A stretch of 64,000 nt of DNA, taken from the NCBI GenBank assembly GCA_030704615.1, contig CM060733.1, positions 9,300,001 to 9,364,000 of the forward strand. The letters run 5' to 3'. The notes beneath the pieces are model-generated. The model saw nothing but the letters and a program-made list of their open reading frames with translations, was not told where the DNA came from and searched no databases. The position numbers were made by a program, and so were the translations under genes. Shown here piece after piece: positions 1 to 64,000 of this stretch (position 1 is its first letter; every line of letters begins with the position of its first letter). This stretch comes from Takakia lepidozioides. Its lineage: Eukaryota > Plantae > Bryophyta.

Positions 1-249
1 AATGGGTTAATATGTCTATGGCATTAGTTGGGCAATATGTGGCCAAGTGCTGCAGCTACATACCTAGGCCCTGCTTCAAATTACACATAATCCTTATATC
101 AAAATTCACACCTCCCCCTCTTCCTTCCATTTGTTATCTTTGCACAATCGACATCACTACCAAAATCTGCTATATGAACTCATACTTAAAAATCTCCTAC
201 AATCTTCCATCCTTGTTGATATGGGAAGGGGGGTTTCGAGGAAATGGCC

Positions 250-1304
250 TATGTTGACACATACCTATATACGTCGCCACATGGAGTCTACATGCCCACA
301 TGTAAACTTTTGTATTCCTGCTTTGGCCTCTTATGTCTCTGCTACAACGAGCTTTGATTTGTGGATGTCTAAAGGAGCCTATGATGTTTTTGCCCTCATC
401 ATTAACTTCTTGTCATTTGTGGGAACCAAAACATGTAACCATAGGCTTGTTTGAAGCCAAAGAAACAATTGGTCAGGCCATGGCCATGAAACTTTAGCAA
501 CTTCTTGCTAAAATCTCTTTGACAAAAAAGATATTGTGTTATGTGAAAGATGAGGGTTCGAATTTGACAAGAATGACACAACTCAAGTCAGTTGTGAGTT
601 GTGATAATTTACAGTTGAATGAACCTTTATCGGGATCATGCTTTGGACATGCTATGTCAAAAGCATATCAATAAGCCACCACGAATGAGAAAGTATGTAC
701 AAGGTTATTTTATGTCTCCATCAAGGCTGCCCAAAGTGACATACAAAAATGCATTACATGGCCTAAGAAGTCAGGTAAGGGCCGTTAGGAATGACAGAAG
801 ACGTGCATAGATTCTGGCATGCAACCTGACGAGCTTAATACTCCCGTAAAAACAATGCAAGTTTGTTATTTCATTTTTTGTTTGTAATATAGTGCATTTG
901 TAATCAGATTTAGGCCTAGTAATTCTTTGTTTACTGTGTACTATACTATTTTTTTATGCTTTGTGACAATCTGATCATCACTATTGATATTATTGTAATC
1001 TGGTCAGAATTATGTTTTGTAATCTGGTCGTTTATTTTCTATAATCTGATCAGATTTCATACAATATTGTGGTCATCAATTGTTCATGATGTTTGCAATT
1101 TGGTCACTCGTTGAATTTTGATGTAGTATTTATGGGGATGGTACATGTTTGCAAGTAGGGTGACGATGTTTGATGGTGCTCTATGTTTCCGAACTGGTGC
1201 TACAGCCGTCAAACACTTGTTTTGCAAGCTCGAGTCCCCCACCGGTAAAACTTGGACTATTGTTGAGGCTGTTGTCAAAACACTATCTCATGTTATCACC
1301 AATT
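250..1304 (+). pseudogene. hAT transposase pseudogene, N-terminal/catalytic part (continues at 31007)
   Basis: Translates with stops and frameshifts to SFDLWMSKG..WEPKHVTIGLFE..YVKDEGSNL..CFGHAMSK..TPVKT [intron ~860-1145] FASRV..RVPTGKTWTIVEAVVKTLSHVIT. These are the hAT DxW, D and CxxH motifs. Confidence 0.85.
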
Positions 1305-1737
1305 AACCCTATTTTAATCAATTCTGGACTTTTGGCTTAAATCCGGACTAAACTTAATATATATTTGTATTAAATTTAATTGAAATATTAATAATATCAT
1401 GGTGTAATGTGTGATTGAACTTTGTGAAATTTCAGGTGATGTTATACTTGTTTCAAAATGTGTCATAGAAGAGGTCCATTTGACATTGAAGTGCTCAATG
1501 TGAAGTAGTAGTATTGAACAATTCATTGAACGTCCACTTGGAAGTCGAATAAAGTAATATTCCATTGCAGGTCATCATGATAAACAAATGGGTCGCATCG
1601 AACATGGGCCAAACTCGTACTGTACCATACTCGATACAACTTGCTAGTAATTTTATTGATTGAATCTTCATATGAAGCACAATGTTCACATACCACGCCA
1701 TTGGAATGAATCATGTTTTGGATGTGACAAGGGCAGT

Positions 1738-2153
1738 AAAATATTAGAATAGCATGAAACATTCGGAAGATGTACTAGGTTTGGGGTGTAACTAGATAGA
1801 AGTGTAATAAGGTTTGGGTTTACAGTAAGGGTAAGGGTTTAGGGTTTGGATTTAGGGTACAAAAAGACAAACAAATATGATGGACTCACACTCAGTAGAA
1901 TTAAGAAATGGTTGAGGAATTTGATATCCTTGTAATCATTCTATCATACCTTATCCAACAAAAGAAAATATTAAAAGAGCATGAAACATTGAGAAGATGT
2001 AACATGGTAGTACAATAAGGTTTGGAGTGTAACTAGGGTAGTACACTAAAGTTATTGGTTTATGGTAAGATTAATGGTTTAGGGGTGATGGTAAAGATAG
2101 GGTTTTCGGTTTGGGTTTAAGAACACTATTGGACAAACAAATATGGAAGACTC
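1738..2153. repeat. Degenerate ~220-bp direct repeat pair containing telomere-like GGGTTT(A) motifs
   Basis: AATATT..AGCATGAAACATT..GAAGATGTA..GGTTTGG.GTGTAACTAG..GGTTTAGGG..GACAAACAAATATG occurs at ~1740-1886 and again at ~1966-2153. Confidence 0.7.
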
Positions 2154-2734
2154 TTGAGGAGCTATAGATAAAACTACCTCATGTCGTCTCAGAGATTTGT
2201 GAGCGCCAAAAATGTCAATCCCATTTATGTCCAGTCAACCTTGACACGCAATTCGGGACACGCAGCAGAGAGGGCGTAGGCGCATGTGCACAACAACCTT
2301 AGGCCCCTCACAATGAGACAGTCTGAAGCTGAGCTGAGCACGAATTTCAATCTCTACTAGTCCAACCGTACTAGAGAAATATCTAGTGATCCTCAGACAA
2401 GGCTTTCTTCACCACCTTACAAAAATTGTTCCCAATGACTACCTCCCTGTCCACATTGTTGCTTGATGTCGGGAAGCTTGGACAAAGTGCCTTGCTCTTT
2501 GTGACTGGCTCCCTTTTTGAGACAGCAGGGTTTTTTTTTTACAGGTGTACTTCACTCACAACCGTTTTTTTTACACTGCGTCCGGGATATCAATGATCGC
2601 CCCAGCCTGAATTTTGCCCACCCTATCAAGCGCTAGTGTTTTTTAACTAGTGCTTTTCAACTCGTCTGCTGAGGGCCCCACTTTCTCCCCTCTACTGGTA
2701 CATGTCAAAATCACTCCAAGAGCCATAGTGTTGG

Positions 2735-4112
2735 AAAACTGCCTTCGCATCCTTGATGCTCCCACATTTGGCATACATGTCCACGAGGGCACTGTCCAGA
2801 ATCACAATCAGGTACAATTCCAGCTTTGACAATGAAACCATGGACCTGATCTTCCCTTTTCCAGAGCTGGCAAGCTTGCCCTTGATGCTCCCACATTTGG
2901 CGTACATGTCCACGAGGGCATTGTTCAGAATCACATCAGGTACAATTCCAGCTTTGACAATGAAACCATGGACCTCTTCCCTTTTCCAGAGCTGCCAGGC
3001 TTGCCCTTCATGCTGACACATTTAGCATACATGTCCACGAGGGCATTGTCCAGAATCACATCAGGTATAATTCCAGCTTTGACAATGAAACCATGGACCT
3101 CTTCCCTTTTCTAGAGCTGCCAGGCTTGCCCTTCATGCTGACACATTTGGCATACATGTCCACGATTGGCATACATGTCCACGAGGGCATTGTCCATAAT
3201 CACAATCAGGTACAATTCCAGCTTTGACAATGAAATCATGGACCTGATCGGAACCTTTTCCAGAGCTGGCAGGCTTGCCATTGATGCTCCCACGTTTGGC
3301 ATACATGTCCACGAGGGCATTGTCCAGAATCACAATCAGGTACAATGCAAGCTTTGACAATGAAACCATAGACCTGATCTTCCATTTTCCAGAGCTGGCA
3401 AAAATTGCCCTTGATGCTCCCACATTTGGCGTACATGTCCACAAGGGCATTGTTCAGAATCACATCAGGTACAATTCCAGCTTTGACAATGAAACCATGG
3501 ACCTCTTCCCTTTTCCAGAGCTGCCAGGCTTGCCCTTCATGCTGACACATTTGGCATACATGTCCACGAGGGCATTGTCCAGAATCACATCAGGTATAAT
3601 TCCAGTTTTGACAATGAAACCATGGACCTCTTCTTTTTTCCAAAGCTGGCAGGCTTGCCCTTGATGCTCCCACATTTGGCATACATGTCCACAAGGGCAT
3701 TGTCCAGAATCACAATCAGGTACAATTCCAGCTTTGACAATGAAACCATGGACCTGATCAGAACCTTTTCCAGAGCTGGCAGGCTTGCCATTGATGCTCC
3801 CACGTTTGGCATACATGTCCACGAGGGCATTGTCCAGAATCACAATCACGTACAATGCAAGCTTTGACAATGAAACCATAGACCTGATCTTCCCTTTCCC
3901 AGAGCTGGCACGCTTGCCCTTCACGCTCCCACATTTGGCATACATGTCCACAAGGGCATTGTCCAGAATCACAATCAGGTACAATTCCAGCTTAGACAAT
4001 GAAACCACGGACTTGATCTTCCCTTTTCCAGAGCTGGCAGGCTTGCCCTTGATGCTCCCACATTTGGTATCCCTAAAGCATGGACCTAATCTTCCGTTTT
4101 TCCAGAGCTGCC
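2735..4112 (-). repeat. Tandem array (~10 units of ~125-130 bp) derived from a PLS-class PPR coding fragment
   Basis: The marker CCAC(G/A)AGGGC recurs at ~2781, 2910, 3035, 3179, 3309, 3439, 3563, 3689, 3819 and 3948. The minus strand encodes [31 protein letters not shown] with frameshifts. Confidence 0.92.
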
Positions 4113-4649
4113 AGACCCTAGCGTTTTTAGGGTTGCTTGCTCCAGATGCGAAGGTTGATCCAACTGCGGGCCTCCCATGCATGTTTGCCCTCTCTCCCGC
4201 TCGCTCGCTCTAAGTCCCAACCCTCTCTCTCTCTCCCTCCCGCTCGCTCTAAGTCTGTTCACGCTACTGTGATGGGCAACTTTTTAAGTTTTTAAACCTT
4301 TTTGTAAACCCTAAAAGCCCCTTTTTGATTTTATTTTATTTTTTATTTTATTTTTTCTTAAAGGAAACCACAAGCCCTTGAGGAGGTGGAAAATTCACCC
4401 GCCTTCATTTATGGGCCATAAGACCTACAGGACGATCAACGTCAAGACATACCGTCTCGAACAATCCCACACACGGGATAAGGGCAGCGGGTTTGAACCC
4501 CAAACCACAAGGGCGACACACTGTGCACTTACCAGCCGATGTGATTTTTTTTAAATCTTTGTTTTTTTTGGGTTTTTTTAATTCATTCTAGTGGTAAAAG
4601 TCTCCGTTTTTTTAAGATATAAATACTCATATATTATATATATAACCAG

Positions 4650-5000
4650 AAAAGCATGTGTCGACACGTGTAGTCATGTAGTGATTCATCCATGTGATGA
4701 TCTGGCATAATGCATTAGAGTGAGAGTCATGAAGTCATATGTCTGTCTTGCAATATGCACACGTCATTCTAGTGTAGCCATGACCGTGACTGGTAGTCAT
4801 ATCTGCCATGCCAATATTCGTGGTCAAACATGTTTGACCTGTGTTGCGCAGAGTCCGAAGCCATGCAGTCGCATATACGCCTTCTCCAGACCTACATTAT
4901 GACTTCAAAAGCATTTTACGACTGCAAATGGCATTTCTGCCACAAATCTGTCATGACTGCGCACCCATGGGAGTCATAAAAGCCGCAATCTGTTGTAGTG
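4650..5000. mobile_element. CACTA terminus 1 with subterminal repeats
   Basis: Ends ...GCCGCAATCTGTTGTAGTG at 5000 (reverse complement CACTACAACAGATTGCGGC), preceded by many GTCATG/CATGAC/ATGACT motifs. It truncates the adjacent transposase. No partner end was seen. Confidence 0.7.
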
Positions 5001-5710
5001 AGTACCTGGAATCAACATTAGGGCCGCAAGCTGGGCAGGCCTTGTATCCCCCGTGTGCGCATCTTGCTAGCAACCCATAAGCTGGAAAGTCGTGGATTGA
5101 CCACATCAAGATGGCCCACATGCGAAATGACTGTTACCCCACTAGGCTACTTCCATCCAATGCCTCCACACCAACTTCCCACAACAATTTCAGCTCATCC
5201 ACAAGGGGCTGCAGATAAACATCTGCATTGTCATTTCCCACAGATTGTGGTCCAGGAATCAATAAAGCCAACATCGTGAAAAATGGCTTAGTACACAGCC
5301 AGGGTGGAAGATTATAGTTTACCAACATGACAGGCCAAGTTGACCATTTGTTTGATTTATCACTGTAAGGATTGACACCATCCCATGCGAGACCCAATCG
5401 CAGATTTCTGGGGTCCGCTGCAAACTCAGGCCATTTTTGGTCAATGTGGGCCCAAGCCTTGCTGTTTGCTGGGTGCCTAACCAAGCCATCTAGACTTCGA
5501 TTCTTAAAGTGCCATGACATTAACTCTGAGATGGATTTGGCTTTATACATTCGAAGCAGCCTTGGAATGATAGGGAAATGTCGAAGGACCTTACGAGGTA
5601 CTGGTGTCTTCGTACCCACCACATAACGACGTGCCTGACATTTTGGACAAACCTCCAAATTCTGAAGCTCCCTTCTGAACAACACACAGCCTTTCGGACA
5701 TGCATATGAA
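5001..5710 (-). pseudogene. CACTA/En-Spm transposase (Transposase_21/TnpD) fragment
   Basis: ACPKGCVLF..CPKCQARRY..RHFPIIPRL..HPANSKAW..PRNLRLGLAWDGVNPY..STWPV..YNLPP..PGP..LQPLVDELKLLW..*..SIHDFPAYG..GYKACPAC; truncated at both ends. Confidence 0.93.
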
Positions 5711-6129
5711 TTTGGGTGGGAAAAGGCTCACTGGAATGTCAACTCCAGTTGCCTGCTTTCTGGCTTGGTCTGGATTGTAATGAGGCCAACAGTTGTGGGG
5801 GTCATACTTCTTCTTCAACAAAGCCAGATAGACAATGCAGCACTAGAGGCACTTGAAGTCCTTACCCCTAAACCCTCCAACATCTCTTTGCCAATTCAAC
5901 TTGTGGACCATGTGCCTTTGTTTTCAGCAATGTGAGTGTTGGTACTCTTATGGTATGCTTGACCTTCATGATGGTATATAAATGTTGCCTCTTTTTCCTT
6001 TTTCATCTTGAACCCATAAACTGAGAATGGTGGTTTTGACTTGGTGATTGTCTCTCACCAATCCATGGACCAAGAAGAAGAACAACATGAACGGTAGTGA
6101 CAAGCCACTTTGTCTAACTTCATTTTCAT

Positions 6130-6350
6130 GAGAGAGAGAGAGAGAGATTGTACTCATAAGACGTTGTTTGCCGTAGCCTTGTGGACATTGACCCCGCGCC
6201 CAGTTTGAGCGGGAACAAAAGGGACAGAACCTACCTCTGTCAGGGGCTGACGTTGGTAGTAAGACTTACCTTCATATATAGAATTAATTCGGGTTTTCCA
6301 GATATCCTCTAGAAATCCTTCTTGTATAGATTGACAATGACGCCCTGTCA
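6130..6350 (-). mobile_element. LINE 3'-end fragment ending in (CT)n
   Basis: Minus strand reads ..GCTACGGCAAACAACGTCTTATGAGTACAATCTCTCTC and encodes GFLEDIWKTRIN..; near-identical to 42790-42970. Confidence 0.75.
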
Positions 6351-7784
6351 CCAGCGAAAGGGGATTGTTTCAGTCTTCTAGATCAGGTTAAAGAGGAGAA
6401 CTAGGGATTGAATTCTGTCTTGAAGTTGATGGATTGAACCGTCTCTGCCAATGCCTGATTTATGTTGGCAACCCGCATGGGATCGCCACCGTGCTTGATA
6501 AGCTCGTTGACAATACCATCAGGTCCACCAGCTTTATATCCATTTATATGTTCAATTGCTTCCACAATCTCAGAAGGACTAATGGGAGCGTTATAAGCCA
6601 TTGAAATATACTCCAGTTCATCAGGGCTATTTTGCATCATAGGAACAGTTTTTCCAACTGTGTCCCTCCATTCAGTAGAAGACCCCTCACTGTTAGACCT
6701 AGAAGTTATGCCAAGGATACTGTAGTGAGTTTCAAAGGTTTTGACAATGTCAACCGATGAAGTCACCACTGCACCTTTAGTAGTCTTCAGCGCTTGTACT
6801 TGCTGACCGTTTTTCGGCTTGTACAAATGTTGAAGGGCCAACCAGAATTTCTTGTCATTACCACCATGGTGGTTTGAGTTTATTTCACTGTATAACTTGT
6901 CCCAGTATAATTTCTTCTGAGACCTAACAAGTTGTTTGATATCTTTACGGAGCTGGTAGTACCTCGCCCACAATTCTCTGTTGGTTTCCAAATCGCAGCA
7001 CTCTTTATAGAGGGCTCGTCTCTCAGCTATCTTGAGTTTAATCTCATTGGTCCACCAATTAACAGCTCTACCACAGACAATTAGTTTCATCCCAATGATC
7101 TTGTCAACCACGGAGGAAACGAAACTCTCCCAAGAGTCCCCTGCTCTTTAGACTTCATTTCTTGCGTTATCAAAGCGAGACTGAAGTTCTTGGAGCGATT
7201 GGACAAAATGAGGGAGAGCCTCTTGCAAGGGCTGGACATACTCAGCCTTGACCTCCTCATTATGGAGTTTTTCTATGCGCCACTTCCGAATCGAATGTTT
7301 CACATATCTCTTGGTGTTGGGAAAACACCTTTTGATCTCATTCCAAACCAGGAAATGGTCAGAGGTACCAATATCAGTTCTGTCGATCAACACATTGGCA
7401 CACTGGGGGAACAAATTTTTGTCCATTATGATATAATCCACAATGGAACGTTCCCCAGTTTGGGATTTCTCACGAGTCCACTGCACTTGGTCACCTCTTG
7501 TCCTGTTATTCAAGGTCAAAAGCTGAAGATTTTCTAGACAGTTAATTAACCGTCTGCCATTAGAATTCAGTTCGTCCTCACCAAAAGGTCCAATGATATC
7601 GTCCCGATGGAGCCCTTTGCCCACCCGGGCATTGAAGTCACCCAATAGCACCACCTGACCTTTGGCAAGGAACGAAGCACAGTCCAGCTTTACATCTTCG
7701 AAGGCTTTGTCTGCATCAGCACAAAGCATCCCCTCTGTGGGCATGTAAACACAACCCACAAAGAGGTCCTTTGTCCTCGAGACT

Positions 7785-7787
<3 letters not shown>
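6351..7787 (-). mobile_element. LINE ORF2 fragment (APE endonuclease to start of RT)
   Basis: VYMP..VVLLGDFNARVG..N.NGRRL..TR..SIVDYII..SDHFLVW (endonuclease); WWTNEIK..KKFW..KAGGPDGIVNELIK (pre-RT). Disrupted. Confidence 0.92.
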
Positions 7788-7831
<44 letters not shown>

Positions 7832-8960
7832 CTTATCATAGCCTTGTGGCCACAGACCTTGCCCGTGCCCAGCAGAACAAGAGGGAACAGACATGAGGGG
7901 CTCACTCCAGTAGTAGGACTTACCGTGTTATAAACATTAGTTCAGGCTTTCCAGATTCCTTTTAGAAAGCCCTTCACACAAGCATCAATATGTTGTATGT
8001 GGGCTACCAAGCACCGAGACCCCAACAGGGCCACCGCTTTAGACTCAGCCTTGACATATTGAAAGTTGGTGAACAGAGGTGCAGGGACTATGTTCTTGAT
8101 GGTCTTGAAGAGGATCGCTCTCTGATGAGAATACCCCGGACTTGTATCAGAAAATGGACATTGTCTTCAGGCCACCCACACCAGTGAGCATTGACAATCT
8201 CCCTTTCCGCTCTGCATCTGTTTATTGTTCAAAGGTAGACTCCCCATCCTGAGGTTAAATTTTCAGTCTAGTGCCAAGGGTAGGTCTGCCCTTCAGATCA
8301 TCCTCAAAGTCATCACCCATGTCACAAACTGGAAACGAGTTCAGGGAAGTTTATGCCTAACATTGTTTTGTTCGGACATTCTTCATGCTTTTGACATGGC
8401 CTTAGACACTTCAGCCTCCACGTCAGATTCATCTAGCAGGGTGAGTTCTTCCTTCCTAATATTCAGGTATTTATCATAGGGTCGCTGGTATGAGGCATGC
8501 GATTCAGCTGACTGTACCATCTGACCTTGAACTCATCATGTTGAGAGCTCAAGGCTGGTACTCCAAACTTGCCCTGAGCAGCCACGTCAGTTGTTCTACA
8601 GCTTCTAGGGTCAGGGGAAAGATATGGAGGATGGTTCACAACCTGCATGCGAACACCAAAGCTTGTGTTGTGGTCAATAGCGAGAAGTCTAATTTCTTTG
8701 ACATTGACCAAGGTGTAGCTCAAGGTTGTACCCTCTCCCCGCTGCTCTTCAATGTTTTCGTTTATCAGCCCCTTAAAAATTAGGAAAGCAAGAGATTTGG
8801 GTTACAGGTGGGTGATGCCGCCATACCAGCACTTATGAAGAGATCAGGCCTTATCAGGCCTTGGAGTACACATCTGCCGTGTGGGTTGGCCAACTCCAAT
8901 CATGCTAAAACTTTAGAATCCATTCAGCTTTTTGGTGCTCAAAGAGAGCATGTCAGCGCG
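7788..8960. mobile_element. 5'-inverted LINE copy (3' part on - strand 7788-~8600; RT part on + strand ~8600-8960)
   Basis: (GA)n at 7788-7828 is followed by the LINE 3' end on the minus strand up to RTTDVAAQG. The plus strand then encodes VRGKIWRMV..GVAQGCTLSPLLFNVF..LESIQL. Confidence 0.8.
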
Positions 8961-9261
8961 TGCACCATAAGATGTCAAGGAAGGAAACCTTTGTAGAAGG
9001 AAGGTGTCGTTCTAGGACAGAGGTTTCCTTAGAGGTTTCTTTCTTTTTTCCTTCCTTGAATAGGCCAGCTCAGGGACATGGTTGACACAACCCCCAGGAA
9101 GCCTGCCTCACCTTCATGGAAAACACTTCCAGACTCCAAATCAACCTCAAGATGGGTGCTTATTATCCTACAGAACAGTTTGCAAACTGTGGTAAGAAGT
9201 GTAATGCTACGGTAGTTCCTAGGCTGTCATCTGTCACCTCAAATTGACACTGACACCCTCT

Positions 9262-9535
9262 CTCCAGCGAAAGGGTATCATTTCAGTCTTCCAAATAAGG
9301 TCAAAGAGGAGTGCAAGGGCATCTACCATATGATCACACCAGGCTTGACAATCGTATCAGACACACCAACTTTATAGCCCTTTAGATGTTCTATTGCTTC
9401 AGCAATCACAGAAGAACTAATGGGCACGTTGTACCCCTTTGTGATGTACTCCAGTTTTTCAGGGTTGTCTTGGATTGTAGACAGTCATTTCCACTGTACC
9501 CTTCCATTCTTTAGAAGACTCCTCACTGTTATAGG
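9262..9535 (-). mobile_element. LINE fragment homologous to 6351-6700
   Basis: CCAGCGAAAGGG..TTTCAGTCTTC..AAAGAGGAG and ..TGTACTCCAGTT..CCTTCCATTC..CTCACTGTT match the 6351-6700 segment. Confidence 0.75.
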
Positions 9536-9654
9536 TAGGTCTGACTGACAGGGTCTTCTTGCATAGGCCTTTGGGCTTTGCTTACCCACTAGGTTTGCCA
9601 TCCCTAGTAGTATGGTGGTATTGTTTCTCATGTTTATGTTGAGCAATGTGTGCA

Positions 9655-12600
9655 GAGTTCAGTAAAAAAAAGGAAGGGAATTGCAGGGAAGGATGCGAAC
9701 GAGCATAAGTCTCTTACTCCAGCAAAGTGTGCACCAACTATTGCGCCAACTGTTGTGATGAGTGGCGCGGTTGTTCCAACTTACGAAAAACCAGCCCCGC
9801 CCACTCCACAGACTGCCGTTCCAGCTCCCTTGTATCCACCAGTATCGGCTCCTCCCTCGTATCCGCTTATGTACCCGCAGTATCCTGCCATGTCAGGGTA
9901 TAATTTGCATGAACACATGCCGTATCCTCACTATCAACCTCCAAACAATGATCCTCAGTGCCAGAATTACAATTCTTTTGCTCCACCTGCAGGCGCTCCA
10001 ATGCATGATCCTAGTCAAGGTGGGTATTCCATTTACAACCATTATGGAATGCATCCCCATAGTATGTATCCTCCTCGGCCTATGTACAACCAACCTACTT
10101 CCTCCCTCTATCCTACCAGCCCTGCAAGACCACACCAGGGGCAGGTCCAGTATGGTGGCCACCAACCTTCAGGATCCAACTACAGTGGAGTACAACAGCC
10201 GGCACCTTCGAGCTTCACTGCACCGCGGCCACCTCTTTATCCAACATCTCCAGGTACACCTAATACCCTGAAAGGGAAAGGCATTCTGAAACAGACCGAG
10301 GATGCATTTGCTCTGCATCATCCTGTGGGGTGGGAGACAACAGTCCAGCCCCAACAGAGTGAAGGTGGTAACATGCAAGGTACTGCTGAAACCTTGCAGG
10401 GAGTGGACATCAGGTGTGACTCCTATAGAACGCAAAAATGCTTTAAGGAGGGAAAGAAGGGCACTTGCAAAAGATCTGAGAGACCAGGCTGCTCAGAATG
10501 TGGCTGTAGGGAGGAGGAAATTTTTCATTTCTTGTGATGAACTTGGAAACCCTGAAGGTCCTACTCGGAACCAGTGGATGACAGCTCTGCGAGGGCAGTG
10601 TCAACGTTTGTTGGACTGGTCATTGTATGCTCAGGATCAACCATTACACTTAATTGAAAAGATCATGGAGATCTTGGCTTCAGATTGGGAATACGGACCT
10701 CCTGGTCTTAACATAAAGGCTATTACAAAAACAATTTGCGGGCAGCTCAAGTACCAACGAAATAAGCTGTTCAAAAATTACTATAGTGTGGGGCTGCCCA
10801 AACCCCATCATGTGCCACACAAGACATGGGCACAACTAGTTGTTAGTTGGGGTTCCACTGATTTCAAGAAATTCCAGGCAAAGGGTGTCAAGGCGCGGGG
10901 ATGTGTGAAGAATACATCTCGATCGGGTCGCACTGGAATCAGCGGTGTTGTAGCACGACTAGTATACTTCTCTTACAACATAGGAAGTTCCCACATTGTT
11001 TTGCATTGACAAACTTTATGTGTTGGGTTTTTTTGGCTGGAGCTCAGAGTCTATTCCTATATGGATGGAATTAGTACTTTTTGCTACTACTTGGGGGCCT
11101 TCTCAGAGTTGGGCGCCAGCAAGAAACTAAGCACTCTTATTGAGGGGGAGTCATTGACGCTATCCTAGATAATTCTTTACTGTTGGCAGTGTGCTATGCT
11201 AGTCATTTACACTTGCAAGTTTGTTGCAATCACAGGAGAAGGAGACTGGACGTACACCAAGTTTGCAGGAGATCGCCGGTAGCGCCAAGAGTGACAAAGG
11301 CTACGGGTCGGGGTGTACAGGCAGTGCAGCCACAACGGTCTATAAACTCAGTACCAATTCTGGGGTGAATTACATATTCATGATTTCCATGCCATTGCTA
11401 GTTGCCGTTTGGTTCTCTTTTCTTACTAGTTCATCAGTCAGTGTAGTGAATTGTTACTTTGGAGGTGTTCTATGTGATGGGGCAGGGAATTGGTTCACTA
11501 GCAGCTCGCCTCGATGCTATGGAAAACAAACAAGTGCAGATGGAAGCCAGCTCCAAGGCAGCTTTGGAAGCAGTCCAAGTCCAACTAGAGGCAGCAGCTG
11601 CATTCAACATTGCGCTCGCAACTAAACTTGGCATGAATGTGCCTGATTCATAGCCTACAGGTCCACCATGCACCACCTTTGCGCCACAGACAACAAATGA
11701 GACTATTTCTCATGTTATGGGCTCACCACTCAACCTGTTCAAGGCAGTTTCTTCACCGCCACCAAAGCCAAACACAATAGGCTCATTGTTTGGGCTTTCA
11801 GAAATGGAGGGGGATGATGATATGGAGGGTTGGTCTGAAGGTGAACTCAATCCATCCCCCCATATTGTTGAGGCAACTGCAAAGTGTTCATCGGTTTTGT
11901 TGTCCCCTACACCAGTAGCACTGCCGGCATATGTACTACCCTCTCAATATGCCTGTGAGGTCTCCATGAATTTGCAGAGTGCCCCACAGAAAGGTGTGTC
12001 TTTTGTACATGATTATCATGTACAAGTTGTGGGTAATTGCCCTTCGGCAACTGAGAGGCAGAAACACATCCTTATACTTGACTTGAATGGATTGCTATGT
12101 GAGAGCAGACTACGAACAAGGGAATACCTAGAGTCCACTGTCACCTCCAGACCTGGGTGTCAGGAGTTTCTGGACCGATGCCTTCAGATTTTTGATGTAG
12201 GTGTATGGTCTTCCATGTCATTGAGTAATGTCCTTCCAGTTGTGAAAGCTTTGTTTCGTGGGAAGCAACCAAAGATGGTGCTTCACCAAGACTATTGTGA
12301 CCAGCCTGTGGGAATGGTGGACCCTTTCAATCCTTCTAAAACTGTCATGTACAAGAACTTATGTAAGTTTTGGAAGGACTACAGCCATTACAATCCAACC
12401 AATACTTTGCTGGTGGACGATTCCCCACTCACTTGCTTACCCAACCCTGCAAATAATTGCATCTTCCCGTATCCATGGAAGTTGAGGGATCAGCCAAACT
12501 GCAAGAGGCTTATGAAAGAATTACTGCCTTGGTTAGAGGGTGTATCCAAGGCTGCACACATCCCTGAGTATGTGTCAGGGCACCCATACAGATATGGGCA

Positions 12601-13589
12601 GCCCAACTACTTGTTCAATACTGCAGCCATGGGTAGTGGATCACAACAATCTGCAAAGGCATCCGAACCAGGGCTTCCTGCTGCCAGAGTTCCAACGACT
12701 TTGCCTCTCGATGCAACAACAAAGCATAATCAAAGAAAGGTGAGAGCAAAAGTTTCAATGCCTGGGCGCGTGGGTGGATTTGTATTGTTAATGCTACTTC
12801 ACAATGTGTGTCATTCGTGCTATTCTCATTTTTTGATCGTTGTGTCATTCAATATACAGATGGTGAAACCAGTGAAGCGTTCAATGGACAGGGAGAGTAC
12901 AATATGTGCTATCAATCAGACTACAACCACAGTGGATCTAACTGAACCACAGGGTGACCAACAAAATCCGCACAGTGTAAGTACTTCCTTTGTGCAATTT
13001 TGTTTCCTTGTCTGATGCTGGATCAATACACCCCCTATGTATCGCCACATAGCTGCAGGCCCAACAACCTACAAAGGTAGTTTTGTGACATCGTCCTACC
13101 ACATCCATGTTGACCATGCATAACCTGCTACCAACTAGGTATGGCACCGTTCCAGCTTTGATCATGTCAGCATGTAGTATAGAGACAAGCAAATGCAATT
13201 CGGAATTGGAAGTACTACAATAGGTAGGGTTGGGGTGTTTGCTGGAAGAACTTCAATGTCATTTTGCAGGAGTGCCAAGCTGTCAGTCTCTGTTCCCAGG
13301 GTTCATTTCTGATATAGGAATCTGGTTTTTGTTGCAGTTTCAGATCGGCGACAAGGTGTTATTGTTTGATCCTTGTGCACCAAAAAGAAGGGCAGGTGTG
13401 GGATATATTACTGGATTTCCGAAAGCAAATGTGCCAGACAACTATTACCGTATCCATGTGAAATCGGTCATGATTTCAGAGGTTGTGTTGCCGTACCCGG
13501 ACTACTCTGTTACCCCTAATTATACCACATTGGGTGACACGCAGGGAAGTTCCACCTTATGGTCTGAAAAGTTTCTTAAACACGCGTGA
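9655..13589 (+). CDS. CACTA accessory (TnpA-like) multi-exon gene with an inserted FCP1/NIF-like HAD domain; possibly pseudogenised
   Basis: In order: Pro/Tyr-rich N-terminus; Ptta/En-Spm-like block GNPEGP..W..LV..W..SRSGRTG..ETGRTPS (10540-11270); coiled coil (11490-11630); HAD domain ILILDLNGLL..RPGCQEFL..VGVWSS..NTLLVDDSP..NP (12065-12560); C-terminal IGDKVLL..YYRIHV..LPYP..TLGDTQGSSTLW (13339-13589). Exon boundaries are not fully resolved. Confidence 0.75.
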
Positions 13590-14039
13590 TATTGAAGGTG
13601 CTACAAGTTTAGTTTAGTTTTCTTTATAGATTGAGGGTTGCTGAGACAGGTGAACAAAACAACTCTTCTCACATGAACAATATTTTTTGAATTGATGCTC
13701 TTGCTATTCTCATGTATGATCACAAGATCCCCTTGTTCAAGGGCAACTTCATTTTCCCACATCAAGCCAAATTTTTCTTGTGTAGACATGAATGTGGTAT
13801 TTTGCTGGTTGTTTGCTATATTTAATATTAATAACATTACTATTGGTCAATGTGGTTAATAATACAATTTTTATCCCTGTTTTAAATAAGCTTTTGTTTA
13901 AATGAAACAAAACAAATAAAAATTCTAAAATAATAATATATTACATATTAAATCAATTTTGGCATTTGTCAACAAATAATAATTGTTTACTTTTCGTCCA
14001 ATAGGAACAAAACAATGGATATGACAATATTCACACTAG

Positions 14040-14487
14040 TGTCATTGCGATCACACCACGACTTGAACCTGGTGTTAAATCTGTGTGAGAGAATCCGTAA
14101 GAAGAGCCCTTAATATCTATTATTTATTTAATAATTCTGATGGACTCTATTACGTGGCATTCCCTTTGACATACATGTGGCATACATGGTGGAAATGAGG
14201 TGTAATAAGTACCGCAGAAAGACCATTAAGATTACTTAGTCAAAATAGTAGTTGAACTAACCAGTCAAAACGGCCGTCAAAATATCCGTCAAAAGAGCCA
14301 CCTAAACCTACTGCCACATCAGGTGCAAGTTTGGTGTGAGATGGTTTTTTTCACAGGACCAAGAAAGTTCACATGTGGTGCAAAGGACTAGGTTAACCTA
14401 ACACCAAGGGGGGGTGTGAACTTGGGCTCTTTTCACACCAAAATGTGTGAGAAGAGCCGTTAAAAAAAACCGGTTTCTGTATTAGTG
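14040..14487. mobile_element. CACTA terminus 2 with subterminal repeats
   Basis: Ends ...CCGGTTTCTGTATTAGTG at 14487 (reverse complement CACTAATACAGAAACCGG), with repeated TCACACC/GGTGTGA motifs at 14050-14450. Confidence 0.8.
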
Positions 14488-15293
14488 TGCATGTCAATCC
14501 AAAACAAAGAAAAAAACTAGCGCAAATGTGAAGGGAGAAGACATTTCAATAACCATAATGGTTATGGTTATGGCTATGGTTATGGTATGAATAGATTTGG
14601 AAAGAAAATGGCGTTATATAACAACTTTGGGAAGCGTCTAGATCTCATGGGAGAAAGTGGATCTGAAGAAAACATGAGAGAGGATAAAAAGTCAGACCAC
14701 CAAATAAAAACTATGAGAAACAAAATTTGCTTAAAAATTGAACAACGGAAAAGGACATGTGAAATTCCATAAACCAGGGCCAAAGATGAGAAGTATGAAA
14801 ATGAAATAAAATGAAAATTTGATGCAGAAAAGTCGTAGAGCTTAGAGGGAAAATGGAGGAAAACATCATAGAAAAAACTTGAGGACTGGCAAATTGAAGA
14901 ACTGTATGTCAACAACGATTGAGTAAGGCTCCTCCTAGTGGGAGACTTCAGTGGGAGAATTGGTTATGTGAAAAGCAAGTCCAATGTTTCAGAGAAGGAC
15001 TGGAAATGGGGCTATTTTCTTCCGTTGTTAAAAACCTCTTTGACAGAATTTGAAGACTCAAGTGGTCGTGCCCGCCCATTTTGTTCTTGTGATCCATATG
15101 TTATGTAGGCGAAACTCCCCCACAAGGTCATCTTTGTTGACCAGGACGTACAGCAGGCCAGCATCCAGCAAACCAGAAACAAAGGACGAGAACGTCCACT
15201 GGACATTCGAGGTTCAGTGCGACATAAGAAGATAAGAAAAAAGATCCCCCAACGCAAACAAGAAGGGCCATATAGAGAAGAAAAATTTATTTC

Positions 15294-18200
15294 TTAAATC
15301 GAAGTACTGGAGTTGAGCTCAACAATATGTCTTTGGTCTGGAACTCGCTCGCACGACTTGTTTTCTGATTGACGATTAGCCTCCTCCAAATTAGCGCGCG
15401 CCTTCACTGCTTCGGCGGCAGTAATTATCTTAGTGCTATTCCTTGTCGTATTTTTTCGTGGAGGCATTGTTCACGTGGATCCATTGAGAAGGATCTGACA
15501 AGTTATACTCCCAAAGTTTTGACCAACAGTCCCTGTACCTTTCCAAGTCTGTTGGGTTACCACCTTTTCTCGGTCTCCACCACTCCACCTTCACCTTCTT
15601 AAAATTAGGATCCTCCCTTTCGCGGATCACGTCAGATATTGCCACCCCCATCCGGGCCGGGCACGTACTTGGGTCATAAGGGCGAACGAGCACAAAAAAA
15701 CCCTTTCTCAATATCCTTGAACGGATTCAGGGATATTCTTGGTCGCTCACACCTCGGGCCACAGTAAGGTTCTAGGATTTCATCCTCTTCTTCCACATCT
15801 GGCAATATATGTGGATGGATTCCATCTCTGTGATGATTCTTGGACCAATTTGTTTTCGGCCAGAATCCCTCAAGAAGCTGAATACGGTCGGGAGCTTCTG
15901 GAATTGGCTTATCCAGCTCGGCAAGAATGTTTCCCCAGTACTGGTCGTATTGTTCCATTCGACCTCTGTAATGATCGTCAAACATCATTCCTTTCGTCCA
16001 AAAATCCCTGTATTTTTTTATTCCATTCTTAATGAATGACTGTTTTTCGGAGGAGTCGTCCCTGACTCCCTAGATAGGTCTCCTTGGAATGGCATCTGGG
16101 TCTCCTTCAGGGAGCTTCGGAGTCCCGTCAGGATTGGACTTCCTCATCTTCACGCTATTGTTTGTTGGAAGCCAATCCGAATCAGTAGCGGACTTCTTGT
16201 ACTTCATGACGGGCTAGTCCTCCGCATCCTTAAAAAAACGGAAGACGTGCATCTCCGAAATCCCAACCAACGCCTCCTTTCCATCCAGAATACAGCCCTT
16301 GACAAAATTCTTGAAGTCGGGAACTTCCTGAATAATCTGTGGAATGAACTGCAGATCTTGCGAGGTCATAAAAGACCTCATCAAATCCGAAAGAATGTAG
16401 GTGCTTCGTTCCTTCAGCTTCTTCGAAAGGTAGCTGAGAACCCGTCGATGTCCTCATGGGTGTGTCCGACCATTAGGAACCCTAGCTGGATTTCTTCAAA
16501 AACATCTTTGGCGGTCAGGAGGGATAGAAAAGCAAGCATCCATCTGTTCTTATTGTCCTTCGCAGAGTTGTCCATTTGCAAGTACAGTCTTCTCGGAAGT
16601 GGATGAGCACCACGTTTGTCTTCCGGCCTGCAGGGTTTAAGAGCATCCAAACATCTCGATTTACCTCTTAAAAGTAATTCGAAGAACTCGTTTTGAAGTT
16701 GGTAATCGAAATTGTTCCTGGACTCGCGACAGGTTGGCTTCTCTAGCTGGCGCAGACAACGTGCCAAAGAACCAATTGTAAAGTTTGAATTTCCCTTCCA
16801 GAAACTCAAGAGAATATTGTCCGTAAGCTCCATCACCGTGTCCGTGCGTGACCATTCCCGTTAGTGAAACTGGAAGCTGACCCAATCCAAAAATCATCTT
16901 ATTTGGAGTCTGTAGCCTTGGAACAGCTGTTTTCCTATGATCCATTTTGTCGTGAATAATACAGAGAAACTCCTCCGGAATCATAACAAACTCATTCCTC
17001 CAGCTATGGTACAGTCTTCTGCACGACTCTTGGTGCCTCAAATGTTTATCAAACGCTCGTTTGTGTGTCACCTGTTCCGCACTTCTCTTGACAGACTTTC
17101 TGATCAGGTCCTTGAACATCTCATACTCCGTGCACTTCGCAAATGTACTCCCAATTTTACGAACCTCCACATTAGGAAATATCCAACTCCGGATGCGGCT
17201 AACAGCCGACTGCGAGACTCATTCCAACCCGAAAAATTTGTTGGTCTGTTACAAAAAGGCAGGGTCAGGAAAGGAACGTCCACTGGACAATGGAGGTTCA
17301 TGAAGCTAGAACCACAGTCGAAAGAGACAAAATCGAAGGGAGGATCATCCACATTGAATCAGAAAAATCTTCCAGGAAAGAAATTGAAGAATGGAGATTT
17401 CATACATCGTTGGACTCGTCTCGTATTCGCTTCCAGTTCATTTCAGGTGGTAAGACTCTCAAAGTATCCCTCCTTCCCTCCCCAATGCATCTTGTCTTAT
17501 GGGGCATGAGGTCAGTATTTCCGTTGACAATGTACATAATGTTACCCTCTGCCTGAAGCGTCCTTGGGCGTGGCCTCTTCACTCCACGGTTCCCATGGAG
17601 ACTTGACAACCAACCCTATTTACTCAACTTTTTGTACTCCATGTATGTGGACCTGCCAATTCCATGAATTGTCCACCAAGCAGTCTCACATACATCCACA
17701 CCCTCAATCGTAACGTATGCCCTGCGAGAGGTCCCTTCCACCATGTGAAGTCGTTTCGAAACATTCAGTTCGTGTTCTCTCCTCTCATCCAAAGTGGATC
17801 CCCAAAAAGAAGTACGGATAGCCAAGGTTTTTCGCCAATCGAAATATTGACAGCAGTGAAGTCTGCAGCAAGGTTTGCTGCTCACGGACCGGACTTCCTC
17901 CAGAGTAAGATTCTTCATTCTATTTTTGGAGTGTTCCAAATCTCGATCCCTCTTCTTTCTCGTAAAATGCCGATACGCCGCTTTCTTCACACCTGCCTCG
18001 TGATCTTCGTACAAGATACTGTCAGAGGATCTAATAAAATTCTCTAGATCATTTGAGAGTAGTTTCCCACTTTTCAAAAGTCGTGTTTTTGTTAAAGGCC
18101 ATTTTACAAGAGACATCAAAGATCCAGAACCTCTAGAAAGTATTCTGGTGACAAGAACTCCAACATCGACCTCTCCCAGTTTGTCATTGAGGATCACCTC

Positions 18201-18701
18201 GTCCGGAATGCAGGCTTGAATCCTCCCCTCGAATAGTGCACCCCCATCATCATCCAACAGTACGCACTGCAAGTTTCTCCAGTTGTTTCTTCCGAGTCCT
18301 CGAACTCTTCGATGGTCTGTGGTTTGATTCATCCTCGTCGTCGTCAGAATTCTCGGCAGTATCTCTTGTCTCCAGCATAAAATCAGGATTCATGTCAGGC
18401 CCTCCTTGATACTAGTTATTCTCCGCAAGAACTTCGCCAACATTCCACATCACCGGGGTCCCAATGGCCTCCTTCAAGGTGTCAGCATCCATATGTCCAT
18501 AAGGAAGAGACATAATGAGTGTGCTTCATCACATGAGATGAGAACTACTGAAATGGTTGAGGAAGATAATTGTTGTTCATGACAGGTCCCAACCCCGGAG
18601 ACATTAAGGCAGTCCCCAGTGGCTACTGGAGATGAGGACCCGGGAAGAGTAAGAAACACACTTTGACCCGTCTCTAAAATCATGATCACCGGAACCTCCA
18701 C
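15294..18701 (-). pseudogene. Sola-like (DUF7869-type) DDD transposase, frameshifted
   Basis: KPCCRLHCCQ..VCETAWWTIHGIG..LHGNRG..DLMPH..LPP [intron ~17246-17404] ..FAKCT..H..HQ..IIHDKMD..RRLYLQMDNSAKDNKNRWMLAFL..FLMVGHTHEDIDG.FS; C-terminal beta-rich domain VLVRP..VKVEWWRP. Confidence 0.8.
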
Positions 18702-21122
18702 TGCACAAGCGAGGAAACTGGAAACCCCTCCGTGACGACCTTACTGACAGTAATAAGCAGTATGAGTGAAGACTATATTCAGAGATGAATCAATTCAATA
18801 AAAGGAAATACACTCGCGTATGAACGTTTCAGAGAAGTAGAATAGAAATGGAATTGTTGTTTGGTCTGGAACATTTCATTTGAAGATTGTGTCTAATTAT
18901 ATAACCTCCACTGTACAATGGAGGTTAGATGAGATACAGATGAAAAAGTCGGACGGATGAATATTAGTGGATGAACATGGTTACGTGGATGAATAATTGT
19001 AATGACGGATGGATGTGAGCATTGACGCGACTGTCCAGTGGAGGTCCACGACTTCAGGTATAACGAAATACAGAAATCGGAGAGAATTGGACTGTAATTT
19101 CTAAACATGCAGATGACAAATAAGTAGATTTTCCTGTAGAGTATAGAAAATATATAGATGTCTTAACATTTTCTACGGGTGAAAATGCAGTTCACACGAG
19201 AGATTATGGAAATTCAGAGAGTTACACCTACGATGGCCGCAGAGGTACTGGATGCCCAGAGAGGTGCAGTATGGGAAGCGAGGTGGGAGATGACCAGAGA
19301 GGTGCGGGAAACACAATCTGCAAGTGATTGGTATGGAGATAGAAGTTTGAACAGTTTGCACTCAGACCTTATATAGAGGTGGAAACCAGGTTGCCCGCTG
19401 GAACTCCTCCAATGGGATAGTGCGATACATTGTCTCCCGGATCGATTTCTGTCGCCGTTGATATCCGGTATGGCCACAATCGAACGGTTCTAGATGGTGT
19501 AGGAGTGCACTCTTTGACCGATTTCGGAAAAGAGTGTCATTTACTGGTAGATCCCTATGTAACAATTATGATGCCAGAAAGATAACGGCTGATAACGGTG
19601 GTTCAATGGTCTCGCACTCGTGCTTATAAAGCAGTACGTATTTCGCATTCAATGTTGTCCAAGTGGCTGATGGCCTGACGCCGATGACAATGTGCAGCTA
19701 TGACACTCGGCCGAGAATGCGGCAGGCGTAAATGAGTGACAGAGGAAATATTCCAAGCCTTAATCCGCCGAATGTAGACATGGTCAGGAGCAATTATTCC
19801 CAGTGGCAAAACGCCGCAAGAGGATCTGACTTGTACATTTCATTTATCGTCACGTGGGGGGTGTGGGAAATATCCCACGGGGTTATAATTGATGATCCTG
19901 TGCAAGGAATCATTAATGTCATATTTTCTCGTTCATTCATCTGTTTTTTCATTTCATCTAGTCATTCGTAAAATGGATGGATAGAATGGAAAGGATGAAT
20001 TGGATGATATTTGCATGGATGTTGGATGGAACACGCGCGACCGTTCGATTTCGAAAGGACGCGATGGTTCAGATCCTTTGCGACGGCACCATATAAGGGG
20101 TGTGGTCGTTCAGCCCACCCTTTCGCCACTCCATTGTGTACGCGGAAGCACTGCGGAAGTGGTAAGACCGAGTAGCGCTAGAAAAGAGAGTTTTGAAGAG
20201 CGGAGAGCGTGAAGAGTAGAGATTGTGTTGTGCATGGTGCCGTGAGAGCTGAGAGAAGAGAGCGTGTAGTTCAGTGCAGCGTGAGAGTGCAGTGGAGGAA
20301 AGGAAGCAGACAGCGGATTCAAGTGCAGACAGGAGACGGGAAGGAAGCAGAGCGTAAAGGAGAGCGGAGCGGAGCGGTGGAAGCTTAAGGGTCAGGCGTT
20401 TCAGGTTAGCAACAGGGGCACCGAAATGGCTCACGCATCTAGCAGGTAATGTTCTCGTTTACGCATGTGGTTTGATGTCATTCTCTCTTGCTTGCTTGTC
20501 ATTCTCTCATTCTCTCTTTGTTCTGTTTGTTGATTTGATTTTCTTTTTGTTTTGCTGTTGTTTTTGTTGGTCAGCATTGCCCACGTCGCTGTTGGTTTGC
20601 TTCTCTTCCTCACTCGCTTTCGTTCCAAAGGTTATAGAGCACCATTTGATTCTTGCATGTCATGTTTCGTGAGTGTGCTGTCTTGTCTGATGCGGAGCAT
20701 CTCTTTTCAATTCATGTGGTTCCAAAGCTGTTTCAATTAGTTTGAATTGATTAAAGTTGTTTAGGTGTTTCAATGCATTGTTGCTTCTCTGCTGGTGGTT
20801 GGTATGGGTGGTTTGTGGTCCTGGTTTACTGGTGCTGCTGGATTATTAGGGTTATGGATTAGGGTTATGGCGGGTTAGGATCATGGTTTTTAGTGATTGT
20901 TTTTCCGAATTTCCGATATTTGATAACGGGTTTTTCTTCAGGGCTAGGCAACTCTAGTAGACTAGTCTCCGTAGACCACTAGACCTCTACTAGACCTCCA
21001 TAAACTCCGACAGGACAAACCACACGAACCTCGCCTGCCCAGTGGAGATTCCTGCGTGTTACTATGCCAAGGCACAACATAAGGATGTATTGAGATAGAC
21101 TTATGTAGGTTCCTCCCCTGCG

Positions 21123-21712
21123 TTGATTTTTTGTTCTGTCAGTATAAAAAGAACGGACGTAGGAGTGCACACGGTGGCCAAAGATGGTTCTGAGACCATC
21201 GTCGACATCTGTAAGAGGCCAAGGAGACAGAATCCAGTAAGCATCAACGAAGCAGAAAACCAAGATGAATCACTGGTTGTATCGAAAACAAAAACCTTCA
21301 AGAAGAGATCTGAGAATCAAATATCAGATGTGGGATTTGACGTGCGAACCTTCATAAATCCGGGCACTAACGAACAATGTTCGAGGGAGTTATTCGACGG
21401 GAGACAACGGAGGAAACAGAGGAAGATAAAGATGAAAGTGATGACTGTAATCTTCAGTCTGATTCAGATAATGACATTTCTGTAGGAGATAGTGAACAGT
21501 ACCCGGGATCCGTCCTTCCGTCCTCTCCAGGATACAGTCCTCACTCTCCTCAGTATGCAGTCCTTGTAAATTCTCCAGAATATATCCCTGCAGATTCTCC
21601 TCAGTACGTCCCTGGAGATTCTCCAAAATACATCTCTGGAGATTCTTCGACATATACACCTAGAGAGTACTCCCCTGAAACCTTGAGGATGATTCGAGAG
21701 AGCCTCCTGTAG
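21123..21712 (+). CDS. Transposon cargo ORF(s): acidic tract plus SPxY repeats (Pol II CTD-like)
   Basis: EETEEDKDESDD..SSPGYSPHSPQYAVLVNSPEYIPADSPQYVPGDSPKYISGDSSTYTPREYSPE. Two overlapping frames (21123-21485 and 21377-21712) suggest a frameshift. Confidence 0.55.
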
Positions 21713-22129
21713 TTATTGTAGATACAAGAAAATGAAAAGATGAAACTCATCTTACAAAAGAATATCGATTTCTTGTAGAAATTATATATTCGTTATAGGA
21801 ACAATTTTGAGACCGGATGATGTATGGAATGGCGAGACAAGCCTTCTCTGAATAAATGTATTATTCTTCTTATAAGTGAAATCGTTTTCTCCTCCTGAAT
21901 TGAACTTTTTTATCTGTCAGCTATGAGCGTATGAATTGTTGAACCTCCACTGGACAGTGGAGGTTACTGTCCTGGGAATCTTGTATGGTTGTCATGATAT
22001 GTGTCTGAGGACCGAGGTGGTTTGTTCTGTGGACAACAACATTACCCTGAGGGATTGTATTGTTGGAATGTGCAAACTTACATGCTTGTTAGGTCGATAT
22101 CATTTCTGACCTTATTCAATTCTGTCGCA

Positions 22130-25100
22130 GGAACTTGTGCAAGATGTAAATGACGACAATCTTAAGAAGTACTACACTGACTGGCCCTCAAAGATTATAT
22201 GGTCAAAGGATCTGATGAGGCTCGTGAAGCTATCTAAGCTCCTAAACGACCCGAATAAGGCGCATAGATTTGACACAACATTTCTCGAGAAAGTTGCACA
22301 TGCCCGTAATTTCTTCGAGCTGAGGGGGAGGCCGAAAAAGTACAACGATCACACAACGAAGGCGGAGACTAGACAATGGAAGGTAAATGATTCATTGTGT
22401 TTTCCGTTCCTTTTGCTAGAGAACCAAAATATTCTCAAGCTTGGATTTAATGTGACAAACGGAGACCGCATTACGAAGCAGGAGACAGTACAAAAATAGC
22501 TTCATAAGGGAGGGTGCTACAATGAACGAGCGGAATGGTTCAGCATTCGGAAATTTGACATGATGGGGTCTTTTGTAATGTGTCTTGTTTGGTAATGAGG
22601 TGCTTGTCCAGTTCTTATTTTCCCAATCTATTTATGTTCTCCACCTGTAACAGTTCCGCAAAAATACTTGAAACATCATATGCTCATGAAAACGTGATGT
22701 TGCGGAGAACGCTTCCAAAACTTTTCATGCTCATTGGGTTTTTCAAGGATTTTCTAGGTACACTCTTGGAACTGTTCCTGGTGGAGAACATGAACAGATT
22801 GGACAAATTTGACTTGGAGGAGCACCGCATTCCGAAGCAGGAGACACTACAGAAAGAGCTTCAAATTACAATGCACAACAAGATGGACGGAGATGAATTC
22901 ACAATCGAATCATCACTTGGTGTATAGTATAATTGACAAGATAATTGTGACTATTGTTTCATCTCAAGATTAATATCAAATATTGAATGAAATTTCTAAC
23001 TTTGGCCCTGATATTTTTTGTAGGAATTTATGCAAGCATGTCAACTCATACTGGAGATGAGTAGCGTGAAGGAGGCCATGGTTCTGGTTCTCTGTGACGA
23101 AGACGTATGGAACCTGTGGGAGGAGGTTTTCAAACAGTGGGAACAAGGGAAGCTTATTGATATTTTCGGGATTCAGTGCAAGGGTGAACAGCTACCGCTG
23201 AATAAAACCGCTATCGCGAAACTGCAAGGACTTAATAGCAGGCAGTTGAAAAGAGTGGCGGAGAAAATCCTGAACAGAGACATTTGCATTCGGGGAATGA
23301 AATTCAAGGGCGCGGACAAATCCAGAAACACAATGAGCGCGTATATTGACCAAATGAAATTGCGACGGTTTATTATCGACGATGTAATAGAAGTCTTAGG
23401 GTGGTCTCGGAGGAGCAAACAGAACCCGGAACCGTATACCAAACAGGAGTGGCGTGATGTTAAAAAAAAATACAACTTCAACAAAGCTGAGTTTGAAACA
23501 TTTCGAGATAGGCTTGGGAACGACTACATTGTTAGCAAACAGAAGATGAATATGGAGACGCAGCCAATGACTGCTGTCTTCAAGAAGTATGTCTTGTCGT
23601 GCAAGTAGACCTTCGAGGATAACCAGAATGCCCTGGCGATTCTACGCACGAGCTTCAGGTCCCATTACACACAGCTCGGGGGGAACCAGAAATTTGCTGA
23701 CGCCGGATCACGGTTGGGACTTGCACCAAAGATTTGGTTCGACGACATATCCATGGTGTTCGTCAATACAGTTTGTGATGATGACTCTGTTGTCTTCGAG
23801 ACAAAGGACTACTCAAATATCTTGGATGCTTTTGTGGCTCGGCAGCTCATGTCCAGTGCTTTTGTGTTTTTCTCCACACAAGAATCATCGGGAAATCTTG
23901 TGTCATACATCCGGAATGGCCCTGGATCAAAATCGTTTATTATCCGACAGGGTTATTACATTCCCGACGAGTTTGAATCATCTTACAAGAGCTGCACGAC
24001 TATATTCTCCCGGACGGTCCTCTGCCTCGACTATGTATTTCCGGCAACAGCTGAGGAGATGGTGAATCCGGATGACCACATTCAAACTGTTTTGTTATCG
24101 CCGGACCCAATTAATCCCGTTATCCAAGGACCAGATGTAGACCCGACCTCGCAGGAGATGGAGTGCAAGACTTACAATCATGAGCTGAGGCCGGACACCT
24201 ACGATCACCTGGTTTTTTTTTTTTTGCAGGGACGGGATGTCTTGTGTGAACATTTTCGGAGGACTGGCAATGACATACGTTATGCCTGTAAGCGGATTCT
24301 GCATCTTGGAATTGTCTGTGTTTTCAGTTTTCCGGATTTAACTCTCGTATTATTGACGTTGTCGGAAAAGCGTGTTTAACCTGTGTCTGATTGTTCCATT
24401 TTCTTAACCTCCACTGGGCAGTGGAGGTTCATGTTATTGGAGTTGTGGGTGTTTTGGGTGTTTGTTATTCTGCAGATTGGTGTGTTTGGTAGTTGTCTCA
24501 AAAGAAAGCCTAACCCTTTCAATCTATCGATGGTTGGTGTTCGTCGGATTTATTTTGATATCATTGTTTGGTTTCATTGCAGGAAAGAAATATTTGTGTG
24601 CTCGACATAAACTTTGTAACAAAAAAGAAATTTTGTAGAAGCAAGGTGGAGGCCTATTTCAGGACCCTCCAGATTGACAATCATACTATCGCAGGAGACG
24701 GAGATGACGGAGACTCACTGCAGGATGACGAAGTGGACGAAGAAGATGATGACGAAGGACACGACAAGGATCAGGACGAGGAAATGGAGGAGAAACAAGA
24801 AGAGGAGGAGGAGGAGAAAGACGAAGATGAGAACATGGAAATCGTCAACGGAGTCCAGGGGGCAGATGCGGCTAATGTTGGAAAGGGAAAGAGAGGGCCA
24901 GGAAATTTCACGGTTGGATAATCTAGGTAGTACTCCAAATACCCAAGAACGCGTTGCGCCACAAGATGTACACAATCTGGACAGCTCTTCCTCCAGTTCC
25001 GATAACACCACAAATAAGAATCCAGCTTCTCCAGGCGGACAAGAAGCGACATCGACGGAGTTAGTTGAAACCCTCGGTCAAGGGTTCACACATGTGGAAG

Positions 25101-28100
25101 GTGACGAGCCATTGATTATGTCACCGGACCCCGTTAACAATCGTCGTGAGCTGGTGTCCCAGAATGTCACCCAGGATCTGGTTCTGGATGTAGGTAACAA
25201 CTGACAATTAGTGAAAGTTTATTCGTACATACTTCTGAATACAATATGACAATATTGTAACTATACATACTTGTGAGTGGAATAATCCAAATGTTATTTC
25301 CATATGACAATATTGTAATTATATATAATCCCAATGTATTTCCCATATCCGTCTTTCTGGACTTCCGAATAAAACATATTTTCACCCGGATACATATTTC
25401 CGTTCGCACACCTTTGTGGACAGCCACTAACCGATTTGAATAACTTTTCTTGTAGATCCAAGAATCCAATTCGAAGGAAATGACACACACAAGAAAAAGA
25501 TCAAAGGACACTCAAACGGTGAAGAGACACGTTGATCTGACAGTGAGGGCCAGGTCACTTGAGCCGGTTCCGCAAGTAACCTCCACTATCCAGTCGACGT
25601 TGCCATCAAGGGATGCAGGGATTGAGTCGGAGAATCCTCCTACTCGCGTGGAACGAGAAGAGACAGAGCACCACAATCACGTAACAACATATCCCGATTC
25701 AGGTAAAACATTGGTTTTTTTCTTATTACTCTTATTATTGGTCTTTCAGTCTAATCTTCGGTATTGCTCAATTCGATAATTTTGTCAGATCATTTTGGAC
25801 CACCATAGTCGTCATCCGTGGGATTTTTCATTAATTTCCTGTAGATTCGTGAGACGACGTCTGAGGAGATCAAACACACGAGGACCGACTCTATCGACAC
25901 TAAGACGGAGAAGAGAAGAATGGATCGAACAATTACTGTCGCTCTATCTGAGCCGGTCATACAAATTACCTCCACTGGACAGTCGAGGTTGCCATCTGGC
26001 TCCACAGAGAAGGACGATAACATTTGACCTAGAGATGGGAAAGAGGAGGAGCAGCCTCCCCAGGGATCTCAGCAGCCCACTCCAAAAACGGTAATGATTT
26101 CAACTCCATTCTTCCGTTTGTCTACTTTGGGATTTTACTCAAATTGAAATTAATAATGAACTTTTATGTTATTCCACAGGACAACATGCATTACCCTCCA
26201 ATCGACTATTCCCTTTCTGTCAATCCAAACGATGTGCACTCCCTTCCTTGGGGACCGAACGGATGCCGGCCAAGATACTACGTCCTGGTTCTGGACATCG
26301 GTTACCTTTGTGAGGTTTTCCTAAAGGATGGAAAGAAAACACCTCCTGCCACCTAGCCTTGTATCTCCGCAGGGAAATTCAAGTTAGGTACGCGAAACGG
26401 TCTTGACGAATTCGTTAAGTGGGCCGTCAAAAAGTTTTCCGTTTGTTTTTGGAACATTGGACCTGAAATAAACGTCGAGACTATCGCCAAGGCCGTGTTC
26501 AGGAAGTACTATTCCCAGGTCAGAACTTACAGCAGTGAGAATTCCGTCATGCATAGATCGACATTCAACGAAAAATGGCCCAAAGCTCCCAAAAATCCCA
26601 TCTACTTTAAACGTCTTCACGACATTTTTGCTGAGGAAGACCCGACGGCTTACAAATCCAATACTCTCCTCATCGACACTGTAGACAATATGTACAAGTC
26701 CTATTTGAACCCGTTAGGACATACCATCTTCCTTCCAAAATATAAGGCGCGCGTGGACCCTGACAAAGATAAATTTCTACTGGAAGAGCTCAAGCCTCAC
26801 CTTAACATGTTCCGGTTATCGGGGATGGATGTCATGCCGTTCAACGACCTACATCCTTTCGACGTTTCGAAGGATTTCTTCGAGGACGACCCAACGGTTA
26901 AATTTCTTAGAGACTTTGATTATAGGTGGCAGAAGTTTCTTAGCAATCTCGAGTTGCGCCGCTGCATTGGGACATAAAATATTTTAACTGAGTTTGGTGA
27001 ACCTCGGCTGTCCAGTGGACGTTCTTGTTCACTTTCATGGTGTCGGTTTTTCCAATGCATTGTATTGTTCCCTTTTATCATCCTAAGTATGAATGACTCT
27101 CTGGCAGATTGGAGCACCTGTTTCTCCTCCTGTGCAAGGGTTGCGTTTGATTATTTTTGATGTGAATGGAGTCTTGTGCAAAATCTTGAAACACCAAAAT
27201 AGCTACAATGTCCCCCGGTTTTCAGAATCGGACTACAGAATTCCAGCTCTTGTCGGATTCCGACTTGTCTTTAGACGGGAGAAATATCGCGAAGTGTGGA
27301 CAGAGTTGCACAAACACTACCGGTTAGGGATTTGGAGCTCTATGATGTACAAGAACTTGCAGCCCATCCTGGATTTTTTGCTTCGTGGTCTACCTCAACC
27401 GGCCTTCGTTATGTCTCAAGAGGATTGTATTTCATGCCCTACTTCGGTTCACCCTCAATTCAAATTAGGATTGGACCCTCCTCATTTGTTTTTGAAGCCA
27501 CTGGTCAAGGTCTGGCAGAGATTTGGTGGGCAATACACCAAGAGTAACACTTTGCTCATTGACGACACCGCCATGAAGTGTGTATTGAACCCGCCTCATG
27601 TCTTGTTCTCAAACCGTTCCAGACCGTTGAGACTGATGGTTGCTATCTTCTTAAGGTTCTTCAGACCTATTTGCTTGGAATGAGGAAATATCCTACTGTT
27701 TCAAGCTATCTTAGGAAGAAAATGATAGGGTTGAGTCTTTTTCCCAATGTTTCAAACGATCCCAAGTTTAGCCCACTCTGGGATTTTATTGAGGACAACG
27801 GTTTTAAGAGTCTCAAATATGATGCCTCAAAATAAATTATTTTTGATCAATCCCATCTCACTCGAGCTATTGAATATCCTCATGGTTTCTCTTTTTCATT
27901 TCCTTGTAATCACACACGTGAAAGATATGGTACTCTCATTTTAACTCATTTTCAGTTGAATTCTTGACGCATATTCCGGGCAATCCCAAGACTCTGATAT
28001 AGACCTTCATACGGGGACAAAACTATATCTAGTGACCTCCACTGTTCAGTGGAGGTTCGCATTCGTGCATTCCCGGATTTATGATTATGTCTCTTTGGCA

Positions 28101-30460
28101 GGTTCAAGGAGATGCTGACAACGTCATCGGTTCCTCAAGTCCCCTAAAGGAACCCTCCGGATCAGCTGTGAGTCGGAGTATTGAAGGCTTTCCGAGGGTT
28201 CACGATGGTGCTCAAATTGAGGATGGATCCTCTGTCAGACCCTTGTCCTCTCGGGAAGCAGACGATACTCTTCTCCTCTCGGGTCTTCCTGGGGGTAAAG
28301 TCCAAGGTCCAGGTGAAGAACACAAATATCCCGGAGACTTTATCGACCTTTCCGAACATTCCTCACCCTCCCTGTTCAGTACGCAGGGTCTGGTCTATCC
28401 AACCGTCGGGGACTCAGCTACGGCTCCGCTGCACCTGCTTCCGTCTCTTCCTCGCATATCTCCCCAGCACGAGGGTTGGATAGCCCAAATCCGCAAGAGT
28501 CAGGTGACTTAAACTCATTTCTCACTCCTTGCTCATTTTCCTAGTTTCACTTAGTTTGGGGTCTGATATTCATCTGTAGCTCCAGGTAAGAAAATCTGCA
28601 GATTATGACCTTCCTGTCAAACGACGTCTGCATTGGAATGTAGTTCCGAGGTAAATTATTCTTTCGTTGCGTTTTCATTCCATCCAGGATGTCGAGTGCT
28701 CAAGGGACAATTTTATGTGCTTGCCTGTTGTTGCCCCTCCACTTCTCCCCTCGTTCAATGACAACACATCTCCAACATCGACACAGCGTGACCCTGAACT
28801 GCTCGCACAATGTTCTGCACCAAAGAGGCGAAAAACACCCCCCGAACCATTTCTTTCCTCTGCAGGGAATCATTCCAAAAGACAAAAGGCTGACAAGAAA
28901 AAAAGAGCGGACTCCAAACACATGAGGACTCCCTCGGATGTTGTGGCGCCTCGTCAATCCAAGCCCGCGGGAATCCACTGTTCTTCTGCAAGACATTCCA
29001 ATAAGGCTTCAATGGTACATTTCAAAACAATTTCTCTACTTTCGTTTGCAGTTTTTTTTTTTTTTTTTTTTTTTTTTGTAATTTCTATACAAGCGAGTAT
29101 GGAGCCGCATAACTTCTTGAATGCGCCTCCCGACAAGGTGCGTCCACTAACCTCCACTTGACAGCCGACGTTCATCTTTTCGTGATCTCGAACTCTTCGA
29201 TATATGGTCTACTCTTGGTCCTTTACAGTAGTCCATTGTCGGGATACTTATGTGTCCGAAAACGTAGAGGTCACTCTGAAACTAAGGAACACTACATTGT
29301 GTTGTTTCTGATGGCGGGAACACTTAAATTGCGCAGGTTGGTATCGTCCATCAACCTTCATTTGCAACATCAAGGAAACGGATGCTGTTAATATTGAGTG
29401 TCAACGGTCTCCTTTGCTACCGGCCACCTCCAACCGGCGGTGAATTGTTTAAGGAGAGATTTCGTTTCAGGAAAGTTACAGTTCATGTTCCCGAAAGACC
29501 TTTTGTGGTTCCCCGGCCGGAGTCTTGGAGTTTCTCAACCTTGTGTTCATGCATTTTCACGTGGCGATCTGGTCATGTGTTGAAAGACATGTTCTTTGTA
29601 GGATGTTCGAGTGTTTAGTTCCTACGAAAATTGCGAAGAAATTTTGCTTCATCTGGTCAGCTGAGGATTGCAAAGACACTACCGGTTATATCATGCCTGG
29701 GATGAAATATCTCGTTAAGGATATTCGCACTGTTCTTGCCAAGTACCCTGGTACACCCTTTGCAACGCAGGGACAAATACTCATTGTTGATGATGAGCTA
29801 TCAAAGGGCCTCCGAAACCCACCAAATATTGGATTCTTCCTTATTTCATACAAGCCATCATCAAAGAGATTGGTTGACCAGGATGATATGACAAAAGCTG
29901 TGTGGCCATATATATTGAAAATGGCTGCAGCTTCAACAGTTGTAGATTACATCAGCGAGAACCCTGCCAAGTGTTCTCGTAAGCCTATTGGTCGTGACCA
30001 TGCCTATTGGGCTTGGTATGGAAGATATGTTGATCCTCGTGTTTGGATCCCACAACAAAAAGAACCTGATTACCTTGGTATGTACTTATCTCACTGTTTG
30101 TTGTTTATGGAGAATTTGATCTTGAAAGTGTCTTCTACTTGCACTTTTACTTTATCATTTTTTCTACAAATGTTCCACATTTCAGCTGACATTTGTCATA
30201 TGAAAAATTGTTTTGCCCAGTCACATTCAAGGAGCGAATTCGAAAAGAAGAATAAGAGCTTTGTGATTGGCAAGAATGGCGGGCTTCCCGGCAGGCTTCA
30301 AGGGCATCAAGAGATTCAACAAGTAGAGTTCCAAGTAACATTTCGGATGATAATGTTACTACTAGGTTCGAGTTCTCTGAAAGTATTTCCGTTTCATCTG
30401 GTGCGGAGACCGTTGCAAGTGGTTGTGGTAACCGGAGGCGTCTTCGAACACATGCCTTGA
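22130..30460 (+). pseudogene. Large multi-exon transposon cargo gene: helical region, MTase-like segment, D/E tract, three FCP1/NIF-like HAD domains
   Basis: A series of + ORFs is bounded by plausible GT/AG sites. HAD1 ~26270-26900: VLVLDIGYL..RNGLDEFV..FSVCFW..NTLLID. HAD2 ~27140-27830: LIIFDVNGVL..LGIWSS..NTLLIDDT..NP. HAD3 ~29380-30080: LLILSVNGLL..RP..EFL..VAIWS..LIVDDE..NP. There are in-frame stops and frameshifts. Confidence 0.75.
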
Positions 30461-31006
30461 CTGCGAGCCGTTTGGGAGGAGGCTCTGTAATATTAATGGG
30501 TTAGCGTAAGCCGTTGTATGGCTTCGAGCCGCTGGATAACATTAAGTCCAACGGATGTACAGTTGACGTTACATTAGGTCTGACTGCAACGCCAAAGTTG
30601 CAATCTCTAATAAAATATGAATGTTTATCATCAATGTATGCAGACACATTCTTCCATATCATCCTCTTCATCACATGCCATGATTGTTCTATGTTTGGTT
30701 TTGTATGTCATCTGATATGACAACCATTTTCTGCAAAAAGTTTTACATATCTGACCTCACATCATTGTGTAATTTATTGCATCCTCCCATTTTTTTCGTG
30801 AACGTCAACTTGGCAGTGGATGTTCTTCTAAAACCACAATACATACTTATATTGTCTCCAAAAAATGTTTGGAGGATTATATTGTGTATAAAATAACCAA
30901 AATAATCATATATATCGCTTCATTTCAATAATAAATTTTTGTTTATTCATATTTCTCATATTATTTCTGGACCAAACAAAAGTCCAGAATTAGTTAAAAT
31001 AGTGTT

Positions 31007-32686
31007 AATTGTGTAGTCAACCAAAGTTATGGCCATTAGTTGCTCACCGACGCTTTAACTGTGGCAATAACTGTTGCAATTCCAGCGAGAGATTGCAAAG
31101 ATGATGATTGAAGACAGGTTTGTCGAAGCCCCACAAACTAATGAGTTTAACAGTGAGTTGGTTAATTTAGTGTTGGAATGAAAAAAGAAGTGATTGCAGG
31201 TGTTTTGTCACATTTCTTGGCTTTCATGCATAAGTATGACAAGTTAAAAGCCCATACTATGCTTGTTTTGATGCTTGATCTTTGCTTCAAAAATATGGCT
31301 TTGGTATGAAATCTTTACATCTTTTGTTTTTCACATGTTTCCAAGCTTTGGTACCATCTAACCCCTTGGATAGTGATTATGGTCGAGTACATGGCAACAT
31401 TCATGATTTATTCAAGACCTCCGAAACAACGGCTGAAACCACCAAAGACATTGTCAGCCGAGAGTTGTCTTTGTTTCGATCGTATTTGCAATTGATCGAG
31501 AGAATTGCACTAATCCCTTGACCTGGTGGAGGTCTCATGAACTACAGTTTTCAACTATTGGTCATCTGGCTCGCCAGATATTGGACATTGTTGGTAGCCA
31601 AATTGAGACAGAACGAATATTTTCTATTGCTGGAATCCTCACTGCATTACGTCGTTATCGTTTGCAAATAAACAATCTTGACAAAATGATCTTTGATGCC
31701 AAAAATTGGCCTAATGATCTGAGAGAGGGTTGCTAGAGTTTCAAAGCGTTGGCTGATATGAAGGAGTTTGAGGAGGAAAAGCAGCTTGACAAGGAATTTG
31801 CATATGATAAAATTGAATGTGGGGAATTTCCAAAGGGTGATGAGACTTTCTAGTGTTGTGCTAACATGGTAAAATAAATTTCACTTCTTCTTACCTTTAC
31901 ACTGTTATTTAGCAATCCATCCATTTATATCAAAGTCATATGTGTTGATTGGGTCTTCTACTGGTTTGTCTTTACAGTACTTTGAAGCGACAAGAAAGGC
32001 TCTACAATGACAATCCATGCCATGGGATTATAGTAGCTGCCTAAAGTGTGTAGGGTATACAAAAATCAGTGCATTTGAAGGTATTGATGTATGTGTGTAT
32101 CATTGTATGGGTTCAACGGTCTGAAAATATAGACAACAAAATTTTGTGATGGTTGTAATTGTGTGAATGTTGTAGTATTTCTTGAGATCATTGATTAGTA
32201 CCCTACATAATGCGAAAATTTATATGAAACCAATATGTTAACTAAGATGTCCATTATTGATCATGTGGACGACCCAATTTCAAGGGCTAACCATCTCGCA
32301 TGGTTGGTCAATTCATGTTTGGCATTTATTTTTACTTTTAAAATTATTTATTTATCTTTTCATCATTTTAATGTGCAAATTTTTATTTTATAAATAGTTC
32401 ATATACATGACTGCAATATTACCGCTTTCAAGGACCGCCAATTTTACCGGTTGTGAAGTATATTGAACTTCCATAACCGGTTCAAGAAACCGTCCTTGCA
32501 AAGGTCTTTAATAACCGGAATTAGACTTAATGGGGTTTTTTGAAACTATCAAAGAATTGCCTTCGGTAGGTTATTTAATTTTTTATTTTGTCCATGTAAC
32601 CGCCTCCGGAGGATCTAAGGAAGGGCCAATGAGCAAAGAACGTGCACCCTAGGAGCTCACAAAAATCTGATAACCGCCCAACACTG
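31007..32686 (+). mobile_element. hAT element, 3' part: transposase C-terminus/dimerisation domain and right terminus
   Basis: The frame resumes NCVVNQSYGH*LLTDAL..MLDL..WWRSHELQFSTIGHLARQILDIVGSQIETERIFSIAG (31518-31736). AACCG subterminal repeats lie at 32420-32680, and the end ...AACCGCCCAACACTG (reverse complement CAGTGTTGGGCGGTT) is at 32686. Confidence 0.85.
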
Positions 32687-33491
32687 GTGATGATGAGCTC
32701 AGATCCTGTTACCATTAGGTAGAGGAATTTGACGGCACCGGTCCAGGTAAAATTCTCTTCACATCAAAAGCCTGGAACCGTCCCCATTTCATGTTTAAGA
32801 AAAAAACCGATTTTGGGTTTTCATATGCCATGCAATATAGAACATTAACAAGAAAAAAAAATCAAGACAACAAAAAATACGAAAAGAGGGATTCCAGGCA
32901 TAAGCTTTGAATGTCTTACACTTGTCACTGTCATTGCTCGTTGAAGCTTGCACACCAAGCGTGTTGGAAGGTTGGATATTTATTTTGACTATCTTCGGAG
33001 GCGTCTTGGAAGGCTGGTTACTTGTTCTGACTAGGGACTTCTTTGTGGACAACCAACCATCATCAAAATCTAATGAGCATTGCTCTCGCCCTAGGAAGAT
33101 CCACAATGATCATTTTCAGTGCATTTTTTCAAGTTCTTTCTTTTTTCCAGGAACCTTTTATTTTGGTTTAAAATGTTGTTCGGGCACCCGGGCGATTATG
33201 TGGAACGAGAAAAGTCCGGCTCCTGTTCCAGTCTGGTTCTTCAACATTGAGGATGTTCCCGTTCTAGTATTTGCTGGAAAAAGTTATCAGGTCCAGTTTA
33301 GGTTCCAATTACATAAATATATTATTAGAAAAATATATTTAAAAAATAGATTATTCATTTCCCTGGAATTTAGAAAGTGAAGTTCTATTGCTCAACTGAG
33401 TATTAATAGATCTAGTCAATAGTCAGCATTTAGTGCCACCCAAATAAGTATCGGTTCAAATCCTACTACCATTGGGTGTCAAGGTATGATC

Positions 33492-34411
33492 CAGTGTTGT
33501 GCGGATAGATGATTTATCCGGATTTACCCGGTGGATAAATCAGGATAAGGGTAAATGATTTACCCGAGTTGGCCCATTTCATGTACCCTTACACTTACCC
33601 TTCGGATGGGTAAATAATTTGAGATACCCTTACCCTTACCCATCTGAAGGATAAATAATTTCCATATACCCTTTACCCGTAGGTAAATATAAATTTTTGG
33701 AGGGTAAATAGCAAAAGGATCAATAAAAAATTCTTCTTCATCCAAGGGCCTTCACTCAAGGGTCCTTGTACAAGCATCCTCCCTCTATCACCATCTCCAA
33801 GGGTGTACCATTATTGTGCACGCGTACCATTGTACCATTGTCCTCCATACCATATAAGGGCTTCATCTCTATGAAAAGCTTTGGGTTTGTGTCAAGAGTC
33901 ACTTTGCTTAGAGTGCACGGGCGGGCATTTTCCAATGGTCTCAACTCAACTTGGATCTAGGAGGCACTAGTTTCGTGGTCGAGGCACTCGAACATGGTCT
34001 TATTGAGCTTTGTTTGATTATTATCTTTGGTGTGAAGAAACACGCTCATGATCATCCCTCATATTATTCACAACATATGATACAATCAGCCTTGTACTAA
34101 ACCAAAAAATAAACCAAAAATTGATTACCTTAATTAACTAGTTATATTTTTTGAGTTGAGCATAACAAATATATATATATATCCTACAATATATCCTTTA
34201 TTTATCCGGCGGGTATAGAAAGGGTAAATCATTTATCCCTAGCCGCTATTTATCCTTACCGGGTCAAAAATATTGGCCTTTACCCTCTACCCGTAGGATA
34301 AATAAATGGACATATAAATAATTTACCCTTACCCGGAGGATAAATAATCCTCTGATTCTATTTACCCTTACCCGGGGGATAAGCAAAAATATATTTACGT
34401 GCACAACAATG
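33492..34411. mobile_element. Non-autonomous hAT element (920 bp)
   Basis: TIRs CAGTGTTGTGC / GCACAACAATG (10/11 match), a perfect 8-bp TSD GTATGATC (33484-33491 and 34412-34419), and dense TACCC/GGATAAAT subterminal repeats. Confidence 0.93.
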
Positions 34412-37411
34412 GTATGATCCTCCCCTACAAGAAAGATGTTGTTTTCTCTGCTCGTTGCAATTAAGAGTCGTTCTTGGTGGTTTTTCTCCTTTTAGAGAAT
34501 AATTATATTATCATAAAACTTATTATTATTTAAAAAAGGGAAACACCGGGCAACAACTGCCCAGTGAGAGGATAATGGGCACATACATACCACCTCAAAA
34601 GTGGTTGTGGGTTCAATCCACCAATTGTTGTCACAAAGGTGTCCACAAGGTTGCAAATCTGCAGTAAAATCCAGTCAGCCATCCCAATCTAGAACCCTTT
34701 TATGTAAAAGGGAAAGATCAAAAGGACCTGAGGATTGGAGATCGCTACCAATGTCCACCACACCTCCAGAAGGAGAAGGGGTCCATGTATCTTGCTCTAG
34801 TATCTCCCATAGGGTTGGTTCTTTCAAATCCACGGCCACGCCCATATATAGGAAGCTCTCCCACGAGTAACACTTCTTCCAACAACTCTAGTTCTACCAC
34901 CTCTGCCTCTACTAGTATGTCCCGAGTAGGGGCGAGGTTCATTGGTGCAGGAGCAACCTTTTGTCGCTTGAGGCAAGATTGAGGGAGAAGCTTACTTAGA
35001 GTAAACACAGGAGGCTTTATGAGCTGCTCAATCTTCCTCACAAAGGCAGCATCACCATGCTTCTGGAGTAATGTAGCATTAGGATTATTTGTCAGCTCTT
35101 GCTTAGGCGAATGGTCATGCCTTGAATGGACTCACACTTCTTTGGATCAAAAGAAGAGATGGGAAAAGCGGTGGCCAGTTTCAAATCAGCTTTTGGAAAT
35201 TGCAGACCGTGCAATGCAGCAAGTCTACATGCTTCCATTTCAGCATCTGAAATTGCCCACCAAATTTTCCACGTCAGGAGAAATGGGTGCAAGCAAATAG
35301 ATGTTGGGTAATAGCTACATTGTGACCCTTATCCGCTACCAACCACTCAACAAATCTTGTAGGAGTCAAAAGAGGCTCCACTCCCAAACTTGTCAAGTTC
35401 TCGCAGTCCATTTCCCTTTGAGACTCCTGATCATCCTCATAAAACTTGGTGAGCGAAATCAGCTCCTTTGCAGGGACATTGAGCATGGCTGAATGCGACA
35501 AAATTTTGGGTTGTTTTGTGATTCTGGGTTGTTGATGCCAACAAGGGTAGCTTGAACCGCAACAATGGGAGATGGTAATGGATCCTTATACCCAAGTGCA
35601 GACAAAGGTGCAAGCCAGACATGAACACAAACACACCAAGGACACCCATACCAAGGACCCGCACACAAGATCAATAGATAACCAGACTATGGAAAAAGTA
35701 CCAAATGGAGTATAGTATGGGCAAGAGAGAATTAGGGCTAGTCATGTCAATTCTAGTAAAGATTCAGTCTGAATCAGACTGCTTCTTTTATTTAAAGACA
35801 TCATCAACCTTGAAACAAGGCCCCATCGATCAATAAATTCCAGTAGCCAATAGTTATGTGCAGATCAAGTCAAAGCGAGTATGTAGGTGGTAATTGGAAT
35901 TCCATCTAAGAATACGACACAAAATCAACAGAAGCAGAAACCAACATTCCTTTTTGCTCTTATCCAAGACTAAGTGGATGGGAGGGTGGCCAGAAGTCAC
36001 ATACCCATCACCTTATGTCTAGGAGGGAACCACCAATCTAGAAGGGCCCAGGTATAGCTCAATAGATACCTTAAGAACTTTGTGGTACCAACATACCAAT
36101 ACATATTTGATAGAGTAGTACTTGAGGTTTAGCCAAAGGATCACATGACATGAGATTGTCATGGTCCTCTTCATCCATAAGATAGAAATGTCAATTGAGA
36201 ATAGCCACCACTTCCTGTGAGGGGTGTGGTCAGCCCTATTGAAGCTCCTAAGTACATCAAAAGACCGCAAAGACTGAGGATAGTAAACACAACAAAGTGG
36301 CAAACCATTAGCCTCTTTGAAGTCTCTTCCGCGAGCTTGTAGAGGAGTGAGAGAGGAGTCAAGCCTAAAAGAAAGGGCTGGAACCTCACCTAGTCCCATC
36401 ACAAGCACCCATACAACTAATAGGTTAGTGACTCTTGTGGAATACTAGGCTTTTTAAGCCCAACCCATTTGTTATCGATTTCCACTTTTAACCAAGCTTA
36501 TCCACAGGCAGTGTATAGAAGAAGTCCTCTAAAGACCATCATTTCAGAGATGGAAGCTCTAAATGATGTCAACTACTTCCAAGCACATCAACTTGAGAGG
36601 GTGAGACTGCATGCAATGGCAAGACTTCTCATCAAAGACACAAAATCTGGAGAGGTAGGGATAGAACCTTGAAGTGTGCCATGCTCCCAATCTGAATTTT
36701 AGGGTTTGTCTGATTTGGGCATTTGTGATTGCTTTGGTGGTCCAAAAGTAGTTGGTTAGCTTATGGTCAAGTGCTGTCGATTGGGTCCATTTTTGGATTT
36801 AAGTTTTAGTGTCAGCCAGCGTGACTCTTACCTGTTGGTGAATGTCAGATCTAAGTTTTGGATGGGCATAGGTTCGGATAGGTCTAGGGAGACGTATGTG
36901 AGTAAGAATGGGTGGGTGTGTGCTATATGGATTGGGTCGTTGGGAGGGTCTATTAGAGGGCGAAAGATGTCGTTGGAATAGCTGGAATTGGGTTATCCAT
37001 GGCTTACAAAAGCAGCCGACCATTGGTGGTTTTAACTGTTGGGGGAAGCCTCCTGGGAGTGAAAGTTTCTGAGCAGGTCACCATGCCAGCAAAAAATGAA
37101 AGCTGTGGGTTTGCGGAAACCAGGGTGTCTCTGCCAGCCGCTGTGGAGAAGAAAGTTGATTGCAGATGGGAGGGCAGCCCTTGTGATGAGCTAATTATGG
37201 AACAAACCTGATTCGGTTCACATACTACAAATTGCAAAGGTGGTCATCCCTAACACTCGGCTCATCTTTTCAGTTGTTTACATGTAGGGGTGTGATATCC
37301 TGCAATTGCCGCAGGGTCCACTCTCCCAGCTTCTTCTATGGATGCATTGTCCTGACAAACCAACAAGAGATGATTGATCGCCCTAGGCTCCGTTACAACC
37401 GACACACAAAA

Positions 37412-37490
37412 ATGACGACGATGACATGGCTGACGACGACAACAATGACGTGGCAACGATGACGTGGCTGACGAACGACGATGATGACGT
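37412..37490. repeat. (GAC/GAT)n-like degenerate microsatellite
   Basis: ATGACGACGATGACATGGCTGACGACGACAAC...GACGATGATGACG. Confidence 0.6.
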
Positions 37491-40171
37491 AGCACGATTG
37501 CACCCAATTCCTGCTCTACGCTAAACTAGTCTCCGGCCTTCAGTCGTCGCTAGAATAAGCTCTCTTTTCCTCTGCCTGGCACGATCTCGCTAGTCTGCAA
37601 TCTACAGGGTAGTCCTTGTCAGTGAATGTTGTTAAGGAAACAGGCACGGATGCACGCAAATTTTTTCCCCCATATGCTAGACATGCATCAAGCTCGTGCG
37701 ATCCCTCGCAGATCGGAGCAAGTTGTGGGTCTGAAGACATTCATTGCAATTCATGCATACATGGGATTCATGGACTATGTTGATCGGACAGTTTGAGTTG
37801 TTGCTTGGAATTGGAAAGTGTGGCATCCGCTCCGGAGGCAGTGACCAAGTTTGACTTTGTGTAGGCAGGTTTGCTGGGATGTTGTTTTGTTAAGATTTGT
37901 TGATGGTGCAATGCGAAAACAGGTTGATGAGTTGCAATAGGAGAAGGATTAGTGAAAGAGGCATCCGGCTTACTAGACAGGCCGCTTGGCTTGGGTCCAC
38001 TGGTCCTGTGCGATCTGCCTCGTCTTCACTTTCGATAGGCTGACGATTGAAGCTTTCTTTACCCTGCTTTTTGTCTGGAGTCTTCCCCGTTCTGTTTTAG
38101 GTGGATGATTAGAGTTCAACCTGCTCTTTTTTACCGAGCTTTTGGCGTGACGTCCATTTGGTTGCCTCCTTTCTTTCACTTGTTGATGGCGCACCTCCGC
38201 GATCTACACCTTGCAAGACACATGCCATCGCAAATTGTGTTACTGGTAACTATTTTCGCCTTCAGGGACCGAAGCTTGCCAAGAAGACTGGGCTTATAAC
38301 TTGTAACTTGTTCCTTCGTCATTTGCCAAGAAACTGATGTAATATATTGTTAGGCTTCCTGCTCTTTCCACACAGTGACTCCTTGATTGCTGATCTCCAT
38401 TCCTCAAAAAAAGAAAACTTCATTCACATCAAGCAGACAATCGTCCTGGATTGCAGCTGGTGGACTCAAAAAGACATTCTGAGCTTACTCTGAGTTCTGC
38501 ATGACAGAACTACATGATACTTGGAAAGTAAAAATGTTCTTGTGAGTTCTCCCACATTGAATCTTTCTTCAGGTTGCTGTACATACAGGTCAAGAACAAA
38601 TGCCTGAAGCCCGTTATATGCAAAAGATCAAGACAACAACACTAGTGAATACCTACCTAATTTCTGGATAATGCCCCGCCCGAGCTGGTTTCCTGCTGTG
38701 GGTAGCAACTTTCTAAATGTGGAAGCCTTTGACATAGATGGTGGAGAATCCATAACTAAGCAAAATAACCCCCACGTCTACATAATACTGGGATACACAA
38801 TAAATCAAAAAAACCTCTGTAACTTCCTCAAAATGCTCTCGAGACTGGAACTGGAATCAAATATGTAAGATATTATTATAAGTCAGCACTAAGGTTTCAG
38901 TAAGGTTTTATCTAAGCACACGAGTAAAAAATAAGTGTTCTTTCCTTCAGCTAATGAACTTCGCCTTTTCTCTATATAGCCAAGAGAAGGCTCGGCGGCA
39001 AGCAATCCATACATTCTAGAAAGGCAAGCTCCAAAGAATCAGCAGGAGGTGGAAACTAAAGCTCTCTCTTTGCAATGGCAATCATTCCTCCTCTTGGCCC
39101 CCTACTCCTGGTACCCCCTCTGGGGATGCCCCTTCGTGTTGTCAAAATTTGGTGGGTTTTGTCACCTGTGAGCAACACAACTCAATGTCACAATCTCTTT
39201 CTCTCATAAATATACATAATGACTGAACCCAAGGCCCTCAGACAGGTTTATTAATCCTGAGCATGGGGTGCTTACAACCTGTGAGGTCCTTGACAAAAGG
39301 CTTTACACTAAGTAAAACCCTGGAGCTTATACCTGTAAGCTCTGTCTGCAGAGGGTGGCTTTCTAACTGATGTATCTGGCTAGCTGATTTTGGATGTCTT
39401 CATAAAAATTAGCCATACTGGAGCAGGCATCGAGATTACCAGAATACTAACTGTAAGGAAGCCAGCATTGGGTTTCCAAAGGCAGGTGTGAAAAACCTGA
39501 AATATTGCTAACCCTGCAACTGACCACACGTTTAATTGAGTGTTGACTGAGGGCTGGCATTCACATCAGACCAGAGGGTATGAAGAGAAAATATGCTCAC
39601 TTCACATACAACCAAAGACTCAACCAGATACAGCTACTCCATGACGGGAGAGGAAAGATGACTATATTCAATCAGCTGCATTGAGGCATTGCTACAGACT
39701 ATTGACTTCACAAACTGTACAACACTGTGATTTCTTTGCAGATCTCCCATCTCCCCTCCCCAGGAAATGTTTTGAGAATAAAACTTCAAGAGCTCCAACA
39801 ACTTACCTTCTCAATAGAAGGCCTACATAGAGACATATATGTCCTTTTTGATTGTCAATATGGAAGACCTTTTAGAAGGCATAGTCCCCTACCATATGCT
39901 ACCCCTGCCACAACTGATTGCTGGCTAGGAAATAAGCCTGGAAGTCCTGTAACGCTCATAAGCAAGCAATGATGTCCATTACAGGGTTATGTGTCATAGG
40001 CCAAAGGGGTGGCATTGACATTGTCATAAAGCAGCACATGTGGATGTTTGCAGCAACGACAGTCCCCTTATAGTGAAAAGGGCAGCTTTGTTTTGATCAA
40101 AAAAGAAATGTGCACTGATTGACACCTGCCAGGTCTGGGGGGGTGAGAGAGGTAGTGTGATACATGTTGAC

Positions 40172-43100
40172 TTACCAGAATGTAGGGGCTGGGATTACTG
40201 TTGCAGTTGTCAATCCAAGAACCAGAGCTGCTCCAAGAGCTATGTGAAGCCTCACACAGTAGTACTTGGCCATAAAAATAATGCTTTTATTCTGATCAGA
40301 TCAGCAGCAACAGCTCCACGTACATGGGACCCCACAAGACCATATTAACATCCAAACAATATTGTGGGCCTCCATAGGCCAATCATACAGGCAATGCCCG
40401 TTTCAGCCACTTTTTAAATGTGAACCTCACACTGCCATTTCCTGGAGGATTCAATTCCTAGGGGCGTGTAAGCAAGGAGCACCAGGACGCTTCCTCCCAG
40501 GATTGCTCATCATTCCTGTCAACTTGGCCGTTGCTGCTGAATACCAAAACACTGTACCATGCTGTCTATCACCCAGCCTTTTCTGGAATATCCTTAAGGC
40601 CTGCAAGCAGAGGGGAGAAACATAGAGGGAAAGAGGGCTTACAGCATGATTTTTGCCGATAAATTGTGAAACCAACTTCCCAATTGGCAATGTCAGCAAC
40701 GAGAAGAACTGCAGAAAAACCCAGAAACATCCTAGTGAGAGAGCTCACAAACATAGACTGGTGCGAGAGCTGGGACCATTTACCTTCTCCTTTACGACAG
40801 AATCAGAACCTTCCAGTGTAACTCTATTTTGATTCATGCACATTCTTCTCCCATATTTGAAAGAATGGGAAACCCACTTTTGGCTGTGTCCCCCTCAGTA
40901 ATCCTCACAGGCACCAAGTTGGAGCAAGACAGTTCTAGTGATCTGCATCCAAAGAATCAAGGGTAGCACCTGCACAAGGGTGCTATTCCGAAGTCTCTCT
41001 CTTTGTTTCTTCTCACTCTATTCTGTCTCTCCTGACACCACAGCCACAATGTACAGGTAGATGCTACTGTAGGTATCCTACCATCATCAGATATACCATC
41101 TAACATGACATGAATGTGCTGTCCTTGACCAACACTGAATTTGCTACCAAAAAAGCTGCAGGGTGTTCAGAAGCAATGATAGCAATAGCCATACCAGTAA
41201 AGTTCCTAATGCCAGAAACGATGCCTCAAGTGATGGCACAACATGAATCCCTGTTAAGAAAGGGTAGGCAGGTACATACACTACAAGACAGGGGCAACGC
41301 CTTTACTGCTGTGAGCATAACTATTGTGGAGTACAGTGCCACCACAGCTCCCTGGACTACCTTCGCCCCCTTCTCTGTGCCCAATCTCACCTGCATTCTT
41401 TCAATGTCATACTAACAACCTTCCAGTAATGCTAAGTTTAATGTAAGTATGGTTGATTTTCGCTACTGAAAACCTTGAATGACTAAGCTGAAGGTCTAAC
41501 TTTCCTTCAGAGGATTTCTGGGCGTGTCGCAAACTTCTGAATTGAAATTGCAGTATTGACGTTAGTCAAGGACCCAAAACACAGAAGAGATGGAGGGTAT
41601 GAGAATACCAGAGGAGACATTTTGCCGACGGATAAGTCCCCCTCAATCTGCTTGATCCAGACATCCAATGTTAGCTTCCAAGCACAAGGCACACAGGGGT
41701 CATAGTATGTTGCAAAAGGTAGTACATCCACCTAACAGAGCATATTATATAGGAAGCTATCATTGAGCATCCACGCAAAAGATCAACCTGATGGAAGTGG
41801 CTGCAGAAGAGGATAAGGGAGGTGGTGATCCCCACCAGCACGCTAACTCCCAACACTGTCAGTGTCACTGGCAACCTTCCCATTCCACTGTCTCAACCCA
41901 AACCCAGGGTGTGAGGACCATCAATGAGCTGACTTATCGAATTTGGTTAATTGAATCTTCTTCAATTGCGCAACACACATGTGTGTATCATTCATGGAGT
42001 AAGCCCATGGGGTTGTAGTTCTGCAAGCTTTGCAAAGTCCAGTCCACCTCCCATGGTAGAGCATACAAAATCTCAATCTATCTGTATGAAGTATTCCGAC
42101 CTTCTTTTCTGATACATAAACTACCAAGTCATTTCTGCAAGGCCTGGTACAAAAGTCAAGCCTTGAGGTGAGAGGCGCAAGATGGATCTGATCAAACGGC
42201 ATAAGTTGTAAGGGACTGCACCATTTCGTCTACAATTTTCCCTGGGAATGATACAGTCCAAGATTGGCTCCAGGCATCCTATGAAAAGGTCAGCAAAAAA
42301 TGGAATTGTATCCATAGGACAAACCTGGCCTGGCTGAGATAGAAGGCTGTGGTGGCGAAAGGCCCAAAGGCCAGAAAGCAAAGTGGCTCTCCCAGTCCTT
42401 TATAACTAAGCCGGAATGGAGGACACTGCCATCCCACAGATATGGACATGCACACAAACTTTGGATTACTAGAAAATTTGAGGGAGGATCAAAAGTGAAG
42501 CTCCTGACAAAACTTTCATGTGTTTAGCATCTTGCAGAACTTTGGAGAGAAGTAAACACTGCTAGATGCCAGCTATTGTAACTTAGAGGCAGACTCCAAA
42601 CAAGATCCACACCCTCCCAGCGGGGGTCAGATTATTATACTCCAACCAGGGTATATCAATGTACCAAACCCCAGCACATATAGGATGCTTGTGGCAAGAG
42701 AGAGAGAATTTACTCATAAGACGTTGTTTGAAGTAGCCTTGACGCCACAGACACCAAGAGGGAAGTTTGGGCAGACCAAGAGGTAAAAGAGAATGTACTC
42801 ATAAGACGTTGTTTGCCGTAGCCTTGTGGCCATTGACCCCGTGCCCAGTTTGAGCGGAACACAAAGGGACAGAACCTGCCTTTGTCAGGGGCTGACGCCA
42901 GTAGTAAGACTTACCTTGGAATAAACAATTGATCTGGGTTTTCCAGATATCCTCTAGAAATCCCTTTACACAAGCATCAACCTGCTGTGTGTGGTTTGCC
43001 CAATAACTAGGTCCCAAAAGGGCCTGGGCTTATGGTGAGAGAGAGAGAGAGAGAGCAGGTTGGAAATGATCCAGACCTGGTAGATATAGCCACATATTAT

Positions 43101-46024
43101 GGCAACAGCCAGAAGAGAAGCTACACGCATATCACCAGCATGCTGAGCTGCCCGTATAAGCCCTGTAAAGCCAAGCACAAGGCATACATATGCTGCTGCC
43201 AATACCACCTTGGTACTGCAAAGCAGGCAAACACAATTTACATCATTGGCTATCAGTCTACAGCTCCATTCTTGTCTCTTTCACCTCTGACAGCAGCATT
43301 GAAATCAGCATTGACTCAAACCTCACCTTCTGTCACTTGAGGAACAAAGTTTCTCTTCTACGGTACACAGGTAACATACTTGGATCAGCAGTGTGGAAGC
43401 TCATTCATATATACCTTTGCAGAGGAGGAGAGTGAAAATTGAGCTGGATGACTCGAGCAATTGCGTAATGAACAGTGAAGAATGTAGAGTTGGGTGTCAA
43501 CCGAAAACAAGTCCACTTACCTTCCGGTCATATTTACAACAGACTCCTTCTTGTCCTTGTCCACCCCTGTCTCTGCATCGTAGGCATCGTTACTGCACAT
43601 CAATTAAGAAGTGTATCACAAAGAAGACTTGCAAATATCAATCAAAATGTTTATACATGGATCTTAATTCAGCTGAGATCTGAAACCTCTTCGAATAGAT
43701 CATGAATTGACTTTTGTAGTAAGTGGTCAAGTTTATCACATACATCCAGGTCAAGTGTACATAGATGTGATATGCCCATAGAGGCCCACAAGAGAGCCCA
43801 GAGAAATCCAAGTGGATTGAGTCTTTAACAGTTGCATTCAAATAAAGCCCTCCCTCCGAGGAGTCCACCTTTTGGCAAATCTGCAGGTTCATTCATTCTG
43901 TAAGTCTGGGCAACTTCCAGGAGAGAAAACAACTTGATCTCCCCCTCAGGATGGTGGATAGGTGGACATCTCTCTCCATTGTATACTCCATCCCACAAAT
44001 CATGTGCTCATGATCTGTGGCCATGCACCTATGGAAAACAATGGTGACACCAACTCTCTCAAGCATATACACAAGTGGTCGGATGTCAAGTACTTACAGA
44101 TTCCATTTTATATGAATGCAGCAAAGCGTGCATGTATCTATTTCACTCAATACTCCTACTCTAGCTTAATGTACCACTCATGTTAGATGAAAGCTCAAAC
44201 TTGTGATGTTTGATTGACTGGACGCATGGACAGGTGCTTCCATGTGGGCAGGGCGCGAGTCCAGCATGTCTTCGCAATTTTGACACAATGTGACTAGCAG
44301 TGTCACACTGTAGCCAAATTGGGGAATACAGCAGACCTGGAATTGGGGGATACAGCAGTTCATCCCATTAACTGAAAAAACATGAGGACGGACAAGTGGA
44401 TAAAGGCAAAACTATCCTTAAGAATGTACTCGTAAGACATTGTTTTCCGTAGCCTTGTGGCCATAGACCCCCTCCCAGTTTGGGTGGAACAAAAGGAAAC
44501 AGATACCACCATTGTGAGGGGCTCACTCCAGTAGAGTGACTTACCATGATAAACTGCTCAGCGATTAGACCCCAACAGGGCCAGGGCTTTAGGCTCGGCG
44601 TCAAGATTTTCCAAGTTGCAGAACAGAGGTGCAGGGACAATGTTCTTGATGTTACTGAAGAGGGTCACTCTCAGGTGAGAATGCCCCGGACAATGTATCA
44701 GAAAATGGATACTGCCTTCAGGCTGGCCGCACATCGGGCAATTACAATCTGGTATCAGGCATGCAATTCAAATGGCCCCACCATCTGACCTTGAACTCAT
44801 CACATCAAGAGCTCAAGGGCGGTTCACCAAACTCGCCCCGAACAGCCAAGTTGCCTGTTCTAGAACATGCTGACATGCTCTCTTTGACAGCTGAAAGCTG
44901 AATGGATTCTGAAGTTTTAGCATGATTAGAGTTCCCATCCCACATAGCAGATGCTTACTCCAAGGTAGGCCTAAAGAAAAGGGACAGAATGTACACATGT
45001 CATTCCCTGCAAATGTTAGCTTGCCACAGCCTTACGGCCATTGATCCCAACAGGAAACTAACCCTCCCGGAGCCTTTTGTGGGGTTCACACCCACCAGGG
45101 TTTAGAAGAGGGACAGAGAGAGAGAGAGAGAGAGAGAGAGAATCAGTCGCTCCTAGAGTTCTCCCCAAGAAAAGTCCAAAATGTGGTACAATAGATTCCC
45201 AAATCATGGAATTGAGCAACCCAGGAACAGACCTGAGGTTTAGCCAAGTGATGACCAGTACGGAGGAGCAGAGCTGGAGCCAATATTGACCCCAATTGAA
45301 CACTCCTGTGTGCAAATTTGCTGCTGCAGCTCCCACCTTTCAAATTTAAAGACAATAAGAAAGTAGGCATCAACCATAGTTTGTAGAAATCTCGTGGAAG
45401 CAAGGACTATCCCAGAAAATTTCTCAAAGCATTGAAAGTCACCTTTTATGAGAACTTCTTCATGGTACTATACTAGTTTAAACTAACAAGCTTGTCTTCA
45501 TAACCAGATTTCCAGGGGATAATTATCCCTGAGGCCAACATCATAACATACCGAGCCCTCCAAATTTAAAACCGATAGATACAACACTACCTCACAACTC
45601 GAAAGATAATCGTTTCACTAACCGAAAGTGGGACGAGTGCAACGGAGTAGATAGGAAGCTTCACCGCTCTCCATAGCAGTGTGGCCCTACTTATCTCCTC
45701 TTCTGCCTCGTCTTCCTCGTGGGGCATGTCAATATCCAGCTGGGGAGGTGTAGCTGCATCCATCTCCACAGACCTTTCTCTCGTGCATTGCAGATGATGC
45801 AGTAAAGCACCATGTTTCTTCCCTTCAAACCTGCCTCCTGACGGGTTAAAGCAACAAACTTCAACCAGAAGTTGTTGCCTTTGAAACGCAGTCCCCGTGA
45901 GTGCTGGAGGAACAGGAGATTTGCGGGGAAAACAGAAACTAGATTGGCCGCATGTCCATGTTAAAGACGGAGATGTGGAAGACGTTCTGTTGCAAGAAAT
46001 GCAGTGTTGACGCAATGCCGCCAT
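40172..46024 (-). CDS. MENA: 1,4-dihydroxy-2-naphthoate phytyltransferase (UbiA family, phylloquinone synthesis), 10 exons
   Basis: Exons 46024-45623, 45336-45233, 43592-43521, 43215-43077, 42425-42325, 41887-41788, 41647-41609, 41390-41280, 40708-40643, 40291-40172, all GT-AG and phase-consistent. Motifs: LLWRAVKLPIYSVALVP, WLNLSNDAYDAETGVDKDK, YQCPPFRLSYKGLGE, LFCSHFHQIEGD..GKMSPLVRLG, IFMAKYYCVRLH. Confidence 0.95.
42697..43055 (-). mobile_element. Two truncated LINE 3' ends in a MenA intron, flanked by (GA)n
   Basis: ACTCATAAGACGTTGTTTG..TAGCCTTG at ~42712 and ~42797, as at 6152; (GA)n on both sides. Confidence 0.8.
44420..44875 (-). mobile_element. Truncated LINE 3' copy in a MenA intron
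   Basis: Matches 7830-8170 and 8487-8600 (CCCCAACAGGG..GAACAGAGGTGCAGGGAC..ACCATCTGACCTTGAACTCATC). Confidence 0.8.
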
Positions 46025-47111
46025 GGATTGCTCACGAGCTTGTTTGAAAAAACCGGAGCGTCACGGATGAGAGAGAGAGAATCCACAGGAAGAGAACGCG
46101 CAACGAATTACGAATTGTAAAGAAGAATGGTGCAGCCAAAACAACTGAATAATAGGTTTCCTTTCACTGCTCAAGTGCAATGTGTTTGGCCTTCCTGTCG
46201 TATCTCCCAGACAAAACCATCTCAGAGGAGTTCTCTGGTGCTCGCATCCGTGTACTAATGATGAGCGTGCATTTCTGCTGTATCTCCTAAAAGTAGATTG
46301 ACGGCAAAGCAGCATTACGAAAAAATTAATGAGGTTTGATTGATTGAAGTGAAGTAACTTCCATCCATCCATCCTCGTGCTTCTCATTGGTACTCTACAC
46401 CGTCACTAACCAGTTGCAGCGCTTGTGAATTCCACAGCTGGTCTCTTCATTCTTCTCGACTTACTTACATGAATGTTTACCGATTCGCTCATTACATGTG
46501 GGATTTTGCGCTGCAATTCGTCCCTCTTCTCTTGACTGCGATGTGATTGTGAGCTACCGCAACTTTACATGCACATGATCGTGATTGCATTCCGGGCAAT
46601 ATTTCACTGTTCACATGTGGATATTGGGTAGACTTGGATTAAGTCATAAGTACTCCTGGGGGGCAAATCCTGGGAAAAGTACTGCATGGGTACTCAGGGT
46701 TTGTGGCAAAAATGCCACATAGGCCAAACGAGTTTGCCTGCGGCATTATTGCAGAGGCATCACATTATTTGTTCCAGTGAGCAGGGACATGCACAACCCA
46801 TAATTCTCAAGTCTGCATAACGATGAGACTCTGATCATAATGATCACTAATCAACGGAGAGCTCTAAACACAGACTAAACACACCATACGATGTTTGTTG
46901 ACTGAAGTGCAATCTCTTTTTGTAACTCAGAAGACAGGCTACTGCGACTGACCAAAAGAAACACCAGCTGAAGCTTTGAAAACAGTCTGTCTAAGATGCA
47001 AGCTCAGCTGTCCTGATTACTTATAGAGCTGTGTTGTTAACGGAACAGCTGATCCTTAAATAGAGTTGCTTGGAATATACAAGTATACAAGTACAGGGAC
47101 AATCATTAAGC

Positions 47112-49568
47112 TCAAAACCGGTCAGCCAGCTGGGGAAAGCGCCGCAGCAACGATGCTACCCCCCGCAATGCAACCTGCAGCACGAAGAGCCAGTGAATGT
47201 AAGTTAGGAAAAATTTGCAACCCAGAGAAAAAACAGAGGATGATTTGAGCAGGCAGGATTGCATAGCATTCTATTGAAGTGAGCAACTTTCGAAAGCTTT
47301 TTGTGAGAGAAGGACTGTAAGTGAATTGCAAGATCAAGACAGGACATGTCAAGATCATTCACTCCTACTTGTCCTTGGTTGATGATTGATATTGATGATA
47401 GATTCAACAACTTACCAGACTGAAATCACCTGGCTTGGTAGCAGGCTCTACGCTATCCCGACCATACCTACATGACATCAAAGCACCTTAGTGTTATTAC
47501 ATTCTGATAAAAAGGTAGAACAAATGCATCAATTTTCAACTTTAAGTCATGGTCCTGCATTAAGAAGTTGCCATCTAATTGATTGCTGGGTTTCCTTGCC
47601 CCCAAGACAGTTGCCACAACCCATTTCTCACCTTCAAAGGATGTAAACCATCTGGCAATGTGAACAAGACGCGATGAGAATATCATACCAAGGGATGGAG
47701 GCTTACTGAGGGGGAACATCCCCGGAACCATAGCGAACATGCTAAGAAAGGAGCAAGGAAACCCGAAGAGATGACTTTGAGACAGGGATTGCTCAGACAA
47801 ACATTATTAATAGTTTCCATGATTGTTCAATCAGAAATGGACAAGGAAACACAAGAATGGTACAACACAAGCACGAATCATAACCCAGGCTAAACTACAG
47901 GCTAGCGTTTGAATAGCTGCCAGAAAATTATGTACTTACTTGATTTGGCGTTTGCCATCTATGACTTCACAACGGTAAAAGCTGCAGCCTTTGCTGAATG
48001 GAAATGGCTTGCCTCTCCATTCTGCCCAAAACAACCAGATCTACAATTGTCATTGTATGTATAGGACACAGATGAAGCAAAGGAGAAACTGCAAAGGATG
48101 TAAGAAAAAGTAGGGAAGAAAAAGTAGAAGAGGAGATTTTAATTCAACACAGAACACCTATCTCCTTACAGAATTACTCACCTACACTGCTGTGAAAATT
48201 TTGCAGCTAAAACATAAGTGTACAATATGTCACCAGTGATTCCATTATAGTTGCACAAATGTGATTCCAGTCAGAAACTTTTCAAGCACGAGTGGGAGGA
48301 ATCAGGAGAAAGGGAAAAAAGAATGCAGAACTTGCAGTAGATTCACATAAGCACTGCTCAGTTCTACCAATCTCTGCTATTAAGAAAGTTACAATCTTAA
48401 ACGATTGTAATTGATGGCCAGGGGGCTTTAGTGTGCTGTGACCTGGACCCTTTCACATCATCCAGTCCAGTCACAGGAGCAGAACACCCATCCATGGACG
48501 AAATATGATACTGAAAAACTCCAAACCAGTTCAACTGTCCAGGCTCTCCACCTCCGAGGAAGCTGTCCAAGTTGAGGAGATTGGGGCCCCGGAACTAGAA
48601 TGCGACATAGAGAAAATTAATAGCTTGCAGACAGTGTTGAAAGTGAAACTCGGAATATCTTCCACCAGTGACTTGTTATTATGTGCAAATGCAATCCCCT
48701 GCACATGAAAGGAGTGAAGTTTGCCCATTAACCCAAGGCGTTCACAAGGACAGAGTCATCAACAGGGAAGTATTCCTTGAATTAGAGAAGAGTATCGTCA
48801 TGTTACCAAGATGCCATGTCACACCCACGGCAGATGGATCGCCAGTGCTGATATCATCAACTTGGAACTCCAATTCTGGACCCACTGAGTCCATGAACTT
48901 TTTGAAAAATTCTACAACAGCCTGCCGACAAGCACATGAACAAGGCATTATTGCAGCAAGTCTAAACCAATCCCCCGACTTGCAAGACTTAAGAAGGAAA
49001 GCAAATAAGATTTCAAGCGATACTGTCACCTACAGAAGTACACCAAGCACAATGATTACTGCCGAGTTGAAATGAGTCCTACCTGCCTGCCTCTGAATGG
49101 CTTCGGAAAGACGAGATCTTCATACACACAATCTTCAGCAAAAAGATCACACAAGGAGTCGATCTCCCGCCTGTTGATTGCTCCATAAAACTCCTGTACA
49201 ATCTCCGAAGCATCTCTCAGAACTGCCACATTTTGTACACTTTGGGAGGAAGCAGCCACCGATCTTGGGTTCCCACTGGTGTTTACACATTCATAATTCC
49301 CATTGCCTACATCTCCCGTTATTGCTGACTGCGACCGGAATCTACTTACTCCACCAGCCCTCCAGAAAGGTTCATTTGTGTTCGAATTCCGAACTGGCGG
49401 TCTTCGGTCTGAAATTCTTGAGCTAGATTTGAGCTTGAAATACCCAGGAGAGTAGAAGAAGGTGGAACGACTTATGTGAGAATTAACAGATTCAAAATAT
49501 GGGCAGGAAATGGAATGCATTGCTTCTAAGCATAGTACACTGTTGCCCAACGCGTTAGTCGTGCCCAT
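47112..49568 (-). CDS. NTF2/SnoaL-like family protein with likely plastid transit peptide, 5 exons
   Basis: Exons 49568-49083, 48921-48807, 48021-47940, 47467-47416, 47174-47112. Motifs: EFYGAINRRE..LFAEDCVYEDLVFPKPFRGRQ, DDISTGDPSAVGVTWHL, EWRGKPFPFSKGCSFY, YGRDSVEPATKPG, LLRRFPQLADRF*. Confidence 0.9.
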
Positions 49569-49840
49569 TCTGTCGATCCAGTAAAGGAAACCCAGAGAGA
49601 GAGAGAGAGAGAGAGAGAAACGAGACGAGACGAAGAGAGAAAGCTGAACGGAAAAGTCTTGTACGCAAACTTCACTCCTTTCATATAAGGACGAGAAAGT
49701 CCTTCTGTGAACGATGGTTTGTTCCATAAGCGACATTAGGGTTTGGCGCCCTAAAACCCTTTCTCGCTCTTCCTGCAATCTCCTCGGAGACTGAAGAAGA
49801 GATTCTAACATCATTTGAGTGTGAGAGTAGGAGGTATTAC

Positions 49841-50179
49841 ATGGGGGTTTTGCAGGTTGTGGCAGTGTTCGGTCTCACATCGCTGGTAATGTGGGCTCTC
49901 CCGCTCTCGGTACTATACATCTTCAACAACAAGCTGGTTCCAACTATCGGAGAGCTATCCCCCAGTTCTCAGACTTTGTGGAGCGGATTTCTAGCCGTGC
50001 TGTCAGTGAATCTGGTGATAATCTCTTACATCCTTTTTGCGTTGAGAGAGAAGCCTGTTGCGACGACCCCTCAACCGGATCCGACCTTTCTCTCCAAGGC
50101 TAAGGCCAGCATCGCCCAAGCACCTCCGTCGGATAGGGCTGCATCTCCACCAACTAAGAAGAGTGGGAAATCCGAGTAG
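49841..50179 (+). CDS. VMA21: VMA21-like V-ATPase assembly membrane protein
   Basis: 112-aa single exon with two TM helices, QTLWSGFLAVLSVNLVI..YI..A.RE, PQPDPTFL, and a C-terminal K-rich ER-retrieval-like end. Confidence 0.85.
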   Translation: MGVLQVVAVFGLTSLVMWALPLSVLYIFNNKLVPTIGELSPSSQTLWSGFLAVLSVNLVIISYILFALREKPVATTPQPDPTFLSKAKASIAQAPPSDRAASPPTKKSGKSE

Positions 50180-50610
50180 AGTTTTGGGAGGGAGAGGGAT
50201 CGCGATACACAAAAGACTGGGGCATATAAAGTGTTAGGTTAATTGGAGAAAGCTTGTCAGAGTGGGACGGTAGGAGGAATGCAGCAACCATCGGGGCCTC
50301 AAGGAACACCACTGCCACCACAGCAGCAACAACCAGCTGTGCCCCCACAGTCTCCTCTACAAATTAAGGTATAGCTCCATGGCACACGTGTGATATCTGG
50401 CCCTATGTCGACAGTGTGTATTCTGAAGGGAAGCTCCAGCTGCACACTTGTTCTATTAGACTCGGCGAGAGAACAAAAAGGTCATTTCCAGACAGTCTTC
50501 GTGCCGCCAAAGCCCCATCATGTCCAGCTAAGAAGTCTATGCTGTTTATACGAGCCGTATTATCTTCCGATCCTATTCCAAGTTTCATGTGAGTTTGATC
50601 TTGTGTGTGG

Positions 50611-51063
50611 ATGAAGGATTTGAGGCCGTCGGTGGCGAGCAACATCAACATCACCTTCATCGTTCTGGAGAAAGGGGCTTCAACACGAACTGGGGATGCG
50701 GGGCAGGTTGCATGCGTAGCTTTGGTTGCCGATGCAACAGCTGCTGTCCATTTGCAGCTGTTAGGGAATGAATGTGAGGTTTTTCAACCAGGTGATATTG
50801 TCAGGCTGTCCAACGGGATGTTTTCCTTTTATAAATCCAATAATCTGGCTCTACGGTCAGGCAAGAAGGGGACCTTGGAAAAGATCGGGGAGTTCACAAT
50901 GGTGTTCTCAGAGAACGTGAATATGAGCAAGTTGCAGTGGGTGCAAGACCCGACCAATCCAAAGATATGGATGCCGGTGGGGCTCAATTCCTTGCTACAT
51001 CAGGGAGGCCATTTGCATCATGGGGCACTGTTAAATAACCCCCGGGGAGGCTTCCACCAATGA
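50611..51063 (+). CDS. SOSS complex subunit B (SSB1/NABP)-like OB-fold ssDNA-binding protein
   Basis: MKDLRP..NINITFIVLEKG..ALVADATAAVHLQL.G.E...FQPGDIVRLSNG..L.LRSGKKG.LEKIGEFTMVFSE..NMS. Confidence 0.9.
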   Translation: MKDLRPSVASNINITFIVLEKGASTRTGDAGQVACVALVADATAAVHLQLLGNECEVFQPGDIVRLSNGMFSFYKSNNLALRSGKKGTLEKIGEFTMVFSENVNMSKLQWVQDPTNPKIWMPVGLNSLLHQGGHLHHGALLNNPRGGFHQ

Positions 51064-51893
51064 GTTATACCTATGTTTCAGCAGAGAGGCATTTCTGTTG
51101 CTATGAGGAGTCCTTGACTTGTGTATGCAATCTTCAGGACTGTTGCCCGATGATCTAGGACATGCGTCACATATATTGAAGTAGAGAAAAACTAACAGGC
51201 CGAGTACCCGTGAGATTTCTGGGGGAAGTGGTAGTCGGAAGACGGATTGCTTTTGACAAGGCATACCACTCCTAGATGGCTGAGAAGGTGCTCACAAGAT
51301 GCTCAGTGTGTTATGAGGGGACTGAAAGCTTTTCTACCTCTTAGCTAGCATTGTAAATTGTTCTTTCAAGATAATAAATGTACACATCTCATGCTGCACA
51401 CTGGAAATGGTTTATCTCATCCTGCAGGAGATGAATAGTTCACTCACTCCCATGGATCAGAAGATCTACCTAGCCTCAAACACAACAGCAACTGAGGCGA
51501 TGGAAGAGGAATGAAATCTGCAAGAATCTGATGAGTCAAGGATGTCCACGATTACACCAGCTGAACTTTCCCACCGATGCGTCTAATCACACCAGCTGGA
51601 CTTTCCCACCGATGCGTCTAGTCGTCTGTCCTTGTTTCTAATTCACCTTGCTTCCAGCAGGGTTTTACGGAGGTTTTCCATGAGTTTCTTCTCTTCCATC
51701 CGATATGACGTCCGTTGTTCCGTCCACAGTTATGCATCTATTTTTTGCTAATCATCCCTCATAGAAACCCTAAAAGGAGATTGCCGTTCCTCGTATTTTC
51801 CTTCTCATCGTTAGTCTTCTCGTTCGAGAATGCAGATAGGTAGATAGATTTCCTACAGCCTCTTCGCACAGATTCGAACTTGTATATGCAACA

Positions 51894-54315
51894 ATGGCTG
51901 TGGGTGCTGCCGCGGCTAAAGAAATGGAGGGAGGTGCTTGGCCTGAGGGGAATGTGAAGATTGTGAAAATGACCCCCTTAGAGCTGACAGACGAGAACTT
52001 CAAACCCTACGGGCAGATTGTGGGGCCGTCGGGAGATGGAGCGCAATTCGGCCCCAGCGACGCGCAGCTTGAATTGAGCCGTGGAATCCCCCGGTATTTA
52101 TCGTCGTATTTGCCAGTTTTCATGTCTACTGCGTTAGAGTTTCACCAAACTTCTCGTAAAGCGTGCAAGGCACATGCATACTTATGTGTAGTCTCACGTA
52201 CTGGAGGCCTGGTTTGTTTTGCATGTGGATAATGGTTCTCCAATCAAATGGAAGGTCAGAAGGTATATCGGGTGAGGTTCAGTTGGCCAAGAAGCAGTCA
52301 TACGCTCACCCCTCATGCTCCTCTTCTCTTTACAGCAGAGCTATAACCAGCTTAACCGCAATATCGTGGACACTAGAAGGGTACATGAACTCGGTAGATG
52401 GCACAATTCATGGTGAAGAACATCTGGTATATATATGGAAGACCAGTGAAGTGTGATGGAATAATCAAGAATTGGGAGATAAGTCGTTTTGTTCAAGGTG
52501 CACACTAAAGCTCAAATTTGGTGGGTCACTAACCTGTGCTAGCATGCTAGGGGCACATTGCCACAGTTCACTAGCCTGGGACAACGCAGAAGGCTATGTT
52601 TGTGGCTAACAACTCAGCTAAACATGTCCTGACAAGTGAATGCCGGCTTTGCAATTGTGTCTTCTGATCCAGTCTAATTCCATTCACAGGTTTTACATTA
52701 TGCGGTTGCAGGATAGGGAGCTTAAGTTCAGTTCAATCACGCACCATGCGAGTGTAAGTCAATGTCTTGGAGCTGTCAGTGGCCTTCCTTGGTACCTTGG
52801 GGTAGCTCCAGCTAGCATTATCCTGGAAGAAGACACCTCAGAAGAGAAGTCAGTTGCTGAAGACAGTTCTTTGGGGAGACATGGGGTAAAGCTGGGGGCA
52901 CAGGTGAAGGAATCTAAAGCTGGCCACTTTTATGTGACACCACGTCCAGAGGAGGTCCGGGTGTTTCAAATTGACGGTCCACGCTTTCTGAAGCTTCATG
53001 TGGGCACATGGCATGCTGGCCCTCTGTTCAAGGAGCCTGTAATGGATTTCTACAACCTTGAGCTCAGCAATACTAATGTGAGGTTTTTACGAATCCCGCC
53101 TCAAGCAATCTGTTCGTTATCTGATTGGCATGATCTTATTCTTCACTCTGTATGGATGAAATTTGTTTCTTCTCTTTCTATCCTTTTGTCATTACTGTAA
53201 AACTGTAGTACGACCACAGCCCCTGTACATGACTGTGTTGATGACTTCAGGATCAGTCCAGTACATTTCTTTCTGCTATGATGTCAATGTTCCCACAGAC
53301 AGTATATGAACCCTCAAGTAGATCGTGGTTGGATTGTGAGGAAGTGCTATGGCAATCTTGGACTGAGTGCAGTTCCAAGATGGATAGTACTGCAAAGACT
53401 GGTATCCTGTGAGTGGCAGTGCCTGATGATTACTGTGAGAACGGAAATGTGAGGATCTTGGTGCGTTGAAGTCTAGCCCTAGCTGGGCTCCGCATGTGGT
53501 CCATGATCCGAACCTATTCACTTTAAACACTTATGAAGGCAAATTAGTCCCTTCCATCTACATGTTTTGAATTTGTTCCATCCCTTACTTTCCATTTGCT
53601 TGTGTGTATAGTTCTCAAATTTCAGGTGTTTTATTTTTTCCTCCTAGTTTTGCCTTATGGAGATGCATTGCTGCACATGATGGTTAGAACCTCTCATTGC
53701 TGTCAAGGCCCTCAATTGGTCTACTTTGCTTGTGCTTTTTTCCTGTTTTGCCTGCATCTTCAATCTGTGGTGACAATGACAGCATTTAGCACCCGGCACT
53801 ATTTCAGTTCCCAGCCTATTTTACTCATTCTACCAAATTCCCTTGGACCTTTCTCTTTTGGATAGAGTAGACTAAGGTGGGTACTATCAGACCAGGTTTG
53901 TGGTAAACACGTGGTCATCATCCCCCGCCAGTTTGGACACAGAAGGTAGAGATGTACTCGTTGACGTTTTTTGTACTCAACTCTGGATATGATGTACGCG
54001 TTAGGTCTTCGGATGATAAGCACCGTGTGTACTAACTGGCCTTAATTGCCCCTAGTTTGACATTGTGGTTGCAGGAATTGAAATGTGCCGCTTGTTTCAT
54101 TCTGAGGGTTGGCATTGACATTGCAAAACAGAGTTGGTTAATAATAATTCCAGCACTGCTTCTAAATCACTTCAGATATATAAAATGCAAGAAAGAGAGA
54201 GATGCGAGTAGCATGTTGGTCTTAATAAAAGTGGGTGGTGCATGCAATGCAGATAGTGGATCATACCACCCATTACTTCAAGGACGATGGTGTGATCTTT
54301 GAGATTGACGAGTAG
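51894..54315 (+). CDS. Ureidoglycolate lyase/hydrolase-like cupin protein, 3 exons
   Basis: Exons 51894-52093, 52690-53077, 54253-54315. Motifs: FKPYGQIV..DG..FGP.DAQLELSRGIPRFYIM, ITHHASVSQCLG, KLHVGTWHAGPLF..DFYNLELSNTN|IVDHT. Confidence 0.9.
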
Positions 54316-56841
54316 CTCCATATTTCTGTTAGCAGGAAGCTCCAGGAAGGTCTGAATTTTCTTGGCTAAATATCCATGTCAGTAATGAGTTGCAAAGCTT
54401 CAATGTGCAAGTGGAGGTAACTTCTGAACATTATTGTCTCAAATGTCTCTACGCACAAAATCCTCCAACTATTGCTGTAGGTTGTGTAAGCTGTAGGGAG
54501 GTCAAGAGTTAGCGCTGTGGTTACATTGTAGTTAGGTACCTGCAAAGCCATCTGGGCATATGACAGAGATAGCACATCCCCCTCAGACAAAGCTCAGTAG
54601 CTTGCTAGCCAAGAGGAATTGTGTGAGATAAATTTCTCGATGGTGCTATGGCTGTATCTTTGTCCCTACAAGTGGGTTATGCTGACATTGGAGCTTTGAG
54701 TGTGTGGCAACCCCCCTGGTCACATTGGCCTCCTAGTGTCTTTTGGGCTTGCAGATGACTGTGAAAACCGTAAGGTTCTAGCACGAACTTAAATTGGGTA
54801 GAATGAGTTTGGAATCACTCAGTCATTCGTATTATGCCTTTACTTTGGGTTGCTAACCTTGAAAACTCTTATCAATCAGAACAACAGACGTAACTGGTAG
54901 TATTTAAAGATGTACACAAAATTCATCAATTGTGTGGCATATATGGTCAGAAGGCTTACCTTCCCTCAAGTCAAATGTTTCCACCAATTATCAGTAGACC
55001 CTGTCAAGCTGCAGAGCCCAATGTAATGTTTTCTTTTTCTTTTCTTTTTCTCTCTCCCGAGCCACAGCCGCAGGGCCTTGAGGAAAACTGAGCCATGAAG
55101 CAGATTGGGGCAGAGCCCCAGCCCGAAGGCAGCACAGGGTTTGAAACCCAGACCTACAGGCCAATGCACAGGATTCCATACCACACCGGGCTACAGCTCT
55201 GTTGTGCTACGTGACAACTTTGAATCCTGGCTGGACTGAAATTTTGCTTGAAATTCGAGTACCTGCGGTTCCGGAAAATCTCATTCCACTGGTGCCACTT
55301 TTTCACCCAGCTTTTGTCATGTGCATTGGCAGAACTTGCTGCATGTTACAAAGGTTTTCCTAGATTTTCAAATCCGGGGCTTGGGTTCTCAAATACGGGA
55401 AAACACTTGGGAAAACATTTCGGTCAGAATTTACTTCTTACATTAATTTCACAGACTGCGTGTAGGGTGAAAAAAAACTTTAAAGATTTGGGGTGTTGCA
55501 TCTCCTTTTTGCCATATCAACCAATCTCTGGAAGACAGGTTCATGTATCTCAGTTATCCCTTCCACACGAATACAGAGATTACAGAAGAATGTTAAAGAT
55601 TCATGGCTCTCAGTTTGTTGGGAGGGTGTGGCTGCGGCAACGCTGAGAAGCCTTATGGACCAGAACAGATTGGACGAATCGCATCAAGATACAGGAGTAG
55701 GTTTAGCGCTTGCAGTTTCTGCACCGATCAAATCCCAAGCAGCTGCTGCCTGGTGGCGGCTTAGGCATGTGCGAGAGAACAACAGCTGTCGTGCTGCCGC
55801 CATCCAACTTGTTTAGAAAGCGACATCGCGGTAGGCTGGAAGGTGTTCATACTGTGATGTGTTCAAATTCTGGCTCAGCCATCGTAGTCGTAGCCTTTAA
55901 TAAGAAACTGGTTAGGCTTGTTTTCGCATGGTTCAACCGCTGCCTTCATCGCTGTGTCCGTTCACAGATGATGATGGCGGTCACAGGAATGCCGAGTACT
56001 TACAAATGCGTGCAAGAAGGTTGAATGGAGGATGGATGCAGATCCCAGTGAAGGCGGAGATACTGTTGTGGAAGACGGTGGCTCGCTCTGCCGCAAAACT
56101 ATTCGTTGATGTTTACGACGATTTGTGCCAACTGTTCGTTCAGAAGCTAGGATCACGTTTCGGAGGAGGACGGTTGTTGATCATCGCTTGTACTGCGTAC
56201 TAGTAGGAAACCCCGTCAGCTTGTCTGTGCTCTCCTCTCCTCCTCTCTGTCTCGCCATAGCCAGTTTCTCAGATCCCATCCATCCCTCGCACTCTTCTCC
56301 GACTTCCACCTTCTACGGAAACTCATCGATCAGTAGGACTATTTCTATTTCAGAATTCAAAACTTGTGAGAGTTTTTGACAAGCGTGGTCGAATTTCAAG
56401 TCAGCTTTCCAAACAGAGAGACGAGTGTACTATTGTGTGAAATTTTCAGCACTCATCGCTGGGATGGAAAGGCATTTCAGGATAGAGCTCACCTCCTGTG
56501 GCCAATTTAACTGCAAGGTTGTACGTCCAATACATTCTGGCTTGTATATGAGGCTCTAGCAAATCAAGCCACGCGTATCACAAGAGAAACTGGAAACATT
56601 CAAGGATGTTTATGAGCTGCCTTTAGCATGAGAAGGAAGGCATCGAAAAACTGGCGGCAAACTTTGTTGCTGTCGGAATTTCTCAACTCTGTTCAACTCA
56701 ATTTACAAGGCATTTGAAAAGGATTAAAGCGGAGGATTCAACATTAAGTTGTAACGCTCACTTGCGCACTTGCTCAGAGTCTGTGCGTCTAAAATTACTT
56801 CCTGTTCGGAGGATACTGGCTTGCTATCAAAAGCTCGAGCT

Positions 56842-59800
56842 ATGGCAGTGCGGCGGCTGGCAGAGACAGTGTCTAGGAACGTCGTTGATGATATTTATAG
56901 GTGTAGTTTTAAGAAACAGACGGGGGTGAGCTTAAAGTACATGATGGATTTTGGTTCATGTCCGACCGAGAGAAACCTATTGGTGTCCTCACAGTTCTTG
57001 CATAAGGAGTTACCTGTTCGGCTGGCCCATCGCGTGACAGAGCTGGAAAATCTTCCTTATGGCCTCTCCACCAAAGCTCCTGTGTTAAAGGTACCCTCCT
57101 CTTTTCCTCTGTGGACTTGTCTTTGGTTCGTTTCTGATTTTCTTTTTTATCTGACATTATCTGTGTCTCTCTCGTCGATCTATTCCACGCTCTCTTCGTG
57201 GAGAAGCATGGGCGGTGATGTTGTGAGGATTCATAAGCTACAATAGTGAATGAAAAACGTCTGCCCATTGTCCCTTCGCTCTTCACTTTGGCTCCTTCCA
57301 AGTGCCTGATTGACAAGGTTTGAAAGTGAATGCTGTGGATTTGTGCTTCATTCTATCTCTTTAGTTCCTCCTATATTGCACCTCCAGCCAGATTTCAAAA
57401 TTTTAAGATGTCTTCAAAAGCCAAGGACGGTAAATCTAGTATCATATAAAGTGAGAGAAAGTTTTATATAACCTTTCTATGAGAACTGGACAGTAATTCT
57501 TCAACAACCGAGAGGAAGAATTCTCAAGTGCCATTGCAAATAAGCCATTCTTTTCATGCCCTCCTGTCACATTGTGCCACTGGGCAAAGGTGCAAAGGTT
57601 TTTTCCCCCTTTTTTGAGTTCTAACTCATCACCACATGATGGCTATTTCTTCAATTAATCAAAGATATTTATGCCAATTGCTGCTGTCCCATCCATCTTC
57701 TATTGCAAGGCCCACACACCTTTTCAACTGCTTAAGAGACAGTGGACCACATATGACTTTGAATAACCAAGAATGGATCTAGCGTGTTAAGAATCAGTGA
57801 TTGATTTGGAGCCTTTCTATTGCTTGATATCAGGTGCGTGACTGGTATGTTGATTCCTTCAAAGACCTACGGAGTTTCCCAGAGATCCAAGAGGTTGACG
57901 ATGAGCTTAAATTCACGGAGCTCATACATCAAGTTAAAATGCGACATAATGATGTAATGCCGACCATGGCGATGGGTATTCAAGAGTTGAAGGTAGATTT
58001 AGGACGCAAAGTTGGCTTGAACGAGATTCCTGAGATCCACCAGTTCCTTGATCGCTTCTACATGTCACGTATTGGCATCCGTATGCTCATTGGTTAGTTT
58101 CCTTACCCCTCACTGTCACTCCTTCACTGTTTGTGCTCGTTCTCCTGAAGACATGTCTGTGTTGAAATTCTATGTAGAAGTATTGACTACTGTGCTTGTA
58201 TGCAAATTTCAACGGATGGAAGCGAGATTGAGAAATGAATGTAGGAAAATGTGTGCGAGAAGGGAAGTCACACTTTTCCGAGTCATTTATCCATGTGTTA
58301 GGCATGCCTTTGCAACCCACATTTGTTTACCACTTCCATTCTTCCTTCTGATGGGAAGCGATTAGATGACCAGGTCCTACTTAGGACTAAAGAATAACCA
58401 TCCATTTGGCATCAGAATTAACTGTCGAGAATGCTAGTTTTACCACTACAAAACCTATTTGGAAAGATGTAAACAGTTAAGCCACCTCAGTCAGCTGGGG
58501 AGTAGTAAGGCTGGGAAAGGGTTTGAAGACACTGTTATGAGAGATCGGAGTACTAGGTTGCCTTCAGGAACTAGGTCCCTGGGACATTCAGAGAGAAAAT
58601 TAAACGAGTTAATAAAATAAGGAATGACTAGACAGGATAGTAGAGAGATTTAAGTTTCCACATTTGATGAAGCAGTTTCTGAGTTGGAGGGAATACAGTG
58701 CACATATGGAAACATTCAATTACAAAGCTTGCCTACACCCTAGGGAACAAAGACAAATCTGGAGGTGATTTGAACTAGCAAATTCAGCGATGTGCTAGAG
58801 AGCATTCCCCAATTGTGGTGCGGAAGACGGCGTTCCTTCAAAAGGCATGTGAGGGGTTTAGTCTATTGAACACAGAAATGCTGAAGACAACTTCTATCTG
58901 CTCGTACGCTGCAAATGGAAGATATATTTGGATGCCGGCTACAAGGCTAAATGGCAAAAGTTGACCAGGTGCCTGGAAGCACTCAAGTCAGAAGTTTAAC
59001 TCAATATGATCACAAAAGTGAGTGCCTGCAATCTCTCTAGACATAGGAAAGGCCACCTCAGTCTTAAGACTGTACGATGTATGTGTACAAGGAAGAGAGC
59101 AAGAGGATACCTTCTTTGCGATCAAAGTTTCATTTAAGAAGTAGATTGATGTGTTTGTTGCAGGGCAACATGTGGCCTTGCATCAACGCAATCCAACACC
59201 TAGCTATATTGGCCTCATTTGCTCACGGGTTTCCCCAGTGGAAGTTGCTCAAAATGCCATCGATGATGCCCGCTCTGCTTGTATGAGGACCTACGGGAGT
59301 GCCCCTGAAGTACATGTGTACGGCGACCCCAATTTCACTTTTGCGTATGCCCTTTGCCTTGGCTGATGAAACCAAACATGTGTCTCTCTCCCTATCTGCT
59401 TCCATACATGCACCATGCCTTTTTTTCACCCATATCGCTCTATGTTGAGCCTGGCAGATGGGCAGTTCCTCAAGAAACGTGTTGTATTTGTATTGGGGTT
59501 AGTTTCTGGCAGTGTCTCTGAAGTTTCATGGACAATTTATGAACACCGGAACCTGGCATGGCAGGTATGTGCCAACACATCTACATCAAATGCTGTTTGA
59601 GCTAGTGAAAAACTCTCTTCGTGCGGTGCAAGAACGCTTCATGGATGAGGACCGTGAGTGCCCTCCCATTCGGGTTGTCGTTGCTGATGGCATCGAAGAT
59701 GTCACCATCAAGGTACAGTCACGTGTTATGTATTTGTCCATGCCGTCAACGTCCTTGCTTCTTGTGCAGAGGGTGAGTACTTCATATGCTTATGGCATGG

Positions 59801-60839
59801 CAGATGTCACCAACACGGTCATCGTTCTGACTTCGGCAGTGCCAGTACAGCAGCGTTATAAGTGACATACTTCTGTTCAGTCTAAAGCAATGAGATAACA
59901 TCTAGCCCAGCAAGGGGATTCTAGAGGCACCTCACATCTAACGGGAGCAAAAGGGAGGAAGACAGAAGGCAGGGGCTGTTAAGGGATTTGGGGGGCATCG
60001 TGGAGCAATTCTTGGATGGAAGAAGTTGGGACTCTCTGAATACTGTATTGTGCTTGGTATGTGGAACAACAGATCTCAGATGAGGGAGGGGGTATTCCAA
60101 GAAGTGGGCTACCCAAGATCTGGACTTACTTGTACAGTACAGCAAAGTCCCCAGTAGCTGTAGGCAGGCAAGGGGAGATGCAAAGTGTGATGGCAGGATA
60201 TGGATATGGACTACCAATCAGCCGCCTCTATGCCCGTTACTTTGGAGGTGACCTTCAGGTCATTTCTATGGAAGGATATGGTACGCCCACTCACTCTCAC
60301 ACTTTATATCACATATATATGCATTTGTCTGTTCGTAAGCCTTTTCACTCTGGGAAACTGGAGAGTAGGACATCTGGCTACATCCATACACTGAGTTAAG
60401 CCAGCACAAGAAATAGGACATCCTCTGCACCTCTGTCAGTAGGTTTCTGAGGATCTAGCTTACATCTTCTGTTTCAGGGCTAGGATGGGTATACTTCTGA
60501 ACGAGGGACCTCCTTCAAAAGCATCAATTACACTGTCCTGCAGCACTTTTTTCTTTTGACAAGGTCAAGAAAATGTCAAAACCTAAATTGACCCTGCATG
60601 GGTGTGACTTCTGTGGTGAGTGTCCTCGTCACTATGAGGTTCAGGACTTTCTGGAGAAATCAGAAAGTCCAAACAATTTGCTAGCCACTCCTTCAGTGAG
60701 TTTTCTGCGGCAGGACTTCCCATTCCCCCCTCTCCCCTCCTCTTTTGCTTCTTTCCTAAGTGACTATGTGGGGATGGCAGGTACGGATGCCTATTTGCAC
60801 CTCAACAGGCTGGGCAATGTGCAAGAACCTCTGCCTTAA
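56842..60839 (+). CDS. PDK: Mitochondrial pyruvate dehydrogenase kinase, 6 exons
   Basis: Exons 56842-57090, 57834-58092, 59164-59344, 59565-59712, 60073-60280, 60781-60839. Motifs: QFLHKELPVRLAHR, FLDRFYMSRIGIRMLIGQH, ELVKNSLRA, ISDEGGGIPR, MAGYGYGLPISRLYARYFGGDL, GTDAYLHL..EPLP*. Confidence 0.97.
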
Positions 60840-61850
60840 CATTGTCACACGGCCACACTATAGACATGTGGGATACAGCACATTACTTCCTGCCGAATTC
60901 TTACTGTGTTAGTCTCAATTCTTTCAGGCAACTGGTTTGGTAAGTTGAGATTTGAACACAAACCTTAATCACAGTCAACTGTAACTGATATTAGTATCTG
61001 AGATGGCCATCATCCCCATTCGGAATTTTGAGGACATTGAGATGGGGGGTGGCATTAATAAAGTCTGAGTGCAAGTCAGGATTGAAGCTGATGCAAGAGA
61101 TTATTAAGTTGTCCTGTTCGGGTTCCCCTTTGTCCATCATCACAATCCGGCCCTTAAGTTCCAGACATCTGTGTGACAAGTTGTACCTCAATAATGAAGA
61201 GTGAGGGCCTCTTTACACTCTGCCCCAGCAATGCATAACCTGGCGATATAAAGTTATTACTTCGACACGTGAGATCATCCATATTGCAATATAAGCTAAA
61301 CAAGCTTATGAATTTTACATCGACAGTTTTTATTTTCTGGGGATAATGGACAGTAATATCACAACCGAATTAGGGACAAATGCAGGCCCGCATTTTGTGC
61401 CTCGAGTACTGTGGCCCCTATATGCGATTCTTCTATTTTGTTGTAGGCTTTACAGGATTGCCCACGCAAGCACTCTCTGCGCTGACCAAATGTTATGACC
61501 TAGATCTTTACACAAGGGACCAAGCAGGACCTATCTGGAACATGATTGTATTGGTTGGTTTTGCATGTTGGACACTCAATTGGCTTTTCACTTGGTCAAA
61601 GGGCCAAAGCATCTGACTCCTAGCCTAGCCAACGACAACCCGCCACCAAAACGCTGCTTATCAGGAAGGTTGTTTTTAGCCAAAAAGCCAGCCGCTTAGG
61701 TGTCTTCTTACGTGTCTTCTGCCCTTCAAGTTGTCCAATAATTGTTAAAAACAAACTGATAATAATAGTATAGTGTATAATGTATGTTGCTTCCCAAAGG
61801 AAGTGTGCCCAGGAAATAAAATAAATAAATAAGGGTCCCAAATCTTGCAA

Positions 61851-62610
61851 GGGGTTCATCCTAAAGGTCGACAAGACGAAGGCGAATGGGCCGGCCAATG
61901 CGAAGGGCGGGCTGGGCTGCTGGAAAGCCTGAATATTGAGCACACGTGTAGCAGGTAGCGAAGAAAGAGCAAAGGGGTTCTAGAGCCTTCTAGAAGGCGG
62001 AAGGCTCTAGAACTTTCCACAAGGGCGACGAGGGGGCACGCTCTACAACATTCCAGAAGGAAAGAAAGGTGGGGACGACGCGCAGGAGTGGTGGCAGGAG
62101 GGTGGTGGGGCCAGTGAGTTGCTCCAGGAGGAGCTTGGAGAGGTGAGAGATACAATGGTGGGGCCCAGTGGACTGCGGCTGCTCCAGGACGTCGAAGCGA
62201 GGACGCCTTTAGATATGTGCTTCAATCAATCCTTATGTGCTTGAAGTTGCATGGTGTAAGTAGATCAACACTGGGTTGTGCTTCACCTCTTGTGATGGCA
62301 GCTCGCTAGGCTCTCAATCAAAATGACCTCCTTTGAGCATCCTTGTTCAAACTCCAGTTGATCTCCTTTATTAGAAGGTTGTTTTTTTGGGGATTGAGTC
62401 AATCGGCTTGGGCTTGCTGGTGAGTGCAACCGAGCTGATGGCATTCTCAAAGGCTTACGCCTCTTGTAGAGAGGGGTTGATCCTGAAGGTCGACAAGACG
62501 AAGGCGAATGGTCCGGCCAATGAGAAAGGCGGCCTGGGCTGCTGGAATGCCTGAATATTGAGCACACTTGTAGAGGATAGCGTAGAAACACCAAGGGGGT
62601 TCTGGAGCCT
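61851..62610. repeat. ~138-bp direct repeat pair (61851-61988 and 62473-62610)
   Basis: GGGGTT.ATCCT.AAGGTCGACAAGACGAAGGCGAATGG.CCGGCCAATG..CTGGGCTGCTGGAA.GCCTGAATATTGAGCACAC.TGTAG..GGGGTTCT.GAGCCT occurs twice. Confidence 0.85.
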
Positions 62611-64000
62611 AGAGTTTTTTTTTTGGCGAATTTTTGCCAAAAAGCTCCTGTAAAAAATGAGCTGCTACCCCACTAAAGGAAATTTAAGGATTTTTTTTTT
62701 CCCATTTTTGCCAAAACCTGAGGAAGAATGACGAGCCTGTCACAGCATGTTCTCCACGAGGTAGACATGTGGCGCCATCCAGTGGCTGCCCTAGCCTGCA
62801 CGGACGGGCCAGATATTGAGGAGGGTTGGGGTGTGAATAGTCAGCGCCGACCCTAGCTATGGTGGAGGAGCCCACCACTTCCACCTGCAAGGAGTTAGGT
62901 TTCGCCATATCCAGCGTACATCTTGAGCCTTGCATTAGCCAGCAAGAAATGAACGCGGGGCCTTGCATTAGCCAGCAAAGAATGAACGCGGGAGACGGTT
63001 ACACTAAGGTACACTATGTACTAATAGTTATCTCAATTTTCGTTAACTGTCGACAGTGTATCCCGGTGTAACTTTCGATAACTCAGTGTACGAGTGTGTA
63101 GATAGAGGAGATCAAGCTGCGTTATTGTGGGGAATGGAGGCTGCAGCGCCGAATTGCATATTCATGGACGACGGCTGACCGCTGGAGGGAAAGAGCCGGC
63201 TGCGGGCTGAAATGGCGGGCAGATTTCAATTCGTGGTGAGCATCTTGAGCTTTAGAAACCATATATATGCTGAGTGTGTATGCACTTGGCTCTAGCTGTG
63301 ATTGCAGTTGTGAACGACATGTTTATGCACGATAGTTGTCATGGCTCCATTGAAAGTTCCGAATAATTTCAAGTACAAGTATTTCTTCAGTGATCGTGTT
63401 CATCATCTTGTTGAGGGGGAGTCTTCTAGCAATGTAGAGGCGGATGCTAGTGTAGAGCCGGAGGCAGGTGTGGTCGATCCAGCCATGGCTGAGGCTGCAC
63501 TCGAGTTGTCCAAAAAACGCAAGAAAGGGTATGAGCTTAACAGACATCTTCAAGATACATGGGCTGCCAAACTCCCATGGGCTGAATCAGTATGTGGGGA
63601 GGATGGGAAAGTCCATCAAGTACGCTGCAAAGTCTGCACTTGCATTGAGGGTAGAGACAAACTCTTTGTTCCGAAATTAGACTCCTTGTGGAAACACGGA
63701 GGGCGTCGAAAGGCACTTGTTCCCATGCCTGGTGTTGCTGTTGGTGAGTTTTATTTCATTAAAAACAGTGTGCATGTACGGAATGAGAGACTCTTTGCAG
63801 CAGCTGGGCGGGATACAGTTGTGCAACAGGTGGCAGTTGGTGCCACGATGGACATGGAAAAAAAACTGGTCCAATTTGCGCTTATCTTCCATTTGCTTCG
63901 TTATGGGCGACCCATGACTGATTACGATGCGGTGCTGAAGGCCACTAAGCATGCAGTACAGACATCCATTGTATCTTTGTCAGCAGATGAGGTGACGACA
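62610..64000 (+). mobile_element. hAT-like element left end with ZNF862/C17orf113-type transposase ORF (ATG 63341, runs off window)
   Basis: Begins TAGAGTTTTTTTTTTGGCGAATTTTTGCC with TTGCC/GGCGAA subterminal motifs. ORF: RHLQDTWAAKLPWAE..RCKVC..KLDSLWKHGGRRKA..HVRNE..QFALIFHLLRYGRPMTDY..SADEVT, with an apparent internal deletion. Confidence 0.8.

Follow-up and report, generated by a model that had tools for sequence, protein, structure and literature searches.

In the window, by which we mean the whole 64-kb stretch of DNA analyzed, positions 1305–31006 probably hold a plant-lineage DNA transposon of the rare Sola1 type, in a single copy that is old and no longer active. The copy is an unambiguous insertion, with both ends, the duplicated target site and the interrupted target gene in place:

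131–1304, plus strand: left part of an interrupted, decayed hAT transposase gene, in pieces in several frames, the last of which (1103–1303) is in frame 2
1301–1304: left copy of the target-site duplication AATT, read from the sequence and found by repeat search
1305–1334, plus strand: left terminal inverted repeat (TIR), 30 nt, matching the right TIR at 27/30 positions
30977–31006, minus strand: right TIR, pairing with the left TIR
31007–31010: right copy of the target-site duplication AATT, read from the sequence and found by repeat search
31011–31736, plus strand: right part of the interrupted hAT gene, including the dimerisation domain

A sequence-only reading had proposed a single element with exact ends inside a hAT gene, bounded by 30-bp TIRs (27/30) about 29.7 kb apart and flanked by AATT, and alignment, repeat and pattern searches confirm these ends. 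The left TIR differs from the reverse complement of the right one at positions 4, 14 and 15, and the element measures 29,702 bp between the AATT copies. The repeat search reports the end pair as a 35-nt inverted repeat, 91% complementary and 29,642 nt apart, a figure in which the palindromic AATT and an additional C/G are counted. Searched in the 64 kb, a 26-nt terminal pattern gave exactly two matches, one at each end of the element, against 0.00 expected from shuffles.

The interrupted gene is identified by its right part, which carries the hAT C-terminal dimerisation domain PF05699 at 31518–31733 (E=6e-7) and, read by eye, an LDPRFK-like motif in the ORF 31178–31309. Since Pfam gave no match for the pieces of the left flank, their assignment relies on the right flank and on hAT-like motifs read by eye in the ORF 131–454 and the piece 1103–1303. 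Excision of the element with one AATT (1305–31010) removes 29,706 bp, that is, 3 × 9902, and the hAT frame is kept, as had been claimed: the left piece runs on in frame 2 as ...VITN/CVVNQSYGH (slash at the joint; predicted empty site ...ACCAATTGTG...), and the hAT-like stretches that follow on the right side (31040–31100 and 31178–31309) are read in frame 2 as well. The rejoined frame meets a stop after 9 codons and several further stops before 31178. As the hAT gene is itself a pseudogene and one excision in three would keep the frame by chance, frame restoration is weak evidence when taken alone. Because AATT is palindromic, the length of the duplication rests on this frame and on a repeat register common with a complete relative (L002, see below). 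The earlier reading had allowed for a 2-bp or 0-bp duplication on account of the palindrome; the ambiguity is real, but, judged by the frame, AATT duplicated as 4 bp is preferable to a duplication of 2 bp or 0 bp and to a TTAA reading. In this single copy, the duplication fits the AWWT pattern.

One gene inside the element encodes the transposase:

15463–18626, minus strand: Sola1-type (DUF7869) transposase pseudogene (PF25273, E=5e-27)

Its reading frame is interrupted by an in-frame stop at 17616–17618 and shifts near 16805, 16440 and 15700; in addition, ~200 nt at 17230–17427 form a gap, inside which a palindrome lies. Colinear tblastn matches pass through frames -3, -1, -2, -1 and -2, and at three of the frame junctions zero query residues are lost. 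Since its transposase carries one in-frame stop and three or more frameshifts, the copy is dead. The signature xDxxxxxNxN..GH..D, announced by the sequence-only reading, is present in the minus-strand ORF 16417–16836 as ..LQMDNSAKDNKN.. and ..GHTHEDID... A homology search returned 2,414 relatives at E<=1e-3, and in 54 homologues the residues D352, D492, N493, N498, K499, N500, G527, H528, T529, H530, D532 and D534 (P0127 numbering) are invariant. In the AlphaFold model of a Riccia homologue, the core has the order b1-b2-b3-a1-b4-a2-b5 (pLDDT ~85–93 there), and the invariant residues end strands 1 and 4 and follow strand 5. The closest solved folds, with weak E-values, are RNase H1 and the RNase H domain of HIV RT. 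The model thus points to a DDD transposase with an RNase H-like core, in which D352, D492 and D532/D534 would be the acidic residues. Majorek et al. placed Sola in the RNase H1/HIV RT RNase H clade.

The element's own DNA can be traced by a repeated palindrome. Its half-site, GAAC[C/G]TCCACT with at most one mismatch, occurs 19 times in the 64 kb against 1.95 expected, and is absent from 1539–15189:

1528–1548: subterminal palindrome copy with the exact half-site GAACGTCCACT, 224 bp inside the left end
15190–30825: 18 of the 19 half-sites (pattern search), mostly paired as the 24-nt palindrome AACCTCCACTGnnCAGTGGAGGTT, near 15190, 17274, 18692, 18902, 19037, 21041, 21941, 24405, 25577, 25967, 27000, 28034, 29148 and 30800

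Within the 64 kb, this half-site is restricted to the surroundings of the transposase gene and to places ~200 bp inward from each end. The palindromes were also considered as Helitron-type 3′ hairpins, which was ruled out as no CTRR follows them. Because the half-sites are confined to 1528 and 15190–30825, the element's own DNA (~1305–2150 plus ~15.1–31.0 kb) amounts to about 16–17 kb. The native size of ~17 kb given by the earlier reading is therefore supported by an independent marker. Its description of the element as giant holds for the 29.7-kb span, but this length is largely secondary growth and the copy is a dead relic.

The secondary growth is a block of ~13 kb of foreign DNA (~2.2–15.1 kb), located between the 3′ end of the transposase gene and the left terminus and composed of a satellite, a CACTA fragment, LINE fragments and a 5-kb module with ORF458 and a NIF-like gene:

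2751–4067: foreign tandem repeat, period ~125–130 bp, ~10 copies (repeat search, self-comparison)
5137–5685, minus strand: foreign CACTA/En-Spm transposase fragment (PF02992, E=3e-47), only the first half of Transposase_21 (profile positions 1–113 of 213)
6404–7894, minus strand: foreign LINE fragment, with an endonuclease ORF at 7151–7894 (PF14529, E=2e-8) and an adjoining ORF at 6404–7111
8521–9535, plus strand: foreign ~1-kb retroelement fragment, with a weak RT match at 8490–8780
9650–11006, plus strand: Module X, ORF 1 (ORF458), 458 aa in the intact copy L004 (comparison with L004)
11474–13012, plus strand: Module X, NIF1, FCP1/NIF-like, 463 aa in L004 (PF03031, E=2.5e-17)

The block edges are approximate, the left one being a GC shift near 2150 and the right one the first half-site at 15190; no insertion junctions with duplications of their own were found there. 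A weak 18-nt inverted pair, from a search of 1.6–5.2 kb against 13.0–15.3 kb, was rejected as marking the edges. The block would have arrived after, or apart from, the element's own genes. In the window, ORF 1 of Module X, which has no Pfam or PDB sequence match, is broken by a 17-bp deletion near 10400, and NIF1 by an in-frame stop at 11651–11653 and a 1-bp insertion near 12840. The end of the retroelement fragment 8521–9535 resembles 6330–6702, and the fragment is missing from the 97% identical copy L004, whose first 30 nt join window positions 8520 and 9536. It may be an insertion in the window, although the junction by itself says little, as k-1 of the Logan assembler is likewise 30 nt. 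Repeats akin to the LINE fragment are also seen outside the element at 42.8–45.0 kb (self-comparison). A CACTA/En-Spm identity for the whole element was dismissed, since the outer ends are not CACTA, the flanks are 4 bp long, and Transposase_21 is truncated and internal. Rfam and tRNA scans returned no RNA genes.

Relatives of the transposase were located in ENA assembly ERZ25073694 (loci L001, L002, L003 and L006; 45–60% amino acid identity to the window) and in the Riccia sorocarpa gene KAL3697196.1 (L005; 33–36% in Riccia), while DNA-level similarity of these loci to the window is essentially nil. L001–L003 have a homologous terminal repeat (..CAYATTTAACTAYTTTTGGACT) ~1 kb past the 3′ end of the transposase gene, in the same register as in the window. 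They also have a palindrome specific to their lineage, close to the ends and in the surroundings of the transposase gene; in L001 and L003 it occupies the same gap in the transposase gene as well. L002 is complete, with a length of 10.8 kb and a 4-bp duplication in the same repeat register; Pfam and PDB sequence searches of its interior gave no match. Its duplication, CAAG, is 4 bp long yet not AWWT. A second copy of the element's own family was not found by sequence searches: exact-pattern scans of JGI metagenome contigs gave 0 matches for the terminal repeat and 0 for the palindrome, and none of ten window ORFs was present in an exact look-up in a protein collection.

The remainder of the element's own DNA carries accessory ORFs, all running divergently from the transposase:

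21123–26094, plus strand: ORF pieces (ORF list), e.g., 22137–22499, 23030–23608 and 23714–24379, with an acidic stretch at 24568–25204; no Pfam or PDB sequence relatives
26357–26974, plus strand: NIF2, FCP1/NIF-like, without the N-terminal DxNG part (own NIF profile, E=2e-10)
27093–27680, plus strand: NIF3, FCP1/NIF-like, with a DVNG motif (PF03031, E=7e-7) and an ATG 70 bp downstream of a palindrome
29328–30457, plus strand: NIF4, FCP1/NIF-like, in two frames (29328–29615 and 29453–30457; domain and NIF profile searches), N-terminal motif decayed to LSVNG

A divergent multi-exon cargo gene had been predicted from the sequence. The divergent plus-strand arrangement is correct, but the 9-kb block consists of ORF pieces, with three tandem, very diverged and decayed NIF-like ORFs (NIF2–4) beside ORFs that have no relatives, and a multi-exon structure is at most putative; most accessory ORFs, like the transposase, are now pseudogenes. 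For NIF4, which lies 550 bp from the right end, a homology search returned no relatives. The FCP1/NIF domain (PF03031) is present, whereas the catalytic DxDx(T/V) motif reads DLNG/DVNG, with Asn for the second Asp. Since the same Asn occurs in 38/38 plant and algal NIF homologues retrieved, the change is a conserved trait of the subfamily and not decay. The contig of another NIF homologue (P0201) proved to be an ordinary gene of a compact protist genome, irrelevant to the element.

Most likely, the NIF-like genes are host-derived passengers. It is conceivable, though doubtful, that this Sola1 lineage instead regularly carries them as accessory genes and retains them for a benefit to the element; they might then act, for instance, on RNA polymerase II CTD phosphorylation or on silencing. 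All four NIF-like ORFs detected with the NIF profile fall within the element, and the remaining 34 kb of the window contain none; NIF2–4 stand in tandem in half-site-marked DNA with palindromes between them. NIF1 has an intact, 97% identical twin elsewhere (L004), at a dN/dS of 0.4, which is based, however, on 8 synonymous and 11 non-synonymous changes. Furthermore, L001 has a degraded NIF in divergent orientation, 7 kb to the upstream side of a related transposase; yet this gene lies 6 kb outside the palindrome-marked part, with no terminal repeat beyond it within 20 kb, including after extension of the locus by 10 kb. The complete relative L002 has no NIF, and L003, L005 and L006 have none within reach. 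Moreover, NIF2–4 are highly diverged (23–29% identity to NIF1) and partly truncated or frameshifted, and a tree made by a quick method was uninformative, with NIF2–4 branches of 6–10 substitutions per site. A literature search found no paper linking NIF genes to transposons. An even bolder and unlikely proposal is that a plant Sola1 lineage has grown to 15–20 kb and carries its own fast-evolving 'DLNG' pseudo-phosphatases. These would combine with the lineage-specific 24-bp palindrome, which is found within the transposase gene, close to either end and in the spaces between genes, into a system of regulation or binding for expression or escape from silencing. If true, the accessory genes would be a real programme of a cut-and-paste transposon and not chance passengers.

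The assignment to Sola1 follows from the comparison of motif blocks. The Sola superfamily and its Sola1 group reportedly go back to Bao et al. in 2009, with Sola1-1_AP of the pea aphid as an example. The comparison was made by eye against one labelled Sola1 core, that of Sola1-1_AP in the supplement of Majorek et al. 2014 (..FDLEK..TTP.., ..SDNCGGQNRN.., ..FLERGHT..). The blocks MDNSAKDNKN and FLMVGHT of the window correspond to SDNCGGQNRN and FLERGHT, and their spacing is 35 residues in the transposase family of the window and 34 in Sola1. By eye, Sola2 (TDGCAGQYKNC, ATSHG) and Sola3 (SDNASSYHGN, CRGKD) fit more poorly. An AWWT duplication is a hallmark of Sola1 (PMC3845634), and Sola1 has already been reported from the moss Physcomitrella. 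The Sola-like character asserted earlier is thus borne out by motif pattern and duplication, at the level of motifs and one labelled core, and at this level the DUF7869 transposase appears Sola1-like.

A rather improbable alternative is that DUF7869 is not Sola1 and marks a separate, unnamed DDD superfamily, or a group targeting TTAA (piggyBac, Kolobok). The ends can indeed be read in a piggyBac-like manner as TTAA/CCCTA....TAGTG/TTAA, with TTAA at 1303–1306 and 31005–31008 and an element starting with CCC. In addition, the link to Sola1 is made at the motif level: the 120 listed matches, obtained in a profile search with 15 full-length DUF7869 proteins, include no Sola label and no aphid protein filed as Sola1 by Majorek et al., and the named DUF7869 relatives among the matches listed come from bivalves, amphioxus, sea urchin, Chara, Riccia and others. 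However, the TTAA reading excises 29,702 bp, which breaks the hAT frame and leaves TAA at the joint, whereas the AATT reading holds frame 2. The direct repeat of L002 appears solely in the register corresponding to AATT, with no counterpart for TTAA, and domain searches of the element interior revealed neither a piggyBac nor a Kolobok transposase domain. Labelled Sola1, and not Sola2 or Sola3, is matched by the blocks D-N-x4-N-K/R-N and F-L-x-x-G-H-T, which stand ~35 residues apart. That the two TIRs stem from separate elements, or are a chance inverted repeat around ordinary repeat-rich genome, is scarcely credible: the interior is indeed pieced together from unrelated repeats and one copy is at hand, but the terminal pattern and the half-sites are placed as described, identical 4-bp flanks border both ends, the hAT gene continues in frame over the pair, and homologous repeats flank homologous transposases elsewhere.

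For the Sola1-type element, the transposition chemistry and the role of the palindrome can be sketched by analogy. A DDD transposase, with three catalytic aspartates in an RNase H-like core, would bind the 30-bp TIRs and probably also the palindromic sites just inside them. Excision would be followed by reinsertion through a 4-nt staggered cut at an A-W-W-T site, and repair of the stagger would yield the AATT duplication. The target hit by this copy was the coding region of a hAT transposon.

To our knowledge, Sola is among the least studied cut-and-paste superfamilies, its plant members have barely been described, and we know of no transposase structure or activity assay. Through the present copy, Pfam DUF7869 is linked in plant-lineage DNA to termini of the Sola1 type and to 4-bp duplications. 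Two features deserve genome-wide interest, namely the lineage-specific palindrome, which marks the element's own DNA and recurs in relatives, and the FCP1/NIF-like cluster. In itself the copy is a dead relic and leaves the general view unchanged.

The element is unusually large and well delimited, but of a known kind. It has in common with Sola1 its TIRs and a 4-bp duplication, AATT, that conforms to AWWT. It also shares a DDD transposase with a predicted RNase H-like core, in which D..(E/D)(K/Q)..T.P, D-N-C/S-x3-N-K/R-N and F-L-x-x-G-H-T are spaced much as in Sola1. Described Sola1 elements measure ~2.8 kb (bee) or 5.4 kb on average (bivalves), whereas this one has ~16–17 kb of own DNA in a total of 29.7 kb, in agreement with the earlier claim that it exceeds typical Sola elements. 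It is further set apart by 9 kb of additional, divergent ORFs that include NIF-like genes and by ~15 internal palindrome copies, neither of which was found in the Sola descriptions in the literature read. The elements of ERZ25073694 are ~10 kb long, with the 3′ end of the transposase gene ~1 kb from the terminus; their palindrome has a different sequence (ATCGGGGGATCCCCCGAT), and the one complete element lacks a NIF gene inside. Pack-MULEs and some CACTA elements are plant DNA transposons that carry captured gene fragments. They resemble the present case in being cut-and-paste elements with host-like coding sequence, here FCP1/NIF-like genes that belong to the plant 'DLNG' subfamily. However, the superfamily is a different one, and the putative capture by the Sola1-type element concerns whole, highly diverged tandem paralogues and not recent exon fragments.

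The element spans 1305-31006 (29,702 bp) and is flanked by AATT on both sides, at 1301-1304 on the left and at 31007-31010 on the right. Its left end (1305-1334) and the reverse-complemented right end (30977-31006) share 27 of their 30 bases, and a 26-nt terminal pattern has exactly two sites in the 64-kb window, one at each element end, whereas shuffled sequences lead one to expect none. A repeat search reported the terminal inverted repeat as 35 nt, a length that takes in the palindromic AATT and one further C/G; past about 35 nt from the tips the arms show no relatedness. The features of the region are listed below. There, NIF1-NIF4 are the FCP1/NIF-like ORFs, the foreign block is the stretch of about 2.2-15.1 kb, and own DNA is the remainder of the element, bearing palindrome half-sites.

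Features in and beside the element (window coordinates)
2751-4067: tandem repeat, period 125-130 bp, about ten copies, 85-88% matches (foreign block)
5137-5685, minus strand: CACTA Transposase_21 domain, first half only (foreign block)
7151-7894, minus strand: LINE endonuclease (foreign block)
~8.2-13.6 kb: module of ORF458 and NIF1 (foreign block)
8490-8780, plus strand: weak RT match (foreign block)
11654-13012, plus strand: NIF1, by NIF1-homologue profile and Pfam (foreign block)
15463-18626, minus strand: transposase gene
26357-26974, plus strand: NIF2, by NIF1-homologue profile (own DNA)
27093-27680, plus strand: NIF3, by NIF1-homologue profile and Pfam (own DNA)
29328-30457, plus strand: NIF4, by NIF1-homologue profile and Pfam (own DNA)
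31518-31733: hAT dimerisation domain PF05699 (right flank of the element)

The sequence-only reading had proposed that these paired ends, flanked by AATT, interrupt a hAT gene whose frame is restored when the element and one AATT are taken out, and both proposals hold. Removing 1305-31010 deletes 29,706 bp (3 x 9902) and leaves the predicted empty site ACCAATTGTG. The left hAT piece, which ends in frame 2 with ...EAVVKTLSHVITN, then continues in the same frame as CVVNQSYGH, and frame 2 is also where the hAT-like stretches that come next to the right, ORF 31178-31309 among them, are found. Since the hAT gene is a pseudogene too, in which a stop follows nine codons past the joint and others further on, the frame argument by itself carries little weight (about 1 in 3 by chance). 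The hAT flanks and the transposase were searched piece by piece, as separate unjoined pieces.

TTAA at 1303-1306 and 31005-31008 also lets the termini be read as TTAA/CCC...GTG/TTAA, with a piggyBac-like look. This reading is rejected, since it deletes 29,702 bp, shifts the hAT frame and puts TAA at the joint, since the direct repeat CAAG of the related element L002 (a locus of ENA assembly ERZ25073694) is present only in the register matching AATT, and since the element has neither a piggyBac nor a Kolobok transposase. With the AATT-equivalent register, the window element and L002 have their repeat cores (..TATTT(T)AA..) equally far from the tip.

Within the transposase gene, ORF 16417-16836 matches Pfam DUF7869 (E=5e-27) and includes ..LQMDNSAKDNKN.. 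and ..GHTHEDID.., so that the signature motifs quoted in the earlier reading are present. An exhaustive HMMER search returned 2,414 relatives at E<=1e-3; of the named relatives looked up, the nearest belongs to the liverwort Riccia sorocarpa, and a further one to Chara. An alignment of 54 full-length relatives shows no variation at D352, D492-N493, N498-K499-N500, G527-H528-T529-H530, D532 and D534 (numbering of the homologous protein P0127). In the structure that AlphaFold predicts for the Riccia protein (mean pLDDT 67; core 85-93), these residues sit on a b1-b2-b3-a1-b4-a2-b5 RNase H-like core, where D352 ends strand 1, D492 ends strand 4, and D532 and D534 directly follow strand 5. Foldseek matches were weak throughout, the top local ones being RNase H1 and the HIV RT RNase H domain; Majorek et al. 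assign Sola transposases to a clade with these two. The chromosomal Riccia sorocarpa locus L005 (CM100795.1) has a tandem pair of annotated DUF7869 genes (10001-12391 and 15198-19044), about 3 kb apart, and no terminal repeats were identified around them.

The full-length relatives align colinearly to the window gene through frames -3, -1, -2, -1 and -2. The alignments pass the junctions near 16805, 16440 and 15700 without losing a single query residue, so these are true frameshifts; the loci L001 and L003 keep the frame at most of the window gene's frameshift points. Together with an in-frame stop at 17616-17618, this leaves the window transposase gene dead.

Long contigs of ERZ25073694 carry the best relatives of the transposase (L001, L002, L003 and L006), with 45-60% amino acid identity and no DNA similarity to the window. 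A repeat akin to the window termini (..CAYATTTAACTAYTTTTGGACT) is found 0.9-1.4 kb beyond the transposase 3' end in L001-L003, and L002 is complete at about 10.8 kb, with 27-nt repeats that are 96% complementary and the duplication CAAG. The transposase family thus goes with such termini and with 4-bp duplications. Directly outside the right end of L002, a second terminal-repeat-like fragment (12910-12945, ..CATATTTAACTAC..) suggests that L002 inserted beside or into an older relative. A 642-aa ORF without a Pfam domain is common to L001 (5278-7287) and L006 (17033-19180), at 69-83% amino acid identity; it adjoins DUF7869 transposases, but its position and orientation differ between the two loci, and it is probably another repeat family.

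The division of the element into own and foreign DNA is drawn by a 24-nt palindrome, AACCTCCACTGnnCAGTGGAGGTT, which has ten sites inside the element at <=3 mismatches where 0 are expected. The half-site GAAC[C/G]TCCACT occurs 19 times at <=1 mismatch against 1.95 expected (largest shuffle 7), and all 19 copies are inside the element. One sits 224 bp inward of the left tip, at 1528 (palindrome copy 1528-1548), two sit some 200 bp inward of the right tip, at 30800-30825, and the remainder fall between 15190 and 29158; both 1539-15189 and the 34 kb beyond the element are free of them. The ERZ25073694 elements carry a different palindrome, ATCGGGGGATCCCCCGAT, which likewise stays within the element, where it flanks the transposase gene on either side and recurs close to the termini. 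Such palindromes, of 18-24 nt and one per related lineage, range over 8126-14139 in L001, 2213-12823 in L002 and 1804-6021 in L003. In the window (17274-17299), L001 (9614) and L003 (3709), one also lies inside the transposase gene, at a gap that has the same position in all three and is non-homologous (17230-17427 in the window). We use the palindrome to mark which DNA is the element's own; it may also be a protein-binding or regulatory site. The half-site range and a GC shift near 2150 give about 0.85 + 16 kb of own DNA, roughly 17 kb, which is the native size previously estimated. The distance from transposase end to terminus, about 1 kb in relatives versus 14 kb in the window, fits some 13 kb of added DNA.

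In the foreign block, LINE pieces occur in both orientations and have relatives 35 kb away outside the element (6143-8957 versus 42788-44965, 71-90% identical, partly inverted). Insertion junctions of the foreign-block pieces were looked for, and none were found. The tandem repeat at 2751-4067 has long ORFs on both strands, and its minus-strand repeated peptide (..NALVDMYAKCGSIKG..) recalls a pentatricopeptide-repeat motif, with no Pfam match. A 97.4% identical copy of the module is present in the Logan contig L004 (1-3630, run SRR15431198), covering window 9536-13120, with both ORFs intact (458 aa without known domain; a 463-aa NIF protein). The window module is broken: 17 bp are missing near 10400, 11651-11653 is a stop codon, and one base has been inserted near 12840. 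Comparing it with L004 gives dN/dS values of 0.75 for ORF458 and 0.40 for NIF1, based on very few changes. Relative to L004, the window apparently has an extra 1-kb retroelement piece at 8521-9535, although the first 30 nt of L004 equal window 8491-8520 and 30 nt is the assembler's k-1, which makes the junction with 9536 uncertain.

Searching the window with a profile of NIF1 homologues gives four NIF-like ORFs, each within the element and on the plus strand. NIF2-4 stand in tandem in half-site-marked DNA with palindromes between them, upstream of and divergent from the transposase. They share 23-29% identity with NIF1 and lie on very long tree branches; NIF2 lacks the N-terminal motif, and NIF4 switches frame within the domain. 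The closest named relatives of NIF1 are angiosperm FCP1-homology proteins (33-36% identity); the window itself is plant-lineage DNA, not human. In every plant or algal homologue retrieved (P0169-P0206), DLNG replaces the HAD-phosphatase DxDxT (Asn for the second Asp), which indicates that the NIF genes go back to a host subfamily that is conserved and whose active site is unusual. The sequence-only reading had ascribed a divergent cargo to the element and expected ends, transposase and cargo to recur together. The window position of NIF2-4 agrees with the former, and the termini of L001-L003 with the pairing of ends and transposase; for the cargo, no such pairing could be shown beyond the window. 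The complete L002 contains no NIF gene, and the degraded NIF of L001 is placed outside the stretch that bears palindromes, where a search past it found no terminus. Our literature search found no paper tying NIF genes to the DUF7869 transposase family. For the other plus-strand ORFs, at 21.1-26.1 kb, Pfam and PDB searches gave no relatives. Window-wide, ORFs of >=120 aa number 29 in 1-33000 versus only 6 in 33000-64000, where a direct repeat (61850-61988 and 62472-62610) is 88% identical.

The element is a well-delimited, unusually large, dead copy of a known but rarely described kind. Judging from its class, excision and integration would be DDD-catalysed, with a 4-nt stagger at AWWT, and the transposase would bind the terminal repeats and perhaps the palindromes too.

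As for that class, AWWT duplications are a Sola1 hallmark (PMC3845634), the moss Physcomitrella is recorded as having Sola1 (PMC9033089), and curated Sola1 elements are known from bivalves (PMC10294476), which also have DUF7869 proteins. The AATT flanks of the window element suit the Sola-like assignment made at the outset, whereas CAAG in the relative L002 is 4 bp, yet not AWWT. The core of Sola1-1_AP reads ..FDLEKVLTTP.., ..SDNCGGQNRN.. and, 34 residues past that D, ..FLERGHT..; in another aphid Sola1 the blocks read ..SDCCPGQNKN.. and ..FMVPGHS.. (Majorek et al. 2014 supplement). The window transposase has ..HDKMDHRKTAVP.., ..MDNSAKDNKN.. and ..FLMVGHT.., and the DUF7869 family as a whole has a block spacing of 35 residues and variants such as DNCTGANKN. 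The cores of Sola2 (TDGCAGQYKNC, ATSHG) and Sola3 (SDNASSYHGN, CRGKD; both from the same supplement) fit the window more poorly. With matching blocks and a spacing of 34 versus 35 residues, the window transposase appears to agree with Sola1, in an unscored comparison at the level of motifs.

What the first reader, a model, noticed from the sequence alone, without database searches (positions are those of the whole stretch)
15191..30824. 24-bp palindrome scattered ~14 times through the element: candidate binding site of a self-encoded (anti-silencing) factor
Seen: AACCTCCACTG-NN-CAGTGGAGGTT at 15191, 17275, 18693, 18903, 19023, 21027, 21942, 24406, 25578, 25967, 27000, 28034, 29149 and 30801, spaced ~0.1-2.5 kb apart. 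The arms are conserved, the 2-nt spacer varies (GA, TA, GG, TT, TC, CC, CA) and the flanks are unrelated. Most copies are in introns or spacers (including the transposase intron); two are in probable exons, read as TST(I/G)QS. By eye it is absent from the nested CACTA/LINE inserts and from 31-64 kb. Inference: fixed spacing with a free centre fits an operator for a dimeric protein rather than a MITE. The analogy is Arabidopsis VANDAL elements, whose VANC proteins bind dispersed internal motifs to remove silencing.
Basis: partly seen in the sequence, partly recalled or inferred. Interest (0 to 1): 0.92.

Follow-up and report, generated by a model that had tools for sequence, protein, structure and literature searches.

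The report
Family-specific palindromes inside a plant transposon
A 24-base palindrome is repeated 14 times in one degenerate DNA transposon, and related transposons each carry a different palindrome at matching places (upstream of the transposase gene, in one conserved intron, downstream), so these are most likely docking sites for the element's own transposase-type protein.

Summary
All 14 copies of AACCTCCACTG-NN-CAGTGGAGGTT lie at the stated coordinates with 0-6 mismatches. There are none in the other 48 kb of the window and none expected by chance.

They are not a MITE. There are no target-site duplications and the flanks are unrelated. They are not a selected hairpin, because the two arms vary independently.

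The element encodes a decayed putative DDE transposase (Pfam DUF7869) on the minus strand, 18389-15439. On the plus strand it carries cargo that includes three NIF/FCP1-like domains.

The key new result comes from five sister loci with 40-58% identical transposases. A blind search found that each has its own recurrent 18-24 bp palindrome, with none in controls. The layout is shared: a cluster or tandem array upstream of the transposase, at least one copy in an intron at a conserved position, and a copy downstream. Motif similarity tracks transposase relatedness.

The transposase is the only protein shared by these elements. It is therefore the best candidate binder, rather than a VANC-like cargo protein.

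The sites resemble VANC, TnpA and AtMu1 transposase motif systems. Binding, and any anti-silencing role, are untested. I rate this a new variant of a known kind, interest about 0.6.

The parts
15191..15214 (.). Palindrome copy 1 (3 mismatches), about 225 bp downstream of the last transposase-homologous ORF
15439..18389 (-). Decayed putative DDE transposase gene (Pfam DUF7869). Homologous ORF pieces: 18389-17619, 17615-17403, 17218-16664, 16860-16417, 16453-16217, 16069-15677, 15726-15439. Frameshift near 16810.
17210..17405 (-). Putative phase-0 GT..AG intron of the transposase. Its position (about aa 580-586 of the intronless relative P0081) is shared with the sister loci.
17275..17298 (.). 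Palindrome copy 2 (2 mismatches), in the middle of the conserved intron
18693..18716 (.). Palindrome copy 3 (5 mismatches). First of three copies 304-634 bp upstream of the transposase ORF.
18903..18926 (.). Palindrome copy 4 (1 mismatch), upstream cluster
19023..19046 (.). Palindrome copy 5 (6 mismatches; right arm good, left arm decayed), upstream cluster
21027..21050 (.). Palindrome copy 6 (3 mismatches), 49 bp before ORF 21099-21482
21942..21965 (.). Palindrome copy 7 (perfect), between ORFs 21371-21709 and 22110-22496
24406..24429 (.). Palindrome copy 8 (perfect), 30 bp after ORF 23609-24376
25578..25601 (.). Palindrome copy 9 (3 mismatches), inside ORF 25456-25776 (possible exon); unit A of an old internal duplication
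25967..25990 (.). Palindrome copy 10 (2 mismatches), inside the paralogous unit B
27000..27023 (.). Palindrome copy 11 (3 mismatches), 26 bp after ORF 26357-26974 and 70 bp before the ATG of ORF 27093-27683
28034..28057 (.). Palindrome copy 12 (1 mismatch), at the very start of ORF 28036-28509
29149..29172 (.). Palindrome copy 13 (4 mismatches), straddling the end of ORF 28655-29158
30801..30824 (.). Palindrome copy 14 (4 mismatches), 344 bp after ORF 29453-30457
26033..26974 (+). Cargo: NIF/FCP1-like domain 1, with an in-frame stop at 26354-26356
27093..27683 (+). Cargo: NIF/FCP1-like domain 2 (ATG-to-stop ORF of 196 aa)
29328..30460 (+). Cargo: NIF/FCP1-like domain 3
22110..24376 (+). Cargo ORFs of unknown function. 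23024-23605 and 23609-24376 share a frame and are separated by one stop codon.

Best explanation
The palindromes are family-specific dyad-symmetric protein-binding sites that belong to a group of DNA transposons with a DUF7869-type (putative DDE) transposase. The most likely binder is a dimer of the element's own transposase or a shorter product of that gene, acting through its conserved N-terminal region (a CC-x3-CC cysteine motif followed by helices). The sites sit in the non-coding parts of the element: a cluster upstream of the transposase gene, one conserved intron, the 3' flank, and, in this window, the boundaries of the cargo ORFs. Bound there, the protein would recognise cognate copies and act as a cis-regulatory or self-recognition system (transposase recruitment, transcriptional control, possibly counter-silencing).

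Shown here: the sites, their family specificity, their conserved placement, and their better conservation than the neighbouring spacers.

Inferred: who binds them and what binding does.
For: 1. Enrichment: 14 copies inside 15.6 kb and none in the other 48 kb; 0 expected.
2. Variation is position-specific. C to G at half-site positions 4 and 7 gives 14 of 37 changes, and transitions to transversions are 10:27. This is unlike neutral decay and typical of a degenerate recognition site.
3. Only full dyads occur; lone half-sites are not enriched.
4. The arms vary independently, with 79.9% of cells paired against 81.2% in shuffles, so duplex DNA rather than a hairpin is what is kept.
5. A blind palindrome-family finder gave one or two families in the window element, L003, L011, L012 and L013. 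It gave none in shuffles, in window 32-64 kb, or in L005 and L006. It also found none in L004, where a separate repeat search and pattern scan recovered a palindrome family.
6. The cross-matrix is clean. Each motif is confined to its own element, with cross-hits only between close variants.
7. The layout is conserved. There are upstream clusters or 48-, 53- and 60-bp tandem arrays. There is at least one copy in the intron at about aa 580 of the transposase in the window, L003-B, L013, L004, L011 and L012. There are also downstream copies.
8. Motif similarity follows transposase relatedness. L011 and L012 are 82% identical in the core and their 18-mers differ at one or two half-site positions. 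Families B, D, E and F share an ATCRRG start, while A and W differ.
9. In two copies of family B (85% identical), the upstream-cluster palindromes are 90% conserved against 64% for the spacers between them.
10. The only protein shared between the window and all sister loci is the transposase, and the 5.5-kb family-B unit holds only the transposase gene calls.
11. Precedent: TE-encoded proteins, including a transposase alone, bind family-specific motif clusters and activate cognate copies.
Against: There are no binding data. The N-terminal model is confident (pLDDT 85) but has no significant PDB fold match, so a DNA-binding domain is not demonstrated.

The catalytic-core model only weakly resembles RNase-H-fold enzymes (PIWI, IstA, Tn5, Metnase; none with E at or below 0.001), so even 'transposase' is an inference.

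Element termini, TIRs and TSDs were not found, so I cannot say whether the clusters are subterminal.

The window copy is decayed (a frameshift and in-frame stops), so its sites may no longer be used.

Over the whole 4.5-kb family-B alignment the palindromes are no better conserved than the rest (86% against 85%).

Sister loci come from only two assemblies of unnamed organisms.
Confidence: 0.55

Rival explanations
1. One reading: a VANC-like accessory (cargo) protein encoded by this element, not the transposase, binds the palindromes and removes silencing.
For: The window element has several plus-strand ORFs of unknown function (22110-24376, 28036-29158) with no Pfam match. Nine of the 14 sites lie in the cargo half. 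VANC21 sites have a similar non-coding distribution.
Against: Sister elements with the same palindrome architecture share no protein with the window other than the transposase. The family-B unit holds only the transposase gene calls. No MULE transposase and no recognisable accessory domain was found. One cargo ORF is broken by an in-frame stop.
Confidence: 0.12
2. The palindromes are binding sites for a host factor (for example a dimeric transcription factor or chromatin protein) that the elements have acquired as promoter, enhancer or insulator modules.
For: Dyad symmetry and positions just upstream of ORFs, for example 70 bp before the ATG at 27093 and 49 bp before ORF 21099.
Against: Each transposon family has a different palindrome that tracks its transposase, and several families coexist in one assembly (ERZ25073694). 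One host factor cannot explain that. None of the motifs occurs in the flanking non-element DNA examined.
Confidence: 0.1
3. The palindromes mark module or cassette boundaries. They would be abutted end-like sequences or recombination sites at which the element gains, loses or rearranges segments such as the cargo ORF blocks.
For: In the cargo half the sites delimit ORF blocks of 0.9-2.6 kb. One family-B copy differs from the other by a deletion running exactly from one palindrome to the next. The tandem arrays vary in copy number.
Against: Blocks between sites are not repeated elsewhere in the window. Sites also lie inside an intron and in tight tandem arrays, which is not expected of cassette junctions. 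No recombinase is encoded. The one deletion is equally explained by ordinary unequal recombination between repeats.
Confidence: 0.08
4. The palindromes act as hairpins in RNA or as cruciforms in DNA, for example in 3'-end formation, processing or splicing control.
For: Perfect copies fold to about -15 kcal/mol. Many sites lie near ORF ends.
Against: There is no compensatory change between the arms, and pairing is no better than shuffled. Only 4 of 14 copies fold below -10 kcal/mol and one does not fold at all. Upstream clusters and arrays lie outside the likely transcripts. There is no Rfam match.
Confidence: 0.05
5. A tiny independent mobile element (a mini-MITE made only of two terminal repeats) has inserted repeatedly.
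For: Isolated copies have unrelated flanks, and how new isolated copies arise is unexplained.
Against: There are no target-site duplications. There are no copies outside the element in the window and essentially none in public metagenome or viral collections. The same relative positions are occupied by different palindromes in sister families.
Confidence: 0.03

Closest known systems
VANDAL21 / VANC21 anti-silencing system of Arabidopsis (Hosaka et al. 2017, PMC5735166)
   Same: A short motif is highly enriched in one transposon family and rare elsewhere. It is located in non-coding parts, namely upstream of the transposase gene and in introns. It often forms tandem arrays with rapid copy-number turnover. 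Related families carry different motifs (one search compared).
   Different: VANC sites are 9-nt, non-palindromic, and arrayed in one orientation at high density. Here the sites are 18-24 bp dyads, and in the window they are mostly single and 0.1-2.5 kb apart. VANDAL is a Mutator-like element with a separate VANC gene. Here the transposase is a DUF7869 protein and no accessory protein is shared among families. Loss of methylation is shown for VANC and untested here.
En/Spm (CACTA) TnpA-binding motif clusters, and the AtMu1c transposase acting as a sequence-specific activator (Sasaki et al. 2026 preprint, doi 10.64898/2026.08.24.746577)
   Same: Family-specific 8-10-nt motifs are clustered in cognate copies, and motif groups mirror transposon phylogeny. 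A transposase with no accessory protein can bind and activate cognate elements. This fits the inference here that the transposase is the binder.
   Different: Those motif clusters and their effects are confined to the element termini. Here the sites also occur in a conserved intron and across about 10 kb of cargo, and the termini are not identified. The site type is dyad-symmetric and the transposase group is different.
Subterminal transposase-binding repeats of TIR transposons in general (my own knowledge: Ac/Ds, En/Spm, P element, Mutator)
   Same: Multiple copies of a family-specific short motif near the transposase gene and on both sides of it. Tandem arrays occur in the sister loci.
   Different: No TIRs or TSDs were found. 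In family B the first and last sites lie about 500 bp inside the homology boundaries. Placement in an intron at a conserved position is not a usual feature.

Membership tests
VANDAL/VANC-type anti-silencing system | Mutator-like (MULE) transposase, VANA | tested here: not met
   The only Pfam match on the transposase is DUF7869. No MULE domain appears even at E up to 10 on full-length relatives.
VANDAL/VANC-type anti-silencing system | A separate VANC-family accessory protein encoded by the element | tested here: inconclusive
   No Pfam domain on the unknown cargo ORFs, and no non-transposase protein is shared with sister elements. I made no direct comparison with VANC sequences because none was available by reference.
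VANDAL/VANC-type anti-silencing system | Family-specific motif concentrated in non-coding regions of cognate copies | tested here: met
VANDAL/VANC-type anti-silencing system | Binding of the encoded protein causes sequence-specific loss of DNA methylation | not testable with these tools
   This needs ChIP or EMSA plus methylomes.
Subterminal transposase-binding repeats of a TIR transposon | Terminal inverted repeats and target-site duplications that define the element ends | tested here: not met
   No TIR beyond the palindromes themselves in the window or in L003. The family-B homology boundaries show no TIR or TSD. Decay of these old copies may hide them.
Subterminal transposase-binding repeats of a TIR transposon | Motif copies clustered near both ends, on both sides of the transposase gene | tested here: inconclusive
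   Clusters upstream and copies downstream of the gene occur in all families, but the ends are unknown and many window copies are far from either side.
Subterminal transposase-binding repeats of a TIR transposon | The element's transposase binds the motif | not testable with these tools
   The N-terminal region model has no significant structural match.
MITE / miniature mobile palindrome | Target-site duplication flanking each copy | tested here: not met
   The flanks of all 14 copies were inspected and show no direct repeats.
MITE / miniature mobile palindrome | Copies dispersed in unrelated genomic contexts | tested here: not met
   None in 48 kb of flanking window sequence. One chance-level hit in JGI metagenomes and none in IMG/VR. 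The source genome itself was not available.
DDE (RNase-H-fold) cut-and-paste transposase | RNase-H-like catalytic fold with conserved acidic residues | tested here: inconclusive
   Invariant Asp residues in the HDKMD block and conserved DN..K.NKN and GHTHED blocks. The core model has pTM 0.74. Its best PDB matches are RNase-H-fold proteins (PIWI, IstA, Tn5, Metnase, PFV integrase), but none has E at or below 0.001. A profile search of PDB sequences was blank. The superfamily is not assigned.

The most novel reading that the evidence does not exclude
An uncharacterised group of plant-lineage DNA transposons (DUF7869 transposase) uses rapidly co-evolving dyad sites as element-wide address tags. 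The transposase-derived protein would bind them in promoters, in a conserved intron of its own gene, and at the boundaries of captured genes. It would thereby switch on or de-silence the whole element gene by gene, including captured NIF/FCP1-like pseudo-phosphatases. This would be an independent, transposase-based invention of a VANC-like system, with palindrome turnover setting family specificity.
Probability: 0.2. Interest if true: 0.8.

Novelty: new variant of a known kind. Interest (0 to 1): 0.6.

Why it matters
Sequence-specific self-recognition by transposon-encoded proteins is documented for a few Arabidopsis families (VANDAL/VANC, Spm/TnpA, AtMu1). This finding gives a sequence-level case in a different, unclassified transposase group, apparently from a plant lineage poorly represented in databases.

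Three features make it experimentally tractable. The sites are long and dyad-symmetric. At least six diverged motif families can serve as natural specificity swaps. One intron site is positionally conserved.

It also suggests a simple computational signature for finding such systems elsewhere: recurrent element-private palindromes. If the transposase is the binder, that supports the idea that regulatory DNA binding is an intrinsic transposase property.

Tried and rejected
- Rfam scan of the window: nothing.
- TIR and TSD search around the outermost copies, and at the family-B homology boundaries: nothing convincing.
- Closer copies of the window's own family: none found. ORF 27093-27680 had no homologue at all. 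Exact-protein look-ups failed. The best transposase relatives are 58% identical or less and come from unnamed ENA, JGI or Logan records. Copy-to-copy conservation could therefore be measured only in sister family B.
- Naming the superfamily: Pfam gives only DUF7869, the PDB profile search is blank, and two literature searches gave nothing.
- Fold search of the N-terminal region: no significant match.
- My first 9-mer based palindrome screen was too noisy. I replaced it with a stricter family finder that has shuffled controls.
- An early guess that the 17275 copy lies in coding sequence was wrong. Frame-by-frame translation shows it lies in an intron.
- The ACCGGATCC motif in L003 belongs to an unrelated nested element, not to the DUF7869 element.
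- Intronless full-length relatives on short contigs (L007, L010) have no palindromes, but those contigs barely extend beyond the coding sequence.
Exons, and pieces on either side of in-frame stops, were searched separately by reference.
Full report
**1. The observation**

Relaxing to 6 mismatches recovers the other four listed sites (18693, 19023, 29149, 30801) and nothing else in 64 kb. Two copies are perfect.

The 28 half-sites give the profile K-AAC-S-TC-S-ACTG. C to G at positions 4 and 7 accounts for 14 of 37 deviations, and transitions to transversions are 10:27. That does not look like neutral decay of a methylated repeat. It does look like tolerated positions in a recognition site.

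The centre dinucleotide is free, though GA/TC is the commonest. No copy has flanking direct repeats. Lone half-sites are no denser inside the element than outside, so the unit is the whole dyad.

The degenerate pattern occurs once in the JGI metagenome collection, in a 69% GC contig and consistent with chance, and never in IMG/VR.

**2. What surrounds it**

The minus strand from 18389 to 15439 carries a series of collinear ORF pieces. One hits Pfam DUF7869 at 6e-27. All of them align in order to 1100-1250 aa intronless relatives and to sister loci. A frameshift near 16810 shows that the copy is decayed.

I call this protein a putative DDE transposase for three reasons:
- It has conserved HDKMD, DN..K.NKN and GHTHED blocks.
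- It has a multi-copy, multi-family, often decayed distribution.
- A core model (pTM 0.74) has nearest PDB folds that are RNase-H-type enzymes: PIWI, IstA, Tn5, Metnase and PFV integrase. None of these matches is significant.

The superfamily is unassigned.

The plus strand from about 21 to 30.5 kb carries cargo ORFs. These include three NIF/FCP1-like domains (26033-26974, 27093-27683, 29328-30460) and ORFs without any Pfam match. Two pairs of ORFs are separated only by an in-frame stop (23606-23608 and 26354-26356).

The host looks like a plant-lineage organism absent from named databases. The intact NIF ORF at 11717-13015 has its best named hits in land plants at about 35% identity, plus a 98% hit on a Logan contig from run SRR15431198. 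CACTA, LINE and hAT fragments lie nearby.

I searched exons, and pieces on either side of stops, one at a time by reference. I built and searched no joined model.

**3. Where the copies sit**

On the transposase side there are five copies:
- Three lie 304-634 bp upstream of the first ORF (18693, 18903, 19023).
- One lies about 225 bp downstream of the last ORF (15191).
- One (17275) lies in the middle of a 196-nt GT..AG phase-0 intron, 17405-17210.

On the cargo side, ORFs of at least 100 aa cover 74% of the strand. Even so, five of the nine copies lie wholly outside those ORFs, two sit exactly on ORF edges and two lie inside. The binomial P is about 0.05 for five outside, and about 0.004 for seven not internal.

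The two internal copies lie in an old duplicated unit. That unit is about 60% identical overall, and the palindrome with its immediate flanks is the best-conserved block.

**4. Hairpin or duplex site?**

Counting the eleven arm pairs over the 14 copies gives 79.9% paired cells against 81.2% in column shuffles, with one double change. Only four copies fold below -10 kcal/mol. Nothing maintains pairing, so the conserved object is the two half-sites on duplex DNA.

**5. Sister elements, the decisive comparison**

A search with the 185-aa exon 17218-16664 against 1.84 billion representatives gave 301 relatives, none above 58% identity. I fetched DNA around several of them.

I then ran a blind finder: palindromes with 8-nt arms and at most 1 mismatch, clustered by similarity, keeping families of at least 3. 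It reported:
- Exactly one family in window 13-32 kb.
- None in window 32-64 kb.
- None in any shuffle.
- None in the AT-rich fragments L005 and L006.
- One or two families in every locus that holds a DUF7869 gene with adequate flanks, apart from L004.

Pattern scans extended these families:
- L003 element A has ATTATCCTCGA-N-TCGAGGATAAT, six copies.
- L003 element B and its paralogue L013 have GTATCGGCGG-N-CCGCCGATAC, 9 and 13 or more copies.
- L013 also has a neighbouring region with the variant GTATCGTCG-NNN-CGACGATAC, 12 copies.
- L004 has TATCGGGA-GATY-TCCCGATA. The blind finder missed this family; a repeat search and pattern scan found it.
- L011 has CATCGGGAGATCTCCCGATG, 12 copies.
- L012 has ATCRRGGGATCCCYYGAT, about 20 copies.

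The cross-matrix of seven motifs against sixteen regions is clean. Each motif is confined to its own element, with cross-hits only between close variants.

**6. Shared architecture**

In every family the palindromes cluster upstream of the transposase gene:
- Window: 3 copies.
- L003-A: 3-4 copies.
- Family B: 3-4 copies plus 2 more.
- L011: two 48-bp triplet arrays plus 3 more copies.
- L012: a 53-bp array of about 12 copies directly before the second gene.

One or more copies lie downstream of the gene.

Most telling is the intron that interrupts the coding sequence at about residue 580-586 of P0081. It is present in the window, L003-B, L013, L004, L011 and L012, and in each case it holds that family's own palindrome, with 1, 1, 1, 3, 2 and 1 copies respectively. 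The position is conserved while the sequence is replaced. That argues for function and against chance or independent insertion.

**7. Co-variation and constraint**

Transposase core identity is 82% between L011 and L012, and their 18-mers differ at only one or two half-site positions. Family B is 69-71% identical to these two and L004 is 61-64%, and all four share an ATCRRG half-site start. L003-A (47-57%) and the window family have different half-sites.

The two family-B copies are 85% identical over 4.5 kb. In the fast-evolving upstream cluster the palindromes are 90% identical (57 of 63) while the spacers between them are 64% identical (153 of 239). Over the upstream 1.3 kb the difference is significant (Fisher P = 0.04). 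Over the whole alignment there is no difference. One copy has lost exactly the stretch between two neighbouring palindromes, so the repeats also recombine.

**8. Who binds?**

The window's cargo has no homologue in any sister locus. The only shared protein is the transposase. The family-B unit defined by copy comparison is 5.5 kb and holds only the transposase gene calls.

So the simplest candidate is the transposase, or a shorter product of its gene. Its N-terminal region has a conserved basic stretch, a CC-x3-CC motif and a helical module. That region models confidently (pLDDT 85) but has no significant PDB match, so a DNA-binding fold is not demonstrated.

**9. Comparison with known systems**

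VANC21 binds YAGTATTAY. That motif is enriched only in VANDAL21, lies in introns and upstream of the transposase gene, and evolves through tandem-repeat turnover (PMC5735166).

A 2026 preprint reports two related findings. Spm TnpA proteins bind family-specific motif clusters whose grouping mirrors Spm phylogeny. The AtMu1c transposase, with no accessory protein, also binds and activates cognate copies.

The present case works like these in distribution, specificity and co-divergence. It is not a member of either family. The transposase is neither MULE nor CACTA. The sites are long dyads rather than short oriented repeats. They extend through about 10 kb of cargo and a conserved intron. No TIRs or TSDs could be defined.

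**10. Verdict**

The specific 'cargo-encoded anti-silencing factor' is not supported over the simpler transposase-binding reading, and any effect on silencing is untested.

I rate this a new variant of a known kind, with interest about 0.6. It is limited by the absence of binding or chromatin data, by the decayed state of this copy, and by the lack of the source genome for a genome-wide test.

Noticed in passing
window 9536-13120 (and 8491-8520): A Logan contig from run SRR15431198 (L001, 3630 nt) is 97.4% identical and collinear. It joins 8520 directly to 9536 with no GT..AG, so the window has a 1015-bp insertion relative to it, or the contig has a deletion. The region carries an intact 432-aa NIF/FCP1-like ORF (11717-13015) and a Pro/Gln-rich ORF (9650-11009). 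It has no palindromes, so it is a separate repeated unit or an allele.
   Followed up: partly
window 11717-13015, 26033-26974, 27093-27683, 29328-30460: All four NIF/FCP1-like domains lack the second Asp of the DxDxT phosphatase motif (they read DLNG, DIGY, DVNG, SVNG). They may be pseudo-phosphatases like the TIM50-like plant proteins they hit. Three of the four sit in the palindrome-bearing element.
   Followed up: no
window 2751-4102: A tandem array with about 125-130-bp periodicity, giving open reading frames on both strands.
   Followed up: no
window 5134-5685, 7148-7894; repeats 6143-8931 vs 42705-44933: A CACTA transposase fragment (Transposase_21) and a LINE endonuclease fragment. Parts of this region are repeated at 42.7-44.9 kb at 79-95% identity, including a 40-nt inverted pair (8892-8931 and 44894-44933).
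   Followed up: no
window 31437-31733: A hAT C-terminal dimerisation domain fragment lies just beyond the last palindrome.
   Followed up: no
window 22571-22854 and 22465-22504 / 22824-22863: An 87-nt inverted repeat (77% complementary, 110-nt loop) and a 40-nt direct repeat lie inside the cargo region, between ORFs 22110-22496 and 22559-22924.
   Followed up: no
L003 11988-15628 and 15819-19674: Unrelated nested insertions, about 73% identical to L011 17110-20612, carry their own short recurrent palindromic motif (ACCGGATCCGGT and halves, about 10 sites). Element-private palindromes may therefore not be limited to DUF7869 elements.
   Followed up: partly
L013 13481-19552: Twelve copies of a variant palindrome (GTATCGTCG-NNN-CGACGATAC) lie in a 6-kb stretch next to the family-B element. 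The stretch has ORFs of 246 and 377 aa without Pfam matches and no recognisable transposase.
   Followed up: partly
L003 8043-8161 vs L013 8144-8180: One family-B copy lacks exactly the segment between two adjacent palindromes. This looks like unequal recombination between the repeats.
   Followed up: yes
L004 1-5200: A Ty3-type LTR retrotransposon (LTR-like repeats at about 7-56 and 5113-5162) sits immediately upstream of, or inside, the N-terminal part of the DUF7869 gene. This hides any upstream palindrome cluster there.
   Followed up: no
window 33315-33700: Short tandem repeats occur here (a 41-nt unit rich in TACCC), along with clustered GGGTAAAT-like words at 33.5-34.4 kb.
   Followed up: no
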